A DNA stretch of 53,680 nucleotides from sequence record SRR20825006_1644; one strand, written 5' to 3'. The position numbers and the translations under genes were made by a program. Under the pieces are notes generated by a model. It made no database searches. It worked only from the letters and a program-made list of their open reading frames with translations, and was not told where the DNA came from. Positions within the stretch are counted from its first letter, which is position 1, and every line of letters begins with the position of its first letter. This document shows positions 1 through 53,680 of this stretch, piece after piece.

Positions 1-29
1 CAGGGGTTCGAATCCCCTTGGGGACGCCA
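1..29 (+). tRNA. tRNA-Glu, 3' part only (truncated by window start)
   Basis: CAGGGGTTCGAATCCCCTTGGGGACGCCA: T-arm with GTTCGAA, 3' acceptor strand GGGGACG and encoded CCA; matches the usual gammaproteobacterial tRNA-Glu 3' end. The anticodon is outside the window. Confidence 0.85.
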
Positions 30-45
30 TCTTTAAAAATATCGT

Positions 46-1110
46 CTATCTCACCCGCCTATTCATCCACCACGCCAGAATGGCAAACAGCATAGTCGGA
101 AACGACGATGCCAGCCACGGCAACAAGCCAAATACCAATCCCATGTGCTGAAAACTCTGATTAAACAGGTGAAAGCCAATCCCAATCAGGGCACCCGCCA
201 GAATCCTGCCACCAATTGGCGCAGAACGCAGCGGTCCGAACACAAAGGGCACAGCAAGCAATACCATCACTGCCGTACTCACGGGCATCATCAATTTACT
301 CCAGAAAGCCAGTTCATACTGGGCCACTGACTGATGATTATCTTTCAGGTATTTAACGTATTCCAGCAGATCCCACACCGGCAGAAATTCCGGCGGTACC
401 ACCACAATGTTGACCATGCCCGGGTTGAGTTGAGACTGCCAGCGGGCATGTGTCACTGACCGGACTTTGACCCCGGCCTCATTGATGGTGCTTTGCACTA
501 CATCAGTCAGAATCCAGCTGTCATCCTGATATTCAGCGCTGGCTGCGCGGGTCAGAATCCGCAGACGATGATTATCATCAAACTCGTAGATCGCCACATT
601 GGAAAAGCTGCCATCAGCATTGATTCTGTCAATATGATTGAAGTGGTTGCCATCTCGGGTCCAGAAACCATGTTCCGAACGCGAACCCACCGTACCGGTC
701 TGAGCCACCGACTGTAGCTGCCTTGCATACTGTTCGCTGACTGGCCGCAGCCCCTCGCCTATCACCAAAGCCAGCATCATAAATAAGACCGCGACCACAA
801 GCACTGCTTTGTTGATATCAACAATCGAATATCCTGCTGCCCGGATTGCCACCAGTTCACTCTGACTGGCCAGGTTACCAAGGCCAATCACGCTGCCCAG
901 CAAGGCCGCTACCGGCAGCAGTTCGTATATCCGTTTGGGCATGGTTAGAGCAATATAGCTGAGGATACTGCCGATGCCGTACTCACCATCCCCCAGATCA
1001 TCGAGTTCAGTAATAAAGTCCATAAAGGTGTACAAAGCCAGCAATACCAGTAACACCAGCAGCGTGCTGGCTAGAATATTTTTGGCGATGTATTTGGAAA
1101 GAATGCGCAT
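46..1110 (-). CDS. lptG: LPS export ABC transporter permease LptG
   Basis: YjgP/YjgQ-family pattern (LGNLASQSELVAIRAAG, periplasmic beta domain, C-terminal TM helices); directly downstream of lptF. Confidence 0.93.
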   Translation of the reverse strand: MRILSKYIAKNILASTLLVLLVLLALYTFMDFITELDDLGDGEYGIGSILSYIALTMPKRIYELLPVAALLGSVIGLGNLASQSELVAIRAAGYSIVDINKAVLVVAVLFMMLALVIGEGLRPVSEQYARQLQSVAQTGTVGSRSEHGFWTRDGNHFNHIDRINADGSFSNVAIYEFDDNHRLRILTRAASAEYQDDSWILTDVVQSTINEAGVKVRSVTHARWQSQLNPGMVNIVVVPPEFLPVWDLLEYVKYLKDNHQSVAQYELAFWSKLMMPVSTAVMVLLAVPFVFGPLRSAPIGGRILAGALIGIGFHLFNQSFQHMGLVFGLLPWLASSFPTMLFAILAWWMNRRVR

Positions 1111-2241
1111 TTATCGACTTTGTTTTGGTTTGTAGCGGGAAAGGTAACGACGCAGCGTCTGACGGTTAAGCAGCATCAACAGTACGATCAGCATCAGCAC
1201 ATGAACCCAGACACCTCCAAGCCAGATCGGGATATCGCCTTTGGCCACCCAAGCACGGTTCACGCCGAGAAGGTTGCTGTAGATGATGTAAATCAGCACT
1301 GCCGGAACAAAGCCGGCATAGCGACCCTGGCGTGGACCAGCATTGGCCAGTGGGATGGCTGTCAGACACAACAGCAATGTCATCAAGGCGGCGGCGGTGC
1401 GCCACTGCACTTCGGCAATATCGCGTGGCTGGCCCCGTTCGAGTAATGCCGATGTCGCCATTGCCTTATGGCGTTCACGTACTTCGCCTTCCCGGCCTTT
1501 TTCAATCAAAAGGCTGTGGGTACCGAATTGGGCAATCGTAAAATCCTGATCGCCGGCTTTACCCTCGTAACGGTACCCATCTTCAAGCACCAGAAATTTA
1601 TCACCGGTTTGCGAATCGATTTCAAAATGACCGGTCTCGGAGCGGAATATCAACGGTTTTTCTTCACGCTCGATCTCAATGAAAACGTTCTCCATAAACT
1701 GCTTGTCGGCACTGAGCCCCTGAGAATAAAAAGTCCAGTCACCGTCTTCACTCTCCTTGAAACTACCCGCAATCAGTCCCGTGGTGTTGGCGGAGATTTT
1801 GGCTTTTTCCTGAAGCTCATAACGATCGGATAAGACGCCCGGCACGATGGCCAGCGACAACACTGCAACAATCACTGCCACGGTACCGGCAAAGAGCAGT
1901 ACATTGCGCATAATGCGCAGACTGGAAATGCCGCAGGCCGACATCACGGTCAGTTCATTATCGGAACTCATCCGTCCCAGCGACAACATCACCGCCAGAA
2001 AAGCACCAATCGGCAACAGAATCGACAAGGCCCCCAGCGAGCTCAGGCCCAGCAGACTAAAAATAACATCGGCCGGCATATTACCGACAGCGGCATCAGC
2101 CAGGTAGCGGGCAAAGCGGGTGGAGATATAAATCAGCCACAACACGCCGGTCACAGCGACCAGGTTAATGACAAACTCCCGGAGCATGTAACGATCAATT
2201 ATCGTCAGCCAGGCAGAGATGGGGTACGGAACGTTGAGCAT
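1111..2241 (-). CDS. lptF: LPS export ABC transporter permease LptF
   Basis: IIDRYMLRE, LGRMSSDNELTVMSACG, AEVQWR and PRQGRY motifs; divergent from pepA as is typical. Start uncertain (ORF is open to 2286; ATG at 2241 chosen). Confidence 0.92.
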   Translation of the reverse strand: MLNVPYPISAWLTIIDRYMLREFVINLVAVTGVLWLIYISTRFARYLADAAVGNMPADVIFSLLGLSSLGALSILLPIGAFLAVMLSLGRMSSDNELTVMSACGISSLRIMRNVLLFAGTVAVIVAVLSLAIVPGVLSDRYELQEKAKISANTTGLIAGSFKESEDGDWTFYSQGLSADKQFMENVFIEIEREEKPLIFRSETGHFEIDSQTGDKFLVLEDGYRYEGKAGDQDFTIAQFGTHSLLIEKGREGEVRERHKAMATSALLERGQPRDIAEVQWRTAAALMTLLLCLTAIPLANAGPRQGRYAGFVPAVLIYIIYSNLLGVNRAWVAKGDIPIWLGGVWVHVLMLIVLLMLLNRQTLRRYLSRYKPKQSR

Positions 2242-2338
2242 TAAAGGCGTGTCTTGGTTAGAATAAAACGTTTGTTTTTGGCACAATCAAATTCGAATTA
2301 AAGAAGTCTAAACCAATTCATCCCTACAGGAGAAATCC

Positions 2339-3832
2339 ATGCAGTATTTTGTCACTACCGATGCGCTGACGTCTCAACAGACTGATTGTCTGGTTGTCGC
2401 TGTTTACGAAGGCAGCGAACTGAGCCCTTCAGCTGCCCAGTTGGATGAGGACACCAGCGGTGCCGTGCAGCGTGTCATTGATGGCGCTGACATTACAGGC
2501 AAGGCCGGACAGACCCTGTTCATGTACCACCCGGAAGGCCTGAAAAGCCCGCGTATTCTCCTTGTTGGTGTCGGTAAAAAAGGCAAAACCACTGAAAACG
2601 ACTTCAACTCGGCAACCACGGCAATGGCGCAGGTGCTGAATGAAAGTGGTGCGCAAAACGCAGTTTGCTGTCTGGCAGAAGTCGAACTGGGTGAGCGGAC
2701 TGCAGCCTGGAAAGTCCGCCAGACCACGGTCAATACAGAAACGGCGCTATATCGCTACAGCCACACTAAAAGTGAAAACAAACCGATTGAGAAACCGCTG
2801 ACCCAACTCAGCTTTGCTGCTGATGATGCCGATACGGCGGCGCTGGGTCAGGCGATCGATCAGGGTGCTGCCATTGGCCGCGGTATGAACCTCGCGCGTG
2901 AACTGGGCAATTTACCGGGCAATATCTGTACACCCAGCTATCTTGCCGAACAGGCTATTAAACTCGGCCAGCAGTTCGACAGCGTAACCACCACTGTGCT
3001 CGACGAAGCGGAAATGGAAAAACTGGGCATGGGTTCTTTGCTCTCGGTATCCCGCGGCAGTCGCCAGCCCGCCAAACTGATTACGATGGAATACAAAGGT
3101 GCCGGCGATGCTAAACCGGTGGTTCTGGTCGGTAAAGGTCTGACCTTTGATGCCGGTGGTATTTCATTGAAGCCTGCTCAGGGCATGGATGAGATGAAAT
3201 ATGACATGTGCGGCTCAGCCAGCGTATTCGGTACCGTTCAGGCCATCGCTGAACTGGGGCTACCGATTAATGTGGTCGGCGTCGTCCCGAGTTCAGAAAA
3301 CATGCCGGACGGCGATGCCAACAAGCCGGGTGATATTGTTACCAGCATGGCCGGTAAAACCATTGAAATTCTTAATACTGATGCTGAAGGTCGCCTGATT
3401 CTGTGTGACGCTTTAACTTACAGTGAGCGTTTCGACCCGGATACGGTCATTGATATCGCCACGCTCACCGGCGCAGTGATAGTTGCTCTTGGCAGCGTCA
3501 CCACGGGTTTGATGGCCAACAATCAGCCGCTTGCCGACGCCCTGCTCAAGGCCGGTAACGACAGCTATGACCGCACCTGGCAACTGCCGTTGTTAGAGGA
3601 TTATCAGAAACAGCTGGACAGTAACTTTGCCGATATCGCCAATGTCGGTGGTAAAGAAGCCGGCAGTGTCACCGCAGCCTGCTTCCTGTCACGTTTTACC
3701 GAGAAGTACAACTGGGCTCACCTTGATATCGCCGGCACTGCCTGGCTCGGTGGAAAAGCCAAAGGCGCAACTGGCAGACCGGTACCATTGCTAGTCCAAT
3801 ATCTGCTGAACAAAATCGAATCACAAAGCTGA
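2339..3832 (+). CDS. pepA: Leucyl aminopeptidase (M17)
   Basis: VGKGLTFDAGGISLKP, MKYDM and NTDAEGRL motifs; AGGAGA Shine-Dalgarno; pepA-holC-valS synteny. Confidence 0.97.
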   Translation: MQYFVTTDALTSQQTDCLVVAVYEGSELSPSAAQLDEDTSGAVQRVIDGADITGKAGQTLFMYHPEGLKSPRILLVGVGKKGKTTENDFNSATTAMAQVLNESGAQNAVCCLAEVELGERTAAWKVRQTTVNTETALYRYSHTKSENKPIEKPLTQLSFAADDADTAALGQAIDQGAAIGRGMNLARELGNLPGNICTPSYLAEQAIKLGQQFDSVTTTVLDEAEMEKLGMGSLLSVSRGSRQPAKLITMEYKGAGDAKPVVLVGKGLTFDAGGISLKPAQGMDEMKYDMCGSASVFGTVQAIAELGLPINVVGVVPSSENMPDGDANKPGDIVTSMAGKTIEILNTDAEGRLILCDALTYSERFDPDTVIDIATLTGAVIVALGSVTTGLMANNQPLADALLKAGNDSYDRTWQLPLLEDYQKQLDSNFADIANVGGKEAGSVTAACFLSRFTEKYNWAHLDIAGTAWLGGKAKGATGRPVPLLVQYLLNKIESQS

Positions 3833-3834
3833 AC

Positions 3835-4263
3835 ATGACCCGAATCAGCTTTTACGTGCTGAAATCGATTGAGCCGGAACAGCGGCAGGCTTTTGCCTGC
3901 CGTCTGGCTGAAAAGATTTACCATCAGGGTCAGCAAGTCTACATTCACACCGAAAATGCCACACAAAGTGCCGAGCTTGATGAGGCCCTGTGGGCAATCC
4001 GTCCTGACAGCTTTGTCCCCCATGAACAGGTTAACCCTGGCAACAATAACAATAGCCCGGTGCTTATCGGTCATGATGAAACCACGCCGCCAAGGCTGAT
4101 GGATGTACTCATTAACCTCACCGAGCAGCAACCCCTGTTTTTCAGCCAGTTTGAACGGGTGGCCGAAATCATCGACGACAATGCCCCGGTCAAACAGGCC
4201 GGCCGCGAACGTTTCCAGTTCTATAAACAGCGCGGTTACGAACTCGACATCTTCCATATTTAA
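3835..4263 (+). CDS. holC: DNA polymerase III chi subunit
   Basis: ACRLAEK, LDEALW..SFVPH and RERFQFYKQRGY motifs; synteny. Confidence 0.95.
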   Translation: MTRISFYVLKSIEPEQRQAFACRLAEKIYHQGQQVYIHTENATQSAELDEALWAIRPDSFVPHEQVNPGNNNNSPVLIGHDETTPPRLMDVLINLTEQQPLFFSQFERVAEIIDDNAPVKQAGRERFQFYKQRGYELDIFHI

Positions 4264-4361
4264 GCCCTGGCCAGTGCATTTCCGATTGCGGCTGACCACG
4301 GCCTGCTTGAGCAGGTATAATGCCCTGCTTATTTAACGACTTAGACCTGAATAAAAACAAG

Positions 4362-7118
4362 ATGGAAAAAACATACAGTCCTGACGCGATTGAAGAACGC
4401 TGGTATCAGCAATGGGAACAGGCCGGCGAGTTTAAACCGACCGGCGAAGGTGATCCTTACTGCATTATGCTGCCGCCACCTAATGTCACCGGCAGCCTGC
4501 ACATGGGCCATGGTTTCAATAACACCATCATGGACACGCTGACCCGTTACCATCGGATGAAAGGTCATAACACCCTGTGGCAGCCCGGTACCGATCATGC
4601 CGGTATCGCCACCCAGATGGTGGTCGAGCGTCAACTGAATGCTCAGGACAAAACCCGCCATGATCTGGGTCGTGACAAATTCATCGACCGGATCTGGGAA
4701 TGGAAAGAAGAATCCGGCGGTAATATCACCCGTCAGCTGCGCCGTCTTGGCTCTTCACTGGACTGGTCACGTAACCGCTTCACCATGGACGACGATCTGT
4801 CCGAAGCCGTTAAAGAGGTCTTTGTGCGGCTTTTCGATGAAGGACTGATTTATCGCGGCAAGCGACTGGTCAACTGGGACCCGGTCCTGCATACCGCCGT
4901 CTCCGATCTGGAAGTCTTATCGGAAGAAGAATCCGGCCATTTATGGCATTTCCGCTATCCATTAACCGATGGCAGCGGACATCTGGTGGTCGCCACGACC
5001 CGTCCAGAGACCATGCTCGGAGATACTGCAGTGGCGGTCCATCCTGAGGATGAGCGCTATCAGGACCTGATTGGCAAAACCATCACCCTGCCTCTGGTCG
5101 GGCGTGAAATTCCGATCATCGCCGATGATTATGTCGATCGTGAGTTCGGTACCGGCTGCGTTAAAATCACACCGGCACATGATTTCAACGACTATGAAAT
5201 GGGCCAGCGGCATAATCTGGAAAAGATCAATATTCTGACCCCGGATGCCGCAATCAATGACAACGCACCGGAAAAATATCGGGGTCTGGATCGCTATGAG
5301 GCGCGTGACGTTATCGTTCACGACCTGAAAGAACTGGAATTGCTGGAAAGCATTCAGGATCACAAACTGATGGTGCCACGCGGTGATCGCAGCGGCGCTG
5401 TGATCGAACCCTTCCTGACCGACCAGTGGTATGTCAAAGCCGATGTGCTGGCAGAGCCTGCCGTAAAAGCCGTGAAAGAAGGCAAGGTTAAATTCGTGCC
5501 CGGCAACTGGGATAAAACCTTCTTTAACTGGATGGACGGCATTCAGGACTGGTGTATTTCACGACAGATCTGGTGGGGACACCGAATCCCGGCCTGGTAT
5601 GACAATAACGGTCATGTTTATGTCGGTCATGATGAAGCTGAGGTGCGTCAAAAGCACAAGCTCGCTAAAGACGTTGAACTCGCTCAGGATGAGGACGTAC
5701 TCGATACCTGGTTCTCCTCTGCCCTGTGGCCATTTTCCACGCTGGGCTGGCCTGAGAATACTGATGCCTTGAAAACCTGGTATCCCACCAGTGTGCTAGT
5801 CACCGGTTTTGACATTATCTTTTTCTGGGTCGCCCGGATGATGATGATGGGCCTGCACTTTATGGATGATGTGCCGTTCAAGGAAATCTATATTCACGGC
5901 CTGGTCCGTGATGCCTACGGCCAGAAAATGTCCAAGTCCAAGGGCAATGTACTGGATCCTATCGATATTATTGATGGCATTGATCTGGAAACGCTGGTGA
6001 CCAAACGTACCAGCGGTATGATGCAGCCCAAACTGGCTGCCAAGATCGAAAAAGCGACCCGCAAAGAGTTTCCAGAAGGTATTGCGCCACACGGCACTGA
6101 TGCCCTGCGCTTCACTTTTGCCTCGCTGGCTTCCACCGGTCGTGATATCAACTTTGATATGAACCGGATTGCCGGTTACCGCAACTTCTGTAACAAGCTG
6201 TGGAATGCCGCGCGTTATGTGCTGATGAATACCGAAGATCAGGATACCGGCATTGATAATAACGATGTCGAACTGAGCCTGGCTGATCGCTGGATTATTT
6301 CCCAGTTGCAAAGCACCGAAAAAGCCGTGACCCGTGCCCTCGATAGTTATCGCTTTGATCTGGCAGCACAGGGCATCTATGAATTTATCTGGAACAATTA
6401 TTGTGACTGGTATCTGGAACTGTCCAAACCGGTACTGACCTCAGAAACCGCTTCGGAAGCCGCCAAGCGTGGCACCCGCCGCACGCTGGTTCGGGTACTG
6501 GAGGCAACTTTACGGCTGACCCATCCATTTATGCCGTTTATCACCGAGGAAATCTGGCAGACCATCGCACCGTTGGCCGGTGTTCAAGGTGAATCGATAA
6601 TGCGTCAGCCCTACCCTGTCGCAGATGAGAACAAGATCGATGAAGCCGCTGTGGCCGAGATGGAATGGGTGATGCAGTTTATTACCGGTGTACGCTCGAT
6701 TCGTTCGCAAATGAACATCCCGCCGAAAAAACAACTGCCGGTCCTGCTCAAAGATGCCCAGGCTGAAGATAAAACCCGGCTGGACAATAACCGCAACTTC
6801 CTCAGTCGCCTCGCGAACCTGGAGTCGATTGAATTACTGGAAGCTGAAGCACCCGCTGCCGCGACGGCGCTGGTCGGCAAGATGGAAATCCTGATCCCAC
6901 TGGAAGGGCTGATTGATAAAGATGCCGAGATTGCCCGTCTCAACAAAGAAATGAGCAAGCTCGACAAAGTCATCAAGCAATCCTCCGGTAAACTTGCCAA
7001 TGAAAACTACGTGGCCAAGGCTCCGGCTGAAGTCGTTGCCAAAGAGCGTGAAAAGCTGGAAGAAATGCAGCAGGCCTATCAACAGCTGGAACTACAGTTG
7101 AAGGCACTCGGTGCATAA
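4362..7118 (+). CDS. valS: Valine--tRNA ligase
   Basis: [13 protein letters not shown] (HIGH), [17 protein letters not shown] and C-terminal coiled coil; start set at MEKTY. Confidence 0.98.
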
Positions 7119-7150
7119 TGGCCTGCTGACAATCGCTTGTCTCCGGACAT

Positions 7151-7186
7151 AAAAAAAGCCGCTGAATGACAGCGGCTTTTTTGTTT
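7151..7186. terminator. Bidirectional intrinsic terminator between valS and the PepSY gene
   Basis: AAAAAAAGCCGCTG-aatga-CAGCGGCTTTTTT between convergent genes. Confidence 0.9.
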
Positions 7187-7200
7187 AAAGTGAATAAGCT

Positions 7201-7755
7201 TTATTCTTTTTCCATACCGATTTCATAAAGCTCGATATTCGCTTCTTCGATTTCGCCGGTGGCAGCATCCACATCGACTTTGACTTCATAGCCGTGAATA
7301 CTTTGAATATCAAACTCATAGGTCGCGTCACCATCAAAGCCGACTTCCATTTCAGAAGCGACCACTTCGCCGGGATGAAACATCAATGCGGTCTCACGCG
7401 CTTCATCCTGTGAAATTTTAGCCAGCTTCTTGAAAGCGGGATCATTCGCGTCGACTTCACGTTCGACTTCAGTAATAAAGCCTTCTTCGGCATTACATTC
7501 GACATTGTAGGTATTGCCGTCGGCATCTGCTTCAATATCAAACTCATAAATCGGATCGTCGCCTTCCATCTTGAGTTCAACTTTACGCGCATCACCGGGA
7601 ATGGTATCGAGTGCCGCATCGAGACAGGTTTCGATTTTGACGATATCCCAGTCACGAATATCATCGAGATCGTAGTTATCACTTGCCGCGAATACGGAAG
7701 AGGATAAAGATAATGCTATAGTTGCAGGGATTATTTTGATGACTGAAGTTGCCAT
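7201..7755 (-). CDS. Periplasmic tandem-PepSY protein, lanpepsy (LanP)-like candidate lanthanide-binding protein
   Basis: Signal peptide (..SVFA/AS); two PepSY repeats (YEFDI...VECNAEEG and YEFDI...VDAATGEI); very Asp/Glu rich; two Cys. The LanP assignment is inferred from architecture. Confidence 0.75.
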   Translation of the reverse strand: MATSVIKIIPATIALSLSSSVFAASDNYDLDDIRDWDIVKIETCLDAALDTIPGDARKVELKMEGDDPIYEFDIEADADGNTYNVECNAEEGFITEVEREVDANDPAFKKLAKISQDEARETALMFHPGEVVASEMEVGFDGDATYEFDIQSIHGYEVKVDVDAATGEIEEANIELYEIGMEKE

Positions 7756-7858
7756 TTAAAGCTCCTTTTAGAGATGAAAGATCCAAAAAACGATCAATCT
7801 CTACCCACAAGAGCAATGATCAAACTCATGAATAAAGTTTAACACTGAATTTTGAATT

Positions 7859-7873
7859 TAGGAATTTTTCCTA
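7859..7873. promoter_or_regulatory. Palindromic regulator box TAGGAA-TTT-TTCCTA upstream of the PepSY gene
   Basis: Perfect 6-3-6 inverted repeat matching boxes at 23794, 25751 and 25848; lies 17 nt from a minus-strand TAAACT (7836-7841), i.e. at the -35 position. Confidence 0.65.
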
Positions 7874-7915
7874 TACTCACATTTAACGACAGGTGATAGA
7901 AAAGAAAGTTTTTTT

Positions 7916-9610
7916 CTAAATACTGACCCGGCGATATTCACGGTAGCCGGCGGTCCAGGAATTGGCTTCTACAGCTTCCTTGAGTGCTTCTTGCGTTGTC
8001 TCTGCCGCCAGCCCCTGTTCCTGCGCGACCCTGATGACGGCATAAGCTATTGCTTTACTCAACTCCCGCACGGCACTCAGCGGCGGCAACAAAGCGCTGG
8101 TATTGTCTGTTGATAGTGGCGAGTTTTTTGCCAGCACTTCACTGGCTACCATCATCATTTCGTTGCTGATGCGGGAGATGCCCCCAGCCACCACGGCAAG
8201 GCCAATGCCGGGGAAGATATAACTGTTATTACACTGTGAAATCACAAACTTGCGCCCCTGATACTCAATCGGGTCAAACGGGCTGCCGGTGGCAATAATC
8301 GCCTGGCCGCCGGTCCAGTCAATCAGGTCCGCCGGCTGAGCCTCGACACGGCTGGAGGGATTACTCAGCGGGAAGATAATCGGCATCTCGCAATGCTGGT
8401 GCATGCTTTTAATGAGTTCTTCAGTAAATAAGCCGGGCTGTCCGGACACACCGATGAGAATCGTCGGTCTGGCGTGCTCAACAACCTCTTCGAGGCTGAT
8501 AGCATCAGTACCCAAGGACCAACTGTTGATGGCATTGTCGAACTGGGCCAGACGTTGCTGGAAGTCATAGAGCCCACTCATTGATTTAGTCAGCAGACCC
8601 GCTTTATCCACCATAAAGATTCGCGTTCGGGCCGCCTCTTCAGTCAAGCCTTCCTGACACATCTGGGCAATCAGTTGCTCGGCAATTCCGCAGCCGGCAG
8701 AACCGGCACCGGCAAATACAATCCGCTGTTCCGATAATTTCTGCTGTTTGAAACGGCAGGCTGCCAGTAATGAGCCGACAGCGATGGCAGCCGTGCCTTG
8801 AATATCATCATTAAAGCAGCAAATCTGATCCTGATAGCGTTCCAGTAAAGGTAACGCCTTGCGTTGCTCAAAGTCCTCAAACTGCAGCAATACGCCCGGC
8901 CAGCGGCGCTCGACGGCGTTAATAAACAGTTCAATAAATTCCTCGTATTGGTCGTCGTTAATCCGGCGATGCGGCCAGCCTATGTACATCGGATTATTGA
9001 GCAGCGTTTCATTATCGGTGCCGACATCCAGCATCACTGGCATAGTATAAGCCGGGCTGATACCGGCACAGGCGGTATAAAGAGACAGCTTTCCGATGGG
9101 AATCCCCATACCGCCAACGCCCTGATCACCGAGACCCAGTATCCGACTGCCATCGGTCACCACAATCACTTTGACATGACGCTTGGTGGCGTTATGCAGA
9201 ATCTCATCAATACGATAGCGATCGGGATAAGCAATGAACAACCCGCGGGCGCGGCGGTAGATTTGTGAGAACTTCTCACAGGCCTCGCCCACCGTCGGCG
9301 TGTAAATCACCGGCATCATCTCCTGCAAATGCTGCTCAAGCAGGTAATAGAAAAGCGTTTCATTGGTATCCTGCACCATGCGCAGGTAGATATGCTTATT
9401 GATAGCCGTATCGAAACTACAGTACTGCAGATAAGCGCGTTCGGCCTGCTCTTCAATCGTCTCAAAATGATGGGGAATCAGTCCGGTCAGATTGAAATCA
9501 CGCCGTTCCTGTTCACTAAAGGCAGTTCCTTTATTAAGCAAGGATGTGCCTAACAGCGCCGTGCCTGCATGGGGAATATAGATGGGATCCTGCTTATCTT
9601 TGTCACTCAT
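7916..9610 (-). CDS. maeA: NAD-dependent malic enzyme
   Basis: [36 protein letters not shown] and [10 protein letters not shown] motifs. Confidence 0.95.
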
Positions 9611-9745
9611 ATCGGCCGCGGCTCCCTGTGTTGGTGGCGAGTATCAGCTTCAGTATAAACCTGTACCCGATGGGGCTAGCAAGAGGGGCAATAGCCTGTC
9701 AGGCTATCAAACCAGCTGAACTGACGGCTGTTTGGAGCGATAAGC

Positions 9746-9782
9746 AAAAATAAAGCCCGGCAATATAATAACTGCCGGGCTT
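9746..9782 (-). terminator. Intrinsic terminator after hsp20
   Basis: AAGCCCGGCA...TGCCGGGCTT stem followed on the minus strand by TATTTTT. Confidence 0.7.
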
Positions 9783-9789
9783 ATGAGTT

Positions 9790-10227
9790 TTATTGATCGA
9801 CCTTAACCTCAATACGTCTGGGTTTGGCCTCAGCCGATTTGGGAATGGTGAGCTCCAGGACACCGTCACGGGTTTTGGCCGCAATATTCTCCAGGTCGGC
9901 TCTTTCCGGCAAGGTAAAGCGGCGGATAAAACTGCCACTGAAGCGCTCTACACGCCGGTAATTATTTTTTTCTTCCTCTTTATGCCCCTCACGCTGACCT
10001 TTAATCGTGAGCACGCCATTTTCGGCGGTCACTTCAATATCGTCTGACTTCACACCAGGCAGATCAGCATGGATGGTAAATTGATCCTGATCTTCACTGA
10101 TATCGACGGCCGGACTCCATTCCTCGCTGTTAAAGCTGCTTTCGACTGCCGGCGTATTGAATAAAGAACTCATTTCCCGCTGCAGTTCATCCAGCAGGCT
10201 CAGGGGTCTGTAACGTTGAATTGCCAT
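9790..10227 (-). CDS. Small heat-shock protein (Hsp20/alpha-crystallin)
   Basis: WSPAVDI, ADLPGV, ERFSGSFIRRFTLP and DGVLELTIPK motifs; GGAGG Shine-Dalgarno. Confidence 0.95.
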   Translation of the reverse strand: MAIQRYRPLSLLDELQREMSSLFNTPAVESSFNSEEWSPAVDISEDQDQFTIHADLPGVKSDDIEVTAENGVLTIKGQREGHKEEEKNNYRRVERFSGSFIRRFTLPERADLENIAAKTRDGVLELTIPKSAEAKPRRIEVKVDQ

Positions 10228-10282
10228 AATAAACCTCCAAAAAACATCAAGTTAATTAGAGAGACATGTCTTTCTGGCTAAA

Positions 10283-10312
10283 ATAATGTGTCCGCTCCTG
10301 CCCCTTTTCAAG
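10283..10312 (-). promoter_or_regulatory. Putative sigma-32 promoter of hsp20
   Basis: Minus strand CTTGAAA-N15-CACATTAT resembles the RpoH consensus CTTGAA-N13-15-CCCCATNT. Confidence 0.65.
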
Positions 10313-10377
10313 AGCAAATAACAAATTTTTTATTTAATATTTTTATGATTCGATATCAGTGACTTAGGTTGGGTAAC

Positions 10378-11031
10378 TCAAGGTTTAATCAGTCCCAGCA
10401 CCACCGCAATATTGGCCAGTTCAGCTGCTGTATTCACTTTGAGTTTGCTCTTAATCTGGGTGTTGTAATTCGCCACAGTTTTGTAACCCAGATGCAGATC
10501 ATTGGCTACGGCATGGGCAGTCATGCCCTTGGCCAGTCGACAAAACACATCGAATTCCCGTGGTGACAATAAATCCACAACTTCACGGTAATGCTCGATA
10601 TCCATGTGTCGCACATCATCGACTTCAGGCAAAAGCTTCTGTTCAATATACTGCTTGCCTTCAGCAACGGCTTTTACGGCCTCGGCCAAAACTTCGGCTG
10701 CACTGTTTTTGCTGACATAGCCTTTGGCGCCGGCCTGCAGTGCGCGCTCTACATAGATCGCTTCATCATGAATGCTGTAAACCAGTACAACGGCTTTAGC
10801 GTCCTGTTTATGCAGGCGGCGAATCGTTTCTAAACCGCCGATGCCCGGCATGGATAAATCCATCACTACGACGTCGGGTTGCAGACGTTCGTATTCCTGC
10901 GCCACCACTTCACCGCGATTAACATCTTTGATATCGCCAATAAAGGGCTCTGCTGACAGCAGAATACGGAAGCCGGCACGGACCACTTCATGGTCATCCA
11001 CCAGCAGAACACTGATATTATTATTCGTCAT
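10378..11031 (-). CDS. NarL/LuxR-family response regulator (MoxX/MxcE-like)
   Basis: REC domain (LVDDH, VMDLSMPG, GYVSK) plus LuxR HTH (LSPREFDV...KTVANY...KLKV); overlaps the kinase stop codon. Confidence 0.9.
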   Translation of the reverse strand: MTNNNISVLLVDDHEVVRAGFRILLSAEPFIGDIKDVNRGEVVAQEYERLQPDVVVMDLSMPGIGGLETIRRLHKQDAKAVVLVYSIHDEAIYVERALQAGAKGYVSKNSAAEVLAEAVKAVAEGKQYIEQKLLPEVDDVRHMDIEHYREVVDLLSPREFDVFCRLAKGMTAHAVANDLHLGYKTVANYNTQIKSKLKVNTAAELANIAVVLGLIKP

Positions 11032-12355
11032 TATTTCTCTCTATGAACGGCATCCAGGCCCTAACTCTTACCCCTACGCCGGGGTTAGATTCAAACGCAA
11101 ACTGGCCCCCCATACTCTCGACCCGCTCCCGCATGCCCAGAATACCGAACCCCTCTCCATCAGTTGAACCGCCGACCCCATCATCCTCGACCCTGACAAG
11201 TACTTGTTCCTGCCCTTTGATGATATGCCGCCTCACCGTCACCCTGGCTTTGCCTGCCTCTGAATGGCGGACGACGTTGGTCAGACACTCCTGAACGATG
11301 CGATAGACATGAATCGCTACCTCCTCATCCAGCCAGTCCACTGCCTCGTCATAATTAAGATCGATTTCCAGCGAGGGATGCCGACGCTGCCATTCAGTGA
11401 CCAAATCCGTCAGGGTGGCAGCCAGCCCGAGATCACTCAGACTCAATGGATGCAGGGTACGCATCATGGAACGAACCACGACCGCCAGATGATTACAGAT
11501 ATCAATAATTGAATCGGCAATCTCGTTAATTCTGGCCTGCGGCTGCTTGGTGGCTACGGCCATTGCTTTCACAGCAGTCAGCGACTGTCCCATTTCGTCA
11601 TGCAGTTCCCGTGACATGGTCTGCCGTTCATTTTCCTGAATATGCATGGTATGTCTGGCAAGTGCCTGGTTGTTCTGTCTGGCGGTGTTTAACGCCTCTG
11701 AGAGGTTATTAACTTCAGCAGCAATCGCATCAAACTCGCTGATTTTAAAATTAGGTAGTTTTTTACCGTACTCACCGCTCTCTACCCTTCTGAGACCAGC
11801 GAGAATGGCATGCACACTTCTCAGCATTGACTGAAACACGATATTGATGGCAATAAAAATGACTGTCATCATCAATACAATTGACCAGAAAAAAGCCAGT
11901 GATTCGCTCCAGGCTTCAGCAATTTCATCTATCGGATCAGCACGAATCAGAATGGTTTTGGTTGTGCCGTCCATCAGACGAATATCGTAACTGGCTGACG
12001 GATAATCAGTTGTCACGGCCATTTTGAACCAGGCTGGTGGCATCTCCTCCTGTTCTTCTGTCGTTTCATCTGATAGCCACTCACTTTCAGTACCGTCATC
12101 ATTCACCAGACTGATGTGAATGTGCCGTGTTTGCTGAATGGTGCTGAGCTGACGCATCCAATGCTGCTCACTGACCATGCGATTGGCCGGGTAACTGAAG
12201 CTCAGATCAATCATCTGCAAAGCCAGATTAAAGGAAGAATTAATTTCCTTTTCTACCGACTGGCGGGCCTGCCAGATGGCCATCAGCCCACCAATGATCA
12301 AAATCAACACAACTGAGAGAACAATCCTAGCATTGATCAGGCCTCGTAAACTCAT
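11021..12355 (-). CDS. NarX-type sensor histidine kinase, MoxY/MxaY/MxcQ-like
   Basis: Two TM segments around a periplasmic domain resembling LapD/MoxY_N (MSLR...ARQSVEKEINSS), then HAMP, HisKA_3 (SRELHDEMGQSLT) and HATPase (QECLTNVVRH, DDGVG, GFGILGMRER). Confidence 0.88.
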   Translation of the reverse strand: MSLRGLINARIVLSVVLILIIGGLMAIWQARQSVEKEINSSFNLALQMIDLSFSYPANRMVSEQHWMRQLSTIQQTRHIHISLVNDDGTESEWLSDETTEEQEEMPPAWFKMAVTTDYPSASYDIRLMDGTTKTILIRADPIDEIAEAWSESLAFFWSIVLMMTVIFIAINIVFQSMLRSVHAILAGLRRVESGEYGKKLPNFKISEFDAIAAEVNNLSEALNTARQNNQALARHTMHIQENERQTMSRELHDEMGQSLTAVKAMAVATKQPQARINEIADSIIDICNHLAVVVRSMMRTLHPLSLSDLGLAATLTDLVTEWQRRHPSLEIDLNYDEAVDWLDEEVAIHVYRIVQECLTNVVRHSEAGKARVTVRRHIIKGQEQVLVRVEDDGVGGSTDGEGFGILGMRERVESMGGQFAFESNPGVGVRVRAWMPFIERNNDE

Positions 12356-12361
12356 TGAAAC

Positions 12362-14605
12362 CTACCTGAAACCATTAATGTCACTCATCATATCGTCAAA
12401 TGGCTGGTCTGATACCAGATAGATCATTGATGAGGCATCATCACTGCCAACAGGCCCCAGTCGCCCGCTGTCCATCGCCGAAGCAAGCCAGCTTCCATTA
12501 AGCTCTTCACGTTTCAGTTCAATGACCTTGTCCGAACGGTTAAATAAAGAGACGGCAGTCACGTAGACATTGTGACGTCGCCAGCTCTCCAGCGGCACCG
12601 TTTTAATGGCGGGTTCCGCAAACAATCCTGCAGCAACCGGAATGGCTCTGAGTGATTCATAAGCACTGTCTTCTGCCCGTTGCACATCCGGCGATCTGAT
12701 TTTTTGAGCCGCATAATTGGTCATGTCACGGAAGGCTTCGGCCTGATAGGGTTGCGGGATGATTTCACTCTCCTCTGCCGCTTTATCCACGTTAATAAAC
12801 TTATTATCAAACTCCTGTGACTGCGGGTGCTTCTGATTGTAGTCACGATAAAAGCGATTTTCTGTGGTACGCAGTGATTCACTGTCCTCCGGCACATTCA
12901 TCACCCGGGGGGTAATCAGGAGCACGGTCTCGGTTTCCTGTTCACTCTCTGACGTTGATCGGAACACCCTTCCCAGTACAGGAATTTCACTGAGAATTGG
13001 TACCTTGCGTTCATTCTTGTTGGTACTGGTTCTGATAAGACCGCCGACTGCGACAGTCAGGCCATCTTTGGCCATGACCGTACCTGTCAATCTGGCTGTG
13101 TCTACCGTATCTACCGGTAGATTCTGAACCGAACCGGTTCCATCTGTTATCGGTACTGTGCCGCCTCCGGGGTTAACTGTGGAATTTTCCTGTTCGATTA
13201 AGAGTTCCACGGTTTCATCACCGTTGATTCTTGGCGTGATCCTAAGTGTAATACCAATATCTTCACGATTGATAATCGCCTGCACATAAGAAGGTTGAAC
13301 GACCACACCGTTATCAATGATCGCGGGGAAGAAGTCGAAACCTTCCGTTAATAAGGTTTCTTCACCGATAAACAGCTCGGCCTGACGGTGATTCGACGCG
13401 ACAATCATCGGATTAGAAAGCACCCGGATACGGTTATTCTCTTCCAGGAACTGCAGGTTGGCTCTTAGGCGGCTGTTCAAAAACTCATACACCAAGGTGC
13501 CGTTATTCAAGAGCGCATTATTACCTAACAGCGTGGGTTGCTGGGATTCATTAGCACCACTTGGTTGAATACTGAAATTGAAAATGGAGTTGAAATCTTC
13601 CCCCAGAATCACGCTCAAAATGCGCATCTCCAGCATGACCTGGGGAACAGGAATATCCATCCTGTCGATCAATTGTCTGATGCCTTTGAGCACAGACTTA
13701 TCGTCCGAACGCACCACCAGCATATTGTGTTCGTTATTGACCGTCACATAAATAGGCTGGGATTGAACCGTCGCTTGCTGCAGGGCTTCCTGGCTGACAT
13801 TTCTGCTGCCGGACTGCTCAAGCGCGGCAGCGATTTGTTCGATTTGATCGACCGTCAAGTCATCGCCTTCGAGCTGAGCGCCTGATTGTGTCAGATTGTT
13901 TTGTCCAAAATTGCTTCTGCTACTTCTGCCGCGACTGGAACTGCTCCGGTTGGAACGGGTATTTCTGACTGTGCTATTACCGCCACGAACACTACTAAAA
14001 CCGCCACCCCGGTTCAGGCCACTCGCAGCACTACCATTCCCGGTTCCGAAGCTATTCGATGCCGGCGGTAAGCCGTAGGATAAAATCACCCGCTGACCAA
14101 ACAGATCCTCAATGGCCTGAGCAATAATCAGGACATTGGCATTCAGTAAACGGAAGATTTCAATATTTTCACTCTCGCGAACAATCAGATCTTTGCTGTA
14201 CTGTTCACGGGTCATTATCCGGAATGTGTCGGTATCATCATCATAGCGATACCACAGATCACTGATACGACTGATGGATTTGACGGCATCCAGGACAGTC
14301 ACATTTTTAAGATGAATGGTGACCTGTTTCTGTGCCGCTTCCGGCGTAGCGATGATATTCTGGCGACTCAGCTCCGACAGCGTCCGAACCACATCACTGA
14401 TATTACTACCGGTAAATTCGACCTCTTTAATTCGTGTCGTATTATCCGGGTTGTCTAGAACAGGTCGAGCCGGTATCGGTTGCGGGCGCTCTGCAATGAA
14501 AGGCTGATTAGCAGCAGCCCGGTCTTGCGTTTCAGCCGACACCGGGCTGACAACCATCAGGCCCGCGAGTAAAAAGCTTTTTTTTATTGATTTCATATAA
14601 CTCAT
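12362..14605 (-). CDS. Secretin (GspD/PilQ family) with C-terminal DUF3438-like extension
   Basis: Signal peptide, N-domains and secretin core (QVMLEMRI, LSNPMIVASNHRQAELFIG, GITLRITPRIN, VGGLI, KVPILSEIPVLGRVF, LLITPRV), followed by about 170 extra residues. Confidence 0.9.
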   Translation of the reverse strand: MSYMKSIKKSFLLAGLMVVSPVSAETQDRAAANQPFIAERPQPIPARPVLDNPDNTTRIKEVEFTGSNISDVVRTLSELSRQNIIATPEAAQKQVTIHLKNVTVLDAVKSISRISDLWYRYDDDTDTFRIMTREQYSKDLIVRESENIEIFRLLNANVLIIAQAIEDLFGQRVILSYGLPPASNSFGTGNGSAASGLNRGGGFSSVRGGNSTVRNTRSNRSSSSRGRSSRSNFGQNNLTQSGAQLEGDDLTVDQIEQIAAALEQSGSRNVSQEALQQATVQSQPIYVTVNNEHNMLVVRSDDKSVLKGIRQLIDRMDIPVPQVMLEMRILSVILGEDFNSIFNFSIQPSGANESQQPTLLGNNALLNNGTLVYEFLNSRLRANLQFLEENNRIRVLSNPMIVASNHRQAELFIGEETLLTEGFDFFPAIIDNGVVVQPSYVQAIINREDIGITLRITPRINGDETVELLIEQENSTVNPGGGTVPITDGTGSVQNLPVDTVDTARLTGTVMAKDGLTVAVGGLIRTSTNKNERKVPILSEIPVLGRVFRSTSESEQETETVLLITPRVMNVPEDSESLRTTENRFYRDYNQKHPQSQEFDNKFINVDKAAEESEIIPQPYQAEAFRDMTNYAAQKIRSPDVQRAEDSAYESLRAIPVAAGLFAEPAIKTVPLESWRRHNVYVTAVSLFNRSDKVIELKREELNGSWLASAMDSGRLGPVGSDDASSMIYLVSDQPFDDMMSDINGFR

Positions 14606-15039
14606 CTTAAAACGCGTATACGACCCAATGTTCCGGTCTCAATCGTGATACTCAGGCGGGAAATCTCGGAAATACGAATTGCATTGGCAGGTTGCCGAGG
14701 ATCGATGTTGATCTCGTCCCCTTCTCGCACCATAAAAACGCCTTTTCCCGTGATCTCAAGCAATGCAAGCTGTTCTTGCGCCCCTTCAGGCGTGACAAAA
14801 CCTCTGAGCCGCATCTGGGGTATTTTGATATCAATATCATCGGGAGCAGGCCGAAAACCAAACGCATCAGAATCAATATTGGCCACTGTTCCGGCTTGTT
14901 CATACATCAAGGCACTGGGCGAGAATGGATCACGGATGAATGTTCTATCCGCACTGTTGGCCTGGGACAGGTCGTTGGCAGAAACCACGGTGATGACAGG
15001 TAATAAACTTGCCATCATTATTTTTATAAAAAATTTCAT
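14602..15039 (-). CDS. Exported PilP/GspC-HR-like assembly protein
   Basis: Signal peptide, RDPF motif and beta-rich C-terminus (LRGFV...ALLEI...VREGDEI); immediately upstream of the secretin. Start set at MKFFIK after an AGGA Shine-Dalgarno. Confidence 0.6.
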   Translation of the reverse strand: MKFFIKIMMASLLPVITVVSANDLSQANSADRTFIRDPFSPSALMYEQAGTVANIDSDAFGFRPAPDDIDIKIPQMRLRGFVTPEGAQEQLALLEITGKGVFMVREGDEINIDPRQPANAIRISEISRLSITIETGTLGRIRVLR

Positions 15040-15055
15040 TATGCTTTCCTGCTGG

Positions 15056-16270
15056 TTATGCTGCGAGGGCAAATAGCGCCTGAAAAAAGGCGTAGTAAAC
15101 AAACCCAACCATGCCACCAATCACCAGGATCATGGCTGGCTCGATCATTGCTGAAAGTCGTTTAATACCTATTTCAAGTAAGTTTTGATAATAAATGCCC
15201 AACTCCTGTTGAATTCGATCCAGGGAACCGGTTCTTTCCCCAATAGCGATCATGTGCGTTACCAGAGACGGCATCTGTGGATGCTGAATACTACTGGCAA
15301 GATCACGACCAGACATGACGCTATTTGACGCCTGCTTCAGCTTGTCTGAATAAATCTTGTTCGCTATCAGGTCTGCCGTTATTTTCAATGTGTCAAAAAT
15401 GGTAATACCGCTTCGCATCAGGATAGAAGAAGCCCAATTCAGTTGAGCCATAGAACCGAAAACGATCAGCTTCCCAAACACAGGTACGCTAAGGAGGACA
15501 CGATCAATCCAGCGGCGACCTTTATAAGTCCTGTAGGTAATAAATATGAGGATGATGATGGCGATGCTGACACCAATGATGGTGAGCCCGTTCTCTCTGA
15601 GAAAGGCAGCGCCATCGATCAGTGCCTGGGTCGAATCCGGCAGACGTTTGCCCCGCCCTTGGATAAACTGAGCAAATTTGGGAATAATCATCACGACCAT
15701 AAACACTGCCACACCAATCGCGGCAAGAATCACCACAACTGGATAAATCATCGCGTTAATCATTTGTTTACGTAGTTGCGATTTCTTTTCCAGATGAATC
15801 GCCAGCCGCTCCATGATGACATCCAGTTCACCGGTACTTTCACCGGCAACAACCAGGTTGATGGCGATATTGGGAAATACATCTGGATGTTTACCCAGTG
15901 CCGAGGACAAAGATTGTCCGGCTTCAATATCACGATGCATTTTTCGCAATGCCAGGTTCAGCCGTGGGCTACTCACTTGCGTTGCTGCAAGTTGTAGACA
16001 CTCAGCCAACGGAAGGCCTGCTCTGAGCATGAAGGCCATTTGTCTGTAAAAGAAAATAAGGGCATCCGTGGAAACCGAACGCTGGGTCGCATACCAGTCA
16101 CTGAAATTTTCTTCACCCAGAAAACCACTCCGGCGTCTTTCTTTGATATCAAGAACACGCAGACCTTCGGTGCGTAATGCCTGAGCAACAGCATTGGTAT
16201 TGTCAGCCTGCATTTTGCCTGAAAGCTCTTCACCGGTTCGGCTCAGTGCCTGATAAGCAAACATGGGCAT
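15056..16270 (-). CDS. Inner-membrane platform protein (GspF/PilC family)
   Basis: FAYQA, RQMAFMLRAGLPL, AGESTGELD, AMIYP, GERTGSLD and IEPAMI motifs. Confidence 0.93.
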   Translation of the reverse strand: MPMFAYQALSRTGEELSGKMQADNTNAVAQALRTEGLRVLDIKERRRSGFLGEENFSDWYATQRSVSTDALIFFYRQMAFMLRAGLPLAECLQLAATQVSSPRLNLALRKMHRDIEAGQSLSSALGKHPDVFPNIAINLVVAGESTGELDVIMERLAIHLEKKSQLRKQMINAMIYPVVVILAAIGVAVFMVVMIIPKFAQFIQGRGKRLPDSTQALIDGAAFLRENGLTIIGVSIAIIILIFITYRTYKGRRWIDRVLLSVPVFGKLIVFGSMAQLNWASSILMRSGITIFDTLKITADLIANKIYSDKLKQASNSVMSGRDLASSIQHPQMPSLVTHMIAIGERTGSLDRIQQELGIYYQNLLEIGIKRLSAMIEPAMILVIGGMVGFVYYAFFQALFALAA

Positions 16271-16271
16271 C

Positions 16272-17915
16272 TCAGCTCACCTCCGCTGTGTCATAACGTT
16301 TAAACACGGCAACATCACGAACCTCATCCAGGGTGGTGAGCCCTCTTAATACTTTTTCGCAGCCGTCTTCCCACATAAATTTCAGCGCTTTACCCGCATT
16401 CGCCTCTAAGGTTTCCTCATCAGCGCCTTTTGACACCATCCTGGCGAGCCGCTCATTGAACCATAAGGTTTCGAACAGACCAAGGCGTCCCCTGAAGCCC
16501 TGTCCCTGACAAACTGCGCAGCCCACAGGTTCAAAAATTTCAACCTCGTCTTCCACCCCCAGTAACACGCGCTCGTCCTCATTAGCTGGTCTTGCTTTAG
16601 CACAATGACGACAAAGACGTCTGACAAGACGCTGGGCAATCACTGCTGTCATGGTGGAACCAATCAGAAAGGGTTCACAACCAATATCTACCAGACGAGT
16701 CACAGCACTGACGGCATTGTTGGTATGCAGGGTAGAAAATACGAGGTGACCCGTCATCGCCGCTTTAACCGCAACATCAGCTGTTTCAGAATCACGAATC
16801 TCACCCACCATGAGAACATCCGGGTCATGTCGAAGCAGAGAACGCAAAGCATCGGCAAAATTGATTTTGGGGCCGGTCTGTATTTGCGAAATACCATCGA
16901 TGACATATTCGATCGGGTTTTCAACCGTCATGATATTAATATCAGGATGGTTGATTTCCTGTAGTGCCGCGCACAAGGTTGTCGATTTACCGCTTCCGGT
17001 CGGACCGGTCAGCAAAATCATGCCATAAGGTTTACGAATGGCCTGCTTGAACTCGAGCAGATCATTTTCCAGAAAGCCAAGATCAGTCAGGGTCAAACTG
17101 CTACTCTCACTGCCTAATAAACGCATGGTGATCCGTTCACCAAGTCGGGTAGGCGCAGTCGCTACACGAATGTTGAACTCCATACCGACCGGTGCCGCAA
17201 GATGATAGGAAAAGCCGCCATCTTGGGGCATCCGTTGTTCAGATATATCCAGGCCTGACAATACTTTCACCCTGGAAATCAAGCCTGCCGCCACAGACTG
17301 ATCGGCGTCCAATGGATAATCAGTCAACTTACCATCAACCCTGAAACGGATTCGTAGTCCCTCTTCCTCAGTCATCAAATGGACGTCTGAAGCCCGGTTG
17401 AGATAGGCGTCTCTGAGAACATGATCCAAGACAGCCACCAAGTCTGTCTCTGAGGCACTACTCTCATTGGCCTGAGCCACGGCCGTATTGGCTAGAACTT
17501 TTTTTACAACCAGACGGATACGCTCAGGATCACTCATCGTGACCGGCAGGGCATCACCGACCAGTCGCAGTGCAGAATCAATAGATACCCGATCAGTTGG
17601 ATCACTGATAACCAGCATATCTTCGCCAGCCACAGTCATGACCAGCATTTGCTTGCGGTTGATCAGACTGGATGGCAGTTTTTTAGTCAGCACTGAATTC
17701 AGTTTCGCATCATTCAGGTCAACAAATTGAATACCTTGCTCTTCAGCCAATGCCCGATGCATTGCCGATACAGGCAAACGATAATGTGCCAGTAATTTTG
17801 ACACTAAAGGCACACGTTCTCTTCTGGCAATCAGACGCAGCTGTTCCACGGTCGATTCTTCAATCAGCCCAGTTTGTACCCCTGCCCTTATCAGTTGTTC
17901 ATCTCTGACAGCCAT
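16272..17915 (-). CDS. Assembly ATPase (GspE/PilB family)
   Basis: ASDVH, RFRVDG, Walker A GPTGSGKST, LRHDPDVLMVGEIRD, TGHLVFSTLHTN and tetracysteine CRHC...CAVC. Confidence 0.95.
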   Translation of the reverse strand: MAVRDEQLIRAGVQTGLIEESTVEQLRLIARRERVPLVSKLLAHYRLPVSAMHRALAEEQGIQFVDLNDAKLNSVLTKKLPSSLINRKQMLVMTVAGEDMLVISDPTDRVSIDSALRLVGDALPVTMSDPERIRLVVKKVLANTAVAQANESSASETDLVAVLDHVLRDAYLNRASDVHLMTEEEGLRIRFRVDGKLTDYPLDADQSVAAGLISRVKVLSGLDISEQRMPQDGGFSYHLAAPVGMEFNIRVATAPTRLGERITMRLLGSESSSLTLTDLGFLENDLLEFKQAIRKPYGMILLTGPTGSGKSTTLCAALQEINHPDINIMTVENPIEYVIDGISQIQTGPKINFADALRSLLRHDPDVLMVGEIRDSETADVAVKAAMTGHLVFSTLHTNNAVSAVTRLVDIGCEPFLIGSTMTAVIAQRLVRRLCRHCAKARPANEDERVLLGVEDEVEIFEPVGCAVCQGQGFRGRLGLFETLWFNERLARMVSKGADEETLEANAGKALKFMWEDGCEKVLRGLTTLDEVRDVAVFKRYDTAEVS

Positions 17916-17924
17916 GGAAAACCT

Positions 17925-18581
17925 TTAAAGCGCTAAAATCATTTCAGTCTTAAGCATTTGGGAACTGCCCCTGAAGGGCGAGATTTCCAGTTTATCGATA
18001 TTCAGACGAATGACCGTGACTTGATAAGGAAGCTCATCGAGACCATGAATGAAGCGCCTTAGAGCGAGATAACTGCCATCGACTTCGAGGCGTTGCAGTG
18101 GTCGCTGAAACATCGACCCGGGGGACATACGTGTAATCCAACCGGTGGTGACGGGTGGAATGATTTCGTTGTCATCATTTCCACGCCGGTTGTTGTTTTT
18201 AAGTGGCTGCGGGCGCAAAGCCTCATTGACCCTAATCCTGATGCCACTATCACGAGCCAGTTCAGAAATCTTAACCTTCAATTCCTGTGAATCGACCGGA
18301 GCCAACTGCTGTTCGATCTGTACCGCGCTCTCGCGAATCGCATCGAGGGCTTTTTGCTGATCCTCCAGCTCCCGTTTGATTTCATCTATCCCCTCTTGTG
18401 GTTCAGTCGGAATTTCCATCTTGGCTAGGCGATTCAGCGTCGCATCTTTTTGCTGGTCAAGACTCTGTATGTTCTCCAGTCGAGGCTCGAAACGCAGAAG
18501 ACCATAACCACCAAGAACAATGACCAGTAGTATAATGCCGGCAAGTGCGCGTTCCCGATTATTGAGCTGTTTCAGTTTCAT
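17925..18581 (-). CDS. PilO/GspM-like alignment protein
   Basis: LNNRER followed by a single TM, coiled coil and ferredoxin-like C-terminus (GSYLALRRFIHGLDELP). Confidence 0.7.
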   Translation of the reverse strand: MKLKQLNNRERALAGIILLVIVLGGYGLLRFEPRLENIQSLDQQKDATLNRLAKMEIPTEPQEGIDEIKRELEDQQKALDAIRESAVQIEQQLAPVDSQELKVKISELARDSGIRIRVNEALRPQPLKNNNRRGNDDNEIIPPVTTGWITRMSPGSMFQRPLQRLEVDGSYLALRRFIHGLDELPYQVTVIRLNIDKLEISPFRGSSQMLKTEMILAL

Positions 18582-20335
18582 GCTTGTTTATCCTCAACTG
18601 CAGATTGGGGAATCACACGCACCAAACTCATTGAGACCGAGTAACCCGCCAGGTTCATCGGGCCGGTTTTTTCTGCCACCTGAATATCTCTCACTTCCAT
18701 ATCCCATGCAGCAACAGAAAGCTTCATATTCTGCACAAACTCCTGAGCTGCACTCTCTGTGAGCGCCCAGGCATCAATATTGAAATTATCGGTTTCCACA
18801 ACCCCAGGCTTGTTGAGCGGCGTAGCAGCAGGCTGTACGGTAGCACGACGGCCCATTTCATCAACACGACTAACGATAATCTGTTCGTTGATATTGTTCT
18901 GCAGTACCCCCAGGATGGCTTGTACCAGTAGCGCTCTTTCTGGGAGCGACTGACCGAAAAACTCGAGTCTGGCTTCCATCCGTCGCTGGCTTTCTTTTTG
19001 TTCTTTCAGCTCGGCTTTTTGCTTATCAATCGCTTCACGTTGCTTTTTGATGCGATCCACCGCCGTATCCAGCACCTCGGCCCGCTCATCGATCTCCGCT
19101 TTTTCTTTGCTGATAGCCGCATATTGGACCGACATAGTGACTTCAGAAATAACGATCAGGACCAGCATCGCTGCCACTAAAGCGGCGGCTTGTGTTTCAG
19201 TTCGATGCCAGGTTGGCGGCAAGGGGCCGCCCGGCCTCACGGAACTGATTTTTCTGGCCCCTTTCAGACCAAAAAAGAGTCTTCCGGCAGCAAACATGCC
19301 CGGAGACAACCCATCTCTGTCATCGAACATGACAAGGTCTGGCTCACTGGCGAGTGCCGAGCCCAGACTGCCGCGAAGACCTGGCAAGCTCTCTGGGGGC
19401 GCAGCCAGCACTACACCGGGATGCTGGGTATTCTCAGCATGGAAAACCTCCAGGCAGGCATCCAGCATAGACGCACTGCGGTTGACGTAATGCTGAACGG
19501 AAACAATATGATCCCGTTTCAGGTGGGAGGAGGTGGTAATGAACTCGGTAGTTTCCAGTAAGACAAGATGTTTTTCTGCGCGATCGATCAGCGCTACGCT
19601 GTTACCTGTCAGCGGCATAAGACCGTCCAGTTGAAGCTTGTAGTCCTGACAGAGCTCTTGCCACTTACTGAGCACAGATTGATGGGTCGCTGTGGTCAGC
19701 CAGTTCCACACGCCAGGAGCATCATCGACTTCTCCCTGTGCCGACCATCCACACTGGACCTCATCATCTTCCCCCCGGAGCCAGTCCTGAACCACAAAAA
19801 GTGACTGCGCCTGTTCACGTGTCACATAACCAAGCTCCAAGGCCACTTCACCAAACCGCCTACCGCGCTCGCCTTTTATGACTTCCTGTTTCAGCTGTTT
19901 CTGTGCCTGATTAATTTCCAGCACCTGCTCTGGTGACAGCATGCCGTGAGACTCCATCAACTGTCCCAGCGTCCACTGCAACTGATGTTGCATTAAAAGC
20001 GGTTCGACTTCCCAGCGAATCAACTCATGCATTTGATTGATAGGCTTGGGCTTTTTGGGTGATACGGGCAGTTCAACCAACGCAGACATCACTGATGGTG
20101 TCAGCACGATGATATGCTTTCCTTGCCAGCCCTGGGTTCTTAGAGAACTCAGAATCTGACTGAAAGCCACAGCCGGATCAATACTTTCTGAACTTGCTGT
20201 CGCCTGAACCTGGAGCTTTTTGCCCGCCTTGTTGAACACCGCAGCCTGCATCGACAGGCCCGTCCATTCACAGACCATGACGTTGTTCGGCCGCATTGCG
20301 CTTAATTTATCGGTCAGTTGTTTAAACTTCATCAT
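18578..20335 (-). CDS. PilM/PilN (GspL-like) fusion protein with inserted MshEN-like motif pair
   Basis: Cytoplasmic N-terminal part with PilM-like LP...ELIRWEVEPLL, one TM near residue 390, then coiled coil and PilN-like periplasmic end; operon position fits. Confidence 0.62.
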   Translation of the reverse strand: MMKFKQLTDKLSAMRPNNVMVCEWTGLSMQAAVFNKAGKKLQVQATASSESIDPAVAFSQILSSLRTQGWQGKHIIVLTPSVMSALVELPVSPKKPKPINQMHELIRWEVEPLLMQHQLQWTLGQLMESHGMLSPEQVLEINQAQKQLKQEVIKGERGRRFGEVALELGYVTREQAQSLFVVQDWLRGEDDEVQCGWSAQGEVDDAPGVWNWLTTATHQSVLSKWQELCQDYKLQLDGLMPLTGNSVALIDRAEKHLVLLETTEFITTSSHLKRDHIVSVQHYVNRSASMLDACLEVFHAENTQHPGVVLAAPPESLPGLRGSLGSALASEPDLVMFDDRDGLSPGMFAAGRLFFGLKGARKISSVRPGGPLPPTWHRTETQAAALVAAMLVLIVISEVTMSVQYAAISKEKAEIDERAEVLDTAVDRIKKQREAIDKQKAELKEQKESQRRMEARLEFFGQSLPERALLVQAILGVLQNNINEQIIVSRVDEMGRRATVQPAATPLNKPGVVETDNFNIDAWALTESAAQEFVQNMKLSVAAWDMEVRDIQVAEKTGPMNLAGYSVSMSLVRVIPQSAVEDKQA

Positions 20336-21402
20336 GGTTCAATATTCCAGCGGATTGGTCCGAGTTGCTGCCTGGGCAGGACCATTACCGTGTAAGGTGA
20401 GCTTGTCATTTCAGGGCAGCTTGTAGGCGGTGTTGCCGAGCTGTCGTCACAGCGGGTACTGACGATGTAATAACCTGCGGGCAATTTATCTGAAAACGCG
20501 GTTGAGGATGAGACAGCAACGGTATATTCATATATACCCCGTGCAGGAATGCTTGAACCCGGGGGGGTAAAAGTAAAATCACTGGCGTAGGCATTGGGAT
20601 CACCACTGCTTTTTGCCAACGTAACTGTCCACTCAAGACTGTTATCGAGATTTGATATGGCACTTGCTGCAGAGGTATTAACAAATCGAATATTGAAGCT
20701 ACTGGGGGCAAGCCAGTCATCTGCCACAATCAAATCGTCATTTCCCAAGGGCGGGTAGTCGTCGGCGGTAGAGCTCAGATCATAGCCGTCGCTGTAGAGA
20801 TAAAATATTTCTGCAGGTGGGTTAATCGGTGCAGTAATGGGTGCCGAATATTCGGTACCCGATTCAGCCAGTGTGACGGCCCAGCCATAATTGGGATCTG
20901 TCGGGTTGTTGCCATTCTGATAACCGTCTCTGAAACGTCGAACACCATCCTGCTCTGGATTAGTCTGGATATACGGACCATACCAGCCTGTGCGGACACC
21001 ACTTGCTGTGACTGTGGGCTTCAGCAATTCCAGCGATTCATCACAGGGCGAAATGTAAAAGCCGGGAGAGCTGGCGCTCAGAGTGAGATCAAAGGGCGAT
21101 GCGACAAGCTCTGCCAGACAATAGGGCAATCTGCCATTATCAACGACAAAGCCCGCCAATTCCGGCTGACCATTCACGACACGCTCCGTACTACGGATAA
21201 TCGCATCACGGATTATTGCCTGTCGACGCTGCGTTTCATTGAAATAGGCCTCATCCTGCTGACCTTCGGTGAACAATAAGCCAGCAGAGGCCAGAAGCCC
21301 CATCAGAAAAAGAACCAGAACTAACTCAAGTAGAGTAAAACCTTTTTGATAAGCTTGATTGAAATATCGCATGCGAGTCCTTTCAATCAGCGCATCAGGC
21401 AC
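20332..21402 (-). CDS. Large minor pilin/pseudopilin
   Basis: Class III signal QKG/FTLLELVLVLFLMGLLA; GWYGPYI motif. Confidence 0.85.
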   Translation of the reverse strand: MPDALIERTRMRYFNQAYQKGFTLLELVLVLFLMGLLASAGLLFTEGQQDEAYFNETQRRQAIIRDAIIRSTERVVNGQPELAGFVVDNGRLPYCLAELVASPFDLTLSASSPGFYISPCDESLELLKPTVTASGVRTGWYGPYIQTNPEQDGVRRFRDGYQNGNNPTDPNYGWAVTLAESGTEYSAPITAPINPPAEIFYLYSDGYDLSSTADDYPPLGNDDLIVADDWLAPSSFNIRFVNTSAASAISNLDNSLEWTVTLAKSSGDPNAYASDFTFTPPGSSIPARGIYEYTVAVSSSTAFSDKLPAGYYIVSTRCDDSSATPPTSCPEMTSSPYTVMVLPRQQLGPIRWNIEP

Positions 21403-22223
21403 AGGATAAGGTCATCGCCTTCGGCGATGCAGGGGTCATTGCCAGTGACCGGGTTGGCATCGTAATCAGGATCAATAACACCATCAGGGCCGGGGCTGAT
21501 AATCCGGGCAGTATCGGCTGGCAGAATATGATCAGCTGCTACAAATCCAGCATCTGAAGGCGTGAGACACTCATACAAATCACCGGTAACGTCATAGTTA
21601 TCACCGCCGCTGTTGACCAGGCATCGATAACGCGCACCATAAGTCAGTTCCGGGGCCAGCAGGATATAAGCATTTCCCCAGCTGTCAGTCAGCCCCTCTT
21701 TACTGATATATGCGCCATTCCAGCCTTGCTGCGTGCTGCTATTCCAGAGCAGGAAATCAAACGCTGCAATGTCGAAGGGAAATTGATTAAGCATCACCAG
21801 TGCGTTGGAGGCAACAGGTTCACCTGCACTATTGTTATAGTCTTCCTGACACCAATCCTGCCATGCGGCGGCATCTGACGGAACGGGCGTTAGATCAAAC
21901 CCGCTAGTAAAGTCGATGTGATTTTCATGGGCGTTAACGTCGTTGACGGTATTTGGACTGAAATCACCCTGGCGATAGACCATGCAGGGCAACTCACGAT
22001 TGTCACGACGAAACTGTAATAAGGCCTTTTGCAGCTCTGCCATTTCCAGTCGAGTCACATTCTCCCGGGCCTGGTCTTCATTGCCATCAAAAGCATTAAT
22101 AGCGGCAATACTGACGATACCCAGCAAAACGATGACAAGCAGAATTTCGACCAGTGTGAAACCGGTCTGATAACTAGATGAGAAATTTGCTTTGTTTGGT
22201 CGGTCAAACAATAAAAACCACAT
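21387..22223 (-). CDS. GspG-like pseudopilin with insertions
   Basis: QTG/FTLVEILLVIVLLGIV; GspG-type WNGAYI..DSWGNAY, SPGPDG and terminal GDDL. Confidence 0.85.
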   Translation of the reverse strand: MWFLLFDRPNKANFSSSYQTGFTLVEILLVIVLLGIVSIAAINAFDGNEDQARENVTRLEMAELQKALLQFRRDNRELPCMVYRQGDFSPNTVNDVNAHENHIDFTSGFDLTPVPSDAAAWQDWCQEDYNNSAGEPVASNALVMLNQFPFDIAAFDFLLWNSSTQQGWNGAYISKEGLTDSWGNAYILLAPELTYGARYRCLVNSGGDNYDVTGDLYECLTPSDAGFVAADHILPADTARIISPGPDGVIDPDYDANPVTGNDPCIAEGDDLILCLMR

Positions 22224-22348
22224 TTACTTGTTCCCGATAATAATTTTATTCAGTGACGTGTAACGCACACCCTCTTCAACGCTGCATATCATCCTGTTCA
22301 TACAAAACGTTCTGGCAATAAGATTTATTGACGCAACGTTCTAAGATT

Positions 22349-22374
22349 AAGAAAGGGCGGGCAAAGCCCGCCCC
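22349..22374 (-). terminator. Intrinsic terminator/attenuator after the major pilin
   Basis: Minus strand GGGCGGGC-TTT-GCCCGCCC-TTTCTT. Confidence 0.8.
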
Positions 22375-22397
22375 TGTTATGGCATCTCTATGCGAGA

Positions 22398-23399
22398 TTA
22401 TTGCTGAGCTTCAGACACCAGTTGGTCGATGTTTTTACCATCAGGAGAGACGATAGCAATCAGACGAATAGTTTCATTCCACTGCATTTCGTTTACATCA
22501 AAGTTAAATTCACCAGCTTGGAACAGACCGATGTAACGCGAATAGTGAGTTTCTGGGTTAACTTCAGTGTCTTCATCACCAGTGTTTCGTACATAAGTTG
22601 GTGATTGAGCGATTGCAACATTACTGAAAGTGGTAGATGCTGCAGCATCACCACCAAAGCCTAATGCAATCAGGACATGGCATTCGTCACCTTCTAATGC
22701 GTCACCATACTGGTTCTGCAGGTTGTTACCAGATACAGTCACAGTAGTATCAAATGCATTTGCTGGGTAATCTACCAGGGCAGTAGCTGCACCACCTGCT
22801 TGACAGTTGTCGTTAGGAACAACAGCAAATCTGGCAGGTAAATCACCATCCTCTATTTCGACCTCAGCAGAGTCACCGGTACTCTCGTTGTGGAAACGGT
22901 TTGGTGCTTGATCCCCATTTGGCGTGCCACCAGCGTTCACGACTTGCAGTTCTTCAATGCCAGACTCTTCAAGCATTTCGATCATTGCATCACCTTTACC
23001 GCTATCACCAGATACACCAGGTGTCCATGCAGCGAGGAAAGAATCCATGATTGGCGCTCTGAAAGTCAATTGTGAACCCGCAGAATCCACCAAATTATCC
23101 CATTGGTTAGGGTAAACATTTTCAACCGCACGATAAGTACGGATAGCACGGTCAATAGTCGCTGCGGCGTTACCGGCAGAGGCGGCTTCTGCTGACTGAC
23201 CCACATCTTCGTAGGCAATCAGCGCACCCGTGGCCAAAATGGCGATCAGGGTGATAACAACCAGCAGCTCCAACAGGGTGAAGCCTTTTTCTTTACCTTG
23301 CAGGCTTTGTGCTTTGTTACGCAGTTTTGCGTCTTTGATGACTGACAAATCCGCTTTACGGAATTTGGCAATCGCCGATTTCATTTGGTTAATATTCAT
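22398..23399 (-). CDS. Probable major pilin (large, acidic, long leader)
   Basis: EKG/FTLLELLVVITLIAILA class III signal after a 39-aa leader; first pilin of the cluster and followed by a terminator. Confidence 0.85.
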   Translation of the reverse strand: MNINQMKSAIAKFRKADLSVIKDAKLRNKAQSLQGKEKGFTLLELLVVITLIAILATGALIAYEDVGQSAEAASAGNAAATIDRAIRTYRAVENVYPNQWDNLVDSAGSQLTFRAPIMDSFLAAWTPGVSGDSGKGDAMIEMLEESGIEELQVVNAGGTPNGDQAPNRFHNESTGDSAEVEIEDGDLPARFAVVPNDNCQAGGAATALVDYPANAFDTTVTVSGNNLQNQYGDALEGDECHVLIALGFGGDAAASTTFSNVAIAQSPTYVRNTGDEDTEVNPETHYSRYIGLFQAGEFNFDVNEMQWNETIRLIAIVSPDGKNIDQLVSEAQQ

Positions 23400-23521
23400 T
23401 TATATCTCTCTCAGGGTTTGAGCCTCAGCCACCCCTAGCGGCCTGTTGGACATCGGGTTAAAAAGTTGTTTCAGGATGTGACCCGCTCACACTCTGTTGC
23501 CGTCCGGATTAATTATTTTTG

Positions 23522-23728
23522 TCAGGAAGCCGCTCCCTGCTCACCCGGGAAATCGATCACATAACGGTATTGTTTACCGCAATGCAAAATGACCTCTTTC
23601 TGACGGCGTTTAAGAATACGAACTTCAACACGAATATCGCCATAACCGTCATGCGCAAGAATATCGTCAACCAGTTCCAGCAGTTTGGCTTTAACAGGCT
23701 GTTGGTCAGTGTCGACTTTGGCATTCAT
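23522..23728 (-). CDS. 68-aa hypothetical protein leading the filament operon
   Basis: GGAGAG Shine-Dalgarno; helix then HDGYG then beta strands; first ORF after the boxed promoter. Confidence 0.7.
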   Translation of the reverse strand: MNAKVDTDQQPVKAKLLELVDDILAHDGYGDIRVEVRILKRRQKEVILHCGKQYRYVIDFPGEQGAAS

Positions 23729-23764
23729 GAAATGACTCTCTCCGCTTGAACTTCGTTGACAGTG

Positions 23765-23812
23765 ATAGTAGGCGAATCAGGAAGGCTTCCCTATAGGAAT
23801 AATTCCTGAAAT
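23765..23812 (-). promoter_or_regulatory. Filament-operon promoter: box (23794-23808) plus -10 TACTAT (23765-23770)
   Basis: TAGGAA-TAA-TTCCTG with a 23-nt gap to TACTAT on the minus strand; a second degenerate box CAGGAA-GGC-TTCCCT lies at 23778-23792. Confidence 0.7.
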
Positions 23813-23921
23813 TCAAAACCGCACTTTTCCGGCCGCATTCAGCACAGATTCCCATCGATAAAAGGCGATCCTGCTGTTTGCATAAGTAAGCTGGCTGTGT
23901 GCTGAAAACGGCATCGTGTGC

Positions 23922-25685
23922 TTATTCCGCTGGTTTATATGGATCCTGCAGAATAATCAGGATAGGCAGCAGCTGGTTCTGCTGTTTTTTAATGACCTGC
24001 GCCAATACAAAACGATGATAGACCTCGCGGTATTCCGGGAACTGCTTGATTGCCATACGAATCATCTTCTGCGCTTCAACCGGTTTATTATTCATCGCCA
24101 GCAGGTAGGCATGGGTATAGGTTTCAACACGACCCGGCCAGTTTTCAATGACTTGCTGGCTGATAATTAGCTTATCTTTCAACAGCCCCGGCTGGTTGGG
24201 CAGTACTCGGACCAGGAAATTATCAGCAACCGGGGTAAAGACCGAGGTTTCCCTGAGCTGGTAGAGCTTTTCAAGGTTTTTATCGATTTCCGACTGCGGC
24301 AAACCTTCTTCACGTAATGACGTAAGCGTGGTTTCCAGCTGATGGTAGTTGGTCTGCAAACTGCCCAGAGACCAGACGGCAAAGATAAATATCACCAGAA
24401 AGAAAACCGGTGCCAGATTAAACCGGACCTGAAGCGGACGCTCAGAACCCAGGCCCAATAGCAGGCTGGCTATCGCCAGGAAGGTCATGTACCACAGTGG
24501 ATACTCCAGCATGCTGTGAATGCCGATTACCGACAACAGTGCCAGCAGCCACCAACGCTCGGCCGTCATTTGGCTCTGAAACTGCTCTCTGAACCAGTAC
24601 AGCATACCGATCGTCAGAATCAGCGCGCCGACGATGCCGGTTTCTGCAAGCAACTGCAGAATCAGATTATGGGCATGGTGCCAGAGTCCTTTCAGGGACG
24701 GATAGGATTCGGTAATGGAAAAGTTATACCAGGAGAACTCTGCCCAGCCGGCGCCAAGCCAAGAGTGCTGTTTGAATAAAAGCCAGGCTTGCTCAATCAG
24801 GATTAAACGGCTCGACTCGCTGCCCATGGTCTGCACCAGGCGTTCTGCAGGCATTTTGGCGGGTTCCAGAAAGGCAAGCAGCGGAACGATGAACTGGGCA
24901 GCGATAAAGCCCGGAATCAACCAGAGCAGCATGATCGGTTTTATCGCTGTTGGCTGATTGTATGAAAACGTTCTGGCTAGTAACCAGCCGCCTACAGAGA
25001 GTAATGCCACATAAAGGATAGCCATCCGCTGACCACCCTGGGCAAAGCCTATCAGAATCAGGGCGCTGATCAGGACAGTGATGACGGTATTGATCCGCCC
25101 AGTGAGCCGGAGGTATAGCAGTGAAGCCAGCCCCAGCGCGAGATAGTTGGAAAAATGGTTAGCCTGGCCGATATTGCCGGATTTGCCACCCAGTATCCAT
25201 TTGGCAAACACACTCTCATCAGGAAGAAGTTTGCCAATAGGCAGCAGAATCATGATGAGCGTAGCACCCACCACAAAAGCCCAGGCAATCGTCGGTACGA
25301 TTCTTTCCAATGACAGAGAGTGCTTTAGGTTGGCGGCAAGAATCATCAGTAATGCTGTCATCCCGAGATAAAGCATAGCGACAAATTGATTCTGCCAGTA
25401 ATCCGGCACTCCAAGGGCTACCTGTAAACCCAGAACGACAATTAAGCCCAGTGGAACAAAAGTTACTGGCGGGATTTGAAGTTTTTCCTGTCTGTGACCA
25501 ATTAAAAAAAGGCTGGCGAATACCGCCAGTAATGCGGCAAACCACTCGTTGTAAAAACTGGCTATCGGTGGCATGTGATACGGGGACAAGAACGGCACCA
25601 CACACATCAATGCCAGCATGAAAATACTGAAACTGGCAATGAGTGAACGTGGTTTATCGTCGTAGGAAGTTGCTGCTGCCGTCAT
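23922..25685 (-). CDS. pglL: PglL-family O-oligosaccharyltransferase (pilin glycosylation ligase)
   Basis: Multi-TM protein; GNIGQANHFSNYL, Wzy_C HAHNLILQLLAETG and HSMLEYPLWY signatures. Confidence 0.85.
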   Translation of the reverse strand: MTAAATSYDDKPRSLIASFSIFMLALMCVVPFLSPYHMPPIASFYNEWFAALLAVFASLFLIGHRQEKLQIPPVTFVPLGLIVVLGLQVALGVPDYWQNQFVAMLYLGMTALLMILAANLKHSLSLERIVPTIAWAFVVGATLIMILLPIGKLLPDESVFAKWILGGKSGNIGQANHFSNYLALGLASLLYLRLTGRINTVITVLISALILIGFAQGGQRMAILYVALLSVGGWLLARTFSYNQPTAIKPIMLLWLIPGFIAAQFIVPLLAFLEPAKMPAERLVQTMGSESSRLILIEQAWLLFKQHSWLGAGWAEFSWYNFSITESYPSLKGLWHHAHNLILQLLAETGIVGALILTIGMLYWFREQFQSQMTAERWWLLALLSVIGIHSMLEYPLWYMTFLAIASLLLGLGSERPLQVRFNLAPVFFLVIFIFAVWSLGSLQTNYHQLETTLTSLREEGLPQSEIDKNLEKLYQLRETSVFTPVADNFLVRVLPNQPGLLKDKLIISQQVIENWPGRVETYTHAYLLAMNNKPVEAQKMIRMAIKQFPEYREVYHRFVLAQVIKKQQNQLLPILIILQDPYKPAE

Positions 25686-25721
25686 TGACTGATTCCCGCT
25701 GGGTAGTTTGAAAATCAGTCA

Positions 25722-25765
25722 ATCTTAGTGAGGCAATGACAAACAGGCACTAGGAAAAAATCCTA
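25722..25765 (-). promoter_or_regulatory. pglL promoter: box (25751-25765) plus -10 TAAGAT (25722-25727)
   Basis: TAGGAA-AAA-ATCCTA with a 23-nt gap to minus-strand TAAGAT. Confidence 0.65.
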
Positions 25766-25804
25766 TTTTGCTGCTTGTTCAAGTTCACATTATTGGGATG
25801 TTGG

Positions 25805-25820
25805 TGTGATCTGTCTCACA
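25805..25820. promoter_or_regulatory. CRP/Vfr-type site
   Basis: TGTGA-TCTGTC-TCACA, a perfect match to TGTGA-N6-TCACA. Confidence 0.6.
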
Positions 25821-25843
25821 ATTCCTTTTTGAACATGAACTAG

Positions 25844-25891
25844 ATTTCAGGAATTATTCCTATAGGTCTTCGGGGGTTATGGGGAAATAAT
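25844..25891 (+). promoter_or_regulatory. Plus-strand promoter: box (25848-25862) plus -10-like AATAAT (25886-25891)
   Basis: CAGGAA-TTA-TTCCTA with a 23-nt gap to AATAAT; 25844-25866 is the exact reverse complement of 23790-23812. Confidence 0.6.
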
Positions 25892-25896
25892 GAGAA

Positions 25897-26002
25897 TGAG
25901 ATTACTTAATAATCTCGCATTACTCGTCTGTCATGATGACAGCCCCTTAGAGGTCGGCTCTTGACTCTCACTGTGGGTGGCTAGCCACCCACAGTTATTT
26001 TT
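25897..26002 (+). ncRNA. Candidate ~105-nt small RNA (or short-peptide transcript)
   Basis: Boxed promoter upstream, several hairpins, and a terminator whose T-tail is on the plus strand where no gene is annotated. The 5' end is estimated. Confidence 0.55.
25970..26002 (+). terminator. Intrinsic terminator, plus-strand polarity
   Basis: ACTGTGGGTGG-CTAG-CCACCCACAGT followed by TATTTTT. Confidence 0.75.
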
Positions 26003-26332
26003 CTAGAACATGCCAAGCTGCAATTGCGCGGCTTCGCTCATCATGTCTTTGGTCCATTGCGGTTCCCAGACTAGTTCTACATGGGCTTTTTGAACGCCTG
26101 GGACCGACATCACGCGTGATTCAACATCACCCGGGAAAGATTGCGCTACCGGGCAGCCGGGCGCGGTCAGTGTCATATCGATATGGACATTGCCGGAGTT
26201 GCTGACTTCGATATTGTAGATCAGCCCGAGTTCATAGATGTTCACCGGAATTTCCGGGTCGTAGACGGTTTTAAGCACCTCAATCACATCTTCTTTAAGC
26301 TGTTCCGGGCTGACTTGGTATTGATCATTCAT
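26003..26332 (-). CDS. sufT: SUF Fe-S assembly protein (DUF59/SufT)
   Basis: VYDPEIPVNIYELGLIY, MTLTAPGCP and LVWEPQW motifs. Confidence 0.9.
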   Translation of the reverse strand: MNDQYQVSPEQLKEDVIEVLKTVYDPEIPVNIYELGLIYNIEVSNSGNVHIDMTLTAPGCPVAQSFPGDVESRVMSVPGVQKAHVELVWEPQWTKDMMSEAAQLQLGMF

Positions 26333-26345
26333 AAATCTGCCCTGC

Positions 26346-26792
26346 TTACTCTGTAGTTATCGAAACGTCATGATCGCTGTCCATGGCGGCATGCACGGTG
26401 TGCCATGACAAAGTGGCGCATTTGACCCGTGCCGGAAATTCCTTGACGCCGGCCAGCACTTCCAGTTTGCCGGAGAGCTCACCGCCCTCAGCTTCACCAG
26501 TCAGCGCTTTATGAACGTTGTCATAAAGCTTTTCCGCTTCTTCCATGGTTTTGCCTTTCAGAATCTCGGTCATCAATGACGCCGAAGCCACTGAAATCGC
26601 GCAGCCACTGCCCTGAAAGCTGACATCTTCGATCACACCGTCTTTCAGTTTGGCGTAGACCACCAGTGCATCACCACAAAGCGGGTTATTGCCATGCGCC
26701 ATATGATTGGCGTCAGCGATCTCGCGGAAATTACGCGGATTTTTCTTGTGATCCATGATCACTTGTTGATAGAGATCTCTTAAATCACTCAT
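26346..26792 (-). CDS. sufU: SufU/NifU-type sulfur-transfer protein
   Basis: LYQQVIMDH, NPLCGD, GCAISVASAS and RVKCATL motifs. Confidence 0.92.
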   Translation of the reverse strand: MSDLRDLYQQVIMDHKKNPRNFREIADANHMAHGNNPLCGDALVVYAKLKDGVIEDVSFQGSGCAISVASASLMTEILKGKTMEEAEKLYDNVHKALTGEAEGGELSGKLEVLAGVKEFPARVKCATLSWHTVHAAMDSDHDVSITTE

Positions 26793-28051
26793 CAGGCAAA
26801 CAGCTCCTGTGTGGTTTTGATGGCGTTGACCAGCGCATCAATTTCCTGCTCGGTGTTATAAAACGCAAACGAAGCACGCGCGGTTGCGGCAATACCGAAG
26901 AATTCCATTACCGGTTGCGCGCAATGATGGCCGGCACGAATCGCCACACCCTGCTGATCAAAAATAGTACCGACATCATGCGGGTGCACATCTTCAATCA
27001 TGAATGAGAGCACGCTGGCTTTGTTTTTGGCAGTACCGATAATGCGAATACCATCAATCGCTTCCAGTTTCGCTGTCGCCACTTCCAGCAGGTGATGTTC
27101 ATAGGCAGCCAGTTTCTCAATGCCTATCGCCTGCATATAATCAATCGCTGCGCCCAGACCGACAGCCCCGGCAATATGCGGTGTGCCCGCTTCGAATTTA
27201 TACGGCAGCGTATTGTATTCGGTATGGGTAAAGCTGACCGACAGAATCATATCGCCCCCGCCCTGCCACGGTGGCATGGCTTCAAGCAAAGCCTGCTTGC
27301 CGTAGAGCGCACCGATGCCGGTAGGTGCAAACATTTTGTGACCGGAGAAAACGTAAAAGTCACAGTCCAGATCCTGCACATCGACCGCGAGATGGGGCAC
27401 AGCCTGAGCTCCGTCAACCAGTACCGGAATCGATTTGGCTTTGGCCTGGCCGATCATGGCCTTAATCGGATTAATGGTGCCAAGCGCATTGGACACATGA
27501 CCGATAGCCAGGATTTTAGTGCGCTCATTGAGCAGACTGTCCAGGTCGGTCAGATCCAGTTCGCCGGATTCAGTCATCGGAATGACTTTCAGCTTGGCAC
27601 CGGTCTGTTCGCAAACCATCTGCCACGGAACAATATTGGCGTGATGCTCAATATGGCTAATCAGAATTTCATCACCCGGCTTGATCTGCGGACGGACAAA
27701 ACTCTGCGCCACCAGATTAATCGCTTCGGTGGCACCACGGACAAACACAATTTCCTTATCCGATTTGGCATTAAGAAAGCCACGGACTTTGTCCCGTGCG
27801 CCTTCATAGGCGTCGGTTGCACGCTGACTCAGACGGTGCACACCGCGGTGGACATTGGCATTATCTACACGATAATAAGCATCGACTGCTTCAATCACCT
27901 GAATCGGTTTCTGACTGCTGGCCGCATTATCAAGATAAGCCAGTGGGTTGCCGTTCACTTCCTGATTCAGAATCGGAAAGTCACGTCTTATCGCCTCGAC
28001 ATCAAAGTCAGCTTCAGGAAATGGCACAGCTTGTAATTCGGTTTGTGTCAT
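26792..28051 (-). CDS. sufS: Cysteine desulfurase SufS
   Basis: YLDNAASSQKP, FSGHKM and RAGHHCAQP motifs. Confidence 0.96.
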   Translation of the reverse strand: MTQTELQAVPFPEADFDVEAIRRDFPILNQEVNGNPLAYLDNAASSQKPIQVIEAVDAYYRVDNANVHRGVHRLSQRATDAYEGARDKVRGFLNAKSDKEIVFVRGATEAINLVAQSFVRPQIKPGDEILISHIEHHANIVPWQMVCEQTGAKLKVIPMTESGELDLTDLDSLLNERTKILAIGHVSNALGTINPIKAMIGQAKAKSIPVLVDGAQAVPHLAVDVQDLDCDFYVFSGHKMFAPTGIGALYGKQALLEAMPPWQGGGDMILSVSFTHTEYNTLPYKFEAGTPHIAGAVGLGAAIDYMQAIGIEKLAAYEHHLLEVATAKLEAIDGIRIIGTAKNKASVLSFMIEDVHPHDVGTIFDQQGVAIRAGHHCAQPVMEFFGIAATARASFAFYNTEQEIDALVNAIKTTQELFA

Positions 28052-28055
28052 GCAA

Positions 28056-29357
28056 TCACGCCCCTTTCGGTAACCGTTTTTCTATGACATTCGACAAAGC
28101 CTGGCGCATCGGTTCTGATTTGATCCGCTGCAACACATCGACCGCAAAAGCATAGGTCAGCAGGCTTCGAGCGGCCATTTCATCGAGACCCCGGGTACGC
28201 AGGAAGAACAGATGTTGCTCATCAATCTGCCCCACAGTACTGCCGTGGGCACACTTGACGTCATCAGCATAGATTTCCAGTTCCGGCTTGGTATCAATTT
28301 CACAGCTGCGTGACAACAACAGGTTTTTGTTGCTCTGGCTGGAATCGGTTTTCTGCGCGTCCTGATGCACAATCACCTTGCCGTTAAACACCGCATGGCT
28401 GTTGCCATCCATCACGCCTTTGTAGACTTCATCACTGGTCGTGTTGGGCACGGTATGATCGATACGGGTATGGTTATCGACATGCTGATCACCCGTTACC
28501 AGATACAAACCATCCAGTGTCACGTGTGATTCTTCACCTAACAGCTGACTGTGAATATCGTTACGCGCCAGCTTGCCGCCAAGCGAGATATTGTTGGTAT
28601 TCCAGACACTGCCAGCCGCCTGTTTCGAGGCCAGCGTGGCAATATGATAATGCGCCAGGGACTCATGCTGCAGTTTGAAATGATTCAGCGTGGCTTTCTC
28701 CGCCAGTTTCACTTCAGTCACAACATCGGTGAAACCTTCAGTCTCGGACAGGCTGACGTAGTGTTCCAGAAGTGTCACCTCTGCATCAGAATCGACCTGA
28801 ACCAGATTGCGTAAGTGGCTGGCCAGCTTTTGGTTTTCAGCAGTGCTGATTACCAGTAACTCAATCGGTTTGCTGATTTTCTGACCGGCTTCGACATGCA
28901 GCACCATACCGTCATGCATCAGCATGGTGTTGATGGCATTCAGGCCCGGCTTTTCCAGATCAATCTGGTCGCCCAGCATGGTCTCTGCCTGTTCAAGCGC
29001 TTCAGCCAGCGGTTTAATCGATACACCGGCTTCAAGATTGTGAATTTCAGACAACTCCGCATTGAAGCGACCATCTATGATAACGAAGCGATAAGCATCT
29101 TCCATTGCGGCGACGTGGGCCAGTTCGGTCTTGTCCAGACTGACTTCATTGGCGTCATGACTGAAACCTTCCTGGCTCAGTTGCCACAGCGAAGTATATT
29201 TCCAGTCTTCAACTTTTTTTGCCGGCAGGCCGTGACGTTCAAACTGCGCTTTCGCCTGATCACGCAGTTGCTGCAACCAGCCAAGCTCTGCGCCCGGCAA
29301 TGGTCTTGCAGCGGCCACTTCGCCGAACGGCGTTGTGATCTCAGTTAACTGTTTCAT
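28056..29357 (-). CDS. sufD: Fe-S cluster assembly protein SufD
   Basis: [15 protein letters not shown] and [16 protein letters not shown] motifs. Confidence 0.95.
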
Positions 29358-30115
29358 GCGGTTTGACCTTCCGGTGCATCGTGAACCCAGCTGTAACCGG
29401 ATTTTTCCAGTTCCTTAGCCAGCTCTTTATCGCCGGATTTAACGATCTTGCCTTCTGACAATACGTGGACGAAATCCGGCACGATATGGTCCAGCAGGCG
29501 CTGATAGTGAGTAATCATAACGATTGAGCGGTCTTCGGTGCGAAGCGCATTAACGCCTTCTGCGACAACACGAAGCGCGTCAATGTCGAGACCAGAGTCA
29601 GTTTCATCAAGGATGGCCAATGCCGGTTCCAGCACCGCCATCTGCAGAATCTCGTTGCGTTTCTTCTCACCGCCCGAGAAACCTTCGTTCACGTTACGGT
29701 GCAAAAACTGCTCATCCATCTTGACCAATTTCATCCGGTCACGGACCAGATTCAGAAAATCAATGGCATCAACTTCATCCAGACCCTGATATTTACGCAC
29801 CGCATTGAGCGCTGCTTTCAGCAGATAGATATTGCTGACACCCGGGATTTCTACCGGATACTGGAATGCCAGGAAAACACCGCGCTGGGCACGCTCTTCC
29901 GGTTCCAGTTCCAGCAGGTTTTCACCTTTGTAGATGACCTCACCCTGGGTGACTTCATAGCCTTCACGGCCAGCGAGCACATTCGATAAGGTACTCTTAC
30001 CGGCACCGTTCGGTCCCATGATGGCGTGTACTTCGCCTGGATTGACTGTCATATTGATGCCGCGGAGGATTTCTTTTCCCTCTACGCTGGCATGCAGGTT
30101 TTTAATTTCTAACAT
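29354..30115 (-). CDS. sufC: Fe-S cluster assembly ATPase SufC
   Basis: [30 protein letters not shown] and LDETDSGLD motifs. Confidence 0.97.
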
Positions 30116-30160
30116 GTTTAGTCTCTATATTTCTGAAAATCTGGATGGGTTCTCGTTCGC

Positions 30161-31609
30161 TTAACCGACGGAACCTTCTAATGACAAACCGAGCAGGTTC
30201 TGTGCTTCTACTGCGAATTCCATCGGCAGTTCGCGAATTACCTGCTTGCAGAAACCATTCACAATCATGGAAACCGCGTCTTCGGTATCCAAACCACGCT
30301 GTTTACAGTAGAACAATTGGTCTTCGCTGATTTTTGACGTTGATGCCTCATGCTCGACTTTCGCTGTCGGGTTTTTCACCTCGATATACGGGAAAGTATG
30401 GGCACCGCACTTGTCCCCCATCAGCAACGAGTCACATTCGGTGTAGTTACGCGCGTTTTCGGCATTCGGACCGATACGGACCAGACCACGATAGGCGTTT
30501 TGCGAACGACCGGCTGAGATCCCCTTGGAGATGATGGTTGAGCTGGTGTTTTTGCCCAGATGAATCATCTTGGTGCCGGTATCGGCCTGTTGCATATTGT
30601 TGGTCAGGGCGACGGAGTAAAACTCGCCAATTGAATTATCACCCTGCAGGACGACACTGGGATATTTCCAGGTAATCGCTGAACCGGTTTCTACCTGGGT
30701 CCAGGACACTTTGGAATACTCACCGCGACAGGCGGCCCGTTTGGTCACAAAGTTATAAATGCCCCCCTTACCGTTTTCATCACCGGGATACCAGTTCTGA
30801 ACAGTGGAGTATTTAATCTGTGCACGGTCCATGGCAACTAACTCAACTACCGCTGCGTGCAGCTGATTCTCATCACGCATCGGTGCAGTGCAGCCCTCAA
30901 GGTAGCTCACATAAGAGTCATCATCTGCGACAATCAGCGTGCGTTCGAACTGCCCGGTATTGGCCGCATTGATACGGAAATAAGTCGACAGTTCCATTGG
31001 ACAACGCACACCCTTGGGAATGTAAACAAAAGAACCGTCACTGAAGACTGCCGAGTTCAGCGCTGCGTAATAGTTGTCCTTATAAGGCACGACACTGCCC
31101 AGGTATTTTTCAACCAGCTCCGGGTGCTCTTTGACGGCCTGCGAAATAGGCATAAAGATAATGCCCTCTTCTGCCAGTTTGTCCTGGAAGGTGCTGGCGA
31201 CAGACACACTGTCAAATACTGCGTCTACGGCCACACCGGCAAGACGGGCGCGCTCATCCAGCGGCACACCCAGTTTTTCGTAGGTACGCAACAGTTCCGG
31301 ATCAACTTCATCCAGACTTTTCGGGCCATCGTCTTTTTTCTTCGGCGCCGAGTAATAGCTGATTTGCTGATAATCGATCTCGGGATAATGCACATGTGCC
31401 CATTCCGGGGTATCCATCGTCAGCCAGTGGCGATAGGCTTTCAGACGCCACTCCAGCATAAACTCAGGCTCTCCCTTGATGCGGGATATTTCGCGGACAA
31501 CCTCTTCACTCAGACCGGGCGGCAGACTATCCGCTTCAATGTCGGTAACAAATCCGGCCTTGTATTCTCTCTGAGTAATCGACTCAAGTTGTTGACTTTG
31601 ATCAGTCAT
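30161..31609 (-). CDS. sufB: Fe-S cluster assembly protein SufB
   Basis: [24 protein letters not shown] and [10 protein letters not shown] motifs; start 31609 or 31621. Confidence 0.97.
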
Positions 31610-32093
31610 GAAACTCACCATCCTGTATTGTTGCGTTACTCATCCCGGCTGCTGATGAGTAGAATCTAATTGGGCTCAACCCTGATGTATTCTGCGGTGC
31701 CAGCATATCTGACAGCTTGACTTCATCCAATGCATGAAACACCGCATTATTAATACGCGTCCAGTTGGTCTGTACCGCGCAATGTGTTTCCTGTTCACAG
31801 TGGCTTTCATTGCTGACACATTCGGTCAAAGCAATCGGGCCTTCAAGCGCCGTGATGATTTCTGCCACCGAAATCTGTTCCGGCACCCGGCTCAGGCTGT
31901 AGCCACCGGTCACGCCTCGCTCCGATTGCAGCAATCCACCATGAGACAGTGATTTCAGCACCTTCCTGACGGTAGGCAGCGGTACCTTCACCGCATCCGC
32001 AATAGCATGGGCACTGTGTTGCTCCAGGCGGTTAGTTGCCAGGTAGCTCATCAGCACAATGCCGTAATCCGTCAGTTTTCCCATTCGCAGCAT
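31602..32093 (-). CDS. Rrf2-family SUF operon regulator
   Basis: [15 protein letters not shown] and [12 protein letters not shown] three-Cys motif; heads the suf operon. Confidence 0.9.
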
Positions 32094-32103
32094 AGCTGAA
32101 CCT

Positions 32104-32134
32104 CCTAATTGGTACTATTATAGTATCAATTAGG
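32104..32134. promoter_or_regulatory. Palindromic operator of the suf operon
   Basis: CCTAATTGGTACTAT-T-ATAGTATCAATTAGG (15-1-15, one mismatch), overlapping the AGGAGG Shine-Dalgarno of the Rrf2 gene. Confidence 0.7.
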
Positions 32135-32280
32135 ATAATAACCAAGTGTTTTGCTCAGATATTGTCGCAGGCCAAGTGAAAATTTCGTTGATTTCGCGTA
32201 TGGTGATGAACTTTAAAACCTGCAATTGTACTAAATTCGGCAACGTCTATTGAGTTAAATTCCAACCAGAGAGCCAATAA

Positions 32281-32961
32281 ATGAAATTAAAAGCACTGAT
32301 TTTTTTACCCTTGTTATTTGGAGCAAACGTAATGGCTGATGATCACGCCGCAACCCTGGACTCGGAAAAACAGAAACTGAGTTATATCTTTGGTATTCAA
32401 GTCGGACAAAACATGATGCAGGAAGGCGTAGAGCTTGACCTGGATGCATTTAAAGCCGGTGTTGCCGATATGATGGCTGGCAAACAGCCACAGCTGGATC
32501 AGGAAACCGCTGAAAAAGTGATTCAGGAGTTCCAGGCACAGAAAGCCCAGGAAATGGCTAAAGTCATGAATGAAAAGCAGGCTGAAGCCAAAGCTTACAT
32601 GGCCGAAAATGCCAAGAAAGAAGGCGTTGTGACCACAGACAGCGGCCTGCAATACGAAATTATCAAAGAAGGTGATGGTGCGTCACCAACTGAAAACGAC
32701 AAAGTCATTGCGCATTACAAAGGGACTTTGCTCGACGGTACTGTATTCGATAGCTCATACGATCGTGGTGAGCCTGCAACCTTCCCCGTTAACGGCGTCA
32801 TTCAGGGCTGGCAGGAAGCACTGCAAATGATGAAGGAAGGTGGTAAATGGCGCATCGTCGTTCCCGCTAACCTGGCATACGGTCCCCGTGGTGCCGGTCA
32901 GTTGATTGGTCCTAACGAAACGCTGATTTTCGATATCGAATTGATCGCTATCACCAAATAA
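32281..32961 (+). CDS. FKBP-type peptidyl-prolyl isomerase (FkpA/Mip-like)
   Basis: Signal peptide, FKBP_N (KLSYIFG), SGLQYE, FDSSYDRG, VIQGWQE and LAYG motifs. Confidence 0.93.
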   Translation: MKLKALIFLPLLFGANVMADDHAATLDSEKQKLSYIFGIQVGQNMMQEGVELDLDAFKAGVADMMAGKQPQLDQETAEKVIQEFQAQKAQEMAKVMNEKQAEAKAYMAENAKKEGVVTTDSGLQYEIIKEGDGASPTENDKVIAHYKGTLLDGTVFDSSYDRGEPATFPVNGVIQGWQEALQMMKEGGKWRIVVPANLAYGPRGAGQLIGPNETLIFDIELIAITK

Positions 32962-32978
32962 AACAGCAATCTACTAAG

Positions 32979-33007
32979 AAAAAAGCCGCCTTCAGGCGGC
33001 TTTTTTT
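32979..33007. terminator. Bidirectional terminator
   Basis: AAAAAAGCCGCC-TTCA-GGCGGCTTTTTTT. Confidence 0.9.
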
Positions 33008-33010
33008 ATA

Positions 33011-33559
33011 TCAGTCGAGTAATTGTCTTAAATAATCCCATTCGAAAAACGGCCCCGGATCAGTCTTACGTTCCGGCGCGATATGTTCATGGCCGGTGAT
33101 TCGCTCATAATTCAGTTGTGGATAGCACTCACACAAGCAGGCAATGATTTCCGCCAGGCGATGATATTGCGCATCTTCATAAGGCTTTTCATCACAGCCT
33201 TCCAGCTCAATACCAATCGTGAAATCATTACAACGCTCCCTGCCCTGCCAGCTGGAAACACCGGCATGCCAGGCCCGTTTATGAAACGGCACAAACTGCA
33301 CCAGTTCCCCATTACGCCGGATTAGCAGATGCGATGAGACCCTAAGGTCACGCAACTGCTGAAAATAAGGATGCAGCGTGGTATCCAGTTGGTTAAGGAA
33401 TAAATCATCAATAAAATAGCCGCCAAATTCACCCGGTGGCAGACTGATATTGTGAATTACGATACCCTGAATATCCTCCGGGTCGGGTCGATCATCGTGG
33501 TTAGGTGAAAGAGAGAAAACAGCCTCTTTGCAAAGCCCTTCTGCTATATCAATATTCAA
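33011..33559 (-). CDS. ampD: 1,6-anhydro-N-acetylmuramyl-L-alanine amidase
   Basis: IHNISLPPG, RAWHAGVS, CNDFTIGIELEG and RKTDPG motifs; divergent from nadC. Confidence 0.95.
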   Translation of the reverse strand: MNIDIAEGLCKEAVFSLSPNHDDRPDPEDIQGIVIHNISLPPGEFGGYFIDDLFLNQLDTTLHPYFQQLRDLRVSSHLLIRRNGELVQFVPFHKRAWHAGVSSWQGRERCNDFTIGIELEGCDEKPYEDAQYHRLAEIIACLCECYPQLNYERITGHEHIAPERKTDPGPFFEWDYLRQLLD

Positions 33560-33636
33560 CTATCCCCTGCCTCATCATCGTGGATTATTCAGTCTTCACG
33601 CGTTACCCTATTAGGTTTTCAGCACAGAGTCTGTCA

Positions 33637-34479
33637 ATGAGCATTGTAAACCCCTTACCACCTGCGTTTATCGACTCCCAGGTCAAGCTTGCCCTGCTTG
33701 AAGATGTCGGTCAACAGGATTTAACTGCCAGGCTGATACCGGCTGATGCCATGGCAGAGGCACAGCTGATTACCCGTCAGAATGCCGTGCTCTGTGGCCG
33801 TGACTGGTTTGAAACCGTCTTTGCCCGGCTGGATGACAGGATTCAAATTGAATGGCTCGCCGCTGACGGTGATGCACTTACTGCTGATACGGTGATTTGC
33901 CGCCTCAAAGGCCCGGCCAGGAATATTTTGACCGGTGAGCGTACTGCAATGAACTTCCTGCAAACCTTGTCAGCTACCGCCACACTGGCAAAGCGTTATG
34001 CGGACGCCGTTGCCGGCCTGCCGGTAAAAGTACTTGATACCCGGAAAACCCTGCCGGGCTGGCGGGTGGCGCAGAAATACGCCGTTCGTTGCGGGGGGTG
34101 CTCTAATCATCGCTTTGGCCTTTATGACGGCATTCTTATCAAAGAAAACCATATCAATGCCGCAGGCTCGATTGCAGCTGCCGTTGCACAGGCACAATCC
34201 CTGAACGCCGATGTGGCTATCGAAGTGGAAGTCGAAAATCTCGATGAATTGAGCCAGGCACTGGAGGCTGGTGCCGATATCGTGCTGCTGGATAACTTTG
34301 AACTTGAAACTCTGCAACAGGCAGTCGCAATGACACAGAAGCGAGCTTTGCTGGAGGCTTCAGGCGGCATCAATCTGAGCAATATTCGTCAGATTGCTGA
34401 AACCGGCGTCGACAGGATTTCTGTGGGTGCCTTAACCAAAGATATTCAGGCGGTCGATTTGTCGCTGCGCTTTAATTAA
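33637..34479 (+). CDS. nadC: Quinolinate phosphoribosyltransferase
   Basis: ALLED, ERTAMNFLQ, DTRKTLPG, HRFGL, LIKENH and EASGG motifs; start set at ATG 33637. Confidence 0.96.
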   Translation: MSIVNPLPPAFIDSQVKLALLEDVGQQDLTARLIPADAMAEAQLITRQNAVLCGRDWFETVFARLDDRIQIEWLAADGDALTADTVICRLKGPARNILTGERTAMNFLQTLSATATLAKRYADAVAGLPVKVLDTRKTLPGWRVAQKYAVRCGGCSNHRFGLYDGILIKENHINAAGSIAAAVAQAQSLNADVAIEVEVENLDELSQALEAGADIVLLDNFELETLQQAVAMTQKRALLEASGGINLSNIRQIAETGVDRISVGALTKDIQAVDLSLRFN

Positions 34480-34513
34480 AAAAACCGCAGCCGGACAATG
34501 CCGGACTGCGGTT
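34478..34513 (-). terminator. Terminator between nadC and the second PepSY gene
   Basis: AACCGCAG...CTGCGGTT stem preceded by an A-run, giving a T-tail on the minus strand. Confidence 0.65.
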
Positions 34514-34532
34514 GAGAGTAAAACCTGTCGTA

Positions 34533-35033
34533 TTATTCAAGCCCGACTTGCCACAACTCCTTGTTGGTTTCTACCACCTTTCCGGTAGCGGCGTCGATTT
34601 CTATCTTGATCTCGCTGCCTTCCAGCGTATCGATATCAAATTCATACGATGACTTACCATCGGATTCGATTTCATACTCGACTTCAATAATCTCACCGGG
34701 ATAAAGCTTCAGCGCAATGTCTCTGGCTTCTTCTACATTGAACTTGACGTTTCTTTTGAACAGCGGGTGGTTGGGATGAGCAACCTCCTGTTCCAGTTCG
34801 ATCAACTCACCAGAAGACTTCAGGCACTCAACATCCCAGTCTTTGCCATCTATACCTCTGATATCAAACTCGTATACCTCACGCTCATTCTCAAGTTTCA
34901 GTTCGACTTTTATCACCTGCCCGTCACGGGCATTTAATGCCACTTTAAGACAATCTTCGAATCGTTGATTACTGTCAGCGGCAAAGCTGGCGGCAGGCCA
35001 CAATAAAATGGCCGAAAACAAAGTTTTTAACAT
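34533..35033 (-). CDS. Second tandem-PepSY (lanpepsy-like) periplasmic protein
   Basis: Signal peptide; aligns along its length with 7201-7755 (CL..AL, KVELK, YEFDI, VEC, PGE, IDAATG, EL..G.E). Confidence 0.75.
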   Translation of the reverse strand: MLKTLFSAILLWPAASFAADSNQRFEDCLKVALNARDGQVIKVELKLENEREVYEFDIRGIDGKDWDVECLKSSGELIELEQEVAHPNHPLFKRNVKFNVEEARDIALKLYPGEIIEVEYEIESDGKSSYEFDIDTLEGSEIKIEIDAATGKVVETNKELWQVGLE

Positions 35034-35050
35034 GCTTCATCCTGAAATAA

Positions 35051-35076
35051 ATTGGGCTGCCCGAAGGCAGCCCAAT
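35051..35076 (-). terminator. Hairpin/weak terminator between the TonB receptor and PepSY genes
   Basis: Minus strand ATTGGGCTGCC-TTCG-GGCAGCCCAAT-TTATTT. Confidence 0.65.
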
Positions 35077-35094
35077 GTAGAGCTCAAGCTTGGC

Positions 35095-37389
35095 TTACAG
35101 TGTCAGCTTGAAACCAATCCAACCCGCTCTTGGAGAACTGGCCCCGACAAAGCGCGGATCTTCAAAATCAACACCGGGCGCTTCATCAGGCTCACCATAA
35201 AGGCCAAAGGTGTTGTACTCGCTGTCAAACAGGTTGTCGACCTTGGCAAAAAACTGCAGATTATCGGTCACTTTGTAACGACCATGCAGGTTCACGACCT
35301 TGTAATGAGCAATTTTCTTATCGACATTGGCTTCATCACCACGGAAGTACTGGCTCGAATGATAAGAAGCGGTAAAGCCCAGTGACAATTTCTGCGTAAA
35401 GGCATAATCAGCACCAATCTTGATATTGTGCTCAGGAATACCCGGCAGTCTGTCACCTTCATCAACATTGAAGGTCACTACGTCATCATCGACTTCACGT
35501 GCATAAGAGAATTTATCCTCGAATGCTGCGCGGACATAAGCGTAGTTGGCAAACCAGCTCAGTTTATCAACCGTACCATCTGCACCCAGTTCCAGACCGG
35601 CACGAGAAGTTTCATCGATATTATCGAAAATACCCACGTTCAGACGTGGATCATCGACATCATCTTCAACTGCCGGGAAGAAGAACAGATCATCTTTAAG
35701 CTGGGTATAGAAGACACCGGCATTCCAGTTCACGTTGCCATTGCTGCCACGGAAACCGGCTTCAATGGTTCTGGCAACAATATCATCCAGCGGTGGATCA
35801 GCCAGGAAAGAGTTCGGCAATGCACAGGGATTGTCCTCATCAGCACAAGTCAGCTCGGACGGTGTCGGTGCACGATTGGACTCACTGTAGTTGGCATAAC
35901 CGGTCAGATTGTCTCTGAAGGCATATGTTGCACCTAATGACGGGTTAAAGCGGTTAAATACGTTACTGCCACCGCCTTCTGCCAAGTCCTGTTCGCCACC
36001 TTGACTGGTACCGGAAATATCAATATCGATACGGTTATAACGACCGGCCAGTGTTACTGCCAGGCGCTCGGTGACTGAGTGGGTATTGCTGAAATAGAGG
36101 CTGAATGTATCCGTCTCGATATCACCATCAACCACAGTGTCGTCGATGATAAAACCTGTCCCATCAGTACCGCGAGTTGAGGTGAAGCGGGCAATTTCGG
36201 ATTGCGAGCTGTAATCAACATCTGACTTGTCATAGCTGGCACCGACAATCAGTTGGTTTTCACGGCCAAACAGATCGTCCAGAAACGTCGTTTGCAAACC
36301 GAAACCATAACTGTCCTGCTCTGTTTCACTGGTGTTGTTCAATGCCACAAAGTCACCATCAGCAAAACCGAACTGCGTTCCGTCAACGATTACATCGCCA
36401 TCATCATCCTCGATGTTACCGCCACTGACCTCAAGCTCAGAACCATCCCCATTAAAGGTACTGCGATCACTGCTGCGATAATAGGTATTGGCTGACAGCA
36501 TGGTGGTGTCATCCAGCCAGTGGGTGCCGTTCAGCGTGAACATCCGCAGTTCATTCTGTGTATTATCAGGATGGGTGAAAACGGCTTCACGATCCTGAGC
36601 AACAAGCTCAACGGGTGATGCACCGTTACCATTCAAATCACTGTCAACGGCAGTGATACCAAAATCCAGAGTACTGTCTTCATTGGCGTAACTCAGTTTA
36701 GAAAAAAACTGTTCAACACGTGAAGGTGAAAAATCACGCCAGCCATCTTCTTTGGTGATAGAGCCGGTCACGTAGTAAGCAAAGTTACCGTCACTGCCAC
36801 CACTCTCAATAGTGCCTGAGTCGCGGCCGAATGAACCGGTATAAGCTTCGAGGCTGTGGCCGGCATGGGTGAAACCGTTTTTGGTTTGAATGGACAGCGC
36901 ACCACCGAGTGTATTCAGACCGAATACCGGGTTAGAACCGGGGATCAGGTTCATATTGGCAATCGCTGATTCTGGAATCAGTTCGAAGTTGATGGCATCA
37001 CCGAATGGTTCGTTAATACGGATGCCATCCATATAGACTGACAGGCCCTGTGAGTTACCCACCAGAGGTGATGCGGTAAAACCACGGAACTTCAGATCCG
37101 GTTGAAATGGATTGTTCTGGGCTGCGTTAAGGCTGACACTGCTTAGTGTCTTATTCATGAACTCTGACAAATCCATCGCTTGAACCCGCTCGATATCTTC
37201 GTCATTGGCTGACTGGATATTAGCGGGGATATCGTCTTCTGGTAAGCCAACACCTTGAATGGGTGTGGTACCGACGACTTCAATGTCACCCAATTGCACC
37301 TGATCCTCTTCTGCTGCGAGAAGTGGGGCTGAAACCAGCACCGTGGCCAGCATCAGACTCAATGCTTTCTTTTTATGCGGAACTTGCAT
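35095..37389 (-). CDS. TonB-dependent outer-membrane receptor
   Basis: Signal peptide, TonB box (DIEVVG), plug (FRGFTASPLVG..GLSVYMDGIRINEPFGD), NLFD motif and C-terminal beta strand. Confidence 0.93.
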   Translation of the reverse strand: MQVPHKKKALSLMLATVLVSAPLLAAEEDQVQLGDIEVVGTTPIQGVGLPEDDIPANIQSANDEDIERVQAMDLSEFMNKTLSSVSLNAAQNNPFQPDLKFRGFTASPLVGNSQGLSVYMDGIRINEPFGDAINFELIPESAIANMNLIPGSNPVFGLNTLGGALSIQTKNGFTHAGHSLEAYTGSFGRDSGTIESGGSDGNFAYYVTGSITKEDGWRDFSPSRVEQFFSKLSYANEDSTLDFGITAVDSDLNGNGASPVELVAQDREAVFTHPDNTQNELRMFTLNGTHWLDDTTMLSANTYYRSSDRSTFNGDGSELEVSGGNIEDDDGDVIVDGTQFGFADGDFVALNNTSETEQDSYGFGLQTTFLDDLFGRENQLIVGASYDKSDVDYSSQSEIARFTSTRGTDGTGFIIDDTVVDGDIETDTFSLYFSNTHSVTERLAVTLAGRYNRIDIDISGTSQGGEQDLAEGGGSNVFNRFNPSLGATYAFRDNLTGYANYSESNRAPTPSELTCADEDNPCALPNSFLADPPLDDIVARTIEAGFRGSNGNVNWNAGVFYTQLKDDLFFFPAVEDDVDDPRLNVGIFDNIDETSRAGLELGADGTVDKLSWFANYAYVRAAFEDKFSYAREVDDDVVTFNVDEGDRLPGIPEHNIKIGADYAFTQKLSLGFTASYHSSQYFRGDEANVDKKIAHYKVVNLHGRYKVTDNLQFFAKVDNLFDSEYNTFGLYGEPDEAPGVDFEDPRFVGASSPRAGWIGFKLTL

Positions 37390-37529
37390 TACTCATTACT
37401 CTCCCGAAAAGTTTTCATTATTATGGTTATAGTAAAACCGGGTTAATAATAAGCATGGACAATGCCAACTGAGAAAACTGTTTCGCGACAACCAGTTACA
37501 AACCAGCCCTGTAGCGCCTGAAGCAATAA

Positions 37530-37572
37530 TTGGTTGATATAAACCAACCAAAGTGGTTGATATCAACCACTT
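37530..37572. repeat. Tandem palindromes TGGTTGATAT(A/C)AACCA
   Basis: 37530-37547 (one mismatch) and 37551-37572 (perfect 22-bp palindrome); centres are 23 bp apart. Confidence 0.7.
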
Positions 37573-38951
37573 CTGAACCAGGCCAGCGTATTATGCAGTC
37601 GGGTTACTTCACCAATGATCACTAAAGTCGGGGCTACCGGTTGCTCACGCTCGGCAAGTGACGGCAACTCATCTATCGTACTGATCCAGACTTTCTGGTT
37701 TTCTGTGGTGCCCTGTTGAACCAAAGCTGCAGGCTTGTCAGCGGCCATACCATGCGCCTGCAATTGGCGACTCAGTTCTGGTAGTCCTGCCAATCCCATA
37801 TAAACCACGACGGTTTGTCTTGGCTGAACCAGCGTTTCCCAGTTCAGGTCCAGCTCACCGTGTTTTAACTGACCGGTTACAAAAACACAACTTTGCGCAT
37901 AGTCACGGTGAGTTAAAGGAATCCCGGCATAACTGGCGCAACCGGAGGCTGCGGTGATGCCCGGCACCACCTGAAACGGAATTTTTTCATCTGCCAGCGT
38001 TTCAATTTCTTCGCCGCCCCGACCGAAAATAAACGGATCACCACCTTTAAGTCTTAACACGCGTTTTCCCTGTTGTGCGTGTTGCAGCAACAAATCATTG
38101 ATTTCTTCCTGTCGCACGGCATGCCAGGCCCGCTGCTTCCCAACATAAATCAGTTCGGCTTCTTTGCGAACTAAAGCAAGAATTTCCTTGCTGACCAGCC
38201 GGTCATAAAAAACAACATCGGCCTGCTGCATCAGACGTAAAGCCTTGAATGTCAGCAAATCCGGATCGCCGGGTCCAGCGCCAACCAGATACACTTCACC
38301 ACGTGACAAATCCTTGTTGTCTGGATCCTGCAATTTTTCCAGTAATGTCTTTTCAGCAAGTTCATCCCGACCCGCCATCATATGATCGGCAACCGGTCCT
38401 TCCAGCACCGATTCCCAGAAACGGCGTCGCTGGGAAACATTTTCAAATTTCTGCTTCACTGCATTCCGGTAGCGTCCGACCAAATCACCCAGCTTGCTAT
38501 AGGATGGCGGGATCAGCGTTTCCAGTCGGGCGCGAAGATTTCGTGCCAGTACCGGTGAGTCACCACCGCTGGACACCGCGACGACAATTGGTGAACGATC
38601 CAGGATAGAAGCCAGAATAAAATCACAGTGATCAGGACTGTCCGCGACATTAACCAGGATATTTCTGGCCTTGGCTGCTGCATAGACAGCCGCATTGACG
38701 GCTTCATCATCGGTCGCGGCGATGACGAGTCTTTCCTGACCCAGCTGTGAAGGATCAAACTTTGCTTCCAGCCAATTCACCTGATGCTCATTGACCAGCT
38801 TTTGCGTGGTAACAGACAGGCTTGGAGCGATGATGGTCACGTCTGCATGTGCTTTAAGCAACACTCCGGCTTTGCGGGCAGCAATATCACCACCGCCGAC
38901 AACCAGGCAGGGCTGCTGCTTTAAATCTAAAAATATCGGTAAAAAATCCAT
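37563..38951 (-). CDS. cysG: Siroheme synthase
   Basis: LVVGGGDIAARK dehydrogenase domain plus VYLVGAGPGDPDLLT and RLKGGDPFIFGRGGEE. Confidence 0.97.
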   Translation of the reverse strand: MDFLPIFLDLKQQPCLVVGGGDIAARKAGVLLKAHADVTIIAPSLSVTTQKLVNEHQVNWLEAKFDPSQLGQERLVIAATDDEAVNAAVYAAAKARNILVNVADSPDHCDFILASILDRSPIVVAVSSGGDSPVLARNLRARLETLIPPSYSKLGDLVGRYRNAVKQKFENVSQRRRFWESVLEGPVADHMMAGRDELAEKTLLEKLQDPDNKDLSRGEVYLVGAGPGDPDLLTFKALRLMQQADVVFYDRLVSKEILALVRKEAELIYVGKQRAWHAVRQEEINDLLLQHAQQGKRVLRLKGGDPFIFGRGGEEIETLADEKIPFQVVPGITAASGCASYAGIPLTHRDYAQSCVFVTGQLKHGELDLNWETLVQPRQTVVVYMGLAGLPELSRQLQAHGMAADKPAALVQQGTTENQKVWISTIDELPSLAEREQPVAPTLVIIGEVTRLHNTLAWFRSG

Positions 38952-39736
38952 TATTGTTCTTTTAAAGGTAAAGACAGACCCTGTAGGACATAAGCATTGT
39001 CAAGATTTTGCACCACGGCGACCAGGGTCAGGTCATCAAGCTTCCAGTCGGGCTCCAATGGCAATGTGGTTTGAATGTGTGTGCGTTGTTCATCCGGATT
39101 CAGTTCGAACGGGCCCAGCCAGCGTCTGACCAGATTCTGGTGATTAAACACCGCGCCGATGTTATCGCCGCCATGTATTTCACTGATGATGTTATCTTCG
39201 GTCAAAGCCAGATAAAGCTGACTGTTACCCTGATTATCCTCGCCCATGACAGTCACTGAGGCGTCGATATTGAGGTCTCCACCCGTATTAGCAACATTCA
39301 GACTGATATCCGCTTCCGAGTCGAAACTGTTAATAAAGTCAATCACATCGGTGCCGTGCTCGCGCCAGTTGTGCACGACTTCGCCACTGATAAAAATTTC
39401 CGGTGTAAAGACTGTCTGGTAGAGATTTAAACGCGCCATCTGGCGCTGGCGCTGTGTGAAACGAGGCTTGGCAAAACGATCCACCCAGCCTTTTTTGTCA
39501 TCCAGGTAATCGACATGAAAGCCGAGCACAATCAGCTCATCCTCGGTGACCCCCTCTTCCGGCAACTGGTGAACCCAACGTTCCGCTGCGGGGCAGAGAC
39601 CACAGCCTTCGGAAACAAATAACTCCATCACCGCGATTTGTTTATCGACACTTTCTGCATGCCACTCTTGCGCAGAAACACCGCTACTCAGCAGACAGCT
39701 GAGGATGACTAATATGCCTGTTCTCATTTTCAGCAT
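38951..39736 (-). CDS. Secreted DUF1223 thioredoxin-fold protein
   Basis: VMELFVSEGCGLCP, FHVDY, GWVDRF, FTQRQ and H.NLVR motifs. Confidence 0.85.
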   Translation of the reverse strand: MLKMRTGILVILSCLLSSGVSAQEWHAESVDKQIAVMELFVSEGCGLCPAAERWVHQLPEEGVTEDELIVLGFHVDYLDDKKGWVDRFAKPRFTQRQRQMARLNLYQTVFTPEIFISGEVVHNWREHGTDVIDFINSFDSEADISLNVANTGGDLNIDASVTVMGEDNQGNSQLYLALTEDNIISEIHGGDNIGAVFNHQNLVRRWLGPFELNPDEQRTHIQTTLPLEPDWKLDDLTLVAVVQNLDNAYVLQGLSLPLKEQ

Positions 39737-39757
39737 GATATTGCCCTGAAAATCCGC

Positions 39758-40834
39758 CTATAGTTGAGAAACTTGCGGTTCCTGCGAGTTCCGCTGGCTT
39801 ACATCGCTGATTTCAGCCAATTCGCGCATCACGGCTGTCGCATAAGCGCCTGATGGCAGGAAAAAGGACAAAGACAAGCTTTCGTCATCAAACTGCCAGC
39901 TCATATTTTGCGGTAACACACGCAGTGGCCGTCTTTCCTGCTTGAGCCCGGCCTGTTCCAGGCCCTGCTGCCATATCTGCCATGGTTCCAGTACTGACGA
40001 TTCCAATGCCAGGCTATCAGCTTGATTCGACGCTCTGCCGCGCCCCCAGAGAGGACCGGTAATATCGATATCAAAGGTTTTCAAGCGCTCTGCAATGCTT
40101 TCATCAATCGATTCAGCCATGAAGATACTGCTGCTGCCCGCCAGTTGCATTACATCACCAGCTAGTCCTGTCTGCCAGTTCTGCTGGCTGATCCGCGTGG
40201 ATAAAACCTGGTTGAACAGCCAGGAACGGGCTGCTGACAGAATCATACTGCGTTGTTGACGCTTTTTGGGCTTTCTACCGGTTTCAAACCACTGCCGGGC
40301 TTTATCCAGATTGGAAAACTGGCGCCCAAAGCGCTGTTCAGCAAAATAATTGGGGACGCCTTCCGTCTGAATCCGATCCAGAGTCTGTTCCCAAACCGCC
40401 CTGTCCCCCTCAAGCCCGGTGAGAATCAACGAAAACTGGTTGCCGGAGAGTACGCCACGTTTGAGTTTTTTATTATGCCTGGTGAGGGTTTTGATTTGAC
40501 AGTCATCGGCTGAAAACAAAGACCAGTCGGGTTCCTCGTAGCCTTCCAGTTTAACGGTGAACCACTGGGTCGTGACTGCATGACGGTCTTTTAGTCCGGC
40601 ATAACCGATGGCAACATCCTCAACCCCGGCAAAACGTGCCAGCTGTTTCGCGACCCAGTCGGTGTTGCTGCCGCTTTTCTCAATCAGCAGCATGGCATGG
40701 CCACCTTCCCCACTGGGCTCGAAGGGTAATTGTTCATCAACCCGGAAATGCTCAGGCTGCAGACGAATATTGGCGCGGCACTTTGTGGCTTGAGGGTTGG
40801 CGCGTTGCAGTTGGCTGAAATCAAACGCCATCAT
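39758..40834 (-). CDS. truD: tRNA pseudouridine(13) synthase
   Basis: YAGLKDRHAVTTQW, GVPNYF..QRFG and LPSGAYAT motifs. Confidence 0.96.
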   Translation of the reverse strand: MMAFDFSQLQRANPQATKCRANIRLQPEHFRVDEQLPFEPSGEGGHAMLLIEKSGSNTDWVAKQLARFAGVEDVAIGYAGLKDRHAVTTQWFTVKLEGYEEPDWSLFSADDCQIKTLTRHNKKLKRGVLSGNQFSLILTGLEGDRAVWEQTLDRIQTEGVPNYFAEQRFGRQFSNLDKARQWFETGRKPKKRQQRSMILSAARSWLFNQVLSTRISQQNWQTGLAGDVMQLAGSSSIFMAESIDESIAERLKTFDIDITGPLWGRGRASNQADSLALESSVLEPWQIWQQGLEQAGLKQERRPLRVLPQNMSWQFDDESLSLSFFLPSGAYATAVMRELAEISDVSQRNSQEPQVSQL

Positions 40835-41308
40835 TCAGACCTCTTTCAACAGAACCACCGCATGGGCAGCGATTCCTTCCTCTCGTCCGATAAAGCCCAG
40901 CTTTTCTGTCGTTGTGGCTTTGATGTTGAGCTCAGTTTCACTGATTGCCATATCGTCCGCCAGTAAAGTCTTCATGTCAGGAATAAACGGTGCCAGTTTA
41001 GGTGCCTGAGCAATGACCGTGGCATCGATATTATTAACGACCCAGCCCCGTTCAAATAAGTCTGTCATCACTCGCCGCAGTAAAATACGACTATCGATAT
41101 TTTTAAAGCTGTCATCAGTGTCAGGAAAGTGATGACCGATATCCCATAAACCGGCAGCACCGAGCAAGGCATCGCAGAGGGCATGGATCAGAACATCGCC
41201 GTCAGAGTGGGCTTCCAGACCATGACTGTGGGGAATCGTCACGCCGCCGATAATTAAAGCCCGGTTTTCGGCAAAACGGTGTACATCATAGCCATGCCCT
41301 ATCCGCAT
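40835..41308 (-). CDS. ispF: MECDP synthase
   Basis: [16 protein letters not shown] and KATTTEKLG motifs. Confidence 0.97.
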
Positions 41309-42018
41309 TATTGTCCTCTGCTCTGTTGTTCCAAATACAGGCTCGCCAGGGCCAGATCCTGCGGCAAGGTAATCTTGATATTATCCAGATGCCCTTCCAC
41401 CATCATCGGTCTGATGCCGGTCAGCTCCACAGCACTGGCCTCATCTGTGACTGCAAGACCCTGCTCTGCTGCCGATTGAAGCGCCTGTTTCAGCAGTTGC
41501 AGACGAAACATCTGCGGCGTACCGGCCCGCCAGAGGCCGTGACGATCAACCGTTTCAATAATCGTTTGATGCGCATCGACCCGCTTTACGGTATCCGTGA
41601 CCGGTACCCCCAGGATACCCCCGACTTCATGCCGGCTTAACTGCTTCAGCATCCGGTCAATATCACTGTGTCTGAGACATGGCCGGGCCGCATCATGGAC
41701 CAGTACCCAGGGATCTCCCTCGGTTTCAGCAGCGAGTTTATTCAGGGCGTTATACACCGAATCGGAGCGTGCCTCACCACCTGCTGCCGTCAGTAATGGA
41801 CAGTCCAGCCTGAGGTCGAGCTGAGGCCACCATGGATCATTATCCGCCAGCGCGATGACGATGCCGGCGATACGCGGGTGAGAGGCGAGACGCTCCAATG
41901 TATGCTGGAGTATGGGTTTGTTATTGAGCTGAAGATACTGCTTGGGTTTGTCAGAGGCCATGCGACTGCCAATACCGGCTGCCGGGACCACGGCCCAGAC
42001 GGCTTCACTTGTGCTCAT
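41308..42018 (-). CDS. ispD: MEP cytidylyltransferase
   Basis: [20 protein letters not shown] and NIKIT motifs. Confidence 0.97.
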
Positions 42019-42295
42019 CTTGTTCTTCTATTACATGAAAGAAGGTCTCGCCGTCTCTGATCATGCCCAGTTCACTGCGGGCACGCTCTTCCAATGCATC
42101 GAGACCACTTTTCAAATCCTGCACCTCGGCGGCCAGCACCTGATTGCGTTCCGTCAGTTTTTCATTATCCAACCGCTGTTTTTCCACCTGATGATGTAGA
42201 CGCAGCAGCGATGGCAAGCCGTCATGACTCAGCCATAATCGGTATTGCAGTAATACCAGCAGAATGGCCAGAAAAATCATGACGGGCTTAGTCAT
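42005..42295 (-). CDS. ftsB: Cell division protein FtsB
   Basis: TM followed by LQYRLW, coiled coil and EERARSELGMI. Confidence 0.95.
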   Translation of the reverse strand: MTKPVMIFLAILLVLLQYRLWLSHDGLPSLLRLHHQVEKQRLDNEKLTERNQVLAAEVQDLKSGLDALEERARSELGMIRDGETFFHVIEEQDEHK

Positions 42296-42301
42296 CAGGC
42301 C

Positions 42302-43615
<1,314 letters not shown>

Positions 43616-43618
43616 CTA

Positions 43619-44463
43619 TTACCGGTTTGCCAGCAAGGCGTCTTCGATATAGTCCTGTTGTTTAACTGTGGCGTCGATGGCCTGCAAGGTTTCCAGCAGC
43701 GCTGACAACTGGTGCAACGGCCAGGAATTAGGCCCGTCACTGAGCGCTTTCTCCGGCTCAGGATGGGTTTCCATAAACAGCCCGGCCACACCGGTCGCAA
43801 CTGCGGCACGTGCGAGTACCGGTACGAATTCACGCTGACCGCCGGAAGCGCCGCCCTGACCACCCGGTTGCTGAACCGAGTGAGTGGCATCGAAGACTAC
43901 CGGGCAATCCATCTGCCGCATCAGCGGCAGACCGCGCATATCCGAAATCAGGGTGTTGTAACCAAAGGAAGTACCACGTTCACACAACATGATCTGCTTA
44001 TTGCCGGTCGATTTGGCTTTGGCCGCCACATGCTGCATGTCCCACGGAGCCAGGAACTGACCTTTCTTGATATTGACCGGCAAGCCCTGACTGGCGACAT
44101 TCACAATGAAATTAGTCTGACGACACAAAAAGGCTGGTGTCTGCAGCACATCGACCACACTGGCGACTTCTGCCAGCGGCGTGTCTTCATGGACATCAGT
44201 CAACACCGGCAGATTGAATTCTTTTTTCACCTTTTCCAGAATCGCCAGACCGGCATCCACGCCCGGGCCACGATAACTCTTGGTTGAAGTACGGTTGGCC
44301 TTGTCAAAGGAAGACTTGTAGATAAAGTTGATACCCAGCTTATCCGTGATTTCCTTGAGCTGACCGGCCACATCCATGGTCATTTGCTCACTTTCAATCA
44401 CGCAGGTACCGGCAATCAGAAACAGCGGCTGGCGGTTACCGGCTTCAAATCCACATAATTGCA

Positions 44464-44464
<1 letters not shown>
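43619..44464 (-). CDS. kdsA: KDO8P synthase
   Basis: [16 protein letters not shown] and DATHSVQ motifs. Confidence 0.97.
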
Positions 44465-46113
<1,649 letters not shown>

Positions 46114-46185
46114 TCAATAAAAATGACGCGGCCAGAATAGCTGCGCTCAAAATAGGGTATAAATTATCAGAATTGCCCTGTGTGC

Positions 46186-47529
46186 TCAATCAAAAACTGG
46201 TTTATCCGGTGCGTCTTCGAGCACCGGCAACCATCCCTTCTCACCGATATCTGCGGCGTAATGCTCAGCATAACCATAACCGACAACGGCTACCAGTTCA
46301 TGATCAACAAAAAGCAGTGGAATATGCTGACGCTGCCACGGCGGTATATCCCACTCCTGAAACAGTTGTTTGAGAGACTTGTGTTGCGCATGGCCCTGCA
46401 AACGAATTCGCTCTCCTCCCTCACGGAATTTGAGCAGTAAAGGACCGTTCAGCACATGTTGTTTGAGGCCTTTACCGGACTCCAACTGCCATTTAAGCTG
46501 TCGGCCATCGGGAAGAGTGACATCATCCGCACCTGTTACTTCAAGCTCGCCTAAATCCAGTGCTTCAATGCGGTAAGGTTCCAGGTAGATTACCTCGCGG
46601 TAACGCCTGACCATCGCGCCGGGCCAGTGCACTTCAGGGTTCCGGTCTTCCGCTGCAGGGATGACTTCTTCAATGATCCGTTGCAATATCGCTGCTGAAG
46701 GTAAAGTCAATCCGTTCTGCTCCAGTGCATAACGCAGCAGATTACGCTGTCTTGCCTGAGGTAAGTGACTCAACGCGCTGATAGACAAACGATCCTTTCG
46801 TTCCGGACAGACAAGACGGGCATCCAGACTGCCGAGTTCACGCATCAATTCAACCGCTTCCCGGCAGTGCTCGGCACTGCGGCTCAGCGTTTTTGAAACA
46901 GCCGGCCAGCGTTCATTCAGACGCGGCCAGATTTCATGCCGCAGGTAATTGCGGTTAATGCTGAGATCAGCATTACTGGGATCATCAATCCAGTGCAACT
47001 GATGTAGTTCGGCATATTCGAGTAGATCAGACTTGGAGAGACTGAGGAAAGGTCTCACGATGGTTAAGCCATCAAACTGGGATTCCGGCCACATGGCTGA
47101 CAGACCGGCGGGACCGGCGCCACGCAGTAATTGCAACATAAGCGTCTCGGCCTGATCATCCTGATGCTGTGCGGTGAGTAAGACTTCATCCGGCATCAGA
47201 TCATGGCGAAACGCCTGATAACGCGCCTGGCGCGCTGCTGCCTCCAGCCCCTTTTCATCGATATCTTCAACTTTGACCTGAACAGATTCGAAGTCGATAT
47301 TGAGATCGCTGGCAATCTGCCTGCAATGTTCAGCCCAGTCCGATGACTCAGGGTGTAAATCGTGATCGATGTGCAAAGCCCGCACGGCGGGTAGCTGGGG
47401 GTGACGGGTTGTGGCCAGCAAATGCAGCAAGACATGGGAATCGACACCACCGCTGTATGCGATGCAGACTGCGCGGCCAGCCACCAGTTTGATCAGGTCT
47501 AAAATCGTATGCTGGGGGTTTAAGGCCAT
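46186..47529 (-). CDS. tilS: tRNA(Ile)-lysidine synthase
   Basis: AYSGGVDS, EAAARQARY, HQDDQAET and RNYLR motifs. Confidence 0.96.
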   Translation of the reverse strand: MALNPQHTILDLIKLVAGRAVCIAYSGGVDSHVLLHLLATTRHPQLPAVRALHIDHDLHPESSDWAEHCRQIASDLNIDFESVQVKVEDIDEKGLEAAARQARYQAFRHDLMPDEVLLTAQHQDDQAETLMLQLLRGAGPAGLSAMWPESQFDGLTIVRPFLSLSKSDLLEYAELHQLHWIDDPSNADLSINRNYLRHEIWPRLNERWPAVSKTLSRSAEHCREAVELMRELGSLDARLVCPERKDRLSISALSHLPQARQRNLLRYALEQNGLTLPSAAILQRIIEEVIPAAEDRNPEVHWPGAMVRRYREVIYLEPYRIEALDLGELEVTGADDVTLPDGRQLKWQLESGKGLKQHVLNGPLLLKFREGGERIRLQGHAQHKSLKQLFQEWDIPPWQRQHIPLLFVDHELVAVVGYGYAEHYAADIGEKGWLPVLEDAPDKPVFD

Positions 47530-47545
47530 ATCGGCTTAACCCCGC

Positions 47546-48502
47546 TTAACCCTCAAATTCGCCGTAGCTCAGAATCCGTTGCTGACGGCGTTTGATCAGA
47601 TTGTCATGTGAAACTGCTTCCAGTTCCTTGATCTTGGCCTCGATCGATTTTCTGACACGGGCTGCCATTTCCTCGACATTACGGTGGGCACCACCCAGAG
47701 GCTCAGGCACCACCTCGTCGATAAGCTTCAGTTCTTTCAGACGGTCTGAAGTCACACCCAGCGTCGCCGCTGCATCCGGCGCTTTTTCCGGACTTTTCCA
47801 CAAGATGGACGCACAGCCTTCCGGTGAAATGACCGAGTAAATACTGTATTGCAGCATCATCAGGTGATCAGCGACACCGACTGCCAGCGCACCGCCCGAA
47901 CCGCCTTCACCGATAACAGTCGTAATAATCGGCGTTTTGAGCTTGGCCATTTCATACAAGTTGCGGGCAATAGCTTCACTCTGACCACGCTCTTCAGCGC
48001 CGATACCAGGATAGGCGCCCGGGGTATCGATAAAGGTCAGCACCGGCAGGCCGAAGCGCTCTGCCATTTTCATGATGCGTAAAGCCTTGCGGTAACCTTC
48101 CGGTCGCGGCATGCCAAAGTTGCGCGCCACTTTTTCCTTGGTGTCACGGCCTTTCTGATGACCAATGACCGCGACAGGTCGGCCATTGAGACGACCAAGT
48201 CCGGTAACCAGTGCTGCGTCGTCACCATAAGTCCGGTCGCCGTGCAGTTCTTCAAAATCGCTGATGATATGTTTAATGTAATCCAGCGTGTAGGGACGCT
48301 GCGGATGACGCGCCATCTGAGTGACCTGCCAGGGTGTCAATGAAGCGAAAATTGACTTGGTCAGTGACTCGCTTTTTTCCTTCAACTTCTGAATTTCTTC
48401 AGTGATATTGAGATCACTGTCGTTACTCATGTAGCGCAACTCATCGATTTTCGCTTCCAGTTCGGCGATGGGTTGTTCGTAGTCAAGGAAATTTAACTGC
48501 AT
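47546..48502 (-). CDS. accA: Acetyl-CoA carboxylase carboxyltransferase alpha
   Basis: [15 protein letters not shown] and GEGGSGGA motifs. Confidence 0.98.
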
Positions 48503-48558
48503 CAGGTTACCCTTACATCCAAAATTGTCGAATTATACACAGAGGCGGCGGACAAAAC

Positions 48559-49662
48559 TCAGTTGAGAATCAATTCATCGTCGTCATCATTGTCCATTGC
48601 TCCCTCGCCAAGCCGAATGGCGAGACTGAGGTCATTACGAGAGTCCGCGTTCTGCAAGGCTTCTTCCAGCGTAATTTGACCGTCCTTGTATAGCTTGATC
48701 AGCGCCTTATCAAAGGTGATCGTACCTGGATCGGTCGATTCTTTCATCGCATCTTTAATGCTGCCAACTTCGCCTTTATTAATGAGTTCAGAGATATACG
48801 GCGTATTGAGCATGATCTCAACAGCGGGCACCCGTGCGCTGCCATCAACCGTCGGCAACAAGCGCTGCGACACAATGGCTCGCAGGTTCAGCGACATATC
48901 CATGAACAACTGGCGGTGCAGCGTTTCCGGGAAGAAGTTGATAATACGATCCAGGGCCTGGTTGGCATTATTGGAGTGCAGCGTGGCCAGACACAGGTGA
49001 CCAGTCTCGGCATAGTTGATGGCGTGCTTCATCGTTTCCATGTCCCGGATCTCACCAATCAGAATGACATCCGGTGCTTCACGTAGCGCGTTCTTCAGTG
49101 CATTCTCATAATTAAGCGTATCAATGCCGACTTCGCGTTGCTGCACAATGGAACGCTCATGGGCATGCACAAATTCCAGCGGATCTTCAATAGTCAGAAT
49201 GTGTGAGCTGGAATTGCGATTACGGTGGCCTATCATTGACGCCAGCGTAGTAGACTTACCGGAGCCCGTGGCCCCCACCACCAGAATCAGACCGCGTTTT
49301 TCCATCACGATATCGCCCAGCACCGGCGGCAGATTCATTTCATCGAAGCGTGGAATTTTGGTTTTTATGTAACGGATGACAATCGAACATTCACCGCGCT
49401 GACGGAAAATATTGACCCGGAAACGGCCGACGCCCTTCAGCGGCACGGCAAAGTTCATTTCCAGTGTTCTCTCAAACTCAGCGGCCTGGTCTTCGTTCAT
49501 CAGCGTATAGGCCATTTCATGGACATCACCCGGAGCCAGCTTCTGGGTACCGACAGGTCGAATCACACCCTGAATTTTGATGTGAGGTTCGGTGCCGGTA
49601 CAAAAGAACATATCCGAGGCTTCTTTGTCCGCCATCAACCTGAAATAGGGTGTCATATCCAC
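48559..49662 (-). CDS. pilU: PilT/PilU-family retraction ATPase (PilU-like)
   Basis: GATGSGKST, QREVGIDT, LREAPDVILIGEIRD and AETGHLCLATLH; MDMSLNL resembles PilU rather than the PilT AIRNLIRE motif. Confidence 0.85.
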   Translation of the reverse strand: MDMTPYFRLMADKEASDMFFCTGTEPHIKIQGVIRPVGTQKLAPGDVHEMAYTLMNEDQAAEFERTLEMNFAVPLKGVGRFRVNIFRQRGECSIVIRYIKTKIPRFDEMNLPPVLGDIVMEKRGLILVVGATGSGKSTTLASMIGHRNRNSSSHILTIEDPLEFVHAHERSIVQQREVGIDTLNYENALKNALREAPDVILIGEIRDMETMKHAINYAETGHLCLATLHSNNANQALDRIINFFPETLHRQLFMDMSLNLRAIVSQRLLPTVDGSARVPAVEIMLNTPYISELINKGEVGSIKDAMKESTDPGTITFDKALIKLYKDGQITLEEALQNADSRNDLSLAIRLGEGAMDNDDDDELILN

Positions 49663-49695
49663 GTAGCTTATCCTCAGTATTCTCTATCTGCTTAA

Positions 49696-51378
49696 TCAGT
49701 CCAATCGTACACGATAGACTTCAGCCAATGAAATCTCACGCGAGCGGGCTCTGGTCATGGCGTTATCGGTCAGTGACACCATGCCCTCTTTCAGCGCCTG
49801 CTCATGTATTTCGCCCGATGTTATGTCAGCATGAATTAATTTTCGCAGACTATCACTCACTTCCAGCAATTCATAGACAGCCATTCTTCCCGCTACACCA
49901 GTGTGATTACAGTGCTCACAGCCTCGACCTCGATAAAATTGCTCATCGTCGCTGACACTCAGGGCATGACGAATGAGCGGATCGACCGGCTCTTCCTCGA
50001 GACAGTGCTGGCAATTGCGTTTCACCAGCCGCTGGGCCAGCACACCCAGCAAAGATCCGGTTAAAAGATAAGGTTCAATCCCCATCTCCAGCAGCCGGCT
50101 GACAGCACCGGCTGCGTCATTGGTATGTAGCGTACTCAATACAAGATGGCCTGTCAGCGCGCTTTCCACCGCGATCTTTCCGGTTTCCTCATCGCGGATT
50201 TCGCCGACGAGAATGACATCCGGATCATGGCGCAAAATATTGCGTAAGGCACGGGCAAAAGTATAGCCGGTGGTGTGGTTAATCTGAATCTGCTGAATGC
50301 CATCCATGTGGTACTCGACCGGATCTTCAACAGTGAGAATATTCACGTTCTGCTTCTGCACCTCGGCCAGCGCCGCATACAGCGTCGTAGACTTGCCTGA
50401 ACCGGTAGGCCCGGTGACCAGAAAAATGCCGTTGTTTTTATTGAGCAGATCGAGAAAGACTTCCTGATCGTGATCTGAAAACCCCAGTTCGGAAACCGAT
50501 TTCAAACCCACCTGTGCATTGAGCAGGCGAATCACGACACTCTCGCCTTCGACCGTCGGCATGATTGAAATCCGCAAATCGACCGGGTTACTTTTATGTT
50601 TGACACAACAACGGCCATCCTGAGGCAGGCGCCTTTCCGCGATATTCATCCCCCCCAGGATTTTAATCCGGCTGACAACGGCGGCTAAGAGGGTTTTGCT
50701 GAAAAAGCGGATATTAGTCAGCACCCCGTCCAGCCGGTAAATCAGTTCGACATTTTTATCTCGGGGCTTGATATGGATATCGGAAGCGCGGCGTTCAATC
50801 GCATCAACGATAATATTAGCCACCAGCCTGACAATCGGTTTTTCGCTGCTGAGACGCATCATCTCATCATGCAGATCGGTCGCATCTTTGAATGGCTGGC
50901 TCCTGCCGTTCAGCGACTCCAGCGCCAGTTCATCATCACGAGCCCCGTAAAACTTCCTGACCGCCCACTGCACATCAGCACGTGTTGCCACTGTCACGTC
51001 AATGCTGTAACCGGTGATGAAATTGAGCGTCTGGAATAAGTCCATATCCATCGGACTTGCCAGGGCCACCAGCAGATGGGTTTTATTGACTCTGAGCGGG
51101 ATGACATCATGATGACGGGCGAACTCTGCCGGAATCAAGCTCAGCACTGTTTCATCGAAGGGGTAATCATGAAGGCGGATAAACGGCAGGCTCAGACGCT
51201 CAGCAAGACTACGCTGACTGCGTTCATCAGCACTGTGTTTTACTTCTGACTGCTCGTCGGCCTGCTCATCAACCGGCGGTATCTTGTTGGTGTGTTGCAG
51301 TGCAGCATCAAGCGCATCGGTGAGTGAATCCCCCCCGACTGCGGTTCGCGCTGTTGAATTCTTCTCACCCGCAGACAT
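49696..51378 (-). CDS. Second GspE/PilB-family assembly ATPase
   Basis: ASDIH, GPTGSGKST, LRHDPDVILVGEIRD and CQHC...CEHC motifs. Confidence 0.92.
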   Translation of the reverse strand: MSAGEKNSTARTAVGGDSLTDALDAALQHTNKIPPVDEQADEQSEVKHSADERSQRSLAERLSLPFIRLHDYPFDETVLSLIPAEFARHHDVIPLRVNKTHLLVALASPMDMDLFQTLNFITGYSIDVTVATRADVQWAVRKFYGARDDELALESLNGRSQPFKDATDLHDEMMRLSSEKPIVRLVANIIVDAIERRASDIHIKPRDKNVELIYRLDGVLTNIRFFSKTLLAAVVSRIKILGGMNIAERRLPQDGRCCVKHKSNPVDLRISIMPTVEGESVVIRLLNAQVGLKSVSELGFSDHDQEVFLDLLNKNNGIFLVTGPTGSGKSTTLYAALAEVQKQNVNILTVEDPVEYHMDGIQQIQINHTTGYTFARALRNILRHDPDVILVGEIRDEETGKIAVESALTGHLVLSTLHTNDAAGAVSRLLEMGIEPYLLTGSLLGVLAQRLVKRNCQHCLEEEPVDPLIRHALSVSDDEQFYRGRGCEHCNHTGVAGRMAVYELLEVSDSLRKLIHADITSGEIHEQALKEGMVSLTDNAMTRARSREISLAEVYRVRLD

Positions 51379-51387
51379 GGAGCCTCC

Positions 51388-53680
51388 TTACGCTGAGGAC
51401 TTGTATCTCATTGTAACAGCAACTTTTCCCGGCAGTGCGGCAATCTGGCTGAGCAACGTATCGCTGGGGGTGACCTGCCATTCTTCACCCAACATCAACA
51501 AGGCACTGGCCTGTTGATTCTGATACCTGAGCTCCAGCCCGAGTCCGCCGCCCTTGAAGGGGGTCAGCGTCGTTCTCAGTTGTTCCACCCACGGCTTTGC
51601 TTCATCCTCATTAGCAATGTTGATTTGCAATGCCTGGCCGAAAGCCTCGCGGGCACCGGTGATATCAAACACTTTTTCCGCCGTGGCCGACAGCCCGCCG
51701 GTAAAGTTATCCTGTCCAATCTTACCCTGAATCACCACCAGCTTATCCGGCTGAATAAAGCTCTGATATTGTTCATAGACCTCGCCGAACACCCGGACTT
51801 CCAGTCGTCCGCTCTGGTCGTCCAGGGTAATAAACGCCATCCGGCTGCCGCTTTTTGATTTCATCGTGCGGATCGCCACAATCAAGCCAGCGGTCAAAAC
51901 CGGTTTTTCATTACGCTGGTAGCCTTTGGATTCCGGCGCATCAAGCTCATTGATTTTTTTGGGAATAAACTCGGCCAGTTCCGCTTCGTAACGATCAATC
52001 GGATGCCCGCTCAGATAGAGTCCCAGCGTCTCTTTCTCCGCCAGCAACAGATGCTCTTCCGCCCATTCCGCCGCTGGTTCCAGTGGTTCATCCTGCTCGG
52101 TATCGTTTTCCGGTGTCAGGCCGAATAAATCATTCTGCCCGCTGTCCTTATCGCGGCGATGCTGTTCGGCGATCTGCATCGCCTTGGTCAGGCTGGCACT
52201 GAGACTGGCGCGGTGGCCGCCCAGCGAATCCATCGCCCCGGCCTTCACCAGTGATTCCATGACACGGCGATTAATCTTGCGCATATCCACACGACGGCAG
52301 AAATCGTATAAAGAGCTGAACTCCTCGCCCTGCTCGCGTTCATGAACAATGCCGGCCAGCGCTGACTCACCAACGCCTTTGATCGCGCCCAGACCATAAC
52401 GAATCGTGCGCTCATCCTCGACCGTGAATTTAATCTTGCTGTGATTCACATCCGGCGGCAGCACATTCAACTTCATATCACGACATTCATCGATAAGACC
52501 GACGACCTTGTCAGTGTTATCCATATCAGCGGACAAAACCGCGGCCATAAAGGCGGCCGGATAATGGGCCTTGAGCCAGGCGGTCTGATACGCCACCAGC
52601 GCATAGGCAGCCGAGTGTGATTTGTTGAAACCATACTCGGCGAATTTTTCCATCAGGTCGAAGATGGGACCGGCTTCTTTTTCTTCGATACCGCGCCCCG
52701 CGGCCCCTTCCAGGAAAATCTGGCGTTGCTTGGCCATTTCCTCGGGTTTTTTCTTACCCATCGCCCGCCGCAGCATATCAGCACCGCCCAGACTGTAACC
52801 AGCCAGCACCTGCGCAATCTGCATGACCTGTTCCTGGTAGACGATAACGCCGTAAGTCGGCTTCAGCGCCGGCTCCAGATCAGGATGCGGATAATCTACC
52901 CGGGCCCGGCCATGTTTACGGTTCACAAAGTCATCGACCATGCCCGACTGCAGCGGACCAGGCCGGAACAGCGCCACCAGGGCGATAATATCCTCGAAGG
53001 TATCCGGCTGCAGGCGCTTGACCAGTTCTTTCATGCCTCGCGATTCCAGCTGGAATACGGCAGTGGTTTCACAACGCTTGAGCAAATCAAAGGTCGGCTT
53101 GTCATCAAGCGGCAGATTGGTGATATCGATTTCATCCGCCTTGTCACCAATCAAGCTACGGACATTGTTCATCGCCCAGTCGATCACGGTCAGGGTTTTC
53201 AGCCCCAGGAAGTCGAACTTGACCAGGCCAACGCTTTCCACATCGTCTTTGTCGAACTGCGACACCAGGCTGGCACCGTTGTGTTCACAGTAAAGCGGCG
53301 TGTATTCGGTCAATACCTTGGGCGCAATCACCACCCCGCCAGCGTGCTTGCCGACGTTACGAGTCAGCCCTTCCAGCTGCAAAGCCAGGTCAATCAGGGT
53401 TTTGACTTCTTCCTCATTGTCGTAACGCTCTTTTAACTGCGGCTCCTGCTCCAGTGCCTTGGTGAGCGTCATTTTCAGCTCAAACGGCACCAGCTTGGCC
53501 AATTGATCGACAAAGCCGTAAGGATGGCCCAAAACACGGCCGACATCCCGCAATACCGCCTTGGCTGCCATGGTCCCGTAGGTGATGATCTGGGAAACAT
53601 GATCACGGCCATAATGCTGCGATACATAATCGATAACCCGATCGCGGCCATCCATGCAAAAGTCGACGTCAAAGTCAGGC
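51388..53680 (-). CDS. dnaE: DNA polymerase III alpha subunit (5' part outside the window)
   Basis: PDFDVDF at the window edge; HAGGVVI, KFDFLGL, YGFNKSH motifs and OB fold. Confidence 0.98.
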   Translation of the reverse strand, partial: PDFDVDFCMDGRDRVIDYVSQHYGRDHVSQIITYGTMAAKAVLRDVGRVLGHPYGFVDQLAKLVPFELKMTLTKALEQEPQLKERYDNEEEVKTLIDLALQLEGLTRNVGKHAGGVVIAPKVLTEYTPLYCEHNGASLVSQFDKDDVESVGLVKFDFLGLKTLTVIDWAMNNVRSLIGDKADEIDITNLPLDDKPTFDLLKRCETTAVFQLESRGMKELVKRLQPDTFEDIIALVALFRPGPLQSGMVDDFVNRKHGRARVDYPHPDLEPALKPTYGVIVYQEQVMQIAQVLAGYSLGGADMLRRAMGKKKPEEMAKQRQIFLEGAAGRGIEEKEAGPIFDLMEKFAEYGFNKSHSAAYALVAYQTAWLKAHYPAAFMAAVLSADMDNTDKVVGLIDECRDMKLNVLPPDVNHSKIKFTVEDERTIRYGLGAIKGVGESALAGIVHEREQGEEFSSLYDFCRRVDMRKINRRVMESLVKAGAMDSLGGHRASLSASLTKAMQIAEQHRRDKDSGQNDLFGLTPENDTEQDEPLEPAAEWAEEHLLLAEKETLGLYLSGHPIDRYEAELAEFIPKKINELDAPESKGYQRNEKPVLTAGLIVAIRTMKSKSGSRMAFITLDDQSGRLEVRVFGEVYEQYQSFIQPDKLVVIQGKIGQDNFTGGLSATAEKVFDITGAREAFGQALQINIANEDEAKPWVEQLRTTLTPFKGGGLGLELRYQNQQASALLMLGEEWQVTPSDTLLSQIAALPGKVAVTMRYKSSA

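Follow-up and report, generated by a model that had tools for sequence, protein, structure and literature searches.

Type IV filament machines share class III signal prepilins, an assembly ATPase of the PilB/GspE family, a PilC/GspF platform protein and, in diderms, a secretin. Among the described members, the MSH pilus of Vibrio has MshI, a fused PilM/PilN-type protein, and in the type IVa pili (T4aP) of Neisseria, Pseudomonas and Acinetobacter a pilin glycosylase of the PglL/TfpO type adjoins the pilin gene. In methylotrophs the known lanthanide parts are TonB receptors, lanmodulin, lanpepsy and, in some species, a chelator. The published definition of lanpepsy is that of a small, acidic periplasmic protein which has a signal peptide and carries two PepSY domains (PMC9988556, PMC12482762).

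The locus described here lies in a window (the whole stretch of DNA analysed, 53,680 nucleotides of sequence record SRR20825006_1644) from a marine, methanol-using bacterium of the genus Methylophaga, with 95% amino acid identity to M. thiooxydans DMS010. Its features are listed in Table 1. A preliminary description had claimed a contiguous and tightly spaced minus-strand gene string, and all 12 ORFs were found in place; from the second pilin gene to the regulator gene they overlap by 4-16 nt or are separated by 1-13 nt. The 6-nt gap between the secretin and kinase genes was borne out, and the kinase and regulator ORFs overlap by 11 nt.

Table 1. Features of the filament locus and of other parts of the window. 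Positions are those of the window.
Feature	Position	Strand	Characteristics
Lanpepsy-like gene (184 aa)	7201..7755	-	Pfam PepSY x2; acidic; signal peptide
Palindrome AGGAATTTTTCCT, perfect	7860..7872	.	105 nt upstream of the lanpepsy-like gene
Response regulator, NarL/LuxR-type	10378..11031	-	Response_reg 87 bits, GerE 42 bits
Sensor histidine kinase	11021..12355	-	LapD_MoxY_N (periplasmic) 28.1 bits against a cut-off of 25; HAMP, HisKA_3, HATPase_c
Secretin with C-terminal DUF3438/TIGR03749-like domain	12362..14605	-	Secretin 124.4 bits
Small periplasmic protein (P172)	14602..15042	-	Signal peptide, RDPF motif, C-terminal beta domain
Platform protein, GspF/PilC family	15056..16270	-	T2SSF 171.4 bits
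Assembly ATPase, GspE/PilB superfamily	16272..17915	-	T2SSE 401.6 bits; Walker A and CxxC...CxxC
PilO/GspM-like bitopic protein (P218, 218 aa)	17925..18581	-	T2SSM E 0.0054, PilO E 0.086 (weak)
P585 (585 aa)	18578..20335	-	PilM-like actin-fold domain; TM/coiled coil 379-481; PilN/GspL-like periplasmic domain 486-584
Large acidic prepilin (356 aa)	20332..21402	-	N_methyl; mature pI 4.16
Large acidic prepilin, GspG-like core (278 aa)	21387..22223	-	N_methyl and T2SSG 34.7 bits
Terminator-like hairpin, strong	22353..22375	-	10 bp, 8 GC, T-rich tail; directly 3' of the first pilin gene
Probable major pilin, first pilin gene (333 aa)	22398..23399	-	N_methyl 33.6 bits; mature pI 4.05; Ala/Ser-rich stretches
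P68 (68 aa), small cytoplasmic protein	23522..23728	-	First gene of the pilin operon
Operator-like palindromes	23779..23807	.	Perfect AGGAATAATTCCT at 23795-23807; one-mismatch copy at 23779-23791; 51-79 nt upstream of P68
PglL-type O-oligosaccharyltransferase	23922..25685	-	Wzy_C_2 118.7, Wzy_C 50.1 and PglL_A 29.0 bits, all above cut-off
Palindromes upstream of PglL	25752..25861	.	Perfect AGGAATTATTCCT at 25849-25861; one-mismatch copy at 25752-25764
Second lanpepsy-like gene (166 aa)	34533-35033		Two PepSY stretches; signal-peptide-like N-terminus
PilT-like ATPase	48559-49662		In the window, outside the cluster
Second ATPase, MshEN-bearing	49696-51378		In the window, outside the cluster

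By sequence and fold the gene string encodes a full type IV filament machine of a distinct clade without a name. There are three prepilins with canonical cleavage motifs, one GspE/PilB-type ATPase and a secretin, and the inner-membrane platform consists of a PilM-PilN fusion, a PilO/GspM-like protein and a GspF/PilC protein. N_methyl was found in three ORFs, and T2SSE, T2SSF and Secretin scored above their Pfam cut-offs, which places the set within the generic superfamily. The locus had been called self-contained, which goes too far; the prepilin peptidase has to be supplied by the pilBCD locus. In M. thiooxydans a single prepilin peptidase adjoins pilB, and pilT and pilU are found at other sites. 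The cluster has, as described before, no peptidase or retraction ATPase, although the window does hold a PilT-like ATPase elsewhere.

The order P68-pilins-P585-P218-ATPase-platform-P172-secretin was conserved in all 27 loci that came from named genomes and, among eight more distant loci, in seven, hence the arrangement is not due to chance. Within the tight clade the organism-named relatives are all methylotrophs or methanotrophs, save one probably mis-binned MAG; more distant variants lie outside this clade, and two of their genomes have no methylotrophy markers. The small proteins are part of the conserved set. P68 is 52-99% identical across 23 loci and is represented by 2398 clusters in the protein collection, with no match in Pfam, NCBIfam or PDB. 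P218 is conserved in 33 loci and scores 17.4 with T2SSM (cut-off 27.8). P172, conserved in 29 loci and without a match in Pfam or the PDB sequences, seems from the gene order to occupy the place of PilP/GspC. For the 172-aa ORF (14602-15120) the most probable start codon is the ATG at 15042, as both the signal peptide and the homolog alignment fit this start; the P172 ORF and the platform gene then do not overlap.

To the previous suggestion that the locus fits neither the T2SS nor T4aP we can add the MSH pilus, as the core parts are all below the NCBIfam equivalog cut-offs, no GspL family member was found and the ATPase forms a separate clade. The assembly ATPase scored 469.7 as GspE (cut-off 630.25) and 463.4 as PilB (cut-off 675.65), the platform protein 304.3 as GspF (cut-off 424), and the secretin 148.8 as GspD, 115.8 as PilQ and 94.9 as MshL (cut-offs 351.35, 284.35 and 250.2). 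The ATPase tree of 71 rows was built by the 'quick' method, with T4bP, Tad and Com references left out. In this tree 14 rows of the present system group together at SH-aLRT 100, and the group widened by distant variants and L121 comprises 22 rows at SH-aLRT 99, apart from GspE (97), the PilB core (100) and the MshE groups. The GspE references in the tree (14 of 25 retrieved) make up a single branch (SH-aLRT 97) to which the cluster ATPase does not belong. The ATPase, one of the proteins for which the preliminary description asked for a phylogeny, hence falls outside all three groups, and we suggest that the system adds a clade without a name to the superfamily.

The three described systems were each considered as a class for the locus and rejected. 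For a canonical T2SS, GspE, GspF and GspD are all under cut-off and the ATPase is excluded from the GspE branch (SH-aLRT 97, quick method). The cluster resembles the T2SS (Gsp) in the GspL-like topology of P585, one GspG-like pilin core, GspE/F/D superfamily parts and the lack of a retraction ATPase. It differs in having no GspC/H/I/J/K, and in having a glycosylation gene and a terminator behind the first pilin gene. GspI and GspK gave no match, GspH reached at most 34 (cut-off 80) and GspJ at most 22.5 (cut-off 64.85), and PF05134 (GspL) was matched in none of five genomes carrying the cluster. For a type IVa pilus, PilB and PilQ are under cut-off, PilM and PilN are fused and the ATPase falls outside the PilB core clade; the cluster shares with T4aP the G|F..xE prepilins, the secretin, the actin-like PilM fold and a PglL-type gene near the pilin gene, but its fusion carries an insert, it has no PilT, its pilins are of 250-335 residues and the major pilin leader is of 39 aa. 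For an MSH pilus, MshL is under cut-off, the ATPase lies outside the MshE groups, and none of the 34 ATPases from the present system matched the relaxed MshEN motif, which 7 of 13 MshE references did. The cluster and MSH both combine a PilM/PilN-type fusion with a PilO-like and a small periplasmic protein, a secretin and one assembly ATPase, in an operon without a dedicated PilT. The gene order is however different, the pilins of the cluster are three and large where those of MSH are many and small, and neither MshM nor MshN was seen in the window. Further, MSH carries MshEN on the ATPase, while in the cluster an MshEN_N-like module is predicted in the PilM-like protein. In MSH this module provides c-di-GMP input (PMC5013675).

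P585 gave no match in Pfam. Its AF2 model (pLDDT 82.6) matched PilM 5eou (E 2.8e-11) and EpsL 1yf5 (E 1.9e-7) in Foldseek, so that the protein previously described as PilMN-like is by fold a PilM-PilN-type fusion. The model further suggests that a four-helix module similar to MshEN_N is inserted in the PilM-like domain at about residues 122-186, with a fold like that of MshE residues 8-65. When the family profile was run against PDB, MshE 5htl ranked first (E 0.022) with both motifs in register, and NF053729 matched the insert at E 0.0094. Among 48,161 chains compared with the insert model the best five were all ATPase N-domains. VIA-align gave Z 10.1 and rmsd 2.0 A over 58 residues with 31% identity to 5htl_B, where unrelated helical bundles also reach about Z 10, and Foldseek ranked 5htl_B first with rmsd 1.3 A but E 0.46.

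Motif II of the insert (R160-Q183) fits the relaxed pattern of PMC5013675, which matched this motif in 20 of 36 homologs, compared with 3 out of 2000 shuffled sequences. In motif I (T122-Q145), G3, G10 and Q24 are present but there is no R at position 1, and the spacer between the motifs is 14 residues, compared with 5 in that published pattern. The same source reports that XpsE has this fold yet does not bind c-di-GMP. We regard the module as a possible c-di-GMP site. In the literature searched we found no description of a PilM-PilN fusion into which an MshEN-like module is inserted.

The three prepilins share the N_methyl motif G|FTL(L/V)E. The leader of the 333-aa pilin is 39 aa, a length found in 14 of 29 homologs by the ORF model. 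Between loci the pilins are only 30-45% identical where the ATPase is 57-71% identical. Four RNA runs yielded solely a 38-nt contig, located on the terminator hairpin. The PglL gene lies upstream here, as had been noted, and is linked in 13 of 27 loci; this linkage, together with the fast evolution of the 250-335-residue pilins, suggests surface exposure. The terminator behind the first pilin gene, the linkage to PglL and the divergence of the pilins speak for a pilus rather than a secretion apparatus.

It is rather unlikely, but deserves serious consideration, that we are dealing with a divergent T2SS, where the three pilins would form a periplasmic pseudopilus pushing folded cargo, such as lanpepsy-like or other lanthanide-related proteins, through the secretin. 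M. thiooxydans has in all two secretins and two long ATPases, one of each belonging to this set and the others being PilQ and PilB; it has no GspL and no GspE above cut-off, while 76 of 121 sampled Gammaproteobacteria have a GspE (the tally takes in G573, flagged unpublished). As the species is without a canonical T2SS, the cluster could be its only secretion-type machine. The T2SSG match of the 278-aa pilin, the GspL-like topology of P585, with EpsL/GspL cytoplasmic domains among its fold matches, the weak T2SSM match and the missing retraction ATPase are consistent with such a role. This has to be weighed against the position of the ATPase outside the GspE clade, the failure of all of GspH/I/J/K to reach cut-off, the strong terminator behind the first pilin gene and the signs of surface exposure. 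The presence of the cluster is also patchy, unlike that of a housekeeping secretion system, as it was found in 26 of 83 Methylophagaceae, 18 of 201 Methylophilaceae and 22 of 251 Methylococcales.

The kinase had been described as of the MoxY/MxaY type, and its architecture agrees: it joins a periplasmic LapD/MoxY domain to HAMP and histidine kinase domains, as in the kinases of the lanthanide switch, Methylomicrobium buryatense MxaY and Paracoccus MxaYX (PMC6115532), and like these it has a LuxR-type partner. A DPxDExxExW motif ahead of TM2 is conserved among kinase paralogs. This acidic motif has Glu at position 147, the number borne by the residue that is mutated in a constitutive MxaY (PMC5018670), an agreement by residue number and not by alignment. 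By contrast with MxaY/MoxY, the cluster kinase does not adjoin methanol dehydrogenase genes; no PQQ-MDH gene was found in the window, and the MDH genes of M. thiooxydans (C9:82-86 kb) have their own paralogous kinase-regulator pairs. The proposed MoxY-like link is therefore correct as to architecture, but the kinase is only a paralog (27-37% identity) of the M. thiooxydans kinases adjacent to PQQ-methanol dehydrogenase.

In 13 of 13 full-length Methylophaga-type loci the pair is adjacent to the cluster, either downstream or divergently upstream, and in L039 it still stands beside a strongly diverged cluster whose pilin and platform genes have been replaced. The claim that the pair is tied to the cluster does not extend to all relatives, as six of the 21 full-length loci, those of Methylococcales and of most Methylophilaceae, have no pair within 10 kb. 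It is unlinked in Methylomicrobium wino1, and its best orthologs in Methylococcales are found 15 kb or 1.9 Mb away from the cluster.

The pilin operon, PglL and a lanpepsy-like (2xPepSY) gene each have a perfect copy of the palindrome AGGAA-N3-TTCCT ahead of them. The window holds three perfect and three one-mismatch copies against 1.35 expected, six being reached in 0 of 100 shuffles, and each of the three perfect sites stands ahead of P68, PglL or the lanpepsy-like gene. Related loci, 650 kb in total, gave 24 perfect palindromes as against 0-2 in 20 shuffles. None was found inside the core cluster genes, and the assignable ones were upstream of P68, PglL, kinase or lanpepsy-like genes. The site is perfect 159-166 nt upstream of PglL in L001, L002, L003 and L007, and sites of this type stand upstream of lanpepsy-like genes in L013, L016 and L039. 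Perfect sites occurred in 13 loci with an adjacent pair and in L027 and L036, where no pair was found, and were not found in 14 Methylococcales, Methylophilaceae and distant loci or in 10 kinase-paralog loci; the palindrome is specific to Methylophaga. From this co-occurrence it seems that the regulator may act on AGGAA-N3-TTCCT.

The 184-aa and 166-aa lanpepsy-like proteins resemble LanP (Mfla_0908) of Methylobacillus flagellatus in size, acidity, signal peptide and two PepSY domains; matched in this way by definition, they are likely of the lanthanide-binding type. Of 25 genomes, each with 0-2 copies of a 2xPepSY gene in 2.3-5.6 Mb, 13 have such a gene no more than 16 kb from P585. We propose that the 184-aa gene is a member of the filament regulon. 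A link between lanpepsy and a pilus cluster was not found in the lanpepsy literature searched, as far as its text was available. That a lanthanide or C1 signal switches the filament genes, as previously suggested, would be compatible with these data, and gains indirect support from the common palindromic operator and the association with lanpepsy-like genes.

We consider it quite improbable that the two-component pair is a mere neighbour, controlling the lanpepsy-like gene, hsp20, other or unlinked genes while the filament is regulated otherwise. Such an arrangement would agree with the unlinked loci mentioned above, and with the order kinase-regulator-lanpepsy-like (gaps 89-123 nt) in L013, L016 and L026. 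On the other hand, one type of palindrome precedes P68, PglL and the lanpepsy-like gene, the adjacency has outlasted both the inverted position of the pair and the replacements in L039, and only 6 nt separate the secretin and kinase genes. A DNA-uptake (competence) or other ordinary T4aP-like pilus, odd merely through sequence divergence, has in its favour a parts list common to any type IV filament, but is highly improbable given that the genomes already have a canonical PilB/PilC/PilD/PilQ/PilT/PilU set, that platform architecture, pilin size and ATPase clade all differ, and that a look at the flanks (Pfam on selected neighbours) revealed no genes of the ComEA/ComEC type.

The explanation we favour, with reasonable but far from full confidence, is a filament machine of a distinct clade making a surface pilus, regulated in Methylophaga through the operator and with a possible c-di-GMP input. 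P68 and the first pilin would be co-transcribed from the regulated promoter, with transcription mostly stopping at the hairpin behind the first pilin gene, and the 333-aa pilin would be the major subunit. The prepilins would be cleaved by the housekeeping PilD and the pilin O-glycosylated by PglL, and a surface filament of large, very acidic subunits would be extruded through the secretin, with no dedicated retraction motor. The LapD_MoxY_N kinase and the LuxR-type regulator beside the cluster would, in Methylophaga, work via the AGGAA-N3-TTCCT operators; as these stand ahead of the pilin operon, PglL and the lanpepsy-like gene, the filament would be co-made with a periplasmic protein of the lanthanide-binding type. 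A second possible input is c-di-GMP, via the MshEN_N-like module in the PilM-like domain.

Further, we speculate on a lanthanome pilus, a reading that must be called improbable. The filament would be lanthanide-responsive and possibly c-di-GMP-gated. With its large, very acidic and O-glycosylated subunits it would scavenge rare-earth ions from minerals or particles, or fix the cell to these, and the captured ions would be handed on to co-regulated periplasmic lanpepsy-type proteins. Module and operator would have spread horizontally among unrelated oxidisers of methanol and methane (Methylophaga, Methylococcales and Methylophilaceae), and MshEN, moved from the ATPase into the PilM-like platform protein, would gate a type IV filament in a new way.

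The new filament clade and the MshEN-like module in the PilM-PilN fusion stand alone, independently of the lanthanide reading. The operator and the recurrent genomic association join a laterally shared filament machine, a sensor of MoxY architecture and a lanpepsy-type gene. This bears on the means by which methylotrophs locate poorly soluble lanthanides, mobilise them and bring them into the cell, and makes the locus a concrete candidate for an extracellular arm of lanthanide biology.

The minus-strand gene string reported in the preliminary description was borne out by the ORF map and the Pfam and NCBIfam scans. The gene spacings also match, except that the 172-aa small ORF probably starts at an inner ATG and not at its 15120 end, as the inner start gains a signal peptide and agrees with the homologs. 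By its sequence the window is assigned to Methylophaga; its 585-aa protein (P585) shares 95% identity with the M. thiooxydans DMS010 counterpart, and genome-wide statements made here rest on the DMS010 genome and other relatives.

Features of the window. Genes of the cluster are as given by the ORF map and the Pfam and NCBIfam scans.
Feature	Coordinates	Strand	Remark
2xPepSY gene, first	7201-7755	minus	
Response regulator	10378-11031	minus	
Kinase	11021-12355	minus	
Secretin	12362-14605	minus	
Small ORF (172 aa)	14602-15120 as called	minus	probable start ATG at 15042
Platform	15056-16270	minus	
ATPase	16272-17915	minus	
218-aa ORF	17925-18581	minus	
585-aa ORF (P585)	18578-20335	minus	
Three prepilins	20332-21402, 21387-22223, 22398-23399	minus	
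68-aa ORF (P68)	23522-23728	minus	
PglL-type gene	23922-25685	minus	
2xPepSY gene, second	34533-35033	minus	
TonB-dependent receptor	35095-37389	minus	
Orphan T2SSE-family ATPase	48559-49662	minus	367 aa, PilT-like
Orphan T2SSE-family ATPase	49696-51378	minus	560 aa, clear MshEN domain (75.7 bits)

All three pilins carry the prepilin motif G|FTL(L/V)E, and the ATPase, platform and secretin are members of the type IV filament superfamily. In the NCBIfam scan these three fall far under every equivalog cut-off: the ATPase scored 470 with the GspE model (cut-off 630) and 463 with PilB (676), the platform 304 with GspF (424), and the secretin 149 with GspD (351), 116 with PilQ (284) and 95 with MshL (250). 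The 218-aa protein gave weak T2SSM and PilO matches only, while sequence searches with the 172-aa protein and P68 gave no family and no relative of known fold. P68 may resemble small YezD-like proteins.

To place the ATPase, a quick IQ-TREE of 71 rows was built with a PilT-like outgroup. The labels of the GspE and PilB references came from the NCBIfam cut-offs that each passes (14 of 25 and 14 of 20 loci used; the tallies include one genome flagged unpublished, on which no claim is built), and as MshE references 13 ATPases were taken that lie some 3 kb away from MshL genes; 13 almost identical rows from this filament system were omitted, as were T4bP, Tad and Com references. In the tree the system's own ATPases form one branch (14 rows, SH-aLRT 100) inside a wider branch of 22 rows (SH-aLRT 99), which adds the distant variants and a Methylobacter ATPase. 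The wider branch stands apart from the GspE (97), PilB core (100) and MshE groups; the tree does not settle the deep branching among these four. The separate branch and the low equivalog scores together uphold the claim that the locus fits none of canonical T2SS, T4aP and MSH. The clade test of this filament system is new in this analysis, as are the putative operator, the lanpepsy association and the MshEN-like insert described below.

P585 has no Pfam match. Its predicted structure (pLDDT 82.6) consists of an actin-like domain, a long transmembrane/coiled-coil helix and a C-terminal alpha-beta domain, and the actin-like fold matches PilM (5eou, E 2.8e-11), FtsA and EpsL/GspL in its cytoplasmic part. 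From this domain order and these matches the modelled P585 is a PilM-PilN fusion with the topology of GspL, so the earlier guess of a PilMN-like protein holds in the predicted fold.

In the model, residues 122-186 form four helices inserted in the PilM-like domain, and three independent weak signals concur that this insert resembles the c-di-GMP-binding MshEN_N module. NF053729 matches weakly (E 0.0094); the P585 family profile has MshE 5htl as its best match among 177,635 PDB sequences (E 0.022), in an alignment spanning both motifs; and the insert modelled by itself (pLDDT 81), compared against 48,161 chains, has MshE with c-di-GMP among its top five (Z 10.1, 2.0 A over 58 residues, 31% identity), together with two Thermus PilF GSPII domains, Xanthomonas PilB-N and XpsE-N. 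The relaxed MshEN motif, as given in the consulted part of PMC5013675, fits P585 R160-Q183 exactly, and motif II fits in 20 of 36 homologs vs 3 of 2000 shuffles. Motif I keeps two Gly and the Gln and misses the Arg, and the spacer between the motifs is 14 residues, vs 5 in the published motif. Among the ATPases the motif occurs in none of 34 from this system, in 7 of 13 MshE references and in no GspE (0/25) or PilB (0/20) reference. According to the same part of PMC5013675, XpsE has the same fold and does not bind c-di-GMP, so fold alone is insufficient for binding. Given the mixed motif fit and the XpsE precedent, c-di-GMP binding by the modelled insert is a plausible candidate function, not a proven one. 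Among the titles and abstract openings searched, an MshEN insertion in a PilM-type fusion was not described.

Whether the cluster builds a surface pilus or a secretion system was weighed on its gene content. A surface pilus is favoured by a 10-bp GC-rich terminator directly 3' of the first pilin gene, by linkage of PglL to the cluster in 13 of 27 loci, by pilins that diverge much faster than the motor, and by the large acidic pilins (257-335 mature residues, pI 4.05-4.2); we regard it as the probable product. Against these observations, a secretion system could draw on the lack of a canonical T2SS in M. thiooxydans, a GspG-like core in one pilin, GspL topology at the platform and the absence of a retraction ATPase from the cluster, and is in our judgement a rather doubtful alternative to the pilus. 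On the pilus side, the ORF model also gives the major pilin a 39-aa leader in 14 of 29 homologs. Four RNA runs (7% of words shared) yielded a single 38-nt contig, from a run of another organism, which matches the terminator hairpin only (22349-22379), probably as a matter of chance or of a repeated GC-rich stem. Elsewhere in the window two orphan ATPases adjoin accA and dnaE and could act as a retraction or second motor for some filament. In the ATPase tree the 560-aa member falls close to the MshE groups on a long branch, and at the corresponding position of M. thiooxydans DMS010 a PF00437 search found the PilT-like ATPase only.

The proposed MoxY/MoxX-like link of the two-component pair is retained in part. 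The kinase has the domain architecture of the MxaY/MoxY type (Pfam, compared with the portion of PMC6115532 consulted), but it is a paralog, at 27-37% identity, of the kinases flanking PQQ-methanol dehydrogenase (MDH) genes in M. thiooxydans, and the window holds no MDH gene. The true MDH-linked MoxYX systems of Methylophaga are likely those at M. thiooxydans C9:75000-88000, where a tandem of two kinase-regulator pairs of LapD_MoxY_N type, together with one more regulator, is interspersed with two genes for 592-aa PQQ methanol/ethanol dehydrogenases. Synteny of the pair with the cluster holds in most relatives. It adjoins the cluster in 15 of 21 full-length loci, namely in 13/13 of Methylophaga type, either 3' of the secretin or divergently oriented to P68, and in two of Methylotenera, but is absent within 10 kb in two Methylococcales and four Methylophilaceae loci. 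The Methylococcales orthologs have nothing pilus- or MDH-related in their gene context.

Phylogenetic footprinting of the region 5' of P68 revealed the palindrome AGGAA-N3-TTCCT. The window has three perfect copies, each in the promoter of a minus-strand gene: P68 (-67 to -79), PglL (-164 to -176, with a one-mismatch copy at -67 to -79) and the first 2xPepSY gene (-105). Sites with at most one mismatch number 6 vs 1.35 expected, a total that none of 100 shuffles attained. Across 650 kb of related loci 24 perfect copies were found vs 0-2 in shuffles; none lies within a core cluster gene, and the assignable ones are upstream of P68, PglL, kinase or 2xPepSY genes. No perfect copy occurs in 14 Methylococcales, Methylophilaceae and distant loci or in 10 kinase-paralog loci, the MDH-linked one included; the site thus tracks lineages with an adjacent pair. 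We infer that the regulator of the pair binds this putative operator. Two more perfect palindromes lie upstream of a 76-aa ORF (L036:2423-2458) in a distant-variant locus with no pair within 20 kb.

The 2xPepSY proteins fit the lanpepsy definition as it appears in the parts consulted of PMC9988556 and PMC12482762. In 13 of 25 genomes the P585 gene has such a homolog no farther than 16 kb away, a count which is not a probability because the genomes are related (Methylophagaceae 6/6, Methylophilaceae 3/7, Methylococcales 4/12); with 0-2 copies per genome of 2.3-5.6 Mb, roughly 1-2% would be expected by chance in each. The second 2xPepSY gene of the window, which has no palindrome upstream, abuts a TonB-dependent receptor gene, and this arrangement is similar to published lanthanide-uptake pairs. 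In the literature searched on lanthanides, pilins and methanotroph transcriptomes, generic pilA expression was the only mention of a pilin. The consulted part of PMC3728764 reports a 'unique Type II secretion/pilus' island in M. mobilis JLW8 (mmol_1380-1409), up to 1000-fold higher on methanol vs methylamine; no JLW8-named protein is among the P585 homologs, and homology of the island to the cluster is not supported.

Gene content around the secretin varies between loci. Residues ~600-738 of the window secretin (12362-12800) form a C-terminal domain similar to DUF3438/TIGR03749, a type known elsewhere from integrating conjugative elements; Methylophilaceae secretins align over 68-77% of the protein only and seem to be without this end. 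A Pom-family outer-membrane porin gene (282 bits) is found 3' of the secretin in nine Methylophaga and three distant loci (e.g. L007:17978-19096), and is missing in the window, where the kinase follows directly. Six Methylophilaceae loci (e.g. L020:17874-19500) have a conserved 225-aa protein of no family after the secretin, followed in four of them by a 315-aa protein in which a retropepsin-like aspartyl protease domain is recognised. One further Methylophaga locus (L039) shares the chromosomal site, pair (61-85% identity) and secretin (58%) with the others; its P585 gene is only 21% identical, and from these identities part of the cluster looks as if replaced by recombination.

A pattern search through 185,579 species genomes returned 27 cluster loci: 15 Methylophaga, seven Methylophilaceae/Methylotenera, Methylobacter marinus, Methylomicrobium wino1, two Gammaproteobacteria MAGs and one 'Pseudomaricurvus' MAG (78% identical), which is probably mis-binned. 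Profile searches of sampled genomes found the P585 family in 26/83 Methylophagaceae, 18/201 Methylophilaceae and 22/251 Methylococcales, and in 7 of 401 genomes of a class-wide sample, i.e. three Methylophaga and four with distant variants (one with MCH and PQQ-MDH, one with MCH only, two with neither). The wider family, rare with 369 matches at E <= 1e-10 among 1.84 billion representatives, also occurs outside methylotrophs. P68 is the best conserved part of the cluster (52-99% identity), and of its 120 best relatives each of the 12 that carry an organism name belongs to a methylotroph genus. On these counts, then, the tight clade is specific to methylotrophs, and its presence among them is patchy. 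In the ATPase tree the Methylococcales nest within Methylophaga, and the patchy distribution among methylotrophs suggests that the cluster may have spread laterally.

Follow-up and report, generated by a model that had tools for sequence, protein, structure and literature searches.

A conserved TraK/IceB9-like domain at the C-terminus of a secretin from a chromosomal type IV filament operon

What brings a secretin to the outer membrane and stabilises it there is understood for few systems: S-domain/pilotin pairs, liposecretins and AMIN domains account for them. For many other secretins we know of no helper.

The closest described relatives of the domain discussed here belong to conjugation machines. 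In the F-type T4SS, the C-terminal domain of TraK (Y136-N238) pairs with the C-terminal domain of the lipoprotein TraV and clamps it, using an N-proximal helix; so it is described in the accessible parts of two papers (PMC8770708, PMC8617172). According to the same part of the latter, the classical C-terminal sandwich of VirB9 corresponds to the N-terminal domain of TraK (PMC8617172). That TraK might have an S-domain-like, lipoprotein-binding end is an old idea, which is quoted in the accessible part of a review (PMC7555446). In ICEclc-type conjugation systems, the VirB9/TraK analog is IceB9, which is the protein behind the family names DUF3438 and TIGR03749 (pfam11920). As far as the accessible text goes, IceB9 is a required part of the outer-membrane complex of the ICEclc T4SS; transfer of ICEclc depends on it, and so do the foci of the lipoprotein IceB7 (PMC10018362).

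The secretin and its operon

The DNA analysed here, called the window throughout, is a stretch of 53,680 nucleotides. It contains a secretin gene within the operon of a chromosomal type IV filament (T2SS/T4P-like) machine of a Methylophaga-like bacterium. The secretin and its neighbours are:

10378..12355, minus strand: sensor kinase with a LapD_MoxY_N periplasmic domain and LuxR-type response regulator (Pfam), immediately downstream of the secretin
12362..14605, minus strand: secretin gene, 747 aa (open reading frame; Pfam Secretin), with a signal-peptide-like N-terminus by eye and no Cys lipobox
14602..15120, minus strand: exported protein of 172 aa, adjacent to the secretin on its upstream side, PilP/GspC-like only as far as its position goes
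15056..16270, minus strand: GspF/PilC-type platform protein (Pfam T2SSF, E 9e-51; GspF and PilC of NCBIfam both about 304 bits, under their cut-offs)
16272..17915, minus strand: GspE/PilB-type assembly ATPase (Pfam T2SSE, E 3e-120; GspE 470 bits and PilB 463 bits, both under cut-off)
17925..20335, minus strand: two genes, 585 aa and 218 aa, with no family match above threshold, syntenic in all related loci
20332..23399, minus strand: three prepilin-type (pseudo)pilin genes, 356, 278 and 333 aa (Pfam N_methyl in all; T2SSG in the 278-aa protein)

The 172-aa protein has no match in Pfam or NCBIfam and is kept at the same position in loci with and without the tail described below. To judge by their position, the 585-aa and 218-aa genes stand in place of alignment proteins of the PilM/N/O or GspL/M type. 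The kinase/regulator pair lies downstream of the secretin in four of the five mapped loci titled Methylophaga (L001, L004, L009 and L010); it is absent at the fifth, the MAG locus L012, and present at L044. The first-pass annotation, made by eye from the letters, had seen no other ICE genes around the secretin. It was right in this: conjugation genes are absent among the 42 open reading frames of the window scanned with Pfam, and the window is housekeeping chromosome.

The secretin itself is built from the following parts:

14213..14434, minus strand: N0/STN-like N-terminal domain, residues 58-131 (pLDDT 93-95; alternating strand/helix)
13865..14065, minus strand: Gly/Ser/Asn/Arg-rich disordered linker, residues 181-247 (pLDDT 33-43), joining the N0-N1 region to the pore-adjacent N-domain
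12899..13447, minus strand: secretin pore domain, residues 387-569 (PF00263, E 4.5e-36; long beta hairpins in the model)
12830..12889, minus strand: two short post-barrel helices, residues 573-592, with a conserved NRFY..YN motif (DSSP on the full-length model)
12752..12817, minus strand: low-confidence linker from core to tail, residues 597-618 (AF2 full-length model; dN/dS)
12377..12751, minus strand: tail domain like TraK_C and the C-terminal half of IceB9, residues 619-743, about 125 residues (Pfam, NCBIfam, AF2, structural alignment)

The pore is a clear case, with 124.4 bits against PF00263 (cut-off 27.5) and matches to 22 solved secretins, the best being T2SS GspD and T4P PilQ with E 8e-19 or weaker. 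Closer naming fails. The equivalogs of NCBIfam all remain under their cut-offs (GspD TIGR02517, 148.8 versus 351.35 bits; PilQ TIGR02515, 115.8 versus 284.35; MshL TIGR02519, 94.9 versus 250.2), and by these profiles the protein falls outside all the named secretin subfamilies GspD, PilQ and MshL. At the N-terminus the Pfam match to STN is weak (E 0.029, under cut-off), and Secretin_N is likewise under cut-off; an N-domain-like fold is predicted with high pLDDT at residues 285-334 (AF2). The Gly/Ser/Asn/Arg-rich linker varies in length and sequence among the aligned close homologs. The post-barrel helices are possibly S-domain-like, and their NRFY..YN motif is also present in orthologs that have no tail. 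In the full-length AF2 model, pLDDT drops below 50 over residues 597-620, with confident parts on either side; the pTM of the whole protein is 0.43, and where the tail sits with respect to the barrel is predicted with low confidence.

The tail is homologous to the C-terminal lobe of TraK/IceB9

The first-pass annotation had recognised in the end of the secretin the C-terminal half of DUF3438 and had quoted the motifs MTNYAAQ, PLESWRRHNVYVTAVSLFNRS and YLVSDQPF, all of which are found in the protein as written. The profiles bear it out. DUF3438 (PF11920) matches residues 611-737 of the 747-aa protein with E 4.2e-12, over model positions 116-239 of 252; the last 152 residues scanned alone reach E 3.4e-13 and 50 bits (46.5 with the whole protein), the curated Pfam cut-off being 25 bits. 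TIGR03749 of NCBIfam is matched at model positions 120-257 of 259 with 63-66 bits, which is less than its whole-protein cut-off of 138.8 bits, as expected when only half of the model is present. From the matched positions in both models it follows that the similarity is confined to the C-terminal half, and by its scores this match lies far above chance. The span first proposed, 12362-12724, does correspond to residues 628-747 plus the stop codon; the folded domain is slightly wider, as listed above.

The secretin tail is thus homologous to IceB9 (orf64584) of ICEclc and to the DUF3438/TIGR03749 proteins of MPF-G ICEs over their C-terminal half, with 27-41% identity to many members. The LT.YAA helix motif (A632), W675, G704, W706, Y729 and F736 vary little or not at all among the secretin and ICE forms. 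The secretin protein lacks the N-terminal half of the family and therefore does not have the full-length two-domain architecture, and the surroundings differ: the secretin gene sits in a chromosomal type IV filament operon and not in an ICE. That DUF3438 proteins are putative outer-membrane core components of T4SSs, as the annotation had it, agrees with the need for IceB9 in ICEclc (PMC10018362, accessible text).

The fold leads to TraK. The AF2 model of the tail (pLDDT 83.5, pTM 0.77; pLDDT 84-96 in the domain part) shows one helix (619-637), behind it a small beta domain and, at the end, another helix. Among 48,161 chains searched with VIA-align, chain 7spb_C1 superimposes with Z 9.5 and an rmsd of 2.8 A over 104 residues; it is the sole chain with Z >= 8, the runner-up having Z 5.6. 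Foldseek finds the same chain with E 2.7e-5 (probability 1.00) and 7oko_3 with E 1.9e-4, and no others at E <= 0.001. The aligned range of 7spb_C1, 132-241, corresponds to the TraK C-terminal domain. The T4SS counterpart of the tail is, hence, the TraV-clamping C-terminal lobe of TraK and not the classical C-terminal sandwich of VirB9. The DUF3438 match is significant and the fold is that of the TraK C-terminal domain, not of a known secretin accessory domain: on both points, which the annotation itself had named as decisive, its proposal survives.

Identity between tail and TraK is about 10-14%. Pfam TraK_C (PF23536) is matched by 32 of 148 tail-family members at E <= 0.1 (best E 7.3e-6). The window's own tail does not match it even at E <= 10; for this protein, the link to TraK runs via the fold and the relatives. 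The tail-family profile had 0 matches at E <= 10 to the sequences of solved structures, and a look-up of the tail in the ESM Atlas gave no usable match. Tail and TraK_C of the F-type T4SS core complexes (PDB 7SPB, 7OKO; PF23536) have the fold in common, a small beta domain preceded by a helix; each is also the last domain of its protein and is reached through a flexible linker. What precedes it differs: in TraK a VirB9-like sandwich, from which a periplasmic ring is built, in the secretin the pore. A complex prediction with two copies of the tail, made with the alignment unused and the partner's own fold uncertain, scored 0.00 and 0.00, which speaks neither for nor against self-association. 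In short, this is a genuine and conserved domain whose homolog is the outer-membrane-proximal C-terminal lobe of the T4SS outer-ring protein TraK/IceB9.

Distribution and age of the tail, and orthologs without it

Secretin and tail occur together in 32 of 32 homolog matches, in 115 of the 120 best core homologs and in all 19 distant long representatives. It is a real fusion, old and widespread, and what is found as a rule throughout a secretin subfamily. Its hosts are Methylophaga, Colwellia, Psychrobium and many uncultured gammaproteobacteria. The idea of a chimera of two secretion families thus stands as far as the T4SS-type homology of the tail is concerned; a peculiarity of one genome it is not. 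Nor is the architecture new to the databases, where NCBI names members "DUF3438 family protein". As to the literature, outside subscription journals and supplements, the fusion is described neither in titles and the beginnings of abstracts of the matching papers nor in the accessible text of two of them (PMC7555446, PMC8770708).

In the phylogeny, a supported branch parts the secretin tails from 93 ICE-type proteins. The one exception, P0114, is a separate, recent fusion. An assembly artefact was considered here; P0114 is the lone member of its 90% cluster, yet the same fusion occurs on three contigs. A second, independent fusion suggests that the combination is useful. As the direction of transfer, T4SS to secretin would be the more parsimonious one.

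For estimates of selection, only the pair window and L001 was used, because the 16-sequence set was saturated in dS: 3-19 of its 120 pairs passed the filter, and different ones in each partition. In this one unsaturated pair, dN/dS is 0.031 for the tail, 0.016 for the core and 0.118 for the linker; by this measure the tail is under purifying selection. The loci were fetched with the closer alignment, the diverse one lacking a conserved stretch, and they are biased to close relatives because the closer alignment served as query.

Some orthologs do without the tail. Nine Neptuniibacter loci and the MAG locus L016 have the orthologous, syntenic operon with a tail-less secretin of 557-603 aa (Neptuniibacter spp.) or 582 aa (L016). 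The secretin core is 52-60% identical by best segment, and the proteins end 20-60 residues past the NRFY motif, which the tail-bearing secretin also has. PF11920 is found nowhere in the one Neptuniibacter genome searched. A separate tail gene was looked for in 11 tail-less loci, in any frame and with flanks of up to 10 kb per side, and no match was obtained; L025, an incomplete contig, could not be scored. Since orthologous operons carry a tail-less secretin, the tail is not essential for the machine in every lineage. Its presence is facultative.

A role for the tail

If the prediction is right, the tail hangs by a flexible linker of about 25 residues from the end of the pore domain. In other secretins, this end is located outside the barrel, on its periplasmic side and close beneath the outer membrane. 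Because each subunit has one tail and the exit outside the barrel is known from other secretins, the tails would surround the barrel as a crown of lobes. Such a crown may be a built-in module for assembly, anchoring or stabilisation. It would do the job that S-domain plus pilotin do in T2SS secretins and the C-terminal lobes of TraK in the F-type outer ring, and it would hold an envelope partner other than the ICE lipoproteins. We therefore regard the tail as a TraK/IceB9-like lobe on a secretin that may serve, on its flexible tether below the outer membrane, as a scaffold or anchor; location, partner and role are what we infer, and the chances for and against this reading look about even to us.

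The first alternative to be weighed is that a separate lipoprotein pilotin docks on the tail, which would bind it as TraK_C binds TraV; we consider this rather unlikely. The pilotin would have to be encoded elsewhere and not be recognisably related to TraV, TIGR03751 or PilL. The precedent is certainly there: the TraK C-terminal domain clamps TraV with the help of its N-proximal helix (PMC8770708, PMC8617172, accessible parts), TraV binding was mapped to TraK residues 124-237 by yeast two-hybrid, as quoted in the accessible part of the review (PMC7555446), and IceB7 foci need IceB9 (PMC10018362, likewise). The helix ahead of the beta domain is, moreover, kept in the secretin tails. The lipoprotein itself did not turn up. 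Apart from spurious antisense frames, neither the 53.7-kb window nor the fusion loci L042-L044 contain a credible lipobox open reading frame or any other partner candidate of the TraV/VirB7 or pilotin type. The ICE lipoproteins were searched for with two profiles, conj_PilL and TIGR03751; both were found in the ICE-bearing control genome G093 and neither in any of the four related Methylophaga genomes. These four, together with one Neptuniibacter genome, all found via the loci, are the basis of every whole-genome statement made here.

The tail could also be a periplasmic receptor, not for an assembly factor but, for instance, for cargo, for a pilin or for some regulatory signal by which the machine is gated or recruited, and the two-component system directly downstream of the secretin in most mapped loci of the Methylophaga type would fit such a function. 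We think it improbable. The sole structural relative of the tail belongs to the structure of a ring and is no receptor, and a conserved cargo gene next to the operon is not found in the mapped loci. C-terminal extensions of secretins, moreover, emerge outside the barrel, away from the path of the substrate.

Far less probable still is a coupling of the chromosomal secretin to the T4SS of an incoming ICE, e.g., by recruitment of IceB10 or IceB7. The tail is, of course, homologous to a domain of a T4SS core complex, and ICE-type DUF3438 proteins are present in 34 of 400 sampled genomes of the class. In the four related host genomes, however, PF11920 matches only the secretin, and ICE-type IceB9, PilL and TIGR03751 are all absent. 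The secretin tails are an old group of their own, with 27-38% identity to the ICE proteins, which one would not expect had they been obliged to go on fitting ICE partners. That the tail is a functionless relic of an old ICE insertion, fused in frame by chance, is the least credible proposal and already contradicted by the conservation data: although some lineages have the operon and lack the tail, its dN/dS is 0.031, 115 of the 120 best homologs have it and so do relatives with a tail identity as low as about 27%, its fold is predicted with confidence, and no ICE genes flank it.

Beyond the scaffold or anchor that we prefer, a more general view can be taken, which we offer with considerable doubt. 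The lobe of TraK_C and IceB9-C might be a portable crown module near the outer membrane for unrelated envelope-spanning rings, joined to secretins at least twice and contacting a common envelope feature rather than a system-specific lipoprotein. The rings would be the VirB9-like one in conjugation machines and, here, the secretin barrel. If it were true, T4SS outer rings and a secretin subfamily would share part of their assembly logic, and the natural orthologs with and without tail would be a ready-made system for finding the partner.

What the finding amounts to is the reuse of a module and a gain in annotation; the kind of machine is not new. A whole secretin subfamily has a different built-in module, the sole known relative of which is the lobe by which the outer rings of conjugation machines clamp a lipoprotein. 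The C-terminal half of DUF3438 gains a structural identity, TraK_C-like, and two secretion-system families become linked through a shared domain. Since orthologs with and without the tail occur in one type of operon, a clean comparative and genetic test is possible.

Among secretins, the S-domain with its pilotin (GspD-AspS, PulD-PulS) invites comparison. Like the tail, it is a C-terminal add-on to the pore domain. By analogy, both are presumed to have their place outside the barrel under the outer membrane, and a role in targeting or stabilisation is suggested for both. In fold and sequence they are unrelated: the S-domain is a short helical segment, the tail a beta-rich domain of about 125 residues. 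The secretin of the window may even have kept S-like helices of its own (573-592) besides the tail.

Domain composition and fold of the secretin tail

The secretin and an internal linker occupy the following positions:

12362..14605, minus strand: 747-aa secretin ORF, the 3' end of which is the feature of interest
13865-14065, minus strand: 67-residue linker (residues 181-247), rich in Gly, Ser, Asn and Arg, modelled with low confidence

The first-pass annotation had described this protein as a secretin fused to the C-terminal half of a DUF3438 protein. The fusion is real, and so are the motifs and coordinates quoted for it. Pfam places the secretin pore domain (PF00263) at residues 387-569 (E 4.5e-36) and DUF3438 (PF11920) at residues 611-737, where it covers model positions 116-239 of 252. 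The last 152 residues by themselves reach 50 bits with PF11920 (E 3.4e-13; gathering score 25). With TIGR03749, the "integrating conjugative element protein" of NCBIfam, the tail yields 63-66 bits over model positions 120-257 of 259, i.e., the C-terminal half only; the whole-protein cut-off of 138.8 is out of reach, since the protein contains just half of what the model describes. The coordinates proposed for the domain were correct; its folded part, however, starts slightly earlier, at residue 619 in structure models. The linker of residues 181-247 lies between the N0-N1 region and the pore-proximal N-domain, and close relatives vary strongly in its length and sequence.

The structural check suggested by the first-pass annotation returned a TraK-like match. 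A model of the last 152 residues, built from an alignment of 149 rows (mean pLDDT 83.5, pTM 0.77), consists of a helix, a small beta domain and a terminal helix, in this order. Foldseek against the PDB gave two matches at E <= 0.001, 7spb_C1 (2.7e-5) and 7oko_3 (1.9e-4), followed by one at 0.03. Both are chains of ~217 residues from the F/pED208 outer-membrane core complex. In an independent all-against-representatives alignment, 7spb_C1 was the sole chain among 48,161 with Z >= 8 (Z 9.5, rmsd 2.8 Å, 104 residues, chain residues 132-241); the next one had Z 5.6. Judging by its length and residue range, the matched chain would be TraK. Pfam TraK_C matches 32 of 148 family members (best E 7.3e-6) and does not match the window's own tail; a tail-family profile found nothing among the sequences of solved structures.

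The full-length model (pLDDT 73, pTM 0.43), which does not predict the position of the tail relative to the barrel, shows the barrel, two short helices (573-592), a stretch with pLDDT < 50 (597-620) and the confident tail. As modelled, the tail folds independently and hangs on a flexible tether. It is under selection. Between the window and the related locus L001, the sole pair with unsaturated synonymous sites, dN/dS is 0.016 in the core, 0.017 in N0-N1, 0.031 in the tail and 0.118 in the linker in front of the tail. In more distant pairs, dN of the tail is roughly double the core value.

The operon and its surroundings

The secretin gene is the last one of a minus-strand operon, which is transcribed in the order PglL-type O-oligosaccharyltransferase, three prepilin-type proteins, a 585-aa and a 218-aa protein of unknown family, GspE/PilB-type ATPase, GspF/PilC-type platform, 172-aa exported protein and secretin; genes for a sensor kinase and a LuxR-type regulator come after it. 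None of the components matched a named T2SS, T4aP, MSHA or Com equivalog at cut-off, so that the machine is a type IV filament system outside the named types. Four further features deserve mention:

10378-12355, minus strand: histidine kinase with LapD/MoxY-type periplasmic domain and LuxR-type response regulator, directly 3' of the secretin
16272-17915, minus strand: operon ATPase; residues 8-149 weakly resemble the c-di-GMP-binding C-terminal region of NfrB (E 6e-5)
23922-25685, minus strand: PglL/Wzy_C-type O-oligosaccharyltransferase, just 5' of the three pilin genes
48559-51378, minus strand: orphan pair of T2SSE-family ATPases between accA and dnaE

The kinase/regulator pair is likely a dedicated regulator of the operon. 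It is present downstream in the related loci L001, L004, L009, L010 and L044 and was not found in L012, in the other MAG loci L016, L024, L029, L042 and L043 or in the mapped Neptuniibacter loci. The oligosaccharyltransferase, whose position is kept in related loci (on the opposite strand in L043), suggests by its place beside the pilins that these are glycosylated. The NfrB-like N-terminus of the ATPase hints at a control of the machine by c-di-GMP. The orphan pair comprises a 367-aa PilT-like protein and a 560-aa one with an MshEN N-domain (c-di-GMP-binding type); no pilin, platform or secretin gene adjoins it.

The remaining window is housekeeping chromosome (LptFG, ValS, SUF, enolase, PyrG, AccA, DnaE). 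The locus is most closely related to that of a Methylophaga MAG, with 95% secretin identity. That the window lacks other ICE genes had been noted before and holds true: the 42 ORFs scanned include no conjugation gene. PF11920 matches nothing but the secretin in four Methylophaga genomes and has no match in a Neptuniibacter genome. The two ICE lipoproteins tied to IceB9, the VirB9 analog of ICEclc, served as further queries: conj_PilL (TIGR03748) and TIGR03751 were found in none of the four Methylophaga genomes. The ICE-bearing control genome G093 gave E 6e-35 and 1e-47, respectively, the latter ~1.5 kb away from its IceB9 gene. With PF11920 confined to the secretin and these two lipoproteins missing in the four genomes, the tail evidently does not need ICE components to work.

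Distribution and history of the fusion

The fusion is widespread. When only the tail was scored, all 32 matches (410-1308 aa) combined PF00263 with PF11920; when only the core was scored, 115 of the best 120 of 281 matches (E <= 1e-20) had both domains and 5 lacked the tail. An exhaustive phmmer search of 1.84 billion representatives with the tail gave 300 matches at E <= 1e-3. Among the best 150, all 19 long proteins (538-923 aa) and two shorter fragments are secretins with a DUF3438 C-half, and the 5 shorter proteins checked are full-length DUF3438 alone. A custom core HMM sorted the 149 alignment rows into 28 with a secretin core, 93 of ICE type and 28 too short, the query tail itself being one of the last; Pfam Secretin was found in 28 of 148 family members. 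In the one class sampled, 39 of 400 scored genomes (G253, unscored, left out; G146, flagged unpublished, taken in) match PF11920. The match is of ICE type in 34 and covers the C-half only, within frames of 757-804 aa, in five (G001, G003, G231, G345 and, weakly, G331). In the sampled genome G153 (contig C5, 209570-210261), an ICE-type DUF3438 gene appears to be split into three parts, one match having an internal TGA; this ICE copy seems to be decaying, next to others that are intact. Three fusion loci (L042-L044) keep the order ATPase, platform, tailed secretin; the 172-aa upstream gene is found in L043 and L044, not in L042.

The tail-domain tree (149 rows, 119 columns, quick IQ-TREE) is unrooted, and many forks are unresolved given so few columns. 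A branch with SH-aLRT 95 divides 36 rows, i.e., 28 secretin tails (the window's own included) and 8 fragments, from 113 rows, which comprise 93 ICE-type sequences, 19 fragments and one secretin tail, that of P0114. Two changes of state are enough. P0114, a metagenomic protein of 578 aa present on 3 contigs, is a short PilQ/HofQ-like secretin with a tail scoring 132 bits on TIGR03749, close to the level of ICE proteins. Its core shares 37-54% identity with stand-alone secretins encoded by open frames of 458-602 aa, its tail 52-59% with real IceB9 C-halves; core and tail of such similarity were not found in one frame in the sampled genomes (including the unpublished G044 and G313). In our reading, secretin and tail were joined once long ago and at least one more time recently, in P0114, which is apparently an independent fusion.

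In some lineages the tail is dispensable. It is present in 18 of 29 related loci, every time within the secretin ORF, and was not found in 11, in any frame within flanks of up to 10 kb on each side. These are 9 Neptuniibacter loci, the MAG locus L016 and L025, a truncated contig that is not scorable. Tail-less secretins (557 aa in Neptuniibacter, 582 aa in L016) stop 20-60 residues past the conserved NRFY motif, and the rest of the operon is syntenic. In the core-column tree (61 rows, 345 columns), the 10 tail-less rows, one of which (P0241, from a 2.2-kb contig) may be truncated, form small groups within an otherwise tail-bearing clade of 38 rows; the sister clade of 20 rows is entirely tail-bearing. 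Three tail changes are required, at least two of them forced by well-supported branches. The simplest reading of the tail-less state is loss.

Possible role and relation to conjugation machines

The architecture as such is already in databases, in precomputed Pfam architectures and under the NCBI name "DUF3438 family protein" for several members (Methylophaga, Psychrobium, Colwellia; others are called "GspD"). A literature search, with supplements and subscription journals outside its scope, retrieved no paper describing the secretin-DUF3438 fusion.

As described by Liu et al. 2022 (PMC8770708), the TraK C-terminal domain is Y136-N238; the outer ring has 26 paired TraK copies, which sandwich the C-terminal domains of TraV, a lipoprotein with a groove that holds a TraK helix. 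Amin et al. 2021 (PMC8617172) likewise describe TraK C-terminal domains as outer-layer lobes tied by two TraV chains, and liken the C-terminal domain of classical VirB9 to the N-terminal sandwich of TraK. The TraK C-terminal domains being TraV-tied outer lobes, the secretin tail therefore corresponds to the TraV-clamping lobe.

The data show the tail's homology and fold, its age, the selection on it, its tether, its independence from ICEs and that some lineages can do without it; its place and role are inferred from other secretins and from TraK. In established secretin structures the chain exits the pore domain outside the barrel, close to the inner leaflet of the outer membrane, where S-domains and pilotins also sit. 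Because the chain leaves the pore there, the tails would surround the barrel as a crown of peripheral lobes. Like the C-terminal lobes of TraK, this crown would hold on to an envelope partner or to adjacent subunits and so anchor the multimer or make it more stable, a proposal to which we give about an even chance. Its main variant, a specific, unrecognised lipoprotein pilotin serving the tail, appears rather improbable to us; a lipobox scan of all window ORFs picked out nothing but two antisense frames that overlap each other within the 585-aa gene, and in three other fusion loci one equally spurious frame.

In ICEclc, orf64584 (310 aa, "TraK superfamily/pfam11920") is reported as IceB9; transfer is lost when it is deleted, and the conj_PilL/DotD-like lipoprotein IceB7 depends on it for its foci (Daveri et al. 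2023, PMC10018362). Because TraK and IceB9 both have two domains, N plus C, it is more parsimonious to suppose that the domain passed from T4SS to secretin than the reverse. According to Table 1 of PMC10018362, the ICEclc conjugation region itself holds parts that resemble secretin systems: IceB7 is a lipoprotein of conj_PilL/STN type (N0 fold), and orf73029 resembles PilP in structure. Modules may thus have been exchanged both ways between this class of T4SS and secretin systems.

Follow-up and report, generated by a model that had tools for sequence, protein, structure and literature searches.

The window, the whole stretch of 53,680 nucleotides of sequence record SRR20825006_1644 that we analysed, contains an intergenic region (25686-26002) flanked by two genes that both lie on the minus strand, as the original prediction had noted: a pglL-like gene and sufT. 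Every feature listed in that prediction was found again at its place. The elements at the locus are as follows.

23922-25685, minus strand: pglL-like gene for a protein of 587 amino acids with Wzy_C, Wzy_C_2 and PglL_A domains (domain search)
25849-25864, plus strand: promoter box, the palindrome AGGAAT-T-ATTCCT (centre 25855) plus ATA; predicted LuxR/NarL-type response regulator site, centre at about -43
25886-25891, plus strand: predicted -10 hexamer AATAAT, beginning 31 bp from the box centre
25890-25964, plus strand: 24-codon frame, ATG to TGA, judged not to be a gene
25898-26002, plus strand: predicted sRNA of ~105 nt, its start placed from the -10 hexamer, conserved to the T-tail
25898-25916, plus strand: hairpin 1, GAGAUUA/UAAUCUC; loop length varies, and one G-U pair is possible only in plus-strand RNA
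25917-25927, plus strand: linker GCAUUACUCGU, single-stranded candidate seed, nearly invariant
25928-25942, plus strand: hairpin 2, CUGUCA/UGACAG; stem kept, loop variable, one pair changed on both sides in genome G077
25943-25949, plus strand: CCCCUUA, single-stranded candidate seed, opening energy about 2 kcal/mol
25950-25969, plus strand: hairpin 3, GAGGUC/GACUCUC; two pairs changed on both sides with pairing kept
25970-26002, plus strand: terminator stem and T-tail, abutting the sufT stop codon (26003-26005)
26003-26332, minus strand: sufT, terminal gene of a sufR-sufBCDSUT cluster

Conservation and structure of the predicted RNA

A terminator scan placed a stem of 11 pairs, seven of them G-C, at 25970-25995 on the plus strand only, followed by the tail TATTTTT up to 26002, in agreement with the earlier description of a GC stem with a T-tail in plus orientation. 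When the same hairpin is read on the minus strand, GAGAGUCAAGAG comes next and there is no U-tail. Between 25000 and 27000 the scan returned five terminator-like sites, against 1.6 expected from shuffles. The folding energy of 25870-26003 is -51.2 kcal/mol (z = -5.4), with none of 200 shuffles equally stable.

The original prediction had named lack of conservation as a ground on which it could fail; eight related genomes carry the element. A DNA search of 90 genomes of the order recovered it in seven (76-93% identity), and a covariance model built from eight sequences added the eighth carrier, G077, which also has the box in front. The model matches all nine sources at E ≤ 2e-12, and the stem-loop with its U-tail is conserved at the 3' end of all nine copies. 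Further model matches in G061, G050 and G044 were set aside; they have no box and look like terminators only. In the alignment, the box, the -10 hexamer, the RNA body and the terminator are conserved, the DNA before the box cannot be aligned, and neither can the DNA past the terminator where sufT is not adjacent.

The consensus fold, from about 25898 to 26002, has four hairpins. In the nine-sequence alignment used for covariation (A3), which was itself fitted to the covariance model, 97.8% of the cells at paired positions form pairs. Four pairs show double-sided changes, against none in each of six slid controls, and the observed covariation score was reached by none of 500 shuffles. Among the changes, the top pair of the terminator covaries (GC in four copies, AU in three, GU in two). 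Covariation support is modest, because most pairs never vary. Three cells at two of the pairs are G-U combinations that would read C-A on the opposite strand, and therefore the plus strand is favoured. The single-stranded stretches are nearly invariant: CCCCUU is invariant in 9/9 copies, with the final base of CCCCUUA replaced by C in G071 alone, and the linker GCAUUACUCGU has the lowest opening energy of the RNA, 0.3-1.0 kcal/mol for 8-mers in the close homologue from genome G076.

No known family covers the RNA. Searching the whole window against Rfam 15, the database check that had been suggested, gave no match at the gathering score, and at E ≤ 10 the interval 24500-27500 held three chance-level matches (E 5-10), none of them over the RNA body.

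Judged by loci with close SufT relatives, the nearest named relatives are Methylophaga (SufT identity 74-75%). Two Methylophaga loci, L002 (genome G002) and L003 (G001), share a stretch of ~175 nt downstream of sufT on the opposite strand, which opens with GGAATTCCTCCTATA and closes in a terminator with a T-tail. Diverged, box-driven predicted RNAs with terminators thus stand beside sufT in Methylophaga and in other genomes that lack pglL at this place. The element is present at sufT without pglL and is therefore not tied to pglL.

Taken together, the conservation in eight related genomes and the pairs kept within the hairpins back the idea of a separate plus-strand sRNA gene of ~105 nt. We consider it very likely that the element encodes a conserved, independently transcribed non-coding sRNA, convergent with sufT, which would be a previously undescribed sRNA gene of marine methanol-using bacteria.

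The promoter box and its regulon

The box of the proposed plus-strand promoter was confirmed, and its -10 hexamer lies at a distance that is constant among box sites. Three exact copies of GGAATTNNTCCTATA occur in the window (7861 plus, 23792 minus, 25850 plus); at up to two mismatches, 0.84 sites would be expected in a sequence of this length. Five relatives have 3-5 boxes per genome, in orthologous places. At the sRNA locus the box is invariant in an eight-sequence alignment and the DNA upstream of it diverges. The spacer between box and -10 is likewise poorly conserved, and conservation returns just past the -10, at the predicted start.

We compiled 42 distinct box sites, which are not independent because orthologous sites from related genomes are included. 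The pattern nAnnnT occurs at +31 from the palindrome centre in 29 of the 42 and at +32 in seven, with counts of 0-9 at the remaining offsets from 18 to 49. The genes behind these sites belong to at least five classes, and the spacer between box and -10 differs in sequence among the sites. Upstream of the box sites there is no shared -35 hexamer, and a sigma-70 scan of the plus strand at the sRNA locus returned no -35/-10 pair, as a promoter layout that needs an activator would lead one to expect. LuxR-type activators commonly bind a site near -42 that substitutes for the -35 contact. The present locus has the corresponding class II-like arrangement, a palindrome near -42 and a -10 hexamer without a -35, the palindrome centre standing 43 nt before the start placed here. 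Read from these features, box plus AATAAT is an activator-dependent promoter layout. Readings of the box as a Fur box or as a sigma-54, sigma-32 or phage-type promoter were dropped, because they account for the site less well than the fixed -10 at +31 does.

The other box copies in the window and the candidate regulatory genes lie at the following positions.

7861-7875, plus strand: third box copy, facing the 3' end of a malic enzyme gene (7916-9610, minus strand)
10378-11031, minus strand: LuxR-type response regulator, candidate activator of the box (linkage and co-occurrence)
11021-12355, minus strand: sensor kinase with LapD_MoxY_N, HAMP and HisKA_3 domains (domain search)
23522-23728, minus strand: conserved ORF of 68 amino acids at the head of a pilus-like cluster
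23792-23806, minus strand: second box copy, preceding the 68-amino-acid ORF and a T2SS/type-IV-pilus-like cluster

An orthologue of the regulator at ≥ 69% identity is present in 53 of the 90 genomes, and 39 of these 53 hold an exact box. Among the 37 genomes without an orthologue, 11 hold a box, mostly as single sites, and a control pattern likewise yields single sites in many genomes. The regulator orthologue has a box no more than 3 kb away in 22 members of the order. This linkage and the co-occurrence make the regulator at 10378-11031 the best candidate, and it is likely to be the activator of the box, with the MoxY-like kinase as its partner. Paralogous regulators (37-43% identity) could bind the box instead. 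A second kinase, encoded next to a methanol dehydrogenase gene in a relative, shares 29% identity with the window kinase from end to end (E = 2e-65); the regulator of that second pair is 37% identical to the window regulator.

The 68-amino-acid ORF has no Pfam or NCBIfam family. Its core motif is HDG(F/Y)G-I-VE--ILKR-QKEVI-H-GKQYR, and across the order it always stands right behind the box; at nine further loci the box precedes the orthologous small ORF. The genes that follow encode three large pseudopilin-like proteins, a GspE/PilB-like ATPase, a PilC/GspF-like protein, a secretin, the kinase and the LuxR-type regulator. The T2SS/type-IV-pilus-like cluster (12362-25685, minus strand) adjoins the PglL-type O-glycosylation ligase. 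Its pseudopilin-like proteins are unusually large (278-356 amino acids), and its secretin carries a DUF3438 tail. Between the 68-amino-acid ORF and the first pilin-like gene, a palindrome, GTGTGAGCGGGTCACAT, is conserved at 23476-23492 (minus strand).

At the third copy, at 7861, the +31 hexamer is weak (TAGAAA), and the A/U-rich terminator hairpin of the malic enzyme gene is its neighbour; this box may give rise to an antisense RNA, or its action may be on the opposite strand. The minus strand beside it (7790-7860) holds a conserved extended -10 (TGTTAAACT/TGTTATACT) and then a conserved GAGTTTGATCAT, which we take to resemble the 5' end of 16S rRNA.

Box sites in relatives extend this picture. 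Genome G067 has two boxes 58 bp apart in opposite directions, one leading to a predicted sRNA that ends against sufT and the other to the small ORF and then an ORF of 462 amino acids, with the regulator orthologue just downstream on the same contig. In G076 (L115), G070 (L108) and G071 (L099), a fourth box drives a second predicted sRNA of ~65 nt beside a tRNA gene, which holds a UUUUCCUCUAU stretch and a terminator. A gene for a TonB-dependent receptor lies behind a box in Methylophaga G001.

These genomes resemble those of methylotrophs, and each carries several PQQ methanol dehydrogenase genes. G056 and G073 have a second kinase-regulator pair, behind a box whose -10 at +31 is perfect. In G056 (L303, G056:C7), two MoxY-like kinase-regulator pairs stand in tandem with the box between them, and a PQQ methanol dehydrogenase gene comes immediately after the second pair; the tandem arrangement suggests a cascade of two-component systems. 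In G073 (L304, G073:C72) the first pair and the box are followed by a shorter frame for the second kinase, and the contig ends before any dehydrogenase gene. By coordinates, a box in G057 lies at the same distance after the paralogous regulator. G076 has no box beside its dehydrogenase genes.

As the same box precedes these other genes, the earlier description of the RNA as an arm of a regulon was fair, and on the evidence of its box the predicted sRNA is a member of a very small two-component regulon.

Proposed mode of action and competing readings

We propose the following mechanism. A dimeric LuxR/NarL-type response regulator, most likely that encoded at 10378-11031 and partnered with the MoxY-like kinase, would bind AGGAAT-N-ATTCCT centred near -43, replace the -35 element and bring RNA polymerase to the AATAAT -10 hexamer, giving a transcript from near 25898 to the intrinsic terminator at 26002. 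The sRNA would then pair in trans through AUUACUCG and CCCCUUA, both of which are conserved and predicted to be single-stranded. These two stretches are nearly invariant and the cheapest to open, as conserved accessible seeds would be. We hold action by base pairing in trans to be quite possible, with a confidence just short of even.

Targets were sought with the copy of the sRNA from G076 (93% identical), over the 86% of the complete G076 chromosome that lies outside 2.4-2.8 Mb. Gene calling by a simple ORF and codon-usage method gave 2288 genes, whose starts are approximate. A full-length duplex folding scan was dropped after a shuffled RNA gave equal energies, and 2287 start regions were instead scanned for duplexes in windows, with opening energies taken into account. 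The scores have a mean of -7.5, a standard deviation of 2.5 and a 1% quantile of -14.3 kcal/mol, and none rises above the tail: fliG comes 21st, the regulator 24th and the first pilin-like gene 40th of 2287, none of them an outlier. In the ranking of 47 within the window, the pilin-like gene comes second and the regulator fourth.

Three regions are retained as weak leads, namely the fliG initiation region, the loop of a hairpin in the 5' UTR of the pilin-like gene and the region upstream of the regulator. The fliG site comprises 14 bp with the AUUACUCG linker at -19 to -4; G056 and G070 have it unchanged, in G071 it is weaker, and G077 has lost it. The hairpin before the pilin-like gene (23427-23443, minus strand) has a GGGG-rich loop and a stem that covaries across seven genomes. 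By eye, its loop, (U/A)(A/G)GGG then G, is complementary over 6-7 bp to CCCCUU(A) in 7/7 aligned genomes.

Other candidates were rejected. The top 25 of the scan held a chemotaxis set (CheW, two CheA, CheY and FliG), and the theme was abandoned when the cheW, cheY and cheA2 sites proved not to be kept even in close relatives. Sites of the form AGAGGGGCUGA before a cysC-like gene and cysH were also rejected: the cysC-like gene occurs in only one of five relatives (32% identity), and the cysH site, which falls within coding sequence of the gene before it, is kept only in G073, not in G070, G071, G077 or G081. The sRNA also matches the ribosome-binding site before the 68-amino-acid ORF over 8 bp, but this match is not conserved. 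A perfect match of 14 nt at G076 192470 is not kept in other genomes. There, at 192470-192483, the minus-strand reading is identical over 14 nt to the seed region of the sRNA (GACAGCCCCUUAGA), in the spacer before a LysR-type gene whose neighbour across the spacer is presumably DUF2798-like.

Words complementary to CCCCUUA are not enriched near starts in G076, where AGGGGCTG has three of its 126 genome sites close to starts, about what the sequence fraction predicts; the genome-wide excess of such words comes from Lys-Gly-Leu codons. A search of 10 genomes for a conserved 15-nt complement elsewhere gave none. For the second predicted sRNA, the same kind of ranking in G076 placed a 16-nt perfect complement to the start region of a 60-amino-acid gene first of 2290; rank 23 of 2290 falls to one methanol dehydrogenase gene, whose ribosome-binding region contains a 10-nt complement of the CU-rich seed of this RNA.

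The main rival to trans pairing is a cis antisense role, in which the sRNA or its head-on transcription would control the 3' end or stability of the suf mRNA, or read-through from suf into pglL; we regard this as unlikely. What speaks for it is the terminator itself, whose T-tail serves the plus strand only, the minus strand continuing into GAGAGUCAAGAG. The suf operon, which lacks a U-tail on its own strand, may therefore read through the sRNA gene. Convergence with sufT is moreover kept across three strongly diverged types of RNA sequence, although this synteny could simply be inherited. One contig of 153 nt from the RNA-like run X17 spans 25946-26098 and so crosses the terminator into sufT, but a contig of this kind gives neither its strand nor its RNA origin. 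Conserved single-stranded stretches and hairpins are, by contrast, typical of trans-acting sRNAs, and no functional tie is seen between suf and the other genes that carry the box.

A reading without any separate RNA would make the hairpin the terminator of the suf operon and the box promoter or operator DNA for the minus-strand neighbours. The hairpin does abut sufT directly, and in four RNA or RNA-like runs no contig covers 25898-25945, although contigs cannot show starts, strands or absence; those from X15 and X16 cover suf genes only. The terminator is nevertheless oriented to the plus strand, and the box and the -10 face the same way with the spacing seen at protein-gene promoters. In addition, ~70 nt of structured sequence between the -10 and the terminator are conserved with their pairs kept, and the element remains where pglL is absent. 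We judge this reading improbable.

About as improbable is a protein-binding sponge like CsrB, RsmY or RsmZ under a GacA-type regulator. The very few targets of a LuxR/NarL-type regulator do appear to include sRNA genes here, and the box half-site presumably resembles GacA/LetA/RcsB-type boxes, which would suit such a role. However, 25898-26002 contains no GGA motif, and the RNA is short, with only two short single-stranded stretches.

That the RNA is a small-protein gene or a type I toxin-like mRNA can practically be dismissed: the 24-codon frame is open and partly hydrophobic in the window, but it is intact only there, since in 8/8 relatives it is either cut to 6-19 codons by 1-2 nt indels in the hairpin 1 loop or lacks the ATG. 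In the window, moreover, its ATG falls within the predicted -10 and hence before the point where the transcript is predicted to start. No other reading frame is shared among the relatives. The small peptide or dual-function RNA raised in the original prediction thus did not survive the comparison.

Comparison with known systems

Our literature searches brought up no paper on a native sRNA in Methylophaga and its relatives or in the regulation of methylotrophy. The present element would define a new sRNA family, with its promoter logic, for this group, and the box makes the small regulon of an uncharacterised MoxY-like two-component system readable from sequence. That regulon would comprise two sRNAs and a pilus/secretion-like cluster that includes a glycosylation ligase; some genomes would add a second sensor pair by a methanol dehydrogenase gene. 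By this route one could test how surface structures, and perhaps methanol oxidation, are coupled to sensing in abundant marine methylotrophs.

A link to methanol or lanthanide sensing would, if true, carry greater weight. The box drives a kinase-regulator pair by a methanol dehydrogenase gene in relatives, and the second predicted sRNA complements one dehydrogenase ribosome-binding region over 10 nt. For these reasons we entertain, as a doubtful reading, that in marine methylotrophs a MoxY/MxaY-type sensor cascade has the box regulon as its output. The two sRNAs would then form a link below the kinase and adjust methanol dehydrogenase and cell-surface or motility genes post-transcriptionally, the signal possibly being lanthanides or methanol.

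A close counterpart is RprA of Escherichia coli, an sRNA of ~100 nt that is activated by the NarL-family regulator RcsB. The two resemble each other in length (~100 nt), in their hairpins and intrinsic terminator, and in a promoter dependent, here by prediction, on a LuxR/NarL-type regulator, with a palindrome of GAAT/ATTC-like half-sites just before the -10. They differ in that there is no sequence or Rfam match, the host order is another one, and the box described here has a 6-1-6 layout with its centre near -43.

RsmY, RsmZ and CsrB, under GacA, UvrY or LetA, exemplify a two-component regulator with a tiny, sRNA-rich direct regulon. The likeness lies in the regulon, since two of about 4-5 boxes per genome drive predicted sRNAs here. 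The RNA itself differs: it lacks GGA motifs and is therefore not a CsrA/RsmA sponge. The proteins differ as well, the window regulator scoring 139 bits in the UvrY/GacA model against a cut-off of 280 bits and the window kinase, unlike BarA/GacS, being of the HisKA_3 type with a MoxY-like sensor domain.

The third comparison is with the kinase MxaY (MoxY) and MxaB-like regulators, which govern the lanthanide/methanol dehydrogenase switch. The cascade below the MxaY kinase is stated to be unresolved, and the portion of that paper available to us mentions no sRNA (PMC5018670). The window kinase carries LapD_MoxY_N, and the same box drives a paralogous pair that immediately precedes a methanol dehydrogenase gene in G056. 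The window kinase is, however, only 29% identical to its dehydrogenase-linked paralogue. The MoxY-type sensor domain and the box before the dehydrogenase-linked pair point to the MxaY/MxaB regulatory world.
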